Positions 1 through 64,000 of a DNA stretch of 64,000 bases are shown here, piece by piece; the first letter of the stretch is position 1, and each line of letters opens with the position of its first letter. Location: NCBI RefSeq assembly GCF_006345805.1, contig NC_043000.1:40796001-40860000 (forward strand), read 5' to 3'. The stretch comes from Octopus sinensis. Lineage: Eukaryota. The notes under the pieces were generated by a model. The model saw only the letters and a list, made by a program, of their open reading frames with translations, had not been told where the DNA came from and did no database searches. Made by a program: the position numbers and the translations under genes.

Positions 1-1555
1 AGTCTCTGATAAAACACACTGGGAACTGTTTTTTTCTTCTTTTATCAGTAGTTGACCAGCAAAAAATTACAATCGACTCATTCGGTTCCAGTTTTGATAA
101 ACGACATATTGAAATTACATTAACAATTTTGTTTTTGGTGCATTTTCATTGGCAAACATTAGTTATAACATTAGTTATATAGATGATACGCCATCTAGCT
201 AGTCAGTGATCGCTGACCAGCCAAGACCAATGGCCGCACGACTTATTCCATTCGACTTCGGCTACGAATGCAACGATGACGACGACCACGACAGTTTCAG
301 GTCATTGAACGATGGCTACTATCATTACTGACCAAAGTCTCTTCTTTGTCCTTATTTGGGACTTTTATCATGTAACCAATTAAAATAGCCTACTGTCATA
401 TATCTAATCTAAGTAGATATGCCTACATAATCAGTCCAAACAGATATACTTGTATTAGGCATCGTCACGACACGTGGCCTAGTAGTTTGGATATTGCTCT
501 CGCGATTGCAAGATTGTGGATTCGATTCTCGGATCGGGCAGTGCGATGTGTTCTTGAACAAAACTCATTTCATATTACTCTGCGATCACTACGACATGTG
601 AACAGGCAACGTCGACTTGATAAGAGGGAGAGAGCTAATATGCTGCACAAACGTTTGATCACTATAAACGAATCATCAGTGCAGATTGTTCTGCAAAAAA
701 ATGCATAACCGTCTCTCTCAGATTCGAGAGACTACCATAAGACATCATTATATTTGGTTATATGAAGTATAACTATATAACAGTATGAATAGATATGCGG
801 TAGCGCATGGCTTAGTAGTTAGAGTGTTTCACCCACGATCGTAATATTATGGTTTCGATTCCTAAACCAGTTGATGCGTTGTGTTCTTGAAAAAACAGTT
901 TTCATTTCACGTTGCTCCAGCCCACGCAGCCGGTAAAAATGAGTAATTGTGGGACGTACTGCCGTTCCGTCCAGTAAGTCGGATGGAATTTAAACGTCAC
1001 TGAAGCCGAAAGACTGGCCTTATGAGACTATGGCTCTAGAAGGACTTTTGGCCCTTTTTATTTTATTTTATTTTATTTTTTGTGTGATAAATAGATATAC
1101 TTACATAAACAAAATACAATTTTATAATCAATCTAAATCGATATACGAAAACTAAAGGATAAAGATCCTTTCCGAATCATACATACTCATAGTGCCGGTT
1201 TCTCGGTTTCCGTGGCGCATATATTCCCCCTGGATAGGATGCTGCTCCCTCGCAGGATTACTTATTTTTACCACCTGACTGAACTAGAGGAACATGAGGT
1301 AAGTCTTTTGCTGAAGAATACAACACATCGCCCAGCCGAAAAATCGAAACTACAATCTTACGATCATGAGCCCAACACTTCTAACCACTAAGTTACACTC
1401 CTCAAGTCAATAAAGAACAGTTGTATAACAGTGTATATGTATGTATATCAGGCTAGGTATAATGTACAGTCATATGATCAGTATAAAAAGATGAACATAA
1501 AATAAGGGAAGTGAATAAAGTATAGATATATAATCGTATAGGTAGAGGTACTTAC

Positions 1556-1594
1556 GTTTTTCTTTTTCCATGCATTCTTCATCTTCACATTCCG
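1556..1594 (-). CDS. Micro-exon 26 (39 nt, phase 1-1), (T)ECEDEECMEKEK
   Basis: Acceptor ctcactttttttatag, donor gtaagt; open frame; two Cys. Confidence 0.8.
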
Positions 1595-3850
1595 CTATAA
1601 AAAAAGTGAGGGCAGAAACATTAAAAAACCACGTATGCTTAAATAAACAGGCGATTTACTTTACTGTAATCGAATTCGATATCCCTTGATTCTTGGGTTC
1701 AAATACCACCCAGGTCGAATAAGGTATTCGATAATATATATTAAAAGTGCTATATCCCGTGAAATCGCAAGGACAGTGAAATCGCCAAGATAGAGGACTA
1801 ATGTTCAAATCCCTATAGTGACAATGATGACTTTCATAATTAAGGTCGGAATAAAATAAATTAGATCGTAAAGAGATAACCAGATTACTTTAACTATTAA
1901 AATTATAAAGTTAATCAGTTTAGGAATGATTTAGAGGCGGTACTTAAATCTGATTCCAGTAGTATTAGAACAGGTTGATGTAAGATATATTTGATACAGT
2001 TTCCCTTAAGTGAAAGGTACCACAGATTATTATTACTAACTATATAATGTATAATACATCGTATAAAATAAAGTGTCTTGCCCAGAGATACCACAAACAC
2101 AAGACGCTTGCAATGCTAGTCTTTATCTCTTTTATCAAGGTTTCCTTTCTGACAGCATCATCGTGATGCACACAGATAGAACTCTTTTTCACCCCTATTC
2201 TGTCAACTTTGTTGTCCATAAAGTTTAGTTTTGCTACCTACAACCTATCAAAATCCTAACTGCTATCTACCTAAAATGCTGTTTTTTTTATGCTAACTAT
2301 ACCATCCTTCACTTGTCCCTAATACTCCCCGACCATGCATTATCCTCGTGCAAAATAGAAACTTCACGCTAAAGCTGCTCTGATTCCATAAATAGCGACC
2401 TCAAACATCTTCCAACAGAATCATACTAATTTTGATTCCTTCAATAACACAGGCATACAAAGAGTGCTATACATGAGCATTACACATCTAGATCCTTCAA
2501 GGTCACTACTAGAACATTCAAGGTCACTATCATTGAAGACATCTGGTTATTGTACACAAGCATAGCATATTGTACATCAACATAGCAACGACTGCATCAC
2601 AAAGACAGACTGCTTTAGGGCCAGGAAATACTTCGATCCCAACATCTACCAACCCTGTATAAAGCTCGCAAAGAAGTTCTACTACAACATCGACGGTGTT
2701 GCTACTACACGTTTATCCATCCATCCATCCATCCATCCATCCATCGGTCCGCTCGTCCGTACGTGCATATATACTTGTCGCATCCACAAAAAAGTCACCC
2801 AACTAATTGACATGAACTGGTCGACAGCGCTTAAATATCAAATCAATAGATATAATCTCTTTTCTTTGTTTTTTCTACTGTTACCACAATTGTCTCTGCA
2901 CTTCTGATCTAGTTATGGTACTCTTGATTCATTACTTTCTCCTCCTCTTGTTAACCATATTATGCCCCACCAGCCACCTTCTCGGGGCTTCGCATTAACC
3001 ACTACTCATGGACCTTTCTCTGTGATATAGATCAGATCTCTAAAACTCCATCTTTGTCTTTGTTATTTTTTGTACTTATAGCGTGAAGATGAATATATAC
3101 ACCCTCGATCTTACGAGGTTTGGATGTCTTGAGAAAACAATGCGTATAGCTTCTTCCAATGCGTGCTGCTCGGGACAGTCCTTGAGTTTGCCGAGCAACC
3201 TCGGGCCCTCAAACCTATACAGCAGATTAAAAAGAACCGCCCCTATAAAAGTGTGGACCTCCCCCTCGTCCCCTACCCTAGCTACGCTACTAGTTTCTTC
3301 CAGAGATACTACGGATATTAAGGATTTCTATACCTCATCCATGCTCAAGTCATGAACTGTGTTAAGAAGATTCGTTCTGGATTCTCGTTCTGGATTCTTT
3401 TGCTTGAGCTATTACTATATTTTATCGACTCCAGAAATAATGAAAAACCAAAGTTTAACTCGGCAGGATTCGAGCTTAGAACGCAAAAAGCTGAAACAAT
3501 TACCACAAGATACTTTGGCTTATGCTTCAATCACTCTGCTAATCCACCATACACACTAACCGCTAACCAGTAAACAGATATGAGCAATTTGTGGCGACGG
3601 ATGTGGTGTCTTGCGCATTTACTAACATCCCATTAAGTTTTAAGTTCGAATCACTCCGAGATCAACTTTGCTTTTTTACTCAATAAAATAAGTACAAGTT
3701 ATGTACAAAGATCGATATGATCGAGACTACACTTATTTCTTTTAATTCGAGACATTATAGTATGTTAAAAATTTAATAAACAAATATTAATTCTGTAATT
3801 AAAAAAGAAAAGAAAGAAAGTAGAAAACAAAATTAAATCAACTGAATTAC

Positions 3851-3886
3851 TTTCTCGAGTTAAGTCACACGAATCAGCACAAGAAT
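3851..3886 (-). CDS. Micro-exon 25 (36 nt, phase 1-1), xSCADSCDLTRE
   Basis: Acceptor ttttatttctatttgcag, donor gtaatt; two Cys. Confidence 0.75.
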
Positions 3887-4224
3887 CTGCAAATAGAAAT
3901 AAAACGAGAATTAAAACAAGAGAGAGAGAGGGAGAGAGAGAGAGAGAGAGAGAGGGGGAGAGAGAGAGAGAGTGGGAAGGAGGGAACGAAACTCGACTAA
4001 AATATTATATCCAGATAAACAACAAACAAAAACGGAAAAAGGGCAAAACAAAGCTGAATTCTTTAGGAATTTTGAGCTGGAAAGCAAAAAAATTGTCTAC
4101 CACACGACTGTATTTGAGAAAATGATAGTTTATTCTTGTGGATAAAGCTTATTGATAGAAGAGAATTTCCTTCCTTTTCTTGTTTCGTTGAAGAAAAAGT
4201 AAAAAAGTAAATTTACTTCATGAG

Positions 4225-4420
4225 TCACATAGACTCATAGAACCGGTTTCTCGGTTTCCATGGCGTACATATTTCCCACCTGGATGGGACGCCGGTCCGT
4301 CGCAGAGTTATTCATTTTTGCCAATTGAGTGGATTGAAGCAACGTGAAATGAAGTGTTTTGCACAAGAATACATAGTGTCGTCCTGTCCAGGAATCGAAA
4401 CCACGATCTTACGATCATCA
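4225..4420 (-). mobile_element. Third tRNA-SINE family (representative); others at about 470-570, 800-960 (+) and 1170-1400, 5330-5450, 45170-45310 (-)
   Basis: Shared gtggtttcgattcct..gtgttcttg..aaaacacttcatttcacgttgc block. Confidence 0.7.
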
Positions 4421-5114
4421 GAATTAGAGAAAAACTTATGTAAATTACTGGTTAGAAACGGAGTGTTTGTGAACCCACTTCGTTTTTCTCTTGATATATA
4501 TGTATAAAGGAAGGAGACCAATAAATAAAATTGTCCTTATCCTCAATAGTGGCGAAGATGCAGCCATGGAACAGCTGCATGTTAAATCAAATGGTATCTC
4601 TCATTCCTCTTGTCATGCTCTAACGACTCCTTGGCATCTAAGGAGACCTCCTAATGCCGAGGATCAACCGATTCTCATGGATTTTGCTGAATATGAACTT
4701 CTCCTCTCCTAATCACGTAGAACTCGTATCTAATGTTCTTGTACACCATGCATTTGATAATGGATCCCACCTCCTTCGATGCAGCGTTGCTCTTATCTAT
4801 TTGTGGAAGATGTTCTGCAGCTGGTAGACGATGTCAGTCGTCCAGCGACGAGAACCCCCGAGAATGTTTAATGTTTCTTTTCTCTTGAGCACGGATGACA
4901 CGTCCTCGCCAGAGGCCTCGCGGTCATTCTTGATCCTGAATGCAAAGGATCAAGCTACGATCCCTAAATTGCTGTGATGGATTGCTTGATCCATAAACAT
5001 GGGAAGCTTTTTCACTTTCAATGCCGAATTCGGACCTGCCGCATTGATACTGTCAATACATCTAAAAAAAAAAATAAAAGAAGCTAAATTTATGCTCAAG
5101 CTGCGTAACATTAC

Positions 5115-5147
5115 GTAAAGATTTGTTAATAGTATTCATTCGTAAAA
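5115..5147 (-). CDS. Micro-exon 24 (33 nt, phase 1-1), xLRMNTINKSL
   Basis: Acceptor cgttttcctttcag, donor gtaatg; NKS sequon. Confidence 0.55.
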
Positions 5148-6048
5148 CTGAAAGGAAAACGTTATACTCGAAGGTCACCGTTATATCGCTAATAAAATTA
5201 ATGTTATTTGCTTATTTTATTACTTTCGGCCATATAAGTTTTCGGAAGTTATTTATTTAGAAGATGTGACAGTTAGAAAGGAGTGAGTTCTGCATTAGGA
5301 GTCACTTGATATTCCTTTTCAGCTGAGTAACTTGAAATGATGTGCCCTGATAAAGGATACAACGCACCGCTCGGTCTAGAAATCAAACCTAACCTACGAT
5401 CTTATGATCGTGAACACAACACCATAACCACGAGATCATGTACCTTCACTATGAGAACCATAGTTACTGAGTAATCAACGAGTGGTGTGTGATCTTGCAG
5501 TGCTGACTTCAAAAACCGTATTGAAGTAGGTTGGGTAATAGGAAACTTTCAATGAATTTTCTTCTACGTATTACAAAGTATTTCAAATATTGGTTTTAAA
5601 TTTTGATACAAAGCCAGTAATTTCAAGTGAGAAGGTAAACTGATTATATCGACCTCAGTGCTCAACGGGTAGTTATTTTAACAACCCCGAAAAGATGAAA
5701 GGCAAAGTGAAACCCGATAGCATTTGAACTCAAAGCGTAAAGTCAGAAGAAACGCCGCTAAGCATTTTGTCTGGTGCAATGACGAGTTTGACAACTCGCC
5801 GATTTAAGTATTCCAAATAATGATTTCATACTTTGGCATAAGACCAGTAATTTAGGAAGAACGGTTGAGTCGATTACATGAACCCAATGCTAAACAGTAC
5901 TTATTTTATTAACACTGAAAGGATGAAAGGTAAAGTCGACCCATGCGGTATTTGAACTCAAAGCATAAAGTCAGAAGAAATGCCAATAAGCATTTTGTGC
6001 GGGGCGGTAGTGAACGATTCTGCCAGCTCGTGGGAATTCTACTAATCG

Positions 6049-6592
6049 GAGAAATTACGAGCCAGAAACTGGGGCCTGTGCAATCGTAGAAATTCTCCGA
6101 CATCCACTTCTGACTCTTCTCGTAGATAGGGCAAATACCCGAATCGTGTTACCACGCATATAGCTTTTCAGCAGCAAACTTCTCCAACCAGGATTTGGCC
6201 AGTCTTCAGCAGCTTTACATCACCGTCTTAATTGAGTGTAAGGCATTGCTAAAATACGTGGCGACATGACGTCACCTTCACTGGATACACACTAAAAAAA
6301 CCCATCCCAGTTTCAATTTTCATGATGTCCATGTCACGTCTTACAGCCTTTACAGTGTTCACAGAACATTGAGAATCAGTCACAATGTCGGCATTTTGAT
6401 AGCCAGAGCAAATGATCATAGTACAGGTAATTCGTTTCCAATATCCAAATGGCTTCCAGTCTGCCATGTCAGCTAACTGTCTACTATAAACTTTAATCTT
6501 TATTCTCTTCAACGCCGTTGACTGATCAGCAAACATGAAATTGTTCATGAAAAAGGAGACAAAATATCGTCAAAATTTGTCCGAACACCCTG
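6049..6592 (-). mobile_element. Tc1/mariner (DD37D/maT-like) relic, internally deleted
   Basis: Starts CAGGGTGTTCGGAC beside (TA)n; KSWLEK...KSQKWMSENFYD matches the catalytic-domain region; stops. Confidence 0.7.
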
Positions 6593-6643
<51 letters not shown>

Positions 6644-7173
6644 CAACCACACGCATCTGTGGACACATATACAGTGAACGAATAAATTAAAGAAAGTAGA
6701 CCTGAACGCATTGCTTGAAGGTCCATGGATAACTGTTTCGCTCAGCACCGCAAAACGTAAAGTTTCGTGGTTGTAGAACATATTCACATCTTTATCTGAT
6801 CATGTAGTTGTGTTAACACATACATACATACATACATACATACATACATACATACATACACACATACATACATACATACATACATACATACATACATACA
6901 TACATACATACATACATAGTGAAAAAGAGAACACCTATGCTGAGAAATCTGCAGTTACTCTATCCAGATTACAAATTCAGGTTTATATCTGTAATTATTG
7001 GGGCCCTGGGATAGGTAACATACTGCCTAAACACCAATCTTGAGAAATTAAGCTTCTTAAAACCAGAAAGGAGAAAGCTAATTCGAAGACTAAAGATCGA
7101 TTCCATCACTGGAACTGTAAAAATCTGTAAAACATTCCTGAAGTTTATCATTATATATATATGAGCATGTCTA

Positions 7174-7350
<177 letters not shown>

Positions 7351-7417
7351 CTAGATTAGAAACCGGTTCTTTCTCTACTGACAAGAAATCTTGAAATAAA
7401 CTGAATAATGACATACG

Positions 7418-7453
<36 letters not shown>

Positions 7454-7507
7454 TATATACGTTGTGCATACATACATACACACATGCATACAACATACAT
7501 ACATACA

Positions 7508-7542
<35 letters not shown>

Positions 7543-7566
7543 GTACGTTGTGCATACATACATACA

Positions 7567-7599
<33 letters not shown>

Positions 7600-7695
7600 G
7601 CATACACACAGACAGACAGACAGGCAGACATACATACGTATAAATGTGTATGACTAGGAGTAGAATATGCAATATTTGTAAGAGGAAAAGCCTAC

Positions 7696-7746
7696 CAGAA
7701 ACCTCCAGGATAAAATTCAACAGCATTGCGTTTTTGTAAGCATTTT
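7696..7746 (-). CDS. Exon 23 (51 nt, phase 1-1), (E)NAYKNAMLLNFILEVS
   Basis: Strong acceptor tattatttttctattgcag, donor gtaggc. Confidence 0.65.
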
Positions 7747-7779
7747 CTGCAATAGAAAAATAATAGAAACATGTTATTG

Positions 7780-9830
7780 TTATTAAGAGGAATGTTGTAA
7801 CTGTTCCATAGTTTATAATAATAGAAACACTGTAAAGGTAATACCAGCGGTGTAGCATTGCTGATGTAAATAACACCGAATTCACATTACTGATGTAGCG
7901 TTACTGATGTAATACTACTGACGTAACACGACCGAAATAACATTAATGATGTAAATAAAAACCAACTATATAACACAACTGTAAAATTATGCATGCAACA
8001 ATGCTGATGTAACACTATTGATCTAACAGCACTGATGTAATTCCACTGATGTATCATTCAGCGGGTCGCATGTTGCCAATGACTGGTGTATATCGATGGT
8101 CCTATATCAATGATATTACATCGATGACGTAACATTGATGACGTTAGATTGAGAGTATTTCATCGACAGTGTTATATCAAAAGTTTCAAGGTCAGTGATA
8201 TTGTGTCGATGGTGTTACACATCAGTGATGTTCCATCAATAATGTTACACCAAGAGTGTTACATAAATAATGTTCTGTTAGTGATATTACATTAACAGTG
8301 TTGCGTTACATTAAGGATATAGCGTCAATACTGTTACCACATTTATCTTATATCAGTTGTATTCTGTGAATGATATTCCATCAAGGAGTTACATCAATTG
8401 TGTTACTTCAATCCTGTTCCATAAATGGCGGTCTATTAATGGTGTCATGTATAACAATGACACTACATATTTGCTATTATATCGGCTGCATTCCATCAAC
8501 AGGGTTACCACGGTTGTGTTACATTAGTTATGTTCCTCGGTAGAGTTAAATCAATGTTGTTAGGCCTTAAGTACCACATTTGTGGTGTTACATCAATAGT
8601 GTTGCATCACTGGTGTTACATCGGTGATGTTAGGTAAGTTGTATTACATCGGTTGTGCTACATATATAGTGCTACATCAGGTGTTTATACCAGTAATATA
8701 TCACTGCTGCAATAAATAACACGAGGGATGTAACAATAATGTAACACCTGATGTAACACTACTGACACCATTGTTGTAGCTCTATCAACGTAACCCTACT
8801 AATATAACATCACTGATGTGACAGTATCGTTGTGACACCGAAGATGCAACACCACTTATCTAATACCACTGATGCAATACTACGGATGTTACACCATCGA
8901 TGTAACATCACCGATGTATCATCAATGATGTAACAGTAATAACGTAAAACCACTGAAGTGACAATGCCGGTGTAATATTACTGGTATAAACACCTGATGT
9001 AACACTACATATGTAACACTACCGATGTAATTCAACTTACCTAACATCACCGATGTAACACCAGTGATGCAACACTATTGATGTAACACCACAGATTTAA
9101 CTCTACCGAGGAACATAACTAATGTAACACAACCGTGGTAACCCTGTTGATGGAACGCAGCCGATATAATAGCAAATATGTAGCGTCATTGTTATACATG
9201 ACACCATTAATAGACCGCCATTTATGGAACAGGATTGAAGTAACACAATTGATGTAACTCCTTGATGGAATATCATTCACAGAATACAACTGATATAAGA
9301 TAATTGTGGTAACAGTATTGACGCTATATCTTTAATGTAACGCAACACTGTTAATGTAATATCACTAACAGAACATTATTTATGTAACACTCTTGGTGTA
9401 ACATTATTGATGGAACACCACTGATGTGTAACACCATCGACACAATATCACTGACCTTGAAACTTTTGATATAACACTGTCGATGAAATACTCTCAATCT
9501 AACGTCATCAATGTTACGTCATCGATGTAATATCATTGATATAGGACCATCGATATACGCCAGTCATTGGAAACATGCGACCCGCTGAATTTTCTGAATG
9601 GTACGCCTAACAAAAAGTTACTTTGAATTAATTTAGTAGTGTGATCTGCCTAATAATGAGTCATGTTTCATGCGGACCGCCTAATAATGAAGTATGTCTT
9701 ATGATACCCGCTTTTCGGAAAAGTCTATCTGTGCCTGATAGACATCATTGAGGTTTAATGCTATTGATAGAATACTGCCGATAAAAAAACTATTGATGTA
9801 ACACCATTGGTTAAAAAAACCCCACCAATG
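7780..9830. repeat. Degenerate ~14-bp satellite (ACTGATGTAACACC-like) containing a large palindrome
   Basis: Recurrent ctgatgtaac; arms 8056-8699 and 8975-9590 are reverse complements. Confidence 0.9.
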
Positions 9831-9971
9831 GTGCACTTTAGATGGTGCACTTTTGAAGAAATACTCGTTGACTCGAATCCTGTATAATTATGAAAAACAT
9901 GTTCTCCATTAAACTTGTACTACTTCTTTCATTTTAGTTATATAAACAAAGAAAATGCATAAAAAACTCAC

Positions 9972-9998
9972 CGTCTTTGTCACTTATGGATTCACTTT
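9972..9998 (-). CDS. Micro-exon 22 (27 nt, phase 1-1), (E)SESISDKD
   Basis: Donor ACG|gtgagt; acceptor ctaaattag has a weaker pyrimidine tract. Confidence 0.65.
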
Positions 9999-12305
9999 CT
10001 AATTTAGCATACCATATATGAAAAGAAACATCATGAACAAAATTAGTATTCTTTGGACAATACAGTAGTAATGAATTCAAACTTTAAGGCCTGATATTTA
10101 GACTTATGTAAGGGCATTCGATGCCAGAATTTTGTTTGACGCTCAAATAATTTCTAGCACAGGTACAATGGCTAAATATAACGACAGAGAAGGAACAGTC
10201 AACTAAATCGACAAGGAAAGTTATAAGATAATCTTTTCTCTAAAGGCACAAGGACCGAAATTTTGGGGGAGAGAGCCAGTCGATTAGATCGACCCCAGTT
10301 CACAACTGGTACTTAATTTATCGACCCCGAAAGGATAAAAGGCAAAGTCGAGTTCAGCGGAATTTGAACTCAGAACGTCAAGACAGACGAAATACCGCTA
10401 AGCATTTCGCCCGATGTCTAACGTTTGTGTCAGTTCGTCACTTGAGTCCATTAATAAAAATTCTTTTCTTTTCTACTCTAGGCCCGAATGTTTTTGGAGG
10501 GAGGGGGCCAGTCGATTAGAGCGATTCCAGTACGCAACTGGTACTTAATTTATCGATCCCGAAAGGACGAAAGGCAAAATTGGCCTCGGCGGAATTTGAA
10601 TTCAGAACGTTTCACCCGGCGTGCTAACATTTCTGTCAGCACGCTGCCTTAGGAAAAGTTAGATAATGTATCCTAGTAAGGGCGATAGATTGGCCCAATC
10701 TTTAGAATGTCGGTTAATTTGCTTTCTGGTATTTTCTGACTATTTACGTTCTGAGTTCAAACTTTGTCAAGGTCAGCTTCACTTTTCATTCTTCCGAATT
10801 CGAAAAAAATTAATTATTGGTCTTGATCCTGGACATGACTAGTATATATTTTCCTTGTCCAATATAAGACGTTTTGTTTGAAACTGTTTTGCATATTTAT
10901 TATCCAAATAACTCTCTACATATTACACTAAAATTAAATCAATTTTAAAAAAAAATTTGTCGTTAATTAAGTAATTCCACTTTTTACATCCACTAGTTTG
11001 CTAGTCGACAAGTGAAAACATGAGCAATCAACAAAGATAACAGACTGTATAAAAGACTTTAAGTTTTAGGAGATATTGATAACTAGCAGAACGGAGTAGA
11101 TCCTTAAATTTCAAAACCAGGGAAGGGACTGCATTAGCCGGTACTACCATATAAGACATCATTATTTTATGTCGCATATACTGCAGAAATAGTCAGTAGT
11201 AACCGTTAGAATATTGACAAAAGGCTACATATTTTGGTACATGGCTAGTAGTTTAGAGGGGAAGGGAGAAAGTCAATTTCATCGATCTCAATACTTATTT
11301 TATCGATCCTGAAAGAATGAAAGGCAAAGTCAGTATCGGTGGAAATTGAACTTAGAACGTAAAGACGGACGAAATGCCGGCAAGTATTTTCTCTGGCGTA
11401 CTAACGGTTCTGTCAGCTCGTTACCTAAATATTGATTAAAATTATCCTTTCTATTATAGGTATATTTCCTGAAACTTTCAAGGAAGAGGCTACTTCCAGC
11501 ACTCAACTGCGTCATAACTTTTGCCTATTTTTAAAAATCAATATTAGTTCTTGCCTCTAACAGCGAGCTGGCGGAATCGTTAGCACCGCGGACGAAATAT
11601 TCAGGTAATCTCGATTACGTTCTGACTTCATATTTCACCGAGGTCGACTTGACTTTTAAGGCGGGGAACTAGCAGAATCGTTAGCACACCGGGAAAAATG
11701 CTTAGCGGCATTTCATCCGTCTCTATGTTATGAGTTCAAATTCCACCGAGGTGGATTGATAAAATATGTACCAGTTGAGCACTGGAGTCGATGCAATCGA
11801 CTTACCCATTCCCCGAATTTGCTGTCCTTGTGCCAAAATTTGAAACCAATATCAGTTCTTGCTTTAAACCGGTGAGCTGGCAGAATCGTTAGCACTCCAG
11901 GCCAAATACTTAGCGGCATTTTGTCCGTCTTTACGTTCTGAGTTTATATTCTACTGAGGTCGACTTTGTCTTTCATTACTAGCCGTGTGCCAAAATTTAA
12001 AACCAATATTAGTTCTTTCCTTACAAAGACAATAACATTGCATATTAACTGGAAGAAGCAATGCAAAACTGAAATTATAGACATGCCCTAGAGGTTTTGA
12101 AAGTCTAACTTAAATAAATCGGTTAATACCGAAAATAAATTTGCTTTGCGATTACATGGGTCAGTAGTTTGATGCCCCAGTTTGGGCATCTCCTACTATT
12201 GACTTAGGTCTGTTAATGCCTTGATCTCTCAAATCTGTCGTATTCTACACTAAATAATTCGCATGATCCATTCTTTTCACAATTCGTATTGGTCTCTAGT
12301 TTATT

Positions 12306-12342
<37 letters not shown>

Positions 12343-13561
12343 ACACACACACACACACACACGCACATACTAACACATACACACACACACACGCACAAAG
12401 ACACACGTATGTATATTTGTTTCATTAAATACTCGACTACGTCCAAGTTTTAGGAATTCTGCTGTTTCAAACTAATTATAAAAAGCTAATAAAGATTACA
12501 TGAAAAATATAAACTTAAGAAAGAGATAATGAGGAAATAATTATCTCCCTTGTTATAACTATCCACTAGGGGACATCACTAAATGCAGGCATGACAAAAT
12601 TGTTAAGAAGTTTGTTTCACCATCATAGGGCGTGAGTTCAAGAAAACTGCGTGACACTACGGGCAAAGCTTTTCTACTTTAATTTCAGTTCGACCCAAAC
12701 CTTGTGAATGAGTGGATAGTCAGGGACTGGTTACCTATCAGATGTTGGCATTGTACATGTAATTCAAAGGTTCACCCTTATTGCACACTGCCACGCTGAT
12801 ACCTCTTAAGAATTGCGTTGATATTAGAAGTATGTGTGGAATACACTGCTCCTCTCCCACTAAGTTCAATAGATAGGCAGTTGAGTTAACCAAACAATGC
12901 AATACTCCTCAACGAAACCAACGATATATCTATAAAAAAAAAATTCTGCTTATTACTAATCCCAGTGGTCATTAAAGAAATTTCTTTAATTTGGGACAAT
13001 TTGATTTCTTTAAAGAACAAAAAGACACATTGACTATATATTGTAAAGAAAATAGCTATAAACTCCTCTGTTTACCTACCAAGGTACCTCCAAATCTTAA
13101 ATCTTACAATCTGCAATGAAATACCTTAGTAATCTCACATGTATAACATCATCTCAGATACATTACAAAATCTACGATAGACGTTCATGGCCTCGACATA
13201 GCTCATTGATAGCGTAAGAATATTTCAGCTACCATTGAAGACATTCCTCACTATGTATTTTTCTTATTCCACTCTTTCCAGAACTGCAACCATCTAAAAC
13301 TGTGCCTCGGCCCGAGTATTATCTGCAGTTATGAACCTACATATGTTCAAGGTTAACATCAACCTTATTGACTTCATTGCCCGCATTTCTGTCTGTCTGT
13401 TTGTCTGTCTGTCAGTCTCTGTCTCACTTTTTGTCTGTCTCCCCCTCTCTCGCTCTCTTTCTCAAGCACACACAGACACATTAGATAAGACTGCCATATG
13501 ATGTGTGTGTGTGTGGTGTGTGTGTGTGTGTGTGTGTGTGTGCCTGTGCGTATCAACTTAC

Positions 13562-13591
13562 CCTCTGAAATAGCAGGAGCAGTAGTTACAT
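13562..13591 (-). CDS. Micro-exon 21 (30 nt, phase 1-1), xVTTAPAISE
   Basis: Pyrimidine-rich acceptor ending ccaattctag, donor AGG|gtaagt. Confidence 0.8.
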
Positions 13592-14315
13592 CTAGAATTG
13601 GAAAAAAATATAACATCATAAGTTAGTTGTTAAAACAAAGATAAATAATAAATATTCCGTTAATAATGGTAACAGAATCGGTAGAATACCACAATAAATA
13701 CAGCGGGCAATTTTATTTTATTTATATATTTTAGCAAGCCTCTTTACGTTCTGAGTTCCAGCTTCCCCGGAATCAATTTTGCATTTCATCTTTTTGGATA
13801 TTAAAATTATTATAAGTAAATTAATAGAACCAATCACAGGGAGAGTATATCGCTCAAAATATACAGACCTTAACCTTTAGCGGAAATAGATATTTTCGTA
13901 GAAAAATATATAATATTGCAATAAGTTGTGACTACAATAAGGAATCAGTTCCTGATAGAAAATATTTTACTTCAATTGCACCATTTATGTCATGAGAAAA
14001 AGAAAATTACAATCACAATTCCTATTCATCACTATTGGTATTTCGTGGACACGTCACAAAAGACAGCACTACTTTATTTTGTTAGGTCAATGATCTTTTT
14101 TTCCCTTTCTACTCAAGGACTGAATTTTTTAGAGAAGAGGGCCAGTCCATTACATCAACTTCAGCACTCAACTGTTACTTACTTTATCGACCCGGAAAGG
14201 ATAAAATGCAAAATCGATCTCGCCGGAATTTGAACCAGAACGTAACACCGGAAAGAAATGTCACTATGCCTTTTGTCAGATACTCTAACGACTCTGCCAG
14301 TTCAACGCCTATTTG

Positions 14316-14547
14316 GTCGGCGAGCTGGTAGAACCGTTAGCACGCCGGGCGAAATGCGTAGCCGTATTTCGTCTGCCGTTACGTTCTGAGTTCAAATTCC
14401 GTCGAGGTTGACTTTGCCTTTCATCCTTTCGGGGTCGATTAAATAAGTACCAGTTACGCACTGGGATCGATATAATCGACTTAATCCGTTTGTCTGTCCT
14501 TGTTTGTCTCCTCTGTGTTTAGCCCCTTGTGGGTAGTAAAGAAATAT
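14316..14547 (+). mobile_element. Second tRNA-SINE family (OK/Meta-domain-like, representative); clusters at about 5600-6030, 10230-10810, 11230-12020, 19276-19930, 34925-35350, 36640-36890, 39100-39390, 41655-41960, 43970-45010, 57345-57560, 57945-58090
   Basis: Head ggcgagctggcagaa..gttagcacgccggg, box B gttcaaattcc, central ttcatcctttcggggtcgat..agtaccag; two alternative tails. Confidence 0.85.
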
Positions 14548-15191
14548 ATTTGGTCGATAAATTAGCATTAATAACTGAGTTCTAGATGAAACTTCTTGTA
14601 TTTAAGTCTAGTTTGAGTTAAAATACTGAAAAATTTCTGTGGTAAATTTGACCATTCATAACCCTTTTGATTACAAAAAATGCATCAATAATATGATGGA
14701 GTTGCGTTATTCTACTGCTGTTGATTACTCTGTTAAAACTTAAGTTCTGTGATGGTGGTGTCAGGACCTTCAACCTAGTTCTTCATTGTTTGTCTAAGTA
14801 TACATAATTGATGTGAAATAATGAAAATTCTGTATTGGTTAGTGTCTATCTTTTACCATTTACTTTTTTCAGTCATTAGACTGCGGCCATGCTGGGGCAT
14901 CGTCTTGAAGAATTTCTAATCGAATGAATCGACCCTAATACTTTTTTAAAACCTGGTACTTATTCTATCGATCTCTTTTGTCGAACCGCTGGTAACGGAA
15001 ACGTAAAACACCAATACCGGTTGTGAACAGAGGTGGGGTGGACAAATACAGACACGCACACACACAACAATGTGATTTTCAGTTCAGTCTCACTGTGTCA
15101 TATCTTGGGCAAGTGTTTTTATTATAAACTTGGGTGCACCAAAGCCTTGTGAGTGGATTTGGTAGATAGAAACTCGTCGTGTATATATATA

Positions 15192-15229
<38 letters not shown>

Positions 15230-15329
15230 CGTAACACATGGCGTAATTATAAACAGAAATTTTAGCCATTTCTCTGCAGACTGAAAACATGATATATAAA
15301 GGATAAACCAGAGATATTCAATATAACTA

Positions 15330-17713
15330 TTGGATTGACAGACTCTGCACAGGTAACGAACCTAGTAGGGCTATACATTTTATTATGCTCGTATAAGGAA
15401 CTTCCTGAAATAGGAGTGGTCTATATAGAGATGATACTCTTTTCGCCCTGTTTAATCCCTCAAATCCGGACACAGGAAAAATGTAGGAAAAAATGTTTTA
15501 GGTTCGTTAAAAACACAGGACTTCAAATATCAATACAAGAGGAGCATAACTCAGGTAACTTTCTTGATGTTAATTTAAATCTAAGTACATGTGTATACAG
15601 GTCATATCATAAACCCAATACGAACCTTAGACACATTCATAAAAATAGCAATCACCCAAAAACCATAGCCTGATCTACCGTAGAAAATATATCAATCTGC
15701 ATTACAAAATATCAAGCGCACGAAGTATTTAAACTAAATGATGACTTTTATAATTTAGCATTGGAAAAGGTGTGATTTAGAGAAAAATTAAAATTCTTTA
15801 ACAGTAGTAATAATGGAAATAAGTAATGGGATGGACTATCCCGACAATAATCAAAATAGTATGCATAATATGAAGAACACCACTAACCAAAAACAACGGA
15901 TAGTAGGAAGAGTTAAAAATAGGAAGTCTGTGCAATTAGAATATAACAACAGAGTACCTAGAAACAAAAAGAAGAGTCAAAATTTACATGAATCTGTGCC
16001 AAATAAAGAACAGAGTGGCTTAAATATGAATGGACCTACTAAGAAGTCCTATTCAAATAGGGGAGATAAACAATACATAAGCTCAGTAAATAGTACTATA
16101 CAAAAACTGACACATATAATGACAAATATAAAAGCAAACAAACCCAATTTCGTAATAAGAACCAAATAAATAGATTACACACTTTTACAAAAAGTTTAGG
16201 TCGAAATAGAAATATATACCTCAATAACATATATAATAAGTTGTATATATAACATATATAATAAGTTGTATCTAGTTGTATCGAATTGTATATAATTCCC
16301 TTCGGAAAACAAATAATTTCCAATATACCAAAATTGTTTTATCTGGCATTGACTAACCATTTTCCAAAAGACAGTAAATACTATAGAATTTTTATAACAT
16401 AGATTAGCTTTTCCTAATAGCAAAAATTTAGCACAAATTATAGCAACACACAACGCTAGTAAATTTAACAGTTTCCATATGAACAATAGCAATAATAGTA
16501 GCCAGAATTATAATTATAGATCAATAAATATCAACAATGTCAACATGAGCGAACAAACCATAAGTAACACAATTAGATATCAGGATAGGAACTCTGGTTT
16601 GACAACCAATAAAATAGAAGAGACCCAAGTGAACTCCCCCATTAGCCTGGAAGAAAAAGATGCGAATCCTAAAAACGGAGCGTTCAGAATGTTGTCTATG
16701 TGCAAAAGACTAATAGCTTAGAAGATAGACAGAAAAATATAGAAATTACATCTAGAGAACGTGAAGCGATGCTATTAATATAAGTAGGAACTATTAAATA
16801 CGATTGTGCAGGTCTAATTGTAGGCATAAAAATATCGTATACAGATGTAAGATTACCTCAGAGAATAGTGAGTATTTCTATACAGAAGCTAACTCATGTT
16901 ATATTAAGCAAAGAATTGCCAATCATTTAAGTTCGTTTAGAAATAGGAACAAAATGAATACTACCAGCCTTAGTAAGCTAATTTGGACACTAAAAAGTAG
17001 TAACAAAGTATTTTCCATTGCTTGAGTAATAATTCGTAAGGCAAAACCTTATAGAACAGTGACAATATATGTGACTTTTGTGCGGAAGAAATGTACCAAA
17101 TTTTCACTTCTAAATTTACTCTTATAAACACTAGAATAGAGCATGCTACGAGATGTCCATACTGGACAAAATATACGTTTAAACGATTTAAATAAAAATA
17201 ACTTACCATCTATAGTAATTATACTAGTTAAAATAATGATTGTGATAATTAATGATATTCATGTAAATACTACTAGTAAATATAATTATAATAATAATAA
17301 CAATGATATTAACTGAGGGTATAAACACAAAGTAAGTGAAGTACCTCTAAATAATGTACTCCATACAGTAAAATGTAAACAAAATTGTTACAATTAACTG
17401 TAATATCAATGAACATTTTAGAACCACGATTCAACTGTAATACAAGTAGAGGTGATTATAAGATCAGTATTCAATTCGATTCAGAAAGTAACGCTATAAC
17501 CTCCGACTGAATGCCAACGCAGGAAGCTTGTGTGAATTAGTTCACTTTGAAAACGTCCTAAGTGATGAACCCTTGATGAAATTACAGCGATTACGATGCA
17601 TAATGACATACAAAGAAATGTGAAGTTGTTGCTGTAGAAACGTATGTTGTTCATTTTTATTATATATGCTGTAGAAAACGTTTTAATAAAAAAAGTTTAA
17701 ATATCTATATATA

Positions 17714-17748
<35 letters not shown>

Positions 17749-17818
17749 CAAAAACTGTCTGATGAACGGCAACGAGAAACTCAGAGTTACAGATTTTGTT
17801 GAATTTTCTGCTGCTTAA

Positions 17819-17830
<12 letters not shown>
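15330..17830 (+). mobile_element. Decayed Penelope-like element, probably Naiad type
   Basis: NFLDVNLNL...YHKPN...HIHKNSNHP (RT thumb); KQRIANHLSSF...TSLSKLIWTLK...CDFC (GIY-YIG); many stops; degenerate hammerhead-like motifs at about 17565-17655 and 17755-17792. Confidence 0.7.
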
Positions 17831-17863
<33 letters not shown>

Positions 17864-18063
17864 CGCGGGTGTGGCTGTGTGTAGAAAGCTTGCTTCCCAA
17901 CCACATGATTCCGGGTTCAGTCTCATTGCGTGAAACCTCGGGCAAGTGTCTTCTACAATAGCCTCGGGCCGACCAAAGCTTTGTGAGTGGTTATGGTAGA
18001 CAGGAACTGAAAGAAGCCCGTCGTATATATACATACATATATATATATATTATATATATATAT

Positions 18064-18094
<31 letters not shown>

Positions 18095-18679
18095 GTATGT
18101 ATATGTCTGTGTTTCTGTGTTTGTTCCCCCTACCATCGTTTGACAGCCGATGATGGTGTGTTTATGACCCTTTAAATTAGCGGTTCAGCAAAAGAAACGG
18201 ATAGAATAAGTACTAGGCTTGCAAAGAATAAGTCCTGAGGGTTGATTCGTTTGACTAAAAGGTGATGCTCCTGCATGGCCGCAGGCCAGTGACTGAAACA
18301 AAATAAAAGATCTGATTTTATGTATATAACTTAGAAGCAGTTTCATCTGAGCGAGATGAACGCTGTATCTTATTTCAGTTCTCACAAATTTTAATAATTT
18401 TGGAAATCGTCAGACGGAAGTAGACTTTGAATGCATCAAGGTTTATCTCTCCGTTAACGAAACACCGAATATTTTGTTATATTTTGTTATAAACTGTCCA
18501 GGCCTAAAATATATATCTATTTACAAATATTATTTTGGATAATGTGGTCCTCCATTCATTAATTTTGAAAACCAAAAGAGCATATTTTCTTGGCTTGGAC
18601 GTCTTTTTTTCCATAGATTTGCTTCATCAGAGTTCACTTACTGCAATGAAAAGACAACTACCAGAGGAGAAGGAGCAGG

Positions 18680-18870
18680 AGGAAGAAGAAGAAGAAGAAG
18701 AAGAAGAAGAAGAAGAAGAGAAGAAGAAGAAGAAGAAGAAGAAGAAGAAGAAGAATAAGAAGAAGAAGAAAGAAGAAAAGAAGAAGAAGAAGAAGAAAGA
18801 AGAAGAAGAAGGAAGAAGAAGAAGAAGAAGAAGAAGAAGAAGAAGAAGAAGAAGAAGAAGAAGAAGAATC
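18680..18870. repeat. (GAA)n microsatellite, one of many (TA, CA, TACA, TATC, TAA) tracts in the window
   Basis: Directly visible. Confidence 0.98.
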
Positions 18871-19031
18871 AGCACAGCAACAGCAACAATAACAAATCAA
18901 TAACGACCACGACAGCGGCAGCGACAACGATGACAACACCTGATAACTGAACAGTCAACTATCACGATTCGATTATCTACAAGCCGCCTTTTCACTTTCG
19001 ACTTTTCCAGTCCACGCATATTTAAACAATA

Positions 19032-19253
19032 CAGTAATCCCTCGACTATCGCGGGGGTTACGGTCCAAAACATACCGCGATAGGTGAAAATCTGCGAAGT
19101 AGAAACAGTACTGTATTATATATTTTTAAAATTATGTTTATAATTTGTATGTATCTATTTTATTATAAATGCAAAACACCACCACGAAGGAATCGACGTA
19201 AGCTTAAATAACAAACTGAGATAGGTGAACCGCGATATGACGAAGGATTACTG
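19032..19253. mobile_element. pogo/Tigger-like MITE (222 bp)
   Basis: TIRs CAGTAATCC(C/T)TCG...ATCGCGG with TA target duplication on both sides. Confidence 0.8.
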
Positions 19254-20368
19254 TACCATTATATAACGATGTTCCAAGGCGGCGAACTGGCCGAACCGTT
19301 AGCACGCCGGGCAAAATGCTTATCGGAATTTCCTCCGGGGTTCAAATTCCGCTGAGGTCGACTTTGCTTTAAGGCGGTGAGCTGGCAGAAACGCTAGCAC
19401 GCCGGGCGAAATGCGTAGCCGTATTTCGTCTGCCGTTACGTTCTGAGTTCAAATTCTGTCGAGGTCGACTTTGCCTTTCATCCTTTCGGGGTCGATTAAA
19501 TAAGTACCAGTTACGCAGTGGGGTCGATATAATCGACTTAATCCGTTTGTCTGTCCTTGTTTGTCCTATCTGTGTTTAGCCCCTTGTGGGTAGTAAAGAA
19601 ATAGGTATTTCGTCTGCCGTTACGTTCTGAGTTCAAATTCCGCCTAGGTCGACTTTGCTGTTCATCCTTTCAGGGTCGATAAATTAAGTACCAGTTGCGC
19701 ACTGGGGTTGATGTAATCGACTTAATCCGTTTGTCTGTCCTTGTTTGTTCCCTCTATGTTTAGCCCCTTGTGTACAATAAAGAAACAGGCATTTCGCGTG
19801 TTTTTGTTCTAAGTTCAAATTCTTCCAATATCGACTTTCTTCTTTGGTGTCAATAAAACAAGTACCAGTTGAGCACTGAGGTTTATGTAATCGACTTACC
19901 CTCTCCCCTTAATTTCAGGCTTTGCATCTTTAGCAGATAAGATTACATAGTTAGAACTAAGTAGAGCTAGAGAACGAATGCATTATTCTGAAGTTTTACT
20001 CCAGCATAATAATTAATTAATTTCACAATGACTCTTGAGACATTCATCCAATGATCAATATGAGACTTCCATTTACCATCAACTCCGATCTCTGCTTCAC
20101 ATAATGGACGACATGTTACCGCGTTGTAACTTCTCAATCAGGAATAATTTCAGCGTTTATATGAAACAAGCAACTGTTATCTCTCTAGAAAGATGGCTAC
20201 GTACATAGAAAATATTGTAGAATGTCTGTATCTCAGGAAACAGTGAAAGAGTCGTTGAAGGATAAAAACATTCGTGTCTAATGGCGTAACTATCGGTCAT
20301 ATTATGTTAATATAAGGTAATTAAGATCATGATTTTGTGTGAAAAGTATAGATAAAATATTAACTTAC

Positions 20369-20410
20369 TGTCTGTTTTTGCTGCTTCATTTGTAGAACTG
20401 TTGGTAGTAT
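20369..20410 (-). CDS. Micro-exon 20 (42 nt, phase 1-1), (D)TTNSSTNEAAKTD
   Basis: Acceptor tttcttccatttctag, donor gtaagt; NSS sequon. Confidence 0.85.
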
Positions 20411-21582
20411 CTAGAAATGGAAGAAATAATACAAGTTCATTTTGAAAATGAAGACAGTTGTTTTTATTTTTTCATCTTTTAGTCAGTAGGGAGGGTCCTT
20501 AAAAGTCATCTTATACTCATGGGAAGATGGGAGGAAGGAAGGTATCCTTAAACAGGAATCCGGGTTCAGTCGCGCTGTGTGGCATCTTGGGTAAGTGTCT
20601 CCAACTATAGCCTCGACCCAACCAAAGCATTGTGAGTGGATTTGGTAGACGGAAGCTGAAAGAAGCCCGTCGTACATACGTATATATCTGTATGTATTTG
20701 TGTTTCTGTATTTGCCCCCTCCACCATCGCTTGAAAACCGGTGTTAGCGTGTTTACGTCCCCATAACTTAGCAGTTCGGCAAAAGAGTGAGGTAGAATAA
20801 GTGCTAGGCTTACAAAGAATAAGTCTTGGGGTCGATTTGTTCGACTAAAGGCAATACTCCAGGATGGTCGCAGTCAAATTTAGAAATAGGAGTTAAAAAT
20901 TCCTTTGCTACTATAAGAATCTCCATGACGGTAAACATACTTTTTTACGAAAGCAAAGGGAAAAAACAATGAATCAACACGACCTGGATTAACTATATGT
21001 TATGGCTATTGTATAGCAATTCAGTGAAAGTTGCTTTTAGCGGATATAAGAAATAAGTAATTTGAACATGTTACTCAATATGGTAATAATTAAATAGATT
21101 GATTGATTTATAGAATAGTCACTTCTGAATGCGTAGAGATAAAAATTTTAGTGTAACAAATTGTTTACACAGTAATGCTAAAATTTTGTGTCTATTAAAA
21201 GAAAAAAAAAAGATACATTTCATATTAAATTAGGAATCGTGGAGTGTCATTGCCTCAGGAAATACTAAGGGTTTGTTGAGTCATCGAAATACTGATCTAT
21301 CTGCGCATGTAACTATCGGCTGTTTTTTTTAGGACATGGTCTTATTCACATCTCAATCACGATAATTTGAAGTTCACAGACATACATACAACATCCATCC
21401 ATCCATACATAAATACATACATACTTGCACACATGCACACGCACATGCACACCACACATACTCACGCGCACACACACACATACAAGGCACACACACGCAC
21501 ACCACCACACACCCACGCGCACCCACGCGCGATCGCACACACACACATACATACACACAGACATGTATATCAAAGGACTTAC

Positions 21583-21630
21583 CGTTTTCAGCTATAGCAG
21601 TATCAGCTTCATCTTTGATTGAATTTAGAA
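21583..21630 (-). CDS. Exon 19 (48 nt, phase 1-1), (V)LNSIKDEADTAIAEN
   Basis: Acceptor tatttcctccag, donor ACG|gtaagt. Confidence 0.85.
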
Positions 21631-22326
21631 CTGGAGGAAATAGCTTAAGTCAATTCAGAGAATAAATACAATTTATAATAATTTATACAAAGTATTTCTT
21701 TGATGACTTTGAGAGATAGAGATCATAGAGCTGCCAGGTCACTGTACATTTTAATTTCAAAGAATTCAGGCTCTTGATTAATTCAATTATATTCCGAACA
21801 AAAAATTGTTGCCTTTCGTTCATCATTACGGATCATTGCCTTAAACAACATTTTTTCTTTCTTTTGAATCAATATTAATTTAGAATGAGATGAATCTTTT
21901 GTAAATTTTATAACTCGGTATGAATTATTGTCTTACAAATATAAGAATATTTTGTAAATGCTAGAAATCAATATTAATCATTACCTTACAAAGCATGGGT
22001 ACTTTGCGTATTAATTTTTAGCTTGCACAAACAGGAAAATTTTTGTCAACATCAGAAATCAAGATTAGTACTGGCCACACGAAGAAAATAGTCTTGATGT
22101 TCTTGAAGATGCAGAGGCCATATAGAATTGAGTCCATGAAACCGTGAGGGCACAAAAAGATGTACCTTAAATTATTCAGTTACTATTGACAATATAAATT
22201 ACCAGATATGCCCCAGCAGTTAAGAAAGTAACGTCGTAGTGATGTGGTTCTGTGTTCTACTGTGCGTTATTTTTGGAAAGTGTCTTCTTCTGTAGACTTA
22301 GTTTGATCAACGCCTTGAATATTTAC

Positions 22327-22353
22327 CTTTTTCTATAACGCCTTTCAGTTGTA
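22327..22353 (-). CDS. Micro-exon 18 (27 nt, phase 1-1), xQLKGVIEK
   Basis: Acceptor aattcctag, donor AAG|gtaaat. Confidence 0.55.
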
Positions 22354-23327
22354 CTAGGAATTCTTATATATAGAGATACCCTTTAATTATATGAAAATTA
22401 TACTGTTTCATGAATATCTGTTTCATGAATATTCCAAAATTTTCACAAGTATCAACAAACGTTTGGGTGAGTGCTTCAACTTCTTTCCGTTTCATTTGTT
22501 TAAATAGATTAAACACATTTTACCGGATAATATCTGGAGAGTGTGACGATGTGATATATAATCCAGCCAAACATTTAAATGTTTTTTGTCTTAATTACCA
22601 AACTCCCTCTCCGAAATACCTACATAAACATTCAACCTAAAATATGTTTACATCTAAAACGTCATGTGATGTATATGATTTTAACTTCGTAAGATATCTT
22701 GCCGATTAAGTTGAACATATCTTACATATCTTATAAAAGATATGTAACAAGTTTTCTTTGTTTTAGGTTTAAGGGTTCTCCTTAATATGAGTAAACGTAC
22801 ATCTATAAATGAACTATTGGCTGCAGATTTCGTCAAAACAGCTGACTATAAGTTTACATCGTGAATTGGTAGAATATAACCATGTCATCTCACAAGACAG
22901 TTCTCTTCAGCACACTCCTTACAAAGTCAAGGTCATTTCCTTCTTTTCATCTAAGATGCGTAAAATGCTGGAAGGAGATGATACGTGTGTGTATGTGTGC
23001 ATGTATATATACATGTGCATATATATAAATTTTTTCCGAATTTATGTGAATGTGTATAGAATAATATATCTGTTGAATAAAGTTAAAACATGGTCTGGTT
23101 TTCATATTTTCTTATTATGGTATTTTAACATTAAAAGAATATTTTGTAATGTATATAAAGATCAATTAGTACTTTCATACGTTTGTAGTTATCATCAGAT
23201 TTCAAAATGTATTTAATTGACAGTTTAGTTCTTGACAACTGTAGTATTTCTTAGAACGCTCCAACAAGCTAAAGTTTTGGAATACGGTTTTGACCAATCC
23301 GCATGCAGCTTGGTCGTGTTTGTGTGT

Positions 23328-23373
<46 letters not shown>

Positions 23374-23970
23374 TGTGTGTGTGTTTGTGTGTATTTGATC
23401 TTGTTTTTTACAGTACAAAACTTAAGTGAAAAGGAATTTCGGTGATTTTTTGTTGCACATAATTTTAAATGTTCACTGAGAGGAATCTGTCCAGTATTAG
23501 GATTTCGTATTCGTTGCCTATGAATTATTAATTGAATTTAAATTATTGTTATTCGAATTGGTTACGGGTATGAAACGATCTTAGTGTTTTTACTCTTTAT
23601 CTTATTGATACTTTTTGATAGTTTAAAAAAATATATATATAAATATAAAAATATAAAAATATAAAATAAATAAATAAAAAATATAAATAAAAATAAAAAT
23701 ATAAAAAAATAAATAATTAAATAAAATAATAATAAATATATATATATTTATAATTTATAAGTTTAAATTATTATTTAAGTAATTTTTTAAAATTTTAACT
23801 TTAATTTAAATATTTTAATTGGATTTTTATATATTTATATTTTATATTTTTTTAATATTTTTTAAAATTAATGTTATTGCTATGTATTGGCTTATGATTT
23901 TCACTATTTGATTTGTCTAGTAGTGGTTTTATCTCTAATTTAATAATAATATATATATATATATATATAC

Positions 23971-24003
<33 letters not shown>

Positions 24004-24259
24004 TATATATATATGTATGTATGTGTGTGTATATGTTTGAGTATCTGTGTTTGTCCCCTAACATCGCTTGACAAATGATGCTGGTGTGTTTACGTCCCCG
24101 TAACCTAGCGGTTCGGCAAATAAGACCGATAGAATAAGTACTAGGCTTACAAAGAATAAGTCCTGGGGTCTATTTGCTCGACTAAAGGCGGTGCTTCAGC
24201 ATGGCCGCAGTCAAATGACTGAAACAAGCAAAAGAGTAAGAGAGTAAAGAGTAACTTAC

Positions 24260-24301
24260 TTTTGGCGACTTTAGGGTTAAAAGGTGTATCGTCGGAACTG
24301 G
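24260..24301 (-). CDS. Repeat exon copy A (42 nt), xSSDDTPFNPKVAK
   Basis: Long pyrimidine tract then ag; donor gtaagt; homologous to copies B-F. Confidence 0.8.
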
Positions 24302-25418
24302 CTAAAAAGGGCAAAAGAAAAAGAAAAGAAACAAAATATTTTTATTGAATTTATAAGAAATACTTTTTCACTAGTTGAAAGATCTGGTGTATGCCTATTG
24401 AGCGGATCCCTATATGGTAGCGTACTGGAAATCACACCGCTACCATATTAAAATAAAGATAAACTAGTTCACGTAAATCTTGATATAACTGGCTGGCTCA
24501 TTTTATAACAATTGACCTTTATGAAGTCAAGGCCATATTCTCTTTTTTTATCTAAGGTGCGTAAAATGCTGGAAGAAGATAATACGTGTGTGTATGTGTG
24601 TATGTATATATACATGTGCATATATATATATATATTCCGAATTTGTTCGAATGTATATAGAATGATATATCAGTTAAAACATGGCCTGGTTTTCACCTTT
24701 TGTATTATGGTATTTTAACATTAAAAGATCATTTGTAATGTATATAAAGATCAATTAGTGCTTTCATAAGTTCTTAGTAATCATCACATTTCGAAATGTA
24801 TTTAATTGACAGTTTAGTTCTTGACAACTGTAACACCTCTTCGAACACTCCAAGCTAACGATTTGGTTTACGGTTTTGACCAATCCGCATGCAGCTTGGT
24901 CGTGCGTGTGTTTGTGTGTGCGTGCGTGTGTGTGTGTATTTGATCTTGTTTTTTTATAGAACAAAAATTAAGTGAGAGGGAATTTCGGTGATTTTTTGTT
25001 GCTCATAAGTTTAAATGTTCACTGAGAGGAATCTGTCTAGTATTAGAAACTCGTATTTGTTGCCTATGAATACTGAGTCTGTTTCTCAAAATCTCGTTTG
25101 ACTTTTGTAATTTTCGTTGCAACGACTACATTTAATAGGATAAAATGCAGTCTTTGATGAAAACGTGAAATTATTTTTACAATGAAAGTTGTTTTTAAGC
25201 ATAAATTTACGCACACATACACACACGCATGCATATGTATGTTTACCAACATAGGCGCAGGAGTGGCTGTGTGGTAAATAGCTTGCTTACTAACCACATG
25301 GTTCCAGGTTCAGTCGCAATGCGTAGCACCTTGGGCAAGTGTCTTCTGCTATAGCCCCGGGCCGACCAAAGCCTTGTGAGTAGATTTGGTATACGGAAAC
25401 TGAAAGAAGCTCGTCATA

Positions 25419-25515
<97 letters not shown>

Positions 25516-25753
25516 TGTGTGGGTATGCTTTTGTGTCTGTGTTTGTCCCCCCAACATCACTTGACAACCGATGCTGGTGTGTTTACGTCCCCGTAACTTA
25601 ACGGAACGGCAAAAGAGACAGAGAGAATAAGTACTAGGCTTACAAAGAATAATCCTGGGGTCGATTTGCTCGACTAAAGGCGGTGCTTCAACATGGCCGC
25701 AGTCAAATGACTGAAACAAGCAAAAGAGTAAAAGAGAGTAAATAGTAACTTAC

Positions 25754-25795
25754 CGAAAGCGGCTTCAGGGTTAAATCCTGTATCGACGAAACTAG
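25754..25795 (-). CDS. Repeat exon copy B (42 nt), xSFVDTGFNPEAAF
   Basis: Acceptor tttcttttaccattttcag, donor gtaagt. Confidence 0.85.
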
Positions 25796-26143
25796 CTGAA
25801 AATGGTAAAAGAAAAAGAAAAGAAATAAAATATTTTTTTAAAGTAAAGACTACATTTATTGAATTAATAAGAAATACTTTTTCACTAGTTGAAAGATCTG
25901 GTGTATGCCTATTGAGCGGATCCCTATATGGTAGCGTACTGGAAATCACATCGCTACCATATTAAAATAAAGATAAACTAGTTCATGTAGATCTTGATGT
26001 AACTGGCTGACTCGTTTTATAACTATTGACCTTTATGAAGTCAAGGCCATATTCTCTTTTTTATCTAAGGTGCGTAAAATGCTGGAAGAAGATGATACGT
26101 GTGTGTATGTGTGTATGTATATATACATGTGCATATATATATA

Positions 26144-26190
<47 letters not shown>

Positions 26191-26192
<2 letters not shown>

Positions 26193-28390
26193 GATATCGG
26201 GACGCACTTTTCAATACTGTTCCAAGAACACACCATAAATCACAACAGGGCACCCCACGTCAACAAGGAACAACTATATGATAGCTACCGTCCCAACCAC
26301 CGCATTCATTTTTTAGACCCAATACGCAAACACAGAGACACAAGATATCACCAAACAGGCAGGAGGACTTACATACCCAGTTTCATCAGGGATGACATCG
26401 ACTTCCAGTCCCATCTTCCCAAAACAACAGAAACAAATTCAGTTTTACTAAGTTTTGATGTGGTAAGCCTCTACACCAATATTCCACACGATTTGGGAAT
26501 AAAGGCGATTAAATACTGGTTAGAAAAACACAGAGAAGTGATTCCCAGAAGATTCACAGTGCCATTTATATTAGACACAGTCAAACTTATTCTAGAAAAC
26601 AACACATTCTTCTTCAATGGAAAGAATTACATCCAAATTAGAGGTACGGCGATGAGAACGAGGTTTGCTCCTGTTTACGCCAACTCTGTAATGGGATACT
26701 TAGAACAACAACTCTACAAAGAGGTGGAGGTAAACTATGGCACTGGATTTAGAAAGTATATTGAAAAGGCATGGAAGAGATACCTTGATGACTGCTTCAT
26801 AATCTGGACAGAATCTCTAAATACTCTGGAAGAGTTCAATATCCTCCTGAACAACCTGCACCCATCACTCCAATTTACAAAGGAGATGAGTAGTACCAAA
26901 TTACCATTCCTAGATATAATGGTAATTAAAAAAGACACCACCATCACCACAGATATATACTATAAACACACAGACACACATCAATACCTAAATTTTAAGT
27001 CGTGCCATCCACCACATACAAAACGCAACATCCCATACTGCCTAGCCAGAAGAACTTGTACCATTATAGAAGATGCAAATATCAGGAACAAACGCCTAAC
27101 AGAACTAAGAGAATTTTTGCTCAAACAAAAATACCCATCTCTATTTATAGAAAATGGCATACAGCGGGCTATAAAAATACCCATACAACAACTTAGGACA
27201 ACCCAAGGAAGGGGAAAACAAGAACAAGTCATACCATTCATAGTGACACACAACCCATGTCACCAGAATATCTTCAACATTGCCAAAGCAAAACTACCAA
27301 TCATTGCCCAAAGTAATGAATTAAAAGACATAATCACGGATCGAGCTTTGGTTCTTAGTAAAAGACAGCCTAAAATCTTGAAAAAATTACTAACAAAGGC
27401 AAAATTTGACCTTAGCAACAAAGACCAAACATTCACTGTATCTAAATGCAATGATAGCTGATGTGGCACATGCCAATTCATACATACCGGCCAATATATA
27501 AACACAAAAACCGGGAAAATATTCACAAACGCGAATATTTAATTTACTGCATCAAATGCCCAAATTGTGAAGAAATATATGTAGGTCAGACGGGAAATGC
27601 ACTATCAGAACGCTCACGTGTACACCGACAGCAGATTAGAGACCCAGAGGTCCGTCAGATACCTTTGAGTGACCACCTAGCAACATGTGGTCGGAAAATA
27701 TATATAATATTTCCATTCTACAAATAATACAGCTCAAGTGAAATCGAGAGGAAAATCAGAGAAAAGAATTTAATTGATAAATTCGAACCCAAGCTAAATA
27801 AGCAATAATAATAATACTTAGATAGCAGGAAAACTATCTTATTTAGGGCTAAAAGTTCTATTGCCACTACCATCACCACTAGCAACAATAATTAAGGTGC
27901 TGACAATGATAATGATAACAATTGAAATATAAAAATATAAAAATCTCTGACAAGGCTATTTACAACATTTCTAAAAATAGCCCAACAATTGCTGCTTCGG
28001 CCAGGGTCAAGATACAGGACTCTTGACATGTCCAACAAAGCGTGACGCCTAAACCAATCAGCTCAACCAACCAATCAGCTTAAGTAACTGAGTGATACTA
28101 CACACTGATTGGTCAGAATACAGTTTGCAAAACCTAGCAATCTGAAGCCTACACAGCTGTATTTAAGGTACAGATTCAATCATCTCGCTACAGTCAAAAA
28201 TTGTGAAGCATGACTGTTACCACTACTACATGAACCTGAAGATTGCAGAATTTAATGCATGAAAGTACTAGTTCAATCAGAATGAACATTTAACATTCTA
28301 TTATTTTATTTTATTTTATTATATTATATTATCTTATATCATTATAAGATTGTAAATAAAACGTGAAAATCAGACAAGGTTGGAATTCCT
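26191..28390 (+). mobile_element. Penelope-like element (RT and GIY-YIG) with 3' pseudo-LTR, degenerate, antisense in an intron
   Basis: SFDVVSLYTNIP, GTAM, RYLDD, LPFLD; IYCIKCPNCEEIYVGQT; TGA at 27459 and later frameshifts; hammerhead downstream; flanked by (TA)n. Confidence 0.9.
28231..28275 (+). ncRNA. Minimal type I hammerhead ribozyme of the Penelope pLTR
   Basis: tgaac-CTGAAGA-ttgca gaatttaa tgcat-GAAA-gtac-TA-gttca; stem I 5 bp, stem II tgca/tgca, palindromic stem III AGTACT. Confidence 0.8.
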
Positions 28391-28458
28391 TTTATTAATA
28401 TATTCTTCTATACACAATCACACACACCCGTATATATATCTATATATATATAATATAT

Positions 28459-28511
<53 letters not shown>

Positions 28512-28528
28512 CATATATATACACATAC

Positions 28529-28633
<105 letters not shown>

Positions 28634-29394
28634 GTAAGGATAATAATAAGGATAATAATAAGGATAATATCGATATTATCAAGTGGCCAGCACGAGAATA
28701 AATACCATACAAAAGTAAAAATTTTTTACAACTAAAAATAAGGGCGTCTGAGAGACACCACCATGCCGAAATAGCAGTCAAATCTCTCAGTCACCATTAT
28801 TTTCATATTTGTGTGAATGTATGTAGAATAATATATCAGTTGAATAAAGTTAAAACATGGCCTACTTTTCACCTTTTGTGTTATGGTGTTTTAGCACTAA
28901 AAGAATATTTTGTAATGTACATAAAGTTCAATTAGTACTTTCATACGTTTGTAGTAATCATCAGATTTCAAAATGTATTTAATTGACAGTTGAGTTCTTG
29001 ACAACTGTAGTACCTCTTAGAACACTCCAAGTTTTGGAATACGGTTTTGACCAATCCGCATGCAGCTTGGTCGTGTGTGTGTGTGTGTATTTGATCTTGT
29101 TTTTTACAGAACAAAAGTTAAGTGAGAAGGAATTTTGGTGATTTTTTGTTGCTCATAGGCTTAAATGTGCACTTAGCGGAATCTGTCCAGTATTAGGATC
29201 TCGTATTTCTTGCCTATGAATACTGTGTCTGTTTCTTAAAATCTCGTTTGACTTTTGTAATTTTCCTTGCACCCACTACATTAAATAGCATAAAGTATAA
29301 TTTTATGCTATTATTTTTACAGTGAAATTTGTTTTTAAGCATAAATTTACGCACACATACACACATGCATACATATGTATGTTTATCAACTTAC

Positions 29395-29436
29395 TTAAAG
29401 CAGCATCAGGGTTAAAAGCTGTATCGTCGACTCTAG
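29395..29436 (-). CDS. Repeat exon copy C (42 nt), xRVDDTAFNPDAAL
   Basis: Acceptor ttcttataccattttcag, donor gtaagt. Confidence 0.85.
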   Translation of the reverse strand, partial: LESTIQLLTLMLL

Positions 29437-30126
29437 CTGAAAATGGTATAAGAAAAAGAAAAGAAACAAAATATTCTTTAAAGTAAAGAAAAAGAAAAGA
29501 AACAAAATATTTTTTAAAGTAAAGACTACAATTATTGAATTAATAAGAAATACTTTTTCACTATTTGAAGTTAGACGTTCAGGTGTATACCCATTGATTG
29601 AATCCCTATATGGTAGCGTCCTGGAAATCACATTCCTGCCATATTAAAATAAAGATAAAGTAGTCCATGTAGATCTTGGTATAACTGGCTGTCTCGTTTT
29701 ATAGCGATTGACCCTTATGGAGTCAAGGCCATATTCTCTTTTTCTTCTAAGATGTGTAAAAAGCTGGAAGATGATGCGTTTGTGTATGTGTGTATGTATA
29801 TATACATGTGCATGTAAATATATATATATATTCCGAATTTGTGTGAATGTGTGTAGAATAATATATCAGTTGAATAAAGTTAAATCATGGCCTACTTTTC
29901 ACCTTTTTTATTATGGTATTTTAACATTAAAAGATCATTTGTAATGTATATAAAGATCAATTAGTGCTTTCATAAGTTCTTAGTAATCATCACATTTCAA
30001 AATGTATTTAATTAACAGTTAAGTTCCTGAGAACTGTAACACCTCTTCGAACACTCCAAGCTAACGATTTGGTATACGGTTTTGACCAACCCGCATGCAG
30101 CTTCGTGGTGCGTGCGTGCGTGTATG

Positions 30127-30316
30127 GACGACATGATAGATCGTTAGCTCCTACACGCATTTTTTCCTCTCCCTGTTTTTTCTGTGTATCTTTCTGTCGA
30201 AGAGCGTAGGCTCGAAACGTAAAAGACTTTTTCTATTCCTGAGCGCTATACTAATACATTTGTTCGTTTGTACTCCACTTGCTTTCGTCTTTTGTTTATT
30301 TTCGTAAACTTTCCCT
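30127..30316 (+). mobile_element. ~190-bp pLTR-like repeat with variant hammerhead (30189-30226); other copies at about 39870-40050, 42732-42922, 47560-47730 (+) and 57115-57305 (-)
   Basis: tcttt-CTGTCGA-a-gagc gtag gctc-GAAA-cg-TA-aaaga; five similar copies beside (TA)n or CA tracts. Confidence 0.7.
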
Positions 30317-30317
30317 T

Positions 30318-30350
<33 letters not shown>

Positions 30351-30368
30351 TATATTATATATATATAG

Positions 30369-30416
<48 letters not shown>

Positions 30417-30522
30417 CATACACATATACATACATACACACATATATATATAATATATATATATATACATATATATATACATATATATATTATATAGGTA
30501 TAATATATATATATATATATAT

Positions 30523-30581
<59 letters not shown>

Positions 30582-30598
30582 TTTCGTAAACTTTCCCC

Positions 30599-30670
<72 letters not shown>

Positions 30671-30671
30671 C

Positions 30672-30706
<35 letters not shown>

Positions 30707-30913
30707 ATACATATATATATTAATATATATATATTATATATACTATATATATATATACATATATATATATACATATATATATAATATATATATTATATAT
30801 ATCTTATAATATATATATATATATATATATTATATTATATATATATATATATATAATATATATATTATATATTAATAATTATTATATTATATATTATTAT
30901 ATAATATATATAT

Positions 30914-30967
<54 letters not shown>

Positions 30968-31407
30968 CAGATATATATATATATATATATATACATATAT
31001 AATATTATATTACATAATAATATATATGTATATATATATATATAAATATATGTATGTATGTATGTGTGTGTCTGGGGTTTGTGTGTGTATTTGATCTTGA
31101 TATTTACGGAACAAAAGTTAAGTGAGAAGGAATTTCGGTGATTTTTTGTTGCTCATAAGTTTAAATGTTCACTTAGATGTATCTGTCCAGTATTAGGATC
31201 TCGTATTTCTTGCCTGTGAATACTGAGTGTGTTTCTCAAAATCTCGTTTGACTTTGAAATTTTCGTTGCAACGACTACATTAAATAGCATAAAATGTATT
31301 CTTTGATGACCATGTGAAATTATTTTTACAGTGAAATTTGTTTTTAAGCATAAATTTATGCACACATACACACACACATGCATACATATATATATTTACC
31401 GACTTAC

Positions 31408-31449
31408 TTAAATCGGCTTCAGGGTTAAAAGCTGTATCACCGACTCTAG
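31408..31449 (-). CDS. Repeat exon copy D (42 nt), xRVGDTAFNPEADL
   Basis: Same acceptor and donor as the other copies. Confidence 0.85.
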   Translation of the reverse strand, partial: LESVIQLLTLKPI

Positions 31450-32439
31450 CTGAAAATGGTATAAGAAAAAGAAAAGAAACAAAATATTTTTTAAAGTAAA
31501 GACTACAATTATTGAATTAATAAGAAATACTTTTTCACTAGTTGAAGTTAGACGTTCAGGTGTATACCCATTGATTGAATCCCTATATGGTAGCGTCCTG
31601 GAAATCACATTCCTGCCATATTAAAATAAAGATAAAGTAGTCCATGTAGATCTTGGTATAACTGGCTGTCTCGTGTTATAGCGATTGACCCTTATGGAGT
31701 CAAGGCCATATTCTCTTTTTCTTCTAAGATGTGTAAAAAGCTGGAAGATGATGCGTTTGTGTATGTGTGTATGTATATATACATGTGCATGTAAATATAT
31801 ATATATATATATATATATTCCGAATTTGTGTGAATGTGTGTAGAATAATATAACAGCTGAATAAAGTTAAAACATGGCCTACTTTTCACCTTTTTTATTA
31901 TGGTATTTTAACATTAAAAGATCATTTGTAATGTATATAAAGATCAATTAGTGCTTTCATAAGTTCTTAGTAATCATCACATTTCAAAATGTATTAATAA
32001 CAGTTAAGTTCCTGAGAACTGTACACCTCTTCGAACACTCCAAGCGTAACGATTTGGTATCGGTTTGGACCAATCCGCAAGCAGCTTGTTTGTGCGCATG
32101 TGCGTGTGTATGTGTGTTTGTGTGTGTGTGTGTGTGTGTATTTGATCTTGTTTTTTACAGAACAAAAGTTAAGTGAGAAGGAATTTTGGTGATTTTTTGT
32201 TGCCCATAATTTTAGATGTTCACTTAGCGGAATCTGTCTAGTATTAGGATCCGTATTTGGTTGACAACATACATACATACATGCTGAGTCTGTTTCTTAA
32301 AATCTCGTATGTCTTGCAATTTTCGTTACAAGCCACTATATTAAATAGCATAAAATATATTCTTTGATGAACACGTGAAATTTTTTTACGGAAATTGTTT
32401 TTAAGCATAAATTTACGCACACATACACACACGCATACA

Positions 32440-32471
<32 letters not shown>

Positions 32472-32513
32472 ATACATACATACATACATACATACATATA
32501 TTTACCAACTTAC

Positions 32514-32555
32514 TTAAAGTGGCTTCGGGGTGAAAAGCTGTATCGTTGGAACTAG
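32514..32555 (-). CDS. Repeat exon copy E (42 nt), xSSNDTAFHPEATL
   Basis: Same acceptor and donor; NDT sequon. Confidence 0.85.
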   Translation of the reverse strand, partial: LVPTIQLFTPKPL

Positions 32556-32893
32556 CTGAAAATGGTAAAAGAAAAAGAAAAGAAACAAAACGTTTTTTAA
32601 AGTAAAGACTACAATTATTGAATTAATAAGAAATACTTTTTCACTAGTTGAAGTTAGACGTTCAGGTGTATACCCATTGATTGAATCCCTATATGGTAGC
32701 GTCCTGGAAATCACATTCCTGCCATATTAAAATAAAGATAAAGTAGTCCATGGAGATTTGGTATAACTGGCTGTCTCGTTTTATAGCGATGACCTTATGG
32801 AGTCAAGGCCATATTCTTTTTTCTTCTAAGATGTGTAAAAAGCTGGAAGATGATGCGTTTGTGTATGTGTGTATGTATATATACATGTGCATG

Positions 32894-32929
<36 letters not shown>

Positions 32930-33583
32930 CGAATTTGTGTGAATGTGTGTAGAATAATATAACAGCTGAATAAAGTTAAAACATGGCCTACTTTTCACCT
33001 TTTTTATTATGGTATTTTAACATTAAAAGATCATTTGTAATGTATATAAAGATCAATTAGTGCTTTCATAAGTTCTTAGTAATCATCACATTTCAAAATG
33101 TATTTAATTAACAGTTAAGTTCCTGAGAACTGTAACACCTCTTCGAACACTCCAAGCTAACGATTTGGTATACGGTTTGGACCAATCCGCAAGCAGCTTG
33201 TTTGTGCGCATGTGCGTGTGTGTATGTGTGTGTGTGTGTGTGTATTTGATCTTGTTTTTTACAGAACAAAAGTTAAGTGAGAAGGAATTTTGGTGATTTT
33301 TTGTTGCCCATAATTTTAGATGTTCACTTAGCGGAATCTGTCTAGTATTAGGATCCCGTATTTGTTGACATACATACATACATACATGCTGAGTCTGTTT
33401 CTTAAAATCTCGTATGTCTTGCAATTTTCGTTACAGCCACTATATTAAATAGCATAAAATATATTCTTTGATGAACACGTGAAATTATTTTTACAGTGAA
33501 ATTTGTTTTTAAGCATAAATTTACGCACACATACACACACGCATACATACATACATACATACATACATACATACATACATACA

Positions 33584-33616
<33 letters not shown>

Positions 33617-33628
33617 TTACCAACTTAC

Positions 33629-33670
33629 TTAAAGCGGCTTCAGGGTGAAAAGCTGTATCGTTGGAACTAG
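33629..33670 (-). CDS. Repeat exon copy F (42 nt), xSSNDTAFHPEAAL
   Basis: Same acceptor and donor; NDT sequon. Confidence 0.85.
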   Translation of the reverse strand, partial: LVPTIQLFTLKPL

Positions 33671-34444
33671 CTGAAAATGGTAAAAGAAAAAGAAAAGAAA
33701 CAAAACGTTTTTTAAAGTAAAGACTACAATTATTGAATTAATAAGACATATTTATTCACTAGCTGAAGTTAGAAGTTCAGGTGTATGCCTATTGAGCGAA
33801 TCCCTATAAGGCAGCGTACTAGAAATCATAGCCCTATCATATTAAAATAAAGATAAACTAGTTCATGTAGATCTTGATATACTGAAAGAAAAAAAATACG
33901 GGATAATTATAGGTGGAAGCCTATGTGATCTTAGATGTACTTCATCAGGACTAAACTGCGATTAAACAAAAACAACATCAACAGTAACAACAACAACAAC
34001 AACAACTGTGCCAGCAACAACAACAGCTATGACAACAACTATGATAATAACCATGACAAAAATACAAGCATGAGTCTATTATACTATAGGGAGAGAGGGT
34101 ATATAGTCGGATAGATCAGAACAAATAAATATATGTTGCTTTGTACTAGTGTGTGGTTGCGTGCACATGTGCAGTGCGTGTGTGTATGGGTGTGCAATGT
34201 CGTCTTTCTACAAATTGGTGTTTTCGTTAGTAGACCGGGTTTGTATCTGGAAGTGGATGAAAGAATACAAAACATCCTTCTATCGAAATATATTTCCACA
34301 TTATCCTAATATGGACACAAAGCATTTCTTTGTCTCGTGGTCTAACTTATGACATTTTTAAAAACAAAGTCATCCTGTCTTGTCAATATACTTTGGTTAA
34401 AATGTCTCACCAATGATATAAATATTGTCTATCTGTCTATCTAT

Positions 34445-34530
<86 letters not shown>

Positions 34531-34806
34531 GTCTATCACATTTATTTGTGTGTTTGAGTATGTGTGTGCGTATGTGTTTGTGCTTTGATCCTCCCCTCGT
34601 AACAACCAGTAGTGGTTTGTTTGCGCTCCTGTAACTTAGCGGCAGGGCCAAAGAAATCGACTAAAGTAGCAGACTTAAAAACAGATAATAATTACTGGTG
34701 TTCATTTGTTCAATAAAGCCCTCTAGAGTGGGGTCCCAACATGGTCGCAGTCCAATGATTGAAAGAAATGAAAGATAAAAAATAAATGATTTGTATATCA
34801 ACTTAC

Positions 34807-34854
34807 TCTTTGCATATATGCTAGTAACTTTTGCGTTTGTAGTAGTATGTAAAA
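34807..34854 (-). CDS. Exon 11 (48 nt, phase 1-1), xLHTTTNAKVTSIYAK
   Basis: Acceptor tattatttcttctag, donor AGA|gtaagt. Confidence 0.8.
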
Positions 34855-36010
34855 CTAGAAGAAATAATATTATTTACATTTTACATTCAAGAAACCATTG
34901 CATTTCTCATATGGAGTGCATAATAAGGCGGCGAGCTGGCAGAGTCGCTAGCACTCTGGACGAAATGATTAGCGGTATTTCGTCTGCCACTACGTTCTGA
35001 GTTCAAATTCCGCCGAGGTCGACTTTGCCTTTCATCCTTTCGGGGTCGATTAAATAAGTACCAGTTACGCCATGGGGTCGATATAATCGACTTAATCTGT
35101 TTGTCTGTCCTTGTTTGTCCCTTCTGTGTTTAGCCCCTTGTGGGTAGTAAAGAAATAGAAATAGGTATTTCGTCTGTCTTTATGTTCTGAGTTCAAATTC
35201 CGCCGAAGTTGACTTTGCTATTCATCCTTTGGGGAGGTGTGTGTGTGTGTGTGGGGGGGTAAATTAAGCACCAGTTACGTACTGGGGTCGATCTTATCGA
35301 CTGGCTCTCTCCCTCAAAATTTCGGGTCTTGCGCCTAGAGTAGAAAAGAATATGAAGTGCATAATCAGCTACAGGGGTGTGTATTATCATTGTTATTGAT
35401 TGTAAAGCAGCGCATGCCATCTAAGGGACACTGGAGTGCAAATATACGAAGCCTAATATACCCATCATGACTACCCATCTGATAAGGGTACACCAGACAC
35501 ATGTATGACAACCATATACGCGTGACGTGGTGATATTATATCAACATACACAGTGCATGACCTTGTAGGTGGGTCTAAGAATTTTCTTCAGGTCGAGTTG
35601 CTCATCCCGCTCAAAACGTCCCTGATAATAAGGTTTGTTTAAGGATGTTGAACAAAACACCCATGTTTCCAGAAGTGAATTATTCAAACCCCATAGAATT
35701 CCTCTTAACACATGGCTATGATGCTCCCCCACTACTTCTGCTCGTGATCAGAGATGCACATATCGTCATATCGTCAGCCACAAAAGGACGTACTCAACTG
35801 GTTAAGGCCAAGCAATTGACGAGCAAATCTGTGGCGTTTAACAGAATATTTGCTGTAGCCCATCTTTTATACCAAGACAAAATAGGTACATGATAACACT
35901 TACAATCAGTTAAGATCAGAAGCCACGTGAGCCAGTGCTTGGTATGCTGCTCTTATTATTATTATCATCATTATTATCATAATTATTATTATTATAATTA
36001 TTGTTGTTGA

Positions 36011-36041
<31 letters not shown>

Positions 36042-36478
36042 GAGTAGGCGAGCAGTGCATGGTGTAAAATATACGAAGCCCAGTATACCCATCATGACTA
36101 TCAGTCTGATAAGAGTTCACCAGGCACATGCATCACAAAAACTGAACTCAACTCGAAAAATCGCATCGAAATATGTGCGCGACATGGTGATCTCATATCA
36201 AGATAAACAGCACATGACCTTGCAGGTGGGTCCCAGTTAGAATTTTCTTCTGGTTGAGTAGCCTATCCCGTTACTCAAAGGTTCTGTCCAGTGGGACAGT
36301 GGGACAGAACCGGTGGCCAAAGAAACCGATAGAATTAGTAGCAGACTTAAAAATAAATGCTAAGCACTGGTATCCATTTGTTCTGTTTAAACCCTTCAAT
36401 GTGGTGTCCCAACTGGTCGCAGTCCAGTGACTGAAACAAGTAAAAGATAAAAGATAAATGATTCGTGTGTCAACTCAC

Positions 36479-36520
36479 TCTTTGCATCTTCAGTAGGATC
36501 TGTTGTGTTCATGGCAGTAT
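36479..36520 (-). CDS. Micro-exon 10 (42 nt, phase 1-1), (D)TAMNTTDPTEDAK
   Basis: Acceptor tttttcaattttag, donor AGA|gtgagt; NTT sequon. Confidence 0.85.
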
Positions 36521-36578
36521 CTAAAATTGAAAAATCTATTGTTAGTAATTGTGAGCACTTCACCGTGAATAAAGAAAG

Positions 36579-36620
<42 letters not shown>

Positions 36621-37086
36621 CATTATTATTATTATTATTAAGGCGGGCGAAATGCGTCGCCGTATTTCGTCTGCCGTTACGTTCTGAATTCAAATTCCGC
36701 CGAGGTCGACTTTGCCTTTCATCCTTTAGGGGTCGATAAATTAAGTACCAGTTACACAGTGGGGTCGATATAATCGACTTAATCCGTTTGTCTGTCCTTG
36801 TTTTTCCTCTCTGTGTTTAGCCCCTTGTGGGTAGTAAAGAAATAGGTATTTCATCTGCTGCTACATTCTGAGTTCAAATTCAGCCCAATACGAAGCCCAA
36901 TATATCTATCATGACTATCCGTTTCATTAGGGTACACCAAGCACATGCATCACAACCATATGTGCATGATATGGTGATCTCATATCAAGATAAGCAGCGC
37001 TTGACCTTGTAGATGGGGCCCAGTTAGAATTTTTCTCAAAAGGTCCCTGAACAACAATAACAGAAGCTGTAACAACAAAAAGAACA

Positions 37087-38263
37087 ATAAACCATCTCTC
37101 TTATATGAACGATCTGAAGCTATTTGGTTGAAACGACAAAGAACTTGTAGGGCTGCTAACAAATGTTAAAGAGTTTAGGAATGACTTCGGGTTGGATTTT
37201 GGCTTTGATAAGTGTGCTAAGGCAACTTTTGTAAAAGGGAAGCTCAGGCAAATTAGATACCGATTCTACCATCAAGCAGCTTGACCCACAAGAAAATTAC
37301 AAATACCTGGGGATAAACGAAGGAGATGGTATAGAAAATGCTGATATGAAGGAAAAAATAAGAAAGGAGAATTACAAGAGAGTAAGACATACTAAAAACT
37401 GAACTCAACTCGAAAAATCGCATCGAAACCATTAACACCCTGGCACTTCCAGTAGTCCAATATAGTTTTAACCTCATTAACTGAAATCTTACAGAGCTCG
37501 AAAGCCTGAACAAGAAGACAAGAAAACTATTAACATCTAAGAATATGCACCACCCAAAAAGCAGACGTTGATCGTCTGTACCTACGTAGAAATAATGTGG
37601 AAAGAGGAATGATGCAAGTAGAACTGTGCTATAAGACCGCCACAATAGCAATGAACAAGTACTTATTAAGTATAGAGGACTTGATGCTGTAGCTTATGAG
37701 AAAACAAGAAAGCATTCTGTTGTCAAGGAAGCTTACAAATTCGCAAGAGAACTTGGCATTAACCCTGAAATAATTGAAGAACCTGAAACCACTGCTACGA
37801 AACAAGCAAAACAGATGAAGCAGACTGCAAAAAAAGAACAGGCAAAAACAAATTGAGGAGCGTGGAGCCAGGAGCCTCTGCATGGACATTATGTACTTCG
37901 AAGTCGAAATGCTGATGTAGACCAAGCAACAATTCATCAGTGGCAGAGAAGTTCAGGACTGAAAGCAGAGACTGAAGGTTTCATATAGGCATCACAAGAT
38001 CAAAGCTTGCTTACAAAAAAACTACCAGCCTAATGTTCTTCAAAACGGTTCTGACCATATCTCTGAGAAATCCAAAAGATAGTGCTGACAAGTACTGCCC
38101 ACATCCTTGGAAAAACCCTATTCATTTAAATGTCTGTGTTGTATTACATGAAGATATCTTGCTACTGCCCCTGCTACTTCCCTCCTAAGCGTTCTGTCAA
38201 ATTGTACCAGGACGCTGGGTGTGTCTCGGCAAGTGAGTGTAATAGGCATGCAGATTATAAGTA

Positions 38264-38265
<2 letters not shown>
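37087..38265 (+). mobile_element. R4/Dong-clade non-LTR retrotransposon 3' fragment, internally deleted, ending in (TAA)n
   Basis: YMNDLKLF, DKCAK, YKYLG, HHPKADVDRLY, GLKAETEGFI..QDQ, IQKIVLTSTAHILGKTL; stops and frameshifts. Confidence 0.8.
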
Positions 38266-38296
<31 letters not shown>

Positions 38297-38332
38297 CATA
38301 ATAATAATAATAATATAATAATAATAATAATG

Positions 38333-38390
<58 letters not shown>

Positions 38391-38542
38391 AATATAATAA
38401 TATAATAATAATAATAATTAATATAATAATAATAATGATAATAATAATAATAAATAATAATAATAGTAATAATAATAATAATATAATAATAATGATAATA
38501 ATAATAAAAATAATAATGATAATAATAATAAAAATAATAATG

Positions 38543-38573
<31 letters not shown>

Positions 38574-38574
<1 letters not shown>

Positions 38575-38997
38575 TTGCTTGTCAGTTGTTTGACCTTAAC
38601 CAGTTGAGCATGTCCCTTAGTGGCTGACGATATGTGCATCTCTAATCACGAGCAGAAGTAGTGGGGGAGCATCATAGCCATGTGTTGAGAGGGATTCTCT
38701 GGGGTTTGAATAATTCACCTCTGGAAACATGGGTGTTTCGTTCAACATACTTAAACAACCCTTATTCAGGGACCTTTTGAGCGGGATGGGCTACTCAACC
38801 TGAAGAAAATTCTAACTGGGCCCCACCTGCAAGGTCATGTGCTGTTTATCTTGATATGAGATCACCATGTCGCGCACATATGGCTCTGATGCATGTGCCA
38901 AGTGTACCCTTATCAGACGGGTAGTCATGATGGGTATATTGGGCTTCGTATATTTTACCCCAATGTCACTTTGATGGCATGAACTGCTCTCTCACTC

Positions 38998-38998
<1 letters not shown>
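38574..38998 (+). mobile_element. ~425-bp non-coding interspersed repeat beside (TAA)n; copies at 41130-41555 (+) and partial copies at 35400-35830, 36040-36290, 36880-37050 (-)
   Basis: Direct similarity among copies; the full copies end in a TAA run. Confidence 0.75.
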
Positions 38999-39034
<36 letters not shown>

Positions 39035-39036
39035 TG

Positions 39037-39101
<65 letters not shown>

Positions 39102-39425
39102 CTTTTCTACTCTAGGCACAAGGTCCGAAATTTTAGGGGAGGGGGTCAGTCGATTAGATCGACTCTAGTACGCAACTGTACTAAATTTATCGACGAAGGC
39201 AAGTCGACCTCGGCAGAATTTGGAACTCAGAACATAGCGGCAGCGGAATCATTGGTACCCGCACAAAATGCTTAGCCATTTCCTCCGTGTTTACATTCTG
39301 AGTTCACATGCCGCCTGGTCAGTTTTGCCTTTCACAATTTGGGGTCTATAAATAGTACCAGTTGAGCAGTGGGGTCAATGCAACCGATTTACCCTTTCCG
39401 AACATAAAGATATACATCAACTTAC

Positions 39426-39497
39426 CCATTTCGTGTTCAGTAGTAGCATTTGCAGCTTTGGAAGCGGCTGAATTAGAAGAGATAATTTCATTCAGTT
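39426..39497 (-). CDS. Exon 9 (72 nt, phase 1-1), (E)LNEIISSNSAASKAANATTEHEM
   Basis: Acceptor gtctttttag, donor TGG|gtaagt; NAT sequon. Confidence 0.8.
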
Positions 39498-39668
39498 CTA
39501 AAAAGACTTGCCTAACAGAATTTCTACAGTGTCTGCTAATCTTCCTTTACAGTTTGAGTTTGAATCTTGCCGTATTAGCTCATATAGTTTCCTGTAAATT
39601 ACTCGGTGTCCCAGTAACATGTAAGCGGACAAAACATACATTCACTCTCGCATATAATACATCAGTTC

Positions 39669-39852
<184 letters not shown>

Positions 39853-40059
39853 GATATATATATATATATGTTGATTCGCTAGCCTCTGCACGCATTTTTT
39901 TCTCTCCTTGTTTCTTTTCTGTGTATTTTTCTGTTGAAGAGTGTAGGCTCGAAACGTAAAAAGACTTGTTTTATTTCTATTCCTGAGCGCCATACTAATA
40001 CAATTTTTGTTTGTATTCCACCTGCCTTCGTCTTTTGTTTATTTTCATGAAGCTTCCCG

Positions 40060-40139
<80 letters not shown>

Positions 40140-40981
40140 TGTGTGGTGTGTATTTATATAGTAGAAATTGTGCTTACATTTAGATGTACGACCGCTACCG
40201 TTATGTTCGACGTAGATTATCCAAATCCAACCTGCTTCCCGTATAGTTAAGTAATTTCTATATTGAGTAGTATTATTAGGTATGAGCTACAGAGCTACGA
40301 GAGGAGATAGAATATACCCACGCATTTATTTTTTATATATGGGTACATATACACTTCTGACATAATTGTTAGCTTAGGTAGAACCCACATATCGGGTAAT
40401 GCATATTGTTTGGTATATACACACGCATATGCTTCTTACATCCAATATGATAAAGATTAAAGTAAAATTAGCAGATTCTGTCAATAAAGTTTCAAACATT
40501 AATTGTTTTTACAAAACAGCGAAATGCGCTGAAGTAAGTTAAAATGATACATCCCTTTGGGTATGCAACCTCACACTAAGTCGACTGACGGTAGGGTCTA
40601 ATGAAGAACCTATTTAAACAATCACCTGAAAAGTTGTATATTTTACACCTTGGACGCGTGATAATGATTACACAACATCTTAGTGCTATACTACAGGTGT
40701 AAAAATTTATCAAAACAATTTTTAAATAATGAATATCATTCATTCCATTTTCTATAATTTATCTACACATACACATAAACATACATGCACACACACACAC
40801 ACACACACACACACCACACACACACACACACACACTTGCACATGAATGTATATATATTCCTGTCTCAGGCAGATTTCGGAATAATATGCATGCATTATAG
40901 TTTTTGGAAGGGAAATATATTTTCTAGATCTCTTTCAACAATCAACGACATGAATATTGTATATATGAATTAACGACTTAC

Positions 40982-41020
40982 CGTTTTCACCAGAAGCAAA
41001 ACGTCCGAATAATTGGGGTT
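40982..41020 (-). CDS. Micro-exon 8 (39 nt, phase 1-1), xPQLFGRFASGEN
   Basis: Acceptor tttttctttctctttgtag, donor ACG|gtaagt. Confidence 0.85.
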
Positions 41021-41080
41021 CTACAAAGAGAAAGAAAAACACAATATACTTACAATAAACTGTACAAGCTAATAATAATA

Positions 41081-41130
<50 letters not shown>

Positions 41131-41552
41131 TTGCTTGTCAGTTGTTTGACCTTAACCAGTTGAGCATGTCCTTAGTGGCTGACGATATGTGCATCTCTAA
41201 TCACGAGCAGAAGTAGTGGGGGAGCATCATAGCCATGTGTTGAGAGGGATTCTCTGGGGTTTTGAATAATTCACCTCTGGAAACATGGGTGTTTGTTTCA
41301 ACATACTTAACCACCCTTATTCAGGGACCTTTTGAGCGGGATGGGCTACTCAACCTGAAGAAAATTCTAACTGGGCCCCACCTGCAAGGTCATGTGCTGT
41401 TTATCTTGATATGAGATCACCATGTCGCGCACATATGGCTCTGATGCATGTGCCAAGTGTACCCTTATCAGACGGGTAGTCATGATGGGTATATTGGGCT
41501 TCGTATATTTTACCCCAATGTCACTTTGATGGCATGAACTGCTCTCTCACTC

Positions 41553-41587
<35 letters not shown>

Positions 41588-41601
41588 TGATAATAATAAT
41601 A

Positions 41602-41655
<54 letters not shown>

Positions 41656-41988
41656 CTTTTCTACTCTAGGCACAAGGTCCGAAATTTTAGGGGAGGGGGT
41701 CAGTCGATTAGATCGACTCTAGTACGCAACTGGTACTAAATTTATCGACCGAAGGCAAAGTCGACCTCGGCAGAATTTGAACTCAGAACATAGCGGCAGC
41801 GGAATCATTGGTACACCGCACAAAATGCTTAGCGACATTTCCTCCGTGTTTACATTCTGAGTTCACATGCCGCCTGGTCAGTTTTGCCTTTCACAATTTT
41901 GGGGTCTATAAAATAAGTACCAGTTGAGCAGTGGGGTCAATGCAACCGATTTACCATTTCCCGAACATAAAGATATACATCAACTTAC

Positions 41989-42061
41989 CCATTTCGTGTT
42001 CAGTAGTAGCATTTGCAGCTTTGGAAGCGGCTGAAATTAGAAGAGATAATTTCATTCAGTT
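41989..42061 (-). CDS. Duplicate of exon 9 with one extra base (73 nt): pseudo-exon or sequencing error
   Basis: Matches 39426-39497 except gaaatt versus gaatt, which shifts the frame. Confidence 0.6.
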
Positions 42062-42241
42062 CTAAAAAGACTTGCCTAACAGAATTTCTACAGTGTCTGC
42101 TAATCTTCCTTTACAGTTTGAGTTTGAATCTTGCCGTATTAGCTCATATAGTTTCCTGTAAATTACTCGGTGTCCCAGTAACATGTAAGCGGACAAAACA
42201 TACATTCACTCTCGCATAATAACATCAGTTCATCTATCTAA

Positions 42242-42275
<34 letters not shown>

Positions 42276-42288
42276 CATCTATCTATCT

Positions 42289-42337
<49 letters not shown>

Positions 42338-42458
42338 TATATATATAATATTATATATATATATATGTATATATGTAGGTCCGGGTTGATTCGGGGTTAA
42401 CCACAGTAAATAAGGTATCAATACATAGCAGAGTAAAATTAATTTATTATATAGAAGG

Positions 42459-42509
42459 AGCTTCTACAGGACTAGAACTGTTTCATTCAAGAGAAATCTT
42501 CAGGAAGCT
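42459..42509 (-). ncRNA. Type I hammerhead ribozyme in a pLTR-like insertion (about 42375-42720)
   Basis: agcttc-CTGAAGA-tttc tctt gaat-GAAA-cag ttctagtc ctg-TA-gaagct; stem I 6 bp, stem III 4 bp, GUA cleavage triplet. Confidence 0.75.
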
Positions 42510-42921
42510 AGTTAACAAGAATTGTATTGGCATTTATACATTTAGGCAGGTTTTAAAGGGGGTGGTGGGGGACTTTTTGGGGGTAGGCATAGCGCAAAAA
42601 ATCATACTTGGGGGAGTGGTCAAGGAGTCAGTGTTAAAATAGATAGGAGAATAAATAAAAAATAAAAAATAAAAAATAAAAAATAAAAAATAAAAAATAA
42701 AAAATAAAAAATAAAAAATATATATATATATGTTGATTCGCTAGCCTCTGCACGCATTTTTTTCTCTCCTTGTTTCTTTTCTGTGTATTTTTCTGTTGAA
42801 GAGTGTAGGCTCGAAACGTAAAAGACTTGTTTTATTTATATTCCTGAGCGCCATACTAATACAATTGTTTGTTTGTATTCCACCTGCCTTCGTCTTTTGT
42901 TTATTTTCATGAAGCTTCCCG

Positions 42922-42976
<55 letters not shown>

Positions 42977-43630
42977 GTGTGTGTGTGTGTGTGTGTGTGT
43001 GTATTATATAGTAGAAATTGTGCTTACATTTAGATGTACGACCGCTACCGTTATGTCGACGTAGATTATCCAAATCCAACCTGCTTCCCGTATAGTTAAG
43101 TAATTCTATATTGAGTAGTATTATTAGGTATGAGCTACAGAGCTACGAGAGGAGATAGAATATACCCACGCATTTATTTTTATATATGGGTACATATACA
43201 CTTCTGACATAATTGTTAGCTTAGGTAGAACCCACATATCGGTAATGCATATAGTTTGGTATATACACACGCATATGCTTCTTACATCCAATATGATAAA
43301 GATAAAGTAAAATTAGCAGATTCTGTCAATAAAGTTTCAAACATTAATTGTTTTTACAAAACAGCGAAATGCGCTGAAGTAAGTTAAAATGATACATCCC
43401 TTTGGGTATGCAACCTCACACTAAGTCGACTGACGGTAGGGTCTAATGAAGAACCTATTTAAACAATCACCTGAAAAGTTGTATATTTTACACCTTGGAC
43501 GCGTGATAATGATTACACAACATCTTAGTGCTATACTACAGGTGTAAAAATTTATCAAAACAATTTTTAAATAATGAATATCATTCATTCCATTTTCTAT
43601 AATTTATCTACAATACACACAAACATACAT

Positions 43631-43678
<48 letters not shown>

Positions 43679-43827
43679 CACACTTGCACATGAATGTATA
43701 TATATCCTGTCTCAGCGATTTTCGGAATAATATGCATGCATTATAGTTTTTGGAAGGGAAATATATTTTCTAGATCTCTTTCAACAATCAACGACATGAA
43801 TATTGTATATATGAATTAACGACTTAC

Positions 43828-43866
43828 CGTTTTCACCAGAAGCAAAACGTCCGAATAATTGGGGTT
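43828..43866 (-). CDS. Duplicate of exon 8 (39 nt), xPQLFGRFASGEN
   Basis: Identical exon and splice sites to 40982-41020. Confidence 0.8.
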
Positions 43867-43916
43867 CTACAAAGAGAAAGAAAAACACAATATACTATAC
43901 AATAAACTGTACAAGC

Positions 43917-43971
<55 letters not shown>

Positions 43972-44182
43972 CTTTTCTACTCTAGGCACAAAGCTAGAAA
44001 GTTTTGGGGAGGAGGCCAGTCCATTAAATCGACTCCAGTACGCAACTACTTCTTAATTTATCGACCCCGAACGATGAAAAGCAGGGTCAACCGCGGCGGA
44101 ATTTGAACTCAGAACGTAAAAACGGCCGAAATGCCGCTAAGCATTTTACTCGGCGTGTCAACGATTCTGCTGGGACGCCGTC

Positions 44183-44216
<34 letters not shown>

Positions 44217-45325
44217 TAATAATAATAATAATCCTTTCTATTATAGGCACAAAGCCTGAAATTTTGGGAGAGGGGGGGGCAGTCGTTTAGATCGACCCCA
44301 GTACGCAACTAGTACTTAAGTTATCGACCTCGAAAGGACGAAAGGCAAAGTCGACCTCCGTGGAATTTGAACTAAGACCGTAGCGACGGGCGAAATAATT
44401 CTAAGCATTTCATCCAGTGTGCTAACAATTCTGCCAGTTCGCCGCCATAATGATAATAGTAGTAATAAAAGTAATCCTGTCTACGAGCCCTGGATTTTTT
44501 TTTTTGGGTGGGGGGCAGTCGAACACATTGACTCCAGTACTCAACTGGTACTTAATTTATCGACCTAGAAAGGATGAAAGGCAAAGTCGACCTCGGCGGA
44601 ATTTCAACTCAGAACGTTGCAGCAGATGAAATGCCTATTTCTTTATTACTCACAAGAGACTAAACACAGAGAGGACAAACGAGGACAGACAAACGGATTA
44701 AGTCGATTATATCGACCCCAGTGAGCAACTGGTACTAAATTTATCGACCTCGAAATGATGAAAGGCAAAGTCGACCTCGGCGGAATCTGAACTCAGAACG
44801 TAACGGCAGACGAAATACGGCTACGCATTTCGCCCGGCATGCTAACGATTCTGACAGCCCACCGCCTTAAAAGTCGTAACTAAATACCGAAAGTTATTTT
44901 GCCAAATACTCCAATTCTTCTGCCAATCTACCCACCCAACCTTTCTACTGTAGGCCTAAGGCCTGAAATTTAGTGGGAAGGTACTAGTCAATTACATCGA
45001 CTCCCGTGCGCAATTGGTAGCGATCCTTCAGTTTTTTAAGCCCTGTAACAAGAACTCAGCACTTTTGAGAAATGATTTATTTATAATGATCAAATGTATG
45101 TTCTGTATATTAGCTCACACACGCCATCAAATCGACATTCCCTGTACAGATGCACAAGTGTGCCACATGTCAGCTGTCGAAATGATTGCAAACGGAAAGC
45201 AACGTGAAATGAAGAGTTTTTCTCAAGAACACAACGCGCCGCTTGGCTTGGGAATTGAACCCACGGTCTAGCGATTGTGATTGCAACACCCAAACCTCTA
45301 GGGAACGCACCTTCACATATATATA

Positions 45326-46280
45326 CGAAGAGCTATCCAAAAGAAATCGGAATTTTGCAATATTATTTTATTAATTTAGTTTTACATGTTTACACTTTTA
45401 TCGCCTTCAAAGTATTATCCGTTTGAAGCGATTTATCGGTCCAGACGCGTTTTCCACTGTTCGAAGCGATTTATCAGTCCAAACGCGTTTTCCACTGTTT
45501 GAAGCGATTTATCGGTTCAAACGCATTTTCCACTGTTCGAAGCAGTGTTGGAACCCTTGCAAAGTGATGCTTTTTAACGCCGCCGTCGTTTTCTTTTTCA
45601 CCTCTTACACATCTACAAAATGTATTCCTTTAATGACTTTTTGCATTCGGGGGAACAAAAAAGTCATAGGGAGCAAGATCGGGTGAATAGGGAAGGTGGG
45701 TAAGCGGTAAAAACTGTCTCACAATTCCGTGTGTAAGCGAGGCACAAATTTTTCCGCAACTCTTTTCACTTGCAATTCCTTGCTCAAAATTCGCTGGCAG
45801 GAGCTCCAGAACACACCAGTCATATCAACAAGGTCGTTAATTGTTCGGCGGCGGCGTTTCAAAATCAATTCATGAATTTTCTTAATGCTTTCATTCATTC
45901 AGGAGGTCGTCGCTTGCCTTGATCGAGGTTGGTCTTCATGCAACAAGTAACCATTCCTAAAGCATGAAAACCTGTCGTAAACTTGGTGTTTTGCTCGTAG
46001 CAGCGTTCTTGTAAGCTGTTTAAAGAATGACAACTGTTTCGGCTGTTATTTTCCCCAGCAGTAAATAGAATTTCACAGGAGTATGCTGTTCCTTCGTTTC
46101 AGCCATCACAAAAATCGACGAACAAGGGAGATGCACTGCAAAACAACGACGCAATACGACCTCAATGGATGCTGCAAGTCGACAGACAAATGCCTGAGGG
46201 TTGCATCAAGTGTCGGAATCCTGAATTACAACGGGCTTGTCCAACAGAGAACGTTTCCGGTTATTTTGGGTACCTTCTCG
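45326..46280 (-). mobile_element. Mariner relic (N-terminal HTH region, catalytic domain deleted)
   Basis: TA-CGA degenerate TIRs; VKF..LGK...ET, EDQPRS, RRTI, WSSCQRIL, KFVPR; internal three-copy ~40-bp repeat at 45420-45545. Confidence 0.75.
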
Positions 46281-46380
46281 TATATACACACATACATACA
46301 TACCTACATACATACACACACACACACACACACAAATGTTCCGTATAATGAATATAAATAAATAAATAAATAAATATATA

Positions 46381-46455
<75 letters not shown>

Positions 46456-46464
46456 GTCATCTAC

Positions 46465-46503
46465 TCGCTGCTACAGTAGTGGCATCTGATGTTTCGGAAG
46501 GAT
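46465..46503 (-). CDS. Micro-exon 5 (39 nt, phase 1-1), xPSETSDATTVAA
   Basis: Good acceptor tttcgtctaatttcag and matching composition; weak donor gtagat. Confidence 0.55.
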
Positions 46504-46944
46504 CTGAAATTAGACGAAATAACACACGTAACGTTTGAAAATAAAGACCATGATAGTTAATTTTTTTTAAAGCGCGATGCAGCGCAAATACCATCTAATG
46601 TTTAGACAACTTTTAAGCTCTGATTTTCATCCACATCTGAGTCAATATTTTTAGCATTTCTTCCTTCTAGGGATGACAAAATTACGACTGAACTCTCAAT
46701 TGATAATCGTCAACAACATTGATAATTTCTCGCTACAAATTGTGTTGTGCCTATATTAGAAATTAATATACTATAGTGACTGTATGAATCAAATTTATCT
46801 CGAACAATAGCAACATAGAGAACTATCCTAAATATCCGCAAATATCTGCAAAATATAAATTTACTTTCAAAAGAGCTAATGCATTAGCGAAAGCAGAGTT
46901 TCTTTACTAATACATTAACTCTGTAACATACTAATACACACACA

Positions 46945-46999
<55 letters not shown>

Positions 47000-47163
47000 T
47001 CCAGTGAATGAAAAGTCAAGAAATCTCTAAATCACGGCGACAGAAGTGCCACAAATACAAGACAGCAAAGACAAGAGAGAAAACAAGCATATATGACTTT
47101 GAAATACGGATATCACGTGATTAAATACAGTTTTTCAGTGTGTCAAATTTAATTGTTAGAATC

Positions 47164-47202
<39 letters not shown>

Positions 47203-47461
47203 TGAACGCATGCCCAAACACACACACACGCGCGCGCACACGTACACACACAGGCGCAGGCGTAGTTGTGTGGTGAGACGTTATGCTACCCAGCTGCATG
47301 ATTCCAGGTTCAGCTCCGTTACATGACACCTTGGGAAAGTATCTTTTATTAGTTTCTGGTTGTCCAAAGCCTTGTGAGTGAATTTGCTACGTGGAAACTG
47401 AAGGAACCAGTTGTACACATGTATGTATATATGTATGTATGTATGTATACACACACACACG

Positions 47462-47516
<55 letters not shown>

Positions 47517-47752
47517 TTATATACACACACATATATATGTTAATCTCTACACATTTTTTTCTCTCTCCAATTTTTCGTTCTCTCTCCACTTTTTTACATC
47601 CCATACCTTTCTGTCGAAGAGCATAAGCTCGAAACGTCAAAGACATTTCCATTCTTCACGAGCGTCAAGCTAATGCACTTGCTTGTTATTCCTTCACCTG
47701 CCTTCGTCTTTTATGTCCTGTAAATTTGAGCTATATATATATATGAACTTAC

Positions 47753-47902
47753 TTTTTGTATCTGCACTGTCTTTTGCAGCTGCAGAGCCTTTTGCATGTG
47801 TGGTACCTTTCATAGGGCCAGTATGTGAGGTATCATTTTTTGATGCAGTACTGTTTGCATGGGCAGTACCGTTTGCATGGGCAGCGTGATTGGTATGAGT
47901 GC
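47753..47902 (-). CDS. Exon 4 (150 nt, phase 1-1), (G)THTNHAAHANGTAHANSTASKNDTSHTGPMKGTTHAKGSAAAKDSADTK
   Basis: Acceptor tttcttttatcctag, donor gtaagt; open 150 nt; NGT, NST and NDT sequons; internal 18-nt-period repeat. Confidence 0.9.
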
Positions 47903-48668
47903 CTAGGATAAAAGAAATAACATGGTAAATTATGAAAACAAAGACAACCTATAATAGTCAATATCTCAGTGACAAGATTTCTTAAAGTTTGTCTTGAAAT
48001 ATCGTCGCTATATCTTAACGAACCTCTCTCTTTACTCTTTTACTCTTTTACTTGTTTCAGTCATTTGACTGCGGCCATGCTGGAGCACCGCCTTTAATCG
48101 AGCAATTCGATCCCGGGACTTATTCTTTTGTAAGCCTAGTACTTATTCTATCGGTCTCTTTTGCCGAACTGCTAAGTAACGGGGACATAAACACACCAGC
48201 ATCGGTTGTCAAGCAATGCTAGGGGGACAAACACAGACACACATACACTCATATATATATACTTATATACGACGGGCTTCTTTCAGTTTCCGTCTACCAA
48301 ATCCACTCACAGGGCTTTGGTCGGCCCGAGGCTATAGTAGAAGACACTTGCCCAAGGTGTCACGCAGTGGGACTGAACCCGGAACCATGTGGTTGGTAAA
48401 CAAGCTACTTACCACACAGCCACTCCTGCGCCCTCTATGAACTTTCTCAGAACTATTCTCATGTTTCCCAGAATAATTCATGAAGCAGAATAATTCAGAC
48501 GAAGACATCTTGGGGGTTTTACAGAGATAGAAAAAGGATGCAGAGAGAATAAAAATTGCAGTTGAGAAGTAGGTTAGTAGGAGAATTAGGGTGACGTACA
48601 GAGACACTGCCGTTTCTTCAGTCTTAATCTCTCTCTCTCTCTACCTCCTTTACATACTTATACGCATA

Positions 48669-48885
48669 CGAGGGGGTGCTGAAAAGTTCCTGCCTTTAAG
48701 GGTTGAATGAAAGGCCTGGTTGGAGGCCCAACCTTCTGAGTTCTTTTTACAGGGCTTAAAAAACTGAAGGATCGCTGCAATAAGCGTGGGAAACTGTGAG
48801 GGGAGTATGTTCAATAGAATCATATTTAACTGATGCACCTGTATTTTTTTTACCCAAAGTCAGAAACATTTCAGGAACTCCTTCG
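48669..48885. mobile_element. Mariner-derived MITE
   Basis: CGAGGGGGTGCTGAAAAGTTCC / GGAACTCCTTCG degenerate TIRs, TA flanks, residual transposase C-terminus. Confidence 0.7.
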
Positions 48886-49038
48886 TATATGTATGGGAGA
48901 AAGTACATGTATGTATGTATGTGTGTATGTATGTATGTATGTATGTATATATGTATGTATGTATATCTCTATGTATGTATGTATGTATGTATGTATGTAT
49001 GATGTATGTATATATATATATATTATATATATATATAT

Positions 49039-49101
<63 letters not shown>

Positions 49102-49103
<2 letters not shown>

Positions 49104-49522
49104 GGCGCAGGAGTGGCTGTGTAGTAAGTAGCTTGCTAACCAACCACATGGTTCCGGTTTAAGTCCCACTGCGTGGCATCTTGGGCAAGTGTCTTCTGCT
49201 GTAGCCTCGGGCCGACCAAAGCCTTGTGAGTGGATTTGGTAGATGGAAACTGAAAGAAGCCTGTCGTATATATGTATATATATATATGTATATGTATTTG
49301 TGTGTATATGTTTGTGTGTCTGTGTTTGTCCCTCTAGCATTGCTTGACAACCGATGCTGGTGTGTTTACGTCCCCGTCACTTAGCGGTTCGGCAAAAGAC
49401 ACCGATAGAATAAATACTAGGCTTACAAAGAATAAGTCCCGGGGTCGATTTGCTCGACTAAAAGGCGGTGCTCCAGAATGGCCAGAGTCAAATGACTGAA
49501 ACAAGTAAAAGAGTAAAAGAGT
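49102..49522 (+). mobile_element. Octopus OR-type tRNA/CORE SINE (representative); others at about 17861-18310, 20545-20880, 24030-24250, 25253-25740, 47253-47420, 63840-64000 (+) and 48030-48430, 14870-15060 (-)
   Basis: tRNA-like head ggcgcaggagtggctgtgtggtaag, CORE-like ccttgggcaagtgtctt, internal microsatellite, (AAAGAGT)n tail. Confidence 0.85.
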
Positions 49523-49554
49523 ATCTATATATATATACATATATATATATTATA

Positions 49555-50345
49555 TAAAGATGGTGGGTAGCCATTCAGGGTTAGGTCTCTGAGGAACAGT
49601 TTGGTGTTGATGGCTTTGTTGGTCACGTTGCTGCAATTGTTGTTTATACGTGCAATCTCATTTCTCACAAATGCGGCTTTGAGAGAAACGAGATTGCACG
49701 TATAAACAACAATTGCAGCAACGTGACCAACAACGCCATCAACACCAAACTGTTCCTCAGAGACCTAACCCTGAATGGCTACCCACCATCTTTAGCTAAA
49801 CAACGGCGCCCAAATAACATCAAGGTCAATAAACCCTAGGAAACCATCATACTCTCAAGTCCGGCACGTGCTTTCTAAAGCTACCGCACTTTGACGACAG
49901 AAATACTGCAGCGATTCAACACGCAGTCCACAGGGAAAGACTCGACATACAGATAGAGTACACCGGCCCTTCCCTGAGAAAAGCTCTATCCAAGAACAAC
50001 ACCTCTCACTACTCCGAGGTGTGCACATTATCGAACTTCCCCATCAATGACCCTGAATTGTGCCAGGCAAATGTGGCGCATCCTACACGTGCAGGCAGAT
50101 ACTTCCGTGAAGAAGCGTCTACGGAAATTCCAGACCCTGGAGTTCACAGTGCACATCTCTGAGGCCATCCTCACACACCAAAAGAAACCTAAGATCAACA
50201 ATAGAAAAGAGTTACAGGAAGCTAGCTGGTTGCTATAGCAACACCTCTCTGCACATGCCCACTCCACACACCCTCACACACACGCACATAGGCAACAATC
50301 GTCAATTTCTTGAAAATGGGGTCATAACCTCGAAATATTGAATAC
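49555..50345 (+). mobile_element. 5'-truncated Penelope-like fragment with inverted 5' duplication
   Basis: RNEIARINNNCS...LTLNGYPP; EAILTHQKKPKINNRKE (GIY-YIG C-terminus); 117-bp hairpin at the 5' end; degenerate hammerhead-like motif near 50302-50343. Confidence 0.7.
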
Positions 50346-50437
50346 AAGGTAAGTCTACATTAATTCACATATTTGTTTTCTTGTGATTTACCTTGCATTT
50401 ACTTCGCATTGATTTTGCCTTACCCACGATCCTTTAT

Positions 50438-50473
<36 letters not shown>

Positions 50474-50521
50474 TGATTGATTCTAGTTTCAGCTCATGAG
50501 CTGTGGCCATGCTGGGGCACC

Positions 50522-50567
<46 letters not shown>

Positions 50568-50571
<4 letters not shown>

Positions 50572-52401
50572 CAAATTTGAGATTTTACCAATAGAACCGC
50601 AACTCCTATTTCAGGACAACCTTATTGTCTGGAATACACATAGAAAGTTATATCCTATATAATAATAAAATGATATAAGCATTTTAAAATCTACTATGAA
50701 GTACAATAAAATTATTTAAAAAAGGTATCTATAAAATATTTGTAAAAATATATATATCTTATCTGTTATTAGTCTCTGAGGAAAGAAAATATTTTCAATC
50801 AACACTACACGTGTTTCTGCACTGGTGCTGTATTTTTCCAGGTTATACCTATTACATAAATCTACCAGTGCCTCCTCCTACAATTTATCTTATTGTTATT
50901 TTTATTAACAGAACAAAGTTAAAAGTACATACTGTAGATACATATTAAATAGAATCCTTCAAAAATCCCAAATTAATAACTTTGACAGGTTTAAGTAGAT
51001 ACATATGGGAATTGAAATCCGAGAAAATAGAATACACGCTTAATTGGAATATCATTAGTAGAGCGAAGTCATATAGAATAGGTAATTAAATGTGCTTATT
51101 ATGCACATCTGAGTTTATGAAAATACTCCAGTCGAGAGAGGTATTACTGAACAGTATTGAAGAGAGAGAGGAATAAAATGCCGACATAAGAATAACTTTA
51201 CGTATAATAAAATGAAAAATATATAAAATTATCCCGCCCCCACAAGTATGTAATCTCTTAAACAACTACGAGGAAGATAGTTAAATGTAGTTATAATAGA
51301 ATTATATAATAGTATTAGATACGGATATACCAAGAACATATTTAAAGAATATTACCTTAAAAGGAATAGACAGGTCACATTTAATATAATATAAATCTCT
51401 AAATCTTAAACACTAGAAAGAAATCCAGTTATAGCAAGATTGTAGAGTATCAAAAATTCAACCTCCCCTTGAATTCAACTTCTCTAATAGTATTAGTCTT
51501 AGAGAATTTTTCAGAGTAGTTTATTTTATTGATGTTATTCCCATAATACTTAGCGCACGACAGAAGGAGCAGCCATTTGCACAGGAACGAGAAAGAATAA
51601 ACATTATGTTGATAAGTATTTTTCCTTTGTTAATTTGGTTTACTAGATTCATTTAATAGTTTTATTCAATAAATTTATAACGTATATAGAGGTTTTTATT
51701 TATAATTACTATTAACTTTCGTTTGAAATAAAAATGGTAATTTATACTTGTATAGATAGGGGTAAATCTTACACTAAATTATTAATTCCCATAATGTTTA
51801 TATAGACAGGTAGTGGATTTTCGACGTGTTTATAATATAGTCGTTGAGGGTTTCTTTATGTTTAGCATTTTCTAGATATATCGGTATTGTATTTTTAGGT
51901 GTTTAATTTTATCAATCTTTATTAATTTGTTAACTTTTTAAATTTTTTAATCATTTAATTTTTAAGAATATATTTTAAGTTATATATTTTAATTATATTT
52001 TTATTTATATTCTTATTTTTCTATTTAATATGTATTAGAATATGTAGTTTTAACTTTGGTCCGTTAATAATAATAACAATAAGATAAATAGCCTGAGGAC
52101 TCACTGGTGGATTTAAGTAATAGGTATAGCCTGGAAAAACATACCACCAGCGCAGAAACATGTGTCGCGTTGATTAAAAATACCTTCTTTCCCCACAGAC
52201 TAATAACAGGTAAAGTATATATATTTTTTCAAATATTTTATAAATAAGTTTTTTAAATAATTTTATTGTACTTTATAGTTGGTTTTAAAATGCTTATATT
52301 TTATTATTATATAGGATATAACTTTCTATGTGTATTCCAGACAATAATGTTGTCCTGAAATAGGAGTTTTGGTTCTATTGGTAAAATCCCAAATTTGTAA
52401 T
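50568..52401. mobile_element. 1.8-kb non-autonomous element with ~310-bp terminal inverted repeats
   Basis: 50568-50877 is the diverged reverse complement of 52095-52401; AT-rich non-coding interior; left end abuts (TA)n. Confidence 0.75.
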
Positions 52402-52499
52402 AATATTATAAATGATGCTGTTTACATTGAATTAGTAAGTGTAAAATAGTAAATGTCCTGATAACCTGGAATACTTATTATTCCCTAAGTTGTTTTTAA

Positions 52500-52553
<54 letters not shown>

Positions 52554-54115
52554 GAGCGTTGTTCCAAATATATACTATCGTTTTCAAAATTACAGATCTA
52601 AAAGGTACTAACTGCGGTATCTGACAATACCCGGGTGCCATATATGTAAAAGCATTTTTATTAAAATTAAATGACTTAAGTTATAGCAAGATTTTATATA
52701 GTGGATTTGTTTTTAATTATATTTGCTCATATTTTTTAATGAATTTACATGTCTAAGGTTAAATATTTTATGGTTTCTATGATGTATAAAGCTTTCGGGG
52801 GTCTTTATTGATAATTTTAATTTTGTCATTCTAAGATATGAATTTTTGAATTACGAATTTTAAAAACGATAGCGCTTCAATATTTGATTATTTTTGATGA
52901 CCATTAATAAGTCCCACAAGCAGTTCCTCAAGGTTTCTGGAGTTGAACTTACGAGTCCATATTTTTCCCACGTGCAATTTTATTTTGCATGCTCATGTGA
53001 TCCTCAAAGCAGTTATCTTTTCATCAGATCCCCAAACTGCATAAAGACAATATTTTTGTAGGCTTTGCTGAATATTTTACATTTCTCGTAGAACTGCTTC
53101 TGTTTTATGTGTCGTGTATTAATTTAAAATATCAAGAAACTATTTAAGTTAGACTTAAAGATGGTATATTCGTAACTCACTAAATTAAAAATATCAATAA
53201 ATGCAGTCTCAAAAGTTTCGTCATCATAAAAACCAAAAATGCTTAACTTTAGACATGTATCTGTATTATAATAAAAATATATGCAAACATGGTGACACAA
53301 AAAAGCGCCACGTAAAATTGTCCAGAAGTTAAATCCTTTAAGTTTACCAAAAATGTTTCTACATGTTTGATGTATGGGCAACGCTGGGTAACTCTGCTGG
53401 TATTTAGTATTTCTCTGACTGCTCTGGATGCTGAAACCGATAGATCTGCCTAATGGGATATTTTGCAGTATTTAGCTTTATCTCTTTAGGTTTTGTGTTA
53501 CACTCTCGCTGGGTGAGCTGAAGCAAGTATTAGCAAGTCACTGGTGGTCTTTTGCTTCTGTTGCTATTGTCTGAGTTAGATAACATTATTTATTATTATC
53601 TTACAAAGACACCAACGTTTTGTCTGTATTTGCAATCAACATTAATCCTTGAATTACAAATATATCAATATCTTGTCATTGTTAGAAATCAACAATAATC
53701 CCAGCCTTAATTGCGTAAAATCGGTAGATCGTCTGCCAAAATGCGCTTTTATATTTAGTCATTGTCTTTTAAGTTCTGATTCAAATCCTTTTATGATTTC
53801 GGAATCTTTAAAATCAAAGTACTGGCCAAGGTGATGTAATTGACAATAATCCTATCCTAAAGTTTGAGATTCCGAGTTGTTTTTTGCTATGAATCAGTAC
53901 AAATGGTTGTTTTACAAAGACAGAAATTTTTTGCCTATGTTAGAAATAGGTTTGAATTATTGCCTTACAAAGCGAAGGATCTTTTGTCAGTTACAAAGCT
54001 ATATCAATAAGAGAAGATAATGTTGCATTTAGGTTTTATAAGATATATTTTCTACAAATTTTCTTTACTCTCAGAATGCAATGACAAATATAATATAAAT
54101 GAATTATTAACGCAC

Positions 54116-54154
54116 CATTTTCACTGATTACTGTCTTTCCCACACGTTCGGGCT
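54116..54154 (-). CDS. Micro-exon 3 (39 nt, phase 1-1), (E)PERVGKTVISEN
   Basis: Acceptor ctttctattttcag, donor ATG|gtgcgt. Confidence 0.75.
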
Positions 54155-54562
54155 CTGAAAATAGAAAGTAGGCATTTTTTAATATTTCAATGAGAATTAA
54201 TGAAGACTACATGAAAGTAAAATCTACCAGGATGAACCCTTCTGGATAAAATAAGTACTATGCAAATTCTCTGACCCATATAGTCAGCTGTGCACTTCCT
54301 GAAAAATTAGAGAACTTGTGCTTTAGGTATTGGTTGACATAAATCTATGCTTTCTAAAGACACGTATGTTTTGTTTATATTAGAAAACAGCCTGAATTAT
54401 TGCCTTAAAATCCAATACTGCTGTCTATGTTATTAATCAATACTTATAAGAGAAAATATTGTTGCATTTAGGTTTTACAGGGAAGAAGATAAATTTTCTG
54501 AAAATTCTTTTTCATTTCAGAAGACAATTATAAATACTGTATAAATGGATTTATTAGCATAC

Positions 54563-54601
54563 CACGTTCATTGGAAGTAATTGTCTCCTCCGTTTTGGAC
54601 T
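54563..54601 (-). CDS. Micro-exon 2 (39 nt, phase 1-1), (E)SKTEETITSNER
   Basis: Acceptor ttgctatttttcag, donor GTG|gtatgc; same position as exon 3 within a ~450-bp tandem unit. Confidence 0.75.
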
Positions 54602-55455
54602 CTGAAAAATAGCAAGCAGAATTATTTTATTTCAGAAGATATGATGTTTCGATTAAAAACTACTAGAAAGTAAAATTCGTCAGAATGATTATATTTATAC
54701 ATTTGTTAGATTTCAGCTTGCGTAAAGTAAAGTAATTATGTTATAAATTTCTGAAAATTTCTTTCTTTAGGCTAGTGGAAAATTGAAAGAACAAGTATTG
54801 AGACGTAAATTAAGAATACAGCATAATATTTGGGAGCTTATGTCTGATAAGCAGCTTTAATCATAGATTTTACCATTTCTAGGTAAATAATGATAGTTTA
54901 CATAGAGACAGGGTCTAAAGTTTTGAGGGCGAATGGCGTTGTTGGTTAAATCAGTCCTAGTACTCATTCGGAAGGAACTTGACCCAGAATGTGAAGAGCT
55001 GGAACAAATCTGCAAAACATTTTCCGGTGCTCTAACAATTTTTAAGCATAATATAAACCTTTAATAACTTTGATGAAAGTAATCATCAACTATAGATCAT
55101 AAACACTATTGTATATTTTATACACTTTATTTACTATAAACTATATTTAGTACGAACTCTTAGGACTTAGAAAATACTTTCCAGTTGCGACACACTTGCT
55201 TAGTTATCTTTCGTGGCATCATAACACAATCGCATAACACAATCACATAACACAATCACAGCATAACATAATTGCTTCACATATAAAACATTTCCATGGC
55301 GAGAAAATAGTTGTTGATCCTATTATGTTACTAACGTACAATCCACATGAGAATATTGCTGTTGAACATTCATATATCCTTGATTGTAAACCTGTGGTAT
55401 TTACACTCACTTACTCTTTCCAGCGAACCTAATTATATCTTCACTACACACTTAC

Positions 55456-55470
55456 CTTGAAAATATAAAG
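55456..55470 (-). CDS. Micro-exon 1 candidate (15 nt, phase 1-1), xLYFQ
   Basis: Acceptor actttcag, donor AAG|gtaagt; short enough to be a chance match. Confidence 0.5.
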
Positions 55471-55998
55471 CTGAAAGTTCATATACTCCCAACGTATATC
55501 CATTGATAACTATTTTTGTCGTGTATTACAAAATTATACGAAATAAGGGCACAGATTTAGAGGATCAAAAATATCACTGAGAGATGCAAAAATCTACATT
55601 ATGTAATTTTTACATCTGCCTAATGCATACATGGTGAAGGCACGTGGCTTTGTGGTTAGCGTATGCCTCTAAAATTTTACCCAGCGTAGTAACGATTCTA
55701 ACAGGTCACTGCATTAATAATTACTTACATATTAAATAAAATATCTATAATCCAATCGGAGTGGGGTTATCCTAAGTAGTTTCAATCGGTTTGGAAGACC
55801 GATTTCATTTCTATTACATCCAAAGAGTTGGCCCAAAACAAACCTCACTGAAAAAATTCCGGGGTTATTCTGCAGTAGTACATTAAAGCAATATTTTTAA
55901 AAAATGTTAACACGTTAATAATTATTATTCGAATTAGCAGCGAATTAGCAGCTGACACACACACACTCTCTCGCTCTCTCCCTACACATACACACATA

Positions 55999-56066
<68 letters not shown>

Positions 56067-56219
56067 GAGTAAATGCGCTAAACAGTGATTATTGTATAAT
56101 CACAATTTAGGTTAAATTGAAATATTTTTCTCCGCGGTAGCTGCAGGGTATTTGCCTTTAGCAGTTGAAATATGTGACAAACATATTTCAACTAACCTAA
56201 ATTGTGAATACGTATATAT

Positions 56220-57098
56220 AGAGTGAGCCAAAATTAATGCCCCAATTTGAGTTTTTGAAAAATGTATGAAATGTAATGAAAATGAAAAAAAAATGAACAT
56301 GCAATACACCCAGAAATCTTACATGAAACACGAAGAGAACATCAATTTGGCAAGTCATTTAAAGTGACCGCCGTTCGTTGCTAATGCACGACTCGTAACG
56401 CCTGGCCAAACTAGCGAATGTATTTCGATACATCTGTTCAGAAAGTTGACTGAGACATGCAGTTACTTGTTGTTCCAATTGGTTCAAATTATGGATCATT
56501 CATTTCCTTGTAGACTTGATCTCTGAGGTATCCCCAGAGAACAAAGTCACACGGAGTTGAATCCGGAGACCTTGCTGGATATTCACAAAAGTTGCTGCGA
56601 CATCCAATCCAACGATTTCGTAAGTGCTGATCAAGGAAGTTTCTTACATGTTTGTCATAATGAAGAGGTGCTTCATATTGCACAAAGATTTTGGAATGAC
56701 GGTATCGAAAATACGGTCAGATGATGTTTTCACACAACGCCAGATAACGATCACCATTCATCGCCTCTCGTTGAATATGGAATGTGCAAATTCCTAAAGA
56801 CGATATCGCCGCCCAAGCGATAAGAGAACGTGAATTGAATTGCATTCCTCAAACCACTTCAGGGTCATCTTCTGAATAATAGAAGCAGTTATGGCGGTTG
56901 GTCTGACCGGAATCATGCAAGGTCGCTTTATCAGAGTAAATGAGTCGCTCAAAAAATTTGAATTCTCTGGCTTCTGCCAGCATTCTCTCACAAAATTCGA
57001 CACGTCGAATAATCAATGACATATAAATAATAACAGCATACATAAAAAAAACTACAGAACTAACAGACACATATAATTGGGCGCTAATTTTGGCTCTG
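56220..57098 (-). mobile_element. Tc1/mariner (DD37D/maT-like) relic with TIRs
   Basis: TIRs GAGCCAAAATTA(A/G)(T/C)GCCC at both ends, TA flanks; IYSDKATLH..NRHNC and PARSPDSTPCDFVLWGYL. Confidence 0.85.
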
Positions 57099-58089
57099 TA
57101 TATACATACATATAGGGGGAGAGTTTACAAAAAAACAACAACAAAAGACGAAGACCGGTGGTGTAGACAACAAACAGATGTATTAATATAATGCTCGGGA
57201 AGTGTAAAAGTCTAACTTTTCGAGCCTACGCTCTTCCACAGAAAGGAACACAGAAAGAAACAAGGAGAGAAAATAAAGAACGTGTAGTGGCTAGCGATCT
57301 ATCATGGTGAAAAAATAATATATAATATATACATACATATATATATTTCTTTACTACCCACAAGGGGCTAAACACAGAGGGGACAAACAAGAACAGACAA
57401 AGGGATTAAGTCGATTACATCGACCCCAGTGCGTAACTGGTACTTAATTTATCGACCCCGAAAGAATGAAAGGCTAAGTCGACCTCGGCGGAATTTGAAC
57501 ACGGAACGTAACGGCAGACGAAATACGGCTACGCATTTCGCCCGGCATGCTAACGTTTCGGCAGGAGACTCCCTAATAATACATACATATATATTATTAG
57601 GGAGTCTCCTGCCGTTAGACGACGAATGAGGGTTCTGCACGGAGTGCATTCCAGAAATTTTTAAACATTCAAAGGAGAGATATTTATAAATTACAAGTCC
57701 CTAGGCTCCTTCGAATCATCATCCTCCGACTTCACTGCACTTGTGATGCTCATCACTGAGCCCCCTTGGAAACAAAGCTGTTCATAAGTTTATAGACTCA
57801 CAAATGTCTTCAAGCAGGAAATTGTGAATTGTCTCAACGAGCTTAGATGCTGTGACATCTCTCTCCCTCCCACACGTCTCATCGTCTCTCACCTCCACCC
57901 TGCTGACCTTGAACCTCTTGTAACAGTGCAAAAATTTATTTCTTTACTGCCCACGAGGGGCTAAACATAGAGGGGACAAACAAGGACAGACAAAGGGATT
58001 ATGTCGATTACATCGACCCCAGTGGGAAACTGGTATTTTATTTATCGGCCCCGAAAGGATGAAAGGCAAAGTCGACCTCGGCGGAATTT

Positions 58090-58305
58090 GGATCCATAAG
58101 CAGTCTGGAGCATTTAACAAGTTTCCGGAGCATTTCATAAGTCTCTGTAGCATTTTTGGCCAGTTTAATACAAAACTTTAAGACATCACAACCTTCTATA
58201 CGTCCCGACTGCCGTGACAAGCAGTGTCTAGCAGGGAATGTTACACCTATCTCCTTCAATTTGGAGTAACAAAAGTTGGTATGCCGTCTTATTAGATGTA
58301 TACTA
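58090..58305 (-). mobile_element. Mariner N-terminal fragment
   Basis: VLKFCIKLAKNATETYEML, truncated by an adjacent SINE. Confidence 0.6.
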
Positions 58306-58611
58306 ATGATATACTAAAATAACAATAATCTAGGATAGGACAGTTACACCTGCCTCTCCTAAAAAAATCCCCCAAACATCTGAAATGCCTTTATATATAT
58401 ACCTGACAGTAAATCAAAGCTATTTAATTCCAAAATTTATTTATGTTTAAAAACTGAACGAATTTAATAAAAGCATCTAAATATGAAGCATCATGAAAAT
58501 AGTTCAAACTGAAGTCCTTCTTGAGCGACACATTTCCATTCGAGTCAATACAGAATTACCGAAAGTATTTATGGAATTTTGATTTACTGCCGAGTGACTT
58601 TTGGCCAACCC

Positions 58612-58642
<31 letters not shown>

Positions 58643-58734
58643 GAGTGTGTATGTGTGTATGCACACACACATAGTTATTTGTATCTATGTATATAACTTT
58701 AGATAATAACAAACGTTAATGTATGTATGCATTC

Positions 58735-58820
<86 letters not shown>

Positions 58821-61800
58821 GTGATAGATGTGGTTGTGTGAATGCGCGTGGCTTGGGGTCTCCTTGGAAACAAGGATACCTCCTAAATGACATCAAGTCA
58901 CATGATTTGGGAATCATAGCCATAAGTGAGACCAGACTCCACGAGCCACGGGCCCTAAAGTCCATGTTTGGCGGACAGTTTAACATTTATTTCGCTCCCT
59001 GTCTGCCGAGGATGGGCGGTAGTGGCACCGCGGTACTTTTTCACAAGAGCCTGGATCTCGAAGTCAAGACGATATTCGTAGACCCGGAGGGTAGACTGAT
59101 CGTTCTGGATGTTGACGGCAGCAATGGGTGCGCTTTTCGACTCGTATCAGTCTACGCACCGCCCTTAACAGGTCAAGCGGATTTCTTTCGACGTCTAGAA
59201 GTATTCTTGGGAACGTCTCGTCCTTTACTCTTAGTGGGGGATTGGAATGCTACCTTGGACACGCATGTAGACTACGTGGGTAGAGACAGAAACAGAAGGG
59301 GATGCAAATGCCTCAGAGACCTGCTCAGACGATTCCAACTGTCTGACAGGTACCGACTCGACCATCCAAATGCACCAACGTGGACATGGAGCAACCGCAG
59401 TGGGTCGTCGAGATCGTATCTAGATAGGATACTGTGTAGGACAGTAGACAAGGATAACTTAGGATGTCCACAATTCCACACAGTCAGCTACACGGATCAC
59501 AAATTGGTGACGTGTACGCTAGACTTAGATAAGGCACATAGACAGGGTCCTGGGTACTGGAAACTGAACGCATCATTCCCGTCCAGACAAGTTTTCAGAG
59601 ACCGGATTAGCACACTAGTAAAGAGGGCTTTGACGGGAGCCATCATCAACAACAAATGGTGGTTTGCCCTCAAGAGAGCAGTAAAAGCAGAAGCGATTAG
59701 GTACAGCAAAGCACTAGCCATAGATAGAAATAGAGTAGAGGGTGAGCTAGTTAAGAAGCTAGAAGAGGCAATTAGAAGCGGCATCGCATCCGACGTTTTG
59801 GCGGCGAGGTTGGCCCTCGACCAACACTTCAACGCCAAACACAAAGGATGTGCTGTCAGAGCTAGGATGCGTGCTCTAAGGAACGAAGGTGTTGGAGCCG
59901 CGAGAGAGGCCCGGGTGGCAGAGGCGCAACAGGGCAACAAAGCCACCATTCGGTCACTGGTAGATGAACAGGGGCGCGAATTGCTCGAGCCAAGTAAAAT
60001 GTGTGAGGCCTTTCAGCAGCATTTTGCCCGACTGTTCGGGACGAGTGGAGGGCAAGAACGTAGGGTAGACTTCAGTGCCTACCTACATAGCCTGCCACGA
60101 CTCTCGACAAGAAAGGCAGGGTGCTGCGAAGGTGCCATCACGGCGGCGGAAGTGCGGGAAGCGATGGCAGAATGCTCGAGGGACAAATCACCGGGTTTGG
60201 ATGGTCTACCCTACGAATTTTACTATTGTATGCCAGACTTGTTTGGAGACGTCTTGGCAGCGGTATACTGCAACTGGCAGCAAAACGGGAGCATACCCGG
60301 TTTTGTGAGTCGAGGAGCTGTAACTCTGCTGAAGAAAGATCCAAACAAGGGAAACATTATAGATAACTTTAGGCCAATCACTCTGCTCAATGCAGACCTG
60401 AAAATTTTGACAAAGGTGTTAGCCAAGAGGTTGGCGCTTGTCATGGAGAAACTGGTCGACAACGCACAAACATGCGCCGTGCCGGGCCGGAGCATCCATG
60501 ACAACCTCCATCTGATGCGCTACATCATAGACAGGGTAGTTAACGAACCTGGCATGGGTGGGGCCCTGATCAACTTGGATCAATCGAAAGCCTTTGATAG
60601 GGTAGACCATCGATACTTGGAGGCAGTCCTGAGAGCGGCTGGTTTCGGTCCCGTCTTCCGCGGCTGGATAGCTGCCTTGTACAGGGGCATCCGTTCGGTA
60701 ATTCGCGTAAATGGACATCTATCGAGACCCTTCGACATTGCACGTTCGGTCCGTCAGGGATGCCCCCTCTCGGCGCTTCTATACGTATTGACTCTTGAGC
60801 CACTACTGCGGAAGCTGGCGACTCTGAGGGGCATCCCGCGAGAATTAGGATGCGGGACGAGCGTGTCTGCATACGCGGACGACGTCACCGTCATAGTGTC
60901 AAGCCACGAGCACATCGAGCGGGTCGGCGAGACACTGAAAGACTACGAAGCGGTGACAGGAGCAAAAATCAACCGGGAAAAGTCAGTGGGCTTGCGGCTC
61001 GGCACCTGGAGAAGCAAGCCCATGCCGTCCACCAGTACCTCCGTCGTGGGACGCTGGACAGACGGCCCGGTTGAGTTGCTCGGGGTCTGGTTCGGTCCGG
61101 ACCTCCAAATGGAGAAGAACTGGAACGAGATAACGAGTAGGGTGGTCACTCTCGCCCAGCAATGGGCCGAGAGGAAACTGTCCCTAAAAGGTCGGGCGGA
61201 GGTGGTGAACGCGTACATCGCGTCCATCATCTACTACCGCCTGACCGTCGTACCTTGTCCCGACCCTACCATCACCAAACTAGAACGCATCCTCTTCCGC
61301 TTCTTGTGGAAAGGATGCGTCCCGATGGTCAGGCGATCCATTTGCTGTCAACACCCGTTAAAAGGAGGGCTGGGCATGCTGTGGTTGATGATGCGCAGAC
61401 ACGCGCTGAGACTGCGACATCTCCGGCTCTATGTAGACGACGGTGAACAGGTGTGGTCGCCGTTTGTGAGGCACGCATTCCCGCAACTCGTCTCCATGAC
61501 CGAACTACAGTCGTGGATCAAAAAGAGGCCGAAGAAGGGCGAATGGCACCGCGAGTGTCGCGTTGCTCTCAAGCAACTCTGCCGTCCCGGGTCGACCTTG
61601 AGTGACTTCAACACAACCAAAGCATTCTATAGGGGATTAGTGGAGGGGAGGTACGACGACGAGCTCGGGGCAAACTTGGGCGTCGACGAGGAATACCTGA
61701 CCCGCCTGTTTCAAACGACTTTCGGCCCGGGACCTATGGACAACTTCCAGAGATCCCTGGCCTGGCGGTGCTACCGAGAAGCGCTACCCGTTCGGGATAA

Positions 61801-62253
61801 GCTCTATAGGCATGGCTCGAGAAACACGGGGCCGACCTGCCCGAGATGCGGGCAGAGCGACGAAACCGCTCTGCACGCAATCGTGCAGTGTCCAGCAATT
61901 TCCCACCTGTGGGCTTATGTCGAACGACTGCTGTCACGTGTGGGACGTGTCGGTTTATCAGCCGAGTCTATCGTTAATATCGTCACGCCTCCTTCCTTCA
62001 AACGGGAAGGAAGAGCTTTTTATCATACTTGTGGCTATGGCGAAAGAATGTATCTGGTGGACGCGTCTGAAAGGATTAGAGACAAACACTTTCCTCTCTG
62101 GTCAATCTCTCATCAACTTCTTCAAGTATCACTTGAAGAAAAAAGTGAGAGTAGAGAGGCAAGTTTTGTCTAGTGAATGTTTTAAAAAAGATGGGTGAAT
62201 GTAGCAAGGATGGCACGTATGAATGACGAAGCCACCTTGACTATGATTCTATG
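58821..62253 (+). CDS. LINE ORF2 (APE endonuclease, reverse transcriptase, zinc-finger region)
   Basis: Over 1050 codons open; frame changes near 62015 and about 62190, both at homopolymers. The ORF-track N-terminus (SIYL repeats) is microsatellite. Confidence 0.88.
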
Positions 62254-62655
62254 AACCGTAAAAATTAATACAGAGAGTTGCTTATTTGCAAAAAAAAAAA
62301 AAAAAGAAATATAACATGTGACTTCATTGACCGAGGTTACCGTGGTCTTTTCCGTAGGCTTTTCTTTCCACGGGTAAACCTCACCTGTCCTCCCCTTTAC
62401 ACTTCATATTGACATTTCTGTGATAACGATCCCTATTGATCAATTTTTTTTCCTCTCCCCCTTTTTTTTTAACCCCCCCCTTTTTTTGTCCTCTTTCTCT
62501 CATTTTACGATCCCTTTTGATCGACCCCCCCTTTTTTATTTTATTTTATTTGTTATTTTATTATTATTATTTTTTTTTTTTAAACCTTCAAAAGAAAAGC
62601 TCTACCTTGTAATTTGTTCTATCTGTGTGCAGCCCTGTGTGGCTAATAAAGAAAC
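58821..62655 (+). mobile_element. Tx1/L1-clade LINE, 5'-truncated at the start of ORF2, inserted in (TATC)n
   Basis: APE endonuclease motifs (NARG, AISET, GDWNA, SYLDRI, TDH), RT (AFDRVDH, QGCPLS, YADD), C-terminal CPRC..H..C; 3' UTR ends aataaagaaac; (TATC)n at 58735-58820 and about 62657-62700. Confidence 0.92.
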
Positions 62656-62656
62656 A

Positions 62657-62747
<91 letters not shown>

Positions 62748-64000
62748 CTGTGTATACATATATAAATATATCAACTTACTTTTTTTTCTCCATTCATTTT
62801 GTCTGGAAGAACCTAAAAGAGGAAGATATATGTTATTTGTAAAAAAGAAAGGCAACATATTGAATAAAAAATTGTATTAGAGTTCTAATGAATTGAATTA
62901 TCATGATGGCTATTAAAAAGATCCAATGTTTTGGAGTCTTGAACATTTTGGGGAGAAAGAACGAGGCTGCATTTTCATCTAAGTTGAAGAACTTCAAATA
63001 AGCAAACAAAATGAACGAAATGAAGGAGTGAAAGAGTTGATCCGAATAGAGAATGGGGAAAGCTAGTGTGATAGGATGCAAGTATTTTGGGAAGTAATGT
63101 GAAAAAAGTGGGGGGGTTGTATAAGTAATATGAGAGGAGGTATGAGTGGGGTAGTAGATGATTTGAGTTGTCGGTGAGCAGTACGATATGAGAGGAAGTA
63201 AAGTGCGAGGGAAGGATACTCAAAATTTGTAACGCTCTCTAGGTAAGTTGAAATAGAAGAAGGGGTTATGGGAAGACGGAGATGAGGGAGAAAGGAGGGC
63301 AGCAGAGGCATTATGCAACAATGCAGATGAACATTCAACAAATTGGACTGGGGGTTGAGGAGGAAAAGAAAATGAGTTAGCAAAGGACCGAGGTTAGTAA
63401 AGAGTAGTTGAAACTAAAGAATTACTAAGAATTTATATGTTAATTAGGTTGTGAAAAAAAAAAAGCGAGAATCGGGAATCTGCAACAATTGGTTATATAC
63501 TCAATTATTATTTAATTTAGATTTCCTAGTTATCGCCCATACTTTTCTGAACAATCGTCAACGCTAATGGATCTTCTCATTTTTTCATCAATATTGAACG
63601 AAGGTATAAGATTTAATTACAGACTACTACGCCATCATGCATTAAGTTAATAATGGTGACTCTATGTCACTAAATTTCAAAGGCATGTACAATGGTTAAT
63701 TGTGTGCCCTGGATCTTTGTCTGTGCCAAGATAGGCAGAGAAAGGTCATTTTCAGCATTCCAACTTACGTACTCTCACGTAATTATTGATATTTTTTTTA
63801 TCGATATGTTAAAATGTTAGATTATGTGAAACATATACACAGGCGCCGGCGTGGCTATATGGAAACAATTTTGCGTCCCAATCATATGGTTCGGGGTTTA
63901 GTCCAACTGCGTGGTACCTTGGGCAAGTCTTCTGCAATTGACTCGGGCCGAACAAAGCCTCATGAATGGATTGCGTCGACGGAAATTGAGAGTAACCCGT

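Follow-up and report, generated by a model that had tools for sequence, protein, structure and literature searches.

Does a stretch of octopus DNA dotted with very small, splice-bounded, frame-compatible segments hold a real gene, and if so, of what kind? The stretch (here 'the window') comprises 64,000 nucleotides of Octopus sinensis contig NC_043000.1. All exon coordinates count from its first letter and lie on the minus strand, while protein residues are those of the Octopus vulgaris entry CAI9721792.1. We consider it probable that the minus strand of the window holds a real, lineage-restricted Octopus gene, nearly all of whose coding sequence lies in small symmetric phase-1 exons.

Strand and phase bias of short symmetric segments

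Both strands of the window were scanned for segments of 15-150 nt bounded by a pyrimidine-tract AG acceptor and a GTRAGT donor. The minus strand gave 83 such pairs, 40 of them symmetric and 28 open in phase 1-1 (21 distinct donors), while the identical pattern on the plus strand gave 35 pairs, of which 6 were symmetric and 2 open in phase 1-1 (2 distinct donors). Across 200 dinucleotide-preserving shuffles, phase 1-1 pairs numbered 4.5 ± 2.4 (maximum 11), and the minus-strand excess is thus about 6-fold over shuffled sequence and 14-fold over the plus strand, in one phase only. With a generic splice-site matrix at a summed score of at least 12, 19 hits were found on the minus strand versus 1 on the plus strand. 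A preliminary description of this DNA had proposed that short minus-strand segments with AG acceptors and GTAAGT or GTGAGT donors are open mainly in phase 1-1; this stands, both against the computed null rate for symmetric AG..GT pseudo-exons and against the opposite strand, whose density under strict donors is not similar. When donor rules are relaxed, pseudo-exons crowd both strands.

The robust set contains 17 exons with splice sites close to the consensus, 16 with GTAAGT donors and one with GTGAGT. They fall into about nine independent paralogue families, every one of them phase 1-1, and when joined encode 270 aa with 11 N-X-S/T sequons. The larger figure put forward earlier, 26 exons and about 390 aa, does not hold up, as the roughly 12 additional weak minus-strand candidates are at the background level of the plus strand (9-20). 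The exon formerly listed first (55456-55470, 15 nt, LYFQ) is probably a chance occurrence; its acceptor tract is poor, its composition is atypical, and no database protein contains it. Four strict hits were set aside as false: 48331-48311 and 44791-44654 sit in SINE-like elements, 41170/41068-41054 sits in a microsatellite, and the fourth, 62812-62780, is at most a candidate.

The Octopus vulgaris gene model and the exon series

In a protein database search, the joined peptide matched only CAI9721792.1 / A0AA36F281_OCTVU (E = 1e-79), a 307-aa Octopus vulgaris protein labelled "hypothetical predicted protein". The window is 95-98.7% identical to O. vulgaris chromosome OX597817.1, confirming the cephalopod host that had been proposed, and its exons match CAI9721792.1 exactly or nearly so, exon by exon. 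The model joins nine window exons in one frame, together with a stop-bearing exon (20098-19968), which bears out the earlier claim of one gene of symmetric phase-1 micro-exons; 14 of its 14 internal exons are divisible by 3 and phase 1-1, and those upstream in O. vulgaris measure 30, 30, 33, 66, 66 and 114 nt. The gene is not 'hidden', as it had been called, given that O. vulgaris already annotates it, unnamed and undescribed. A phmmer search of CAI9721792.1 against 1.84 billion representatives yielded two entries, the protein itself and an unrelated repeat protein, and no Pfam domain was found. Among the public cephalopod annotations represented in the protein collection searched, only one seems to include the gene, as a 5′-truncated model. 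Between the two genomes, orthologous exons differ at 4 of 908 positions, versus about 1.2-2.9% in the flanks.

The O. vulgaris annotation drew on Iso-Seq, RNA-seq and ab initio prediction (PMC10700109), and the last of these may have shaped part of the public model. Translation is annotated to start at the second ATG of a duplicated 66-nt exon, another copy of which lies 5 kb upstream of the annotated start. This leaves the model clearly incomplete at its 5′ end; the true 5′ end falls outside both the window and the compared O. vulgaris locus. Given the internal-ATG start, a weak terminal acceptor and the possible ab initio share, CAI9721792.1 does not stand entirely apart from the splice signals used in the scan. 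The window covers the 3′ part (two-thirds) of a gene spanning at least 86 kb, with exons mostly of 30-66 nt, two larger ones (114 and 150 nt) and repeat-rich introns; sizes within the window are 39, 42 and 48 nt, with one exon of 150 nt.

Going 5′ to 3′, two paralogous candidate 39-nt phase 1-1 exons lie at 54563-54601 (SKTEETITSNER, GTATGC donor) and 54116-54154 (PERVGKTVISEN, GTGCGT donor), and no database protein contains either. The latter ends in '...EN G', as do four confirmed exons. The 150-nt phase 1-1 exon at 47753-47902 (THTNHAAHANGTAHANST...DSADTK, residues 104-152) has strong splice sites, contains internal 18-nt repeats, and differs from its O. vulgaris orthologue at 0 of 150 positions. 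A 2.8-kb tandem duplication follows, with copy A contributing phase 1-1 exons of 39 nt at 43828-43866 (PQLFGRFASGEN, residues 154-165) and 42 nt at 41989-42030 (ASKAANATTEHEM, residues 166-179). In copy B, the 39-nt exon (40982-41020) is identical to 43866-43828, which is single-copy at the O. vulgaris locus, and the 42-nt exon (39426-39467) is likewise identical. One duplicate had been described as longer by 1 nt, but both duplicated pairs count 39 and 42 nt, and the sole 1-nt difference is an intronic deletion just before the acceptor of the exon at 39467.

Three exons intact in O. vulgaris are omitted by its one public isoform: 36479-36520 (42 nt, phase 1-1, TAMNTTDPTEDAK, GTGAGT donor), its paralogue 34807-34854 (48 nt, phase 1-1, LHTTTNAKVTSIYAK) and 33629-33670 (42 nt, SSNDTAFHPEAAL). 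The orthologue of the first lies at about 80208 of the O. vulgaris locus, with 0 of 42 differences, and the third belongs to the DTAFNPE family of 42-nt exons. Further members of this family are found at 32514-32555 (SSNDTAFHPEATL, a recent copy of 33629-33670, which is single-copy in O. vulgaris), 31408-31449 (RVGDTAFNPEADL, residues 180-193, one amino-acid difference), 29395-29436 (RVDDTAFNPDAAL, residues 194-207), 25754-25795 (SFVDTGFNPEAAF, residues 209-221) and 24260-24301 (SSDDTPFNPKVAK, residues 222-235). These are followed by phase 1-1 exons of 48 nt at 21583-21630 (LNSIKDEADTAIAEN, residues 236-251) and 42 nt at 20369-20410 (TTNSSTNEAAKTD, residues 252-265, one amino-acid difference).

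The public isoform ends in a coding exon (19968-20098, EIGVDGKW...NNAFVL) with a weak acceptor and a TAG at 19970-19968, which supplies the stop that had been reported as not found. No AATAAA was seen in the ~590 nt downstream, and it is uncertain that this exon is the gene's only 3′ end. Past the annotated stop lie the last two exons of the earlier list, a candidate 30-nt phase 1-1 exon at 13562-13591 (VTTAPAISE), with strong sites and fitting composition, and a candidate 39-nt phase 1-1 exon at 1556-1594 (ECEDEECMEKEK), with strong sites and an atypical, Cys-containing composition. Neither is contained in any database protein, and the shuffles lead one to expect one or two strict hits such as 13562-13591 by chance.

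Duplication and divergence of a 42-nt exon family

The gene grew via tandem duplication of intron segments carrying one or two exons each, in units of about 1.1 kb and 2.8 kb, with one of 5.2 kb upstream in O. vulgaris. Because every exon is phase 1-1, any subset could be kept or skipped without a frameshift; the omission of three intact exons from the one public isoform agrees with such skipping, and with the combinatorial variability proposed earlier, without proving either.

Among the six copies of the 42-nt family (xxDTAFNPEAAL), divergence is several-fold higher in the exon than in the surrounding introns; exon length and open frame are unchanged while the flanks carry indels. Identity between 25754-25795 and 24260-24301 dips at the exon, with 29 of 42 positions identical (69%) versus 493 of 521 in the flanks (about 95% over ±350 nt). 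Overall, paralogue divergence is 21% in the exon versus 6.8% in the upstream flank (Fisher p = 1.6e-5 and 1.3e-4 for exon versus flank). Pooled over the paralogous exons, pN/pS is 1.13, and synonymous sites are elevated too; the divergence could reflect positive selection, relaxed constraint or mosaic gene conversion, which pN/pS does not separate. This is the one exon family diverging faster than its introns; the duplicated 66-nt and 39/42-nt exons display no acceleration. Near-identical duplicates that diverge at the exon would make a natural experiment, in which selection on a 14-residue module can be set against its mutational background. An intron element of 113 nt, 92-99% identical, precedes every member of the family.

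One way to read that element is as the selector of Dscam1-like RNA pairing, which would make the 42-nt exons mutually exclusive. In Dscam-like clusters, a docking site is complementary to selectors before each variant, and one variant enters each mRNA. Here, the window contains no complementary docking sequence, the matches found being A/T-rich and at most 13 nt long, and the public isoform has four family members consecutively, so that mutual exclusivity would fail provided the isoform is transcript-based; we find this reading barely credible. Scarcely more probable is the possibility that the array consists of chance or repeat-derived pseudo-exons, neither spliced nor translated, and that the public model is an ab initio artefact. 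The crowding of both strands under relaxed donors and the strict hits at 48331 and 44791 in SINE-like repeats lean towards it, but the strand and phase excess, the common phase of about nine unrelated exon families, the retention of 42 nt and an open frame by six diverged paralogues amid indel-bearing flanks, the better conservation of exons than flanks between two genomes, and the local rather than dispersed placement of paralogous units all speak for a real gene.

Nature of the product and comparison with known systems

The known product is acidic (pI about 5), rich in Ala, Thr, Asn, Asp and Glu, His-containing and cysteine-free, with 23.5% S+T, 4.5% P and 18.6% A. Mucin domains are Pro/Thr/Ser-rich, with dense O-glycosylation sites and usually with tandem repeats within large exons. 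The octopus protein lacks such a PTS-type composition and its repeats are split one per micro-exon, so the proposed description as 'mucin-like' is dropped. There are 10 N-X-S/T sequons versus 4.5 expected (shuffle p = 0.005), an excess partly inflated by duplicated exons. A single-sequence AlphaFold model has a mean pLDDT of 44, and the product is probably disordered. Upstream O. vulgaris exons are G/Y/H/R-rich (RGGHLVRPQYGGYGYD), and S-x-E clusters (SSEESSE) are confined to them. The known part of the protein lacks a signal peptide, a TM segment and a GPI-like tail (maximum KD19 0.74), and no signal peptide was found in CAI9721792.1 or in positions 1-28500 of the O. vulgaris locus; with the 5′ end missing, this says nothing about whether the complete protein has one. 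Judging from sequons at about twice the composition expectation and SSEE-type motifs in the upstream exons, we lean, at roughly even chances, towards a glycosylated and possibly phosphorylated protein of the secretory pathway. The label 'secreted, mucin-like, shuffle-spliced' is a guess at this stage.

The product could instead be a cytosolic or nuclear low-complexity protein of a real gene, its N-X-S/T sites unused, a possibility that we take seriously but think unlikely. The known part without signal peptide or hydrophobic segment agrees with it, as do the G/Y/H/R-rich upstream exons, a composition that also occurs in intracellular phase-separating proteins. The sequon excess stands against it, as do the uniform phase 1 and acidic S-x-E clusters, which are more typical of extracellular modular proteins and secretory phosphoproteins, and the missing 5′ end takes the force out of the signal-peptide argument. 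Of comparable, limited likelihood is that the array is the variable linker or stalk of a larger gene, in the manner of the CD44 variable exons and the titin PEVK region, with the 307-aa model a fragment and other parts outside the window. The missing parts would be a signal peptide, folded domains, or transmembrane and cytoplasmic parts. Such a gene would explain an annotated start inside a repeated exon with a further copy upstream, the weak terminal acceptor with no poly(A) signal in the ~590 nt downstream, and the well-formed exons beyond the stop, of which the Cys-containing one differs from the rest; however, no other gene is called in the 105-kb O. vulgaris locus, and the two downstream exons are in no database protein and match chance expectation in number.

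The preliminary description had likened the locus to the micro-exon genes (MEGs) of Schistosoma, and as regards architecture the parallel is upheld, the coding sequence being mostly very small symmetric exons. MEG coding regions consist mostly of very small symmetric exons (3-81 bp) with long introns (bioRxiv 10.1101/2023.06.21.545858; PMC4350168). The octopus gene shares these features, together with homologues confined to a narrow lineage, a low-complexity product, the possibility of frame-safe exon skipping, and fast exon divergence (MEG dN/dS to about 1.1, octopus pooled pN/pS 1.13). It differs in its free-living molluscan host, in its somewhat larger exons (mostly 39-48 nt, plus 66, 114 and 150 nt), and in a locus of more than 86 kb; all MEG products have a signal peptide, whereas none is seen in the known part of the octopus protein, whose 5′ end is missing. 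Alternative splicing of MEG micro-exons gives rise to a pool of variant proteins; for the octopus gene one isoform is public, and it leaves out three intact exons. Since the phmmer search gave no MEG relative, descent from platyhelminth MEG families is rejected, and on sequence grounds the best reading is resemblance in architecture without relation by descent. MEGs 'appear to be restricted to platyhelminths' (PMC4350168), and the literature searched contained no example of the architecture outside flatworms. Should transcript data bear it out, the octopus gene would clearly be such an example and would show that these genes can arise independently through tandem duplication of exon-bearing intron segments. 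A full independent counterpart of MEGs, in which a secreted, N-glycosylated, disordered protein combines combinatorial micro-exons with diversifying selection targeted to the exons of one family amid nearly identical introns, is a doubtful proposition; were it true, the doubly diversified product of this free-living mollusc would be expected to act at an interface, for example in saliva or venom, in mucus, in the egg coat or in immunity.

Casein and SCPP genes also have many short exons of uniform phase, duplicated and skipped, and acidic disordered products with S-x-E clusters, like those encoded upstream in O. vulgaris. The exons of SCPP and casein genes, however, are in phase 0, and SCPP is a vertebrate family; with exons all in phase 1, no homology and no signal-peptide exon identified, the octopus gene is not of this type. 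Snake PLA2 and conotoxin genes have exons more diverged than introns, as do the octopus duplicates that dip at the exon, but the octopus has one such exon family, with synonymous sites raised, and a product without a cysteine framework or toxin-like domain. Neuronal microexons are isolated, 27 nt or less, and lie in ordinary genes for structured proteins. This definition is also found in PMC8797185. The octopus exons, at 30-66 nt and making up the whole known CDS, do not belong to that programme. The CD44 v-exons and CD45 A/B/C exons, from the variable stalks of surface glycoproteins, and the titin PEVK exons are likewise runs of symmetric cassettes that encode freely combinable disordered segments and multiplied by exon duplication, but they are larger and lie within genes with folded domains, whereas the octopus array is the whole known CDS, with no known flanking domains. 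The gene illustrates how orphan genes of such build come to be missed by annotation.

A gene model in Octopus vulgaris

A 270-aa peptide joined from 17 exons matched one protein among 5.8 billion in a word-indexed search: CAI9721792.1 / A0AA36F281_OCTVU, a 307-aa 'Hypothetical predicted protein [Octopus vulgaris]' (E = 1e-79). This gene model takes in the 150-nt exon, then the 39- and 42-nt pair, four exons of a 42-nt family and finally a 48- and a 42-nt exon, all spliced in the phase-1 frame. Its last exon corresponds to window positions 20098-19968 (minus strand) and ends in a TAG, supplying the stop that the preliminary description had overlooked and reported as not found. At 68 nt 3′ of the annotated stop there is a strong GTAAGT donor (window 19900-19966, minus strand); the 'terminal' exon could be an internal stop-carrying exon, or could have a 3′-UTR intron after it.

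The model extends over 85.6 kb in O. vulgaris, and its upstream exons of 66, 66, 114, 30, 30 and 33 nt, all phase 1-1, lie beyond the high-coordinate (5′) end of the window. Upstream of the window, at positions 4735, 9969 and 15218 of the 105-kb O. vulgaris locus (L001), a 66-nt phase 1-1 exon (ESSENPHRNMHMFNNRDDGSSE) is repeated in tandem, giving three copies spaced 5.2 kb apart. The annotated start codon is the second ATG inside the second of these copies, with one copy upstream of the 'start'. As an internal ATG of a repeated exon, it indicates that the model is 5′-truncated and that the real 5′ end is missing. A search for a signal-peptide first exon over the most upstream 28.5 kb of the locus (10 kb before and 18.5 kb after the annotated start) found none and yielded only microsatellite sequence. 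The gene is present in the public O. vulgaris annotation, yet undescribed and truncated there. That annotation drew on Iso-Seq and RNA-seq assemblies, protein alignments and ab initio predictions (PMC10700109). We think it improbable that a 16-exon micro-exon model would lack junction support, while noting that such a model is not fully independent of splice signals.

The reverse complement of the window aligns to O. vulgaris chromosome OX597817.1 at approximately 129.53-129.57 Mb with 95-98.7% identity, and the sequenced animal appears to belong to the O. vulgaris species complex, whether as a different individual, a different haplotype or a sister species. When the window is compared with O. 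vulgaris, 4 of 908 exonic positions differ; in the ±200-nt flanks the difference is about 1.2% if large indels are excluded and 2.9% if they are counted. In most exons phase 1 alone is open. The six 42-nt paralogues are invariant in length and open in frame, though their flanks carry indels.

Splice-site scans and the number of exons

We scanned both strands for a pyrimidine-tract AG acceptor followed by a GTRAGT donor 15-150 nt away, with 200 shuffles that preserved dinucleotides inside 2-kb blocks as the null. The minus strand gave 83 pairs, 40 of them symmetric (divisible by 3) and 28 open in phase 1-1 (21 distinct donors), whereas the plus strand gave 35 pairs, with six symmetric and two open in phase 1-1 (two distinct donors). 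Shuffled sequence returned 4.5 ± 2.4 phase 1-1 open pairs (maximum 11) from 3.9 ± 1.9 distinct donors (maximum 9). Phase-1 pseudo-exons are thus not equally dense on the opposite strand, a point raised in the preliminary description, and the minus-strand count exceeds the null rate now obtained for symmetric pseudo-exons. With a generic splice-site matrix at a summed score of at least 12, there were 19 phase 1-1 candidates on the minus strand versus one on the plus strand.

When the donor rule is relaxed, pseudo-exons crowd both strands, and recovering all 26 proposed exons by relaxed scans failed because the signal was drowned by background. About 12 weak extra minus-strand candidates stand at the same level as the plus-strand background, so the earlier use of phase in accepting weaker candidates matters. 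About 17 exons are robust, of which 16 use GTAAGT as donor and one uses GTGAGT. By sequence they group into about nine mutually unrelated families, every one phase 1-1. Of the 26 phase-1 exons first proposed, these roughly 17 hold, a few more are plausible and the remainder cannot be told from noise. A reported '+1-nt duplicate' was not reproduced: both copies are 39 nt long in one duplicated pair and 42 nt in the other, and the sole 1-nt difference lies in the intron ahead of the 39467 acceptor (exons are named by their high window coordinate). Strict hits at 48331-48311 and 44791-44654 were discarded as lying inside SINE-like repeats, and one at 41170/41068-41054 as lying inside a microsatellite.

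Several window exons are not part of the O. vulgaris model. Exons 36520, 34854 and 33670 (33670-33629) are missing from it and have intact O. vulgaris orthologues with no differences and the same splice sites; their omission fits cassette-exon skipping without proving it. A 2.8-kb tandem duplication (window 38645-41124 and 41200-43971, 95.6-97.3% identical) has doubled the 39- and 42-nt exons, and exon 32555 is a second copy of 33670. Both duplications are single-copy in the O. vulgaris assembly, and the 2.8-kb one reflects either a genuine difference in copy number or a collapse or expansion in assembly. Two candidate segments of 39 nt, 54601-54563 and 54154-54116, are paralogous to each other and have weaker donors. 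Together with 62812, 55470, 13591 and 1594, they share words with no database protein; 13591 and 1594 lie 3′ of the annotated stop, where chance alone could account for two hits of this kind.

Product and comparison with known systems

The window-encoded part of the product has a pI of about 5 and contains 18.6% A, 23.5% S+T, 8.1% N and 4.5% P, with no Cys, Trp or hydrophobic segments. The S+T and P contents are not of mucin type, and the label 'mucin-like' was dropped. There are 10 N-X-S/T sites where 4.5 would be expected (shuffle p = 0.005), an excess partly inflated by duplicated exons. Upstream O. vulgaris exons contribute acidic serine clusters of the SSEESSE and SSEDHDE types and a G/Y/H-rich stretch. 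No Pfam domain was found in the product, and an AlphaFold single-sequence model (mean pLDDT 44) fits disorder, as weak evidence. Uniform phase 1, sequon excess and S-x-E clusters are pointers to secretion, which on these sequence features is plausible if unproven. In all, the preliminary description was right about micro-exon gene architecture, while its biochemical interpretation is speculative.

A phmmer search over 1.84 billion representative proteins gave no homologue besides the O. vulgaris model, except for one marginal match (P0002, E = 4e-4). Its locus (ENA ERZ25072999, ctg317878, 3001-5127), on a metagenome contig of 35% GC, is a 708-aa ORF without introns, in which about 20 tandem 15-aa repeats (TEDKAAINPEVDL), weakly similar to the octopus DTAFNPEADL module, precede a Trypsin_2-like domain. 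As an intronless metagenome ORF of this make-up, it was rejected as a homologue, and the resemblance is probably convergent. A relation to suckerins or histidine-rich beak proteins, suggested by A/T/H and G/Y modules, gave no sequence hits; O. bimaculoides is reported to lack both families (PMC9068888). The literature searched contained no micro-exon genes of octopus, cephalopod or mollusc, and no mention of the accession or peptide strings.

Like schistosome micro-exon genes (MEGs), the octopus gene has a coding sequence made mostly of small symmetric exons, long introns, a lineage-restricted distribution and fast exon evolution (PMC4350168; bioRxiv 10.1101/2023.06.21.545858). However, the sequences are unrelated, MEGs are characterised by a signal peptide and a pool of isoforms, traits that the octopus gene may or may not share, and MEGs are described as platyhelminth-restricted (PMC4350168). 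For these reasons the octopus gene is an analogue of schistosome MEGs and not a member. Casein and SCPP genes share with it short exons of uniform phase and an acidic, S-x-E-rich product; their exons are phase 0. The array also resembles the variable-exon stalks of CD44 and CD45 and the PEVK region of titin, a likeness that keeps alive the rival reading of a linker within a larger gene. As an analogue, the gene is an apparently independent case of a known architecture, to which it adds an intriguing exon-centred divergence.

Divergence in the 42-nt family and the surrounding repeats

In the six exons of the 42-nt family (33670, 32555, 31449, 29436, 25795 and 24301; consensus xxxDTAFNPEAAL), no other portion of the duplicated unit has diverged as much as the exon. 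Pooled over pairs, divergence reaches 21% in the exon versus 6.8% in the upstream 113 nt. Exons 25795 and 24301 are identical at 29 of 42 positions, compared with 493 of 521 in their flanks (about ±350 nt; Fisher p = 1.6e-5), and 31449 and 29436 at 37 of 42, compared with 372 of 374 upstream. The D-T-x-F-N-P core is conserved, and substitutions concentrate at the two module ends. The pooled pN/pS comes to 1.13, with a high level of synonymous differences as well. The pattern could stem from diversifying selection, from relaxed constraint on a module that resembles a spacer, or from mosaic gene conversion sparing the exon. No comparable dip was seen in the 66-nt family or in the 39/42-nt duplicates. 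Mutually exclusive splicing of the Dscam type was rejected, since no docking partner complementary to the conserved upstream intron element occurs elsewhere in the window and four family members are joined in one isoform.

The window is AT-rich (35.5% GC), with abundant microsatellites, SINE-like tandem elements and LINE fragments, a makeup typical of eukaryotic intron and intergenic DNA. An intron of the gene holds an intact 1156-aa LINE ORF with endonuclease, reverse transcriptase and zf-RVT domains (58703-62170, plus strand). The element is missing at the orthologous O. vulgaris site (window 58820-62657 against L001 61657-61671), and is therefore a recent insertion, possibly still active. 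The intron between two 42-nt family exons contains a 487-aa ORF (25998-27458, plus strand) that weakly matches reverse transcriptase and is shared with O. vulgaris; a 746-nt (TA)n tract (30318-31063) lies in the intron between 31449 and 29436. A 601-nt inverted repeat (8056-8656 and 8990-9590; 93% complementary, 333-nt spacer) is composed of a degenerate 14-nt satellite, and its arms carry near-identical 70-aa ORFs on opposite strands, one substitution apart. In many of the introns flanking exons, ATGT or TG microsatellites directly follow the donor.
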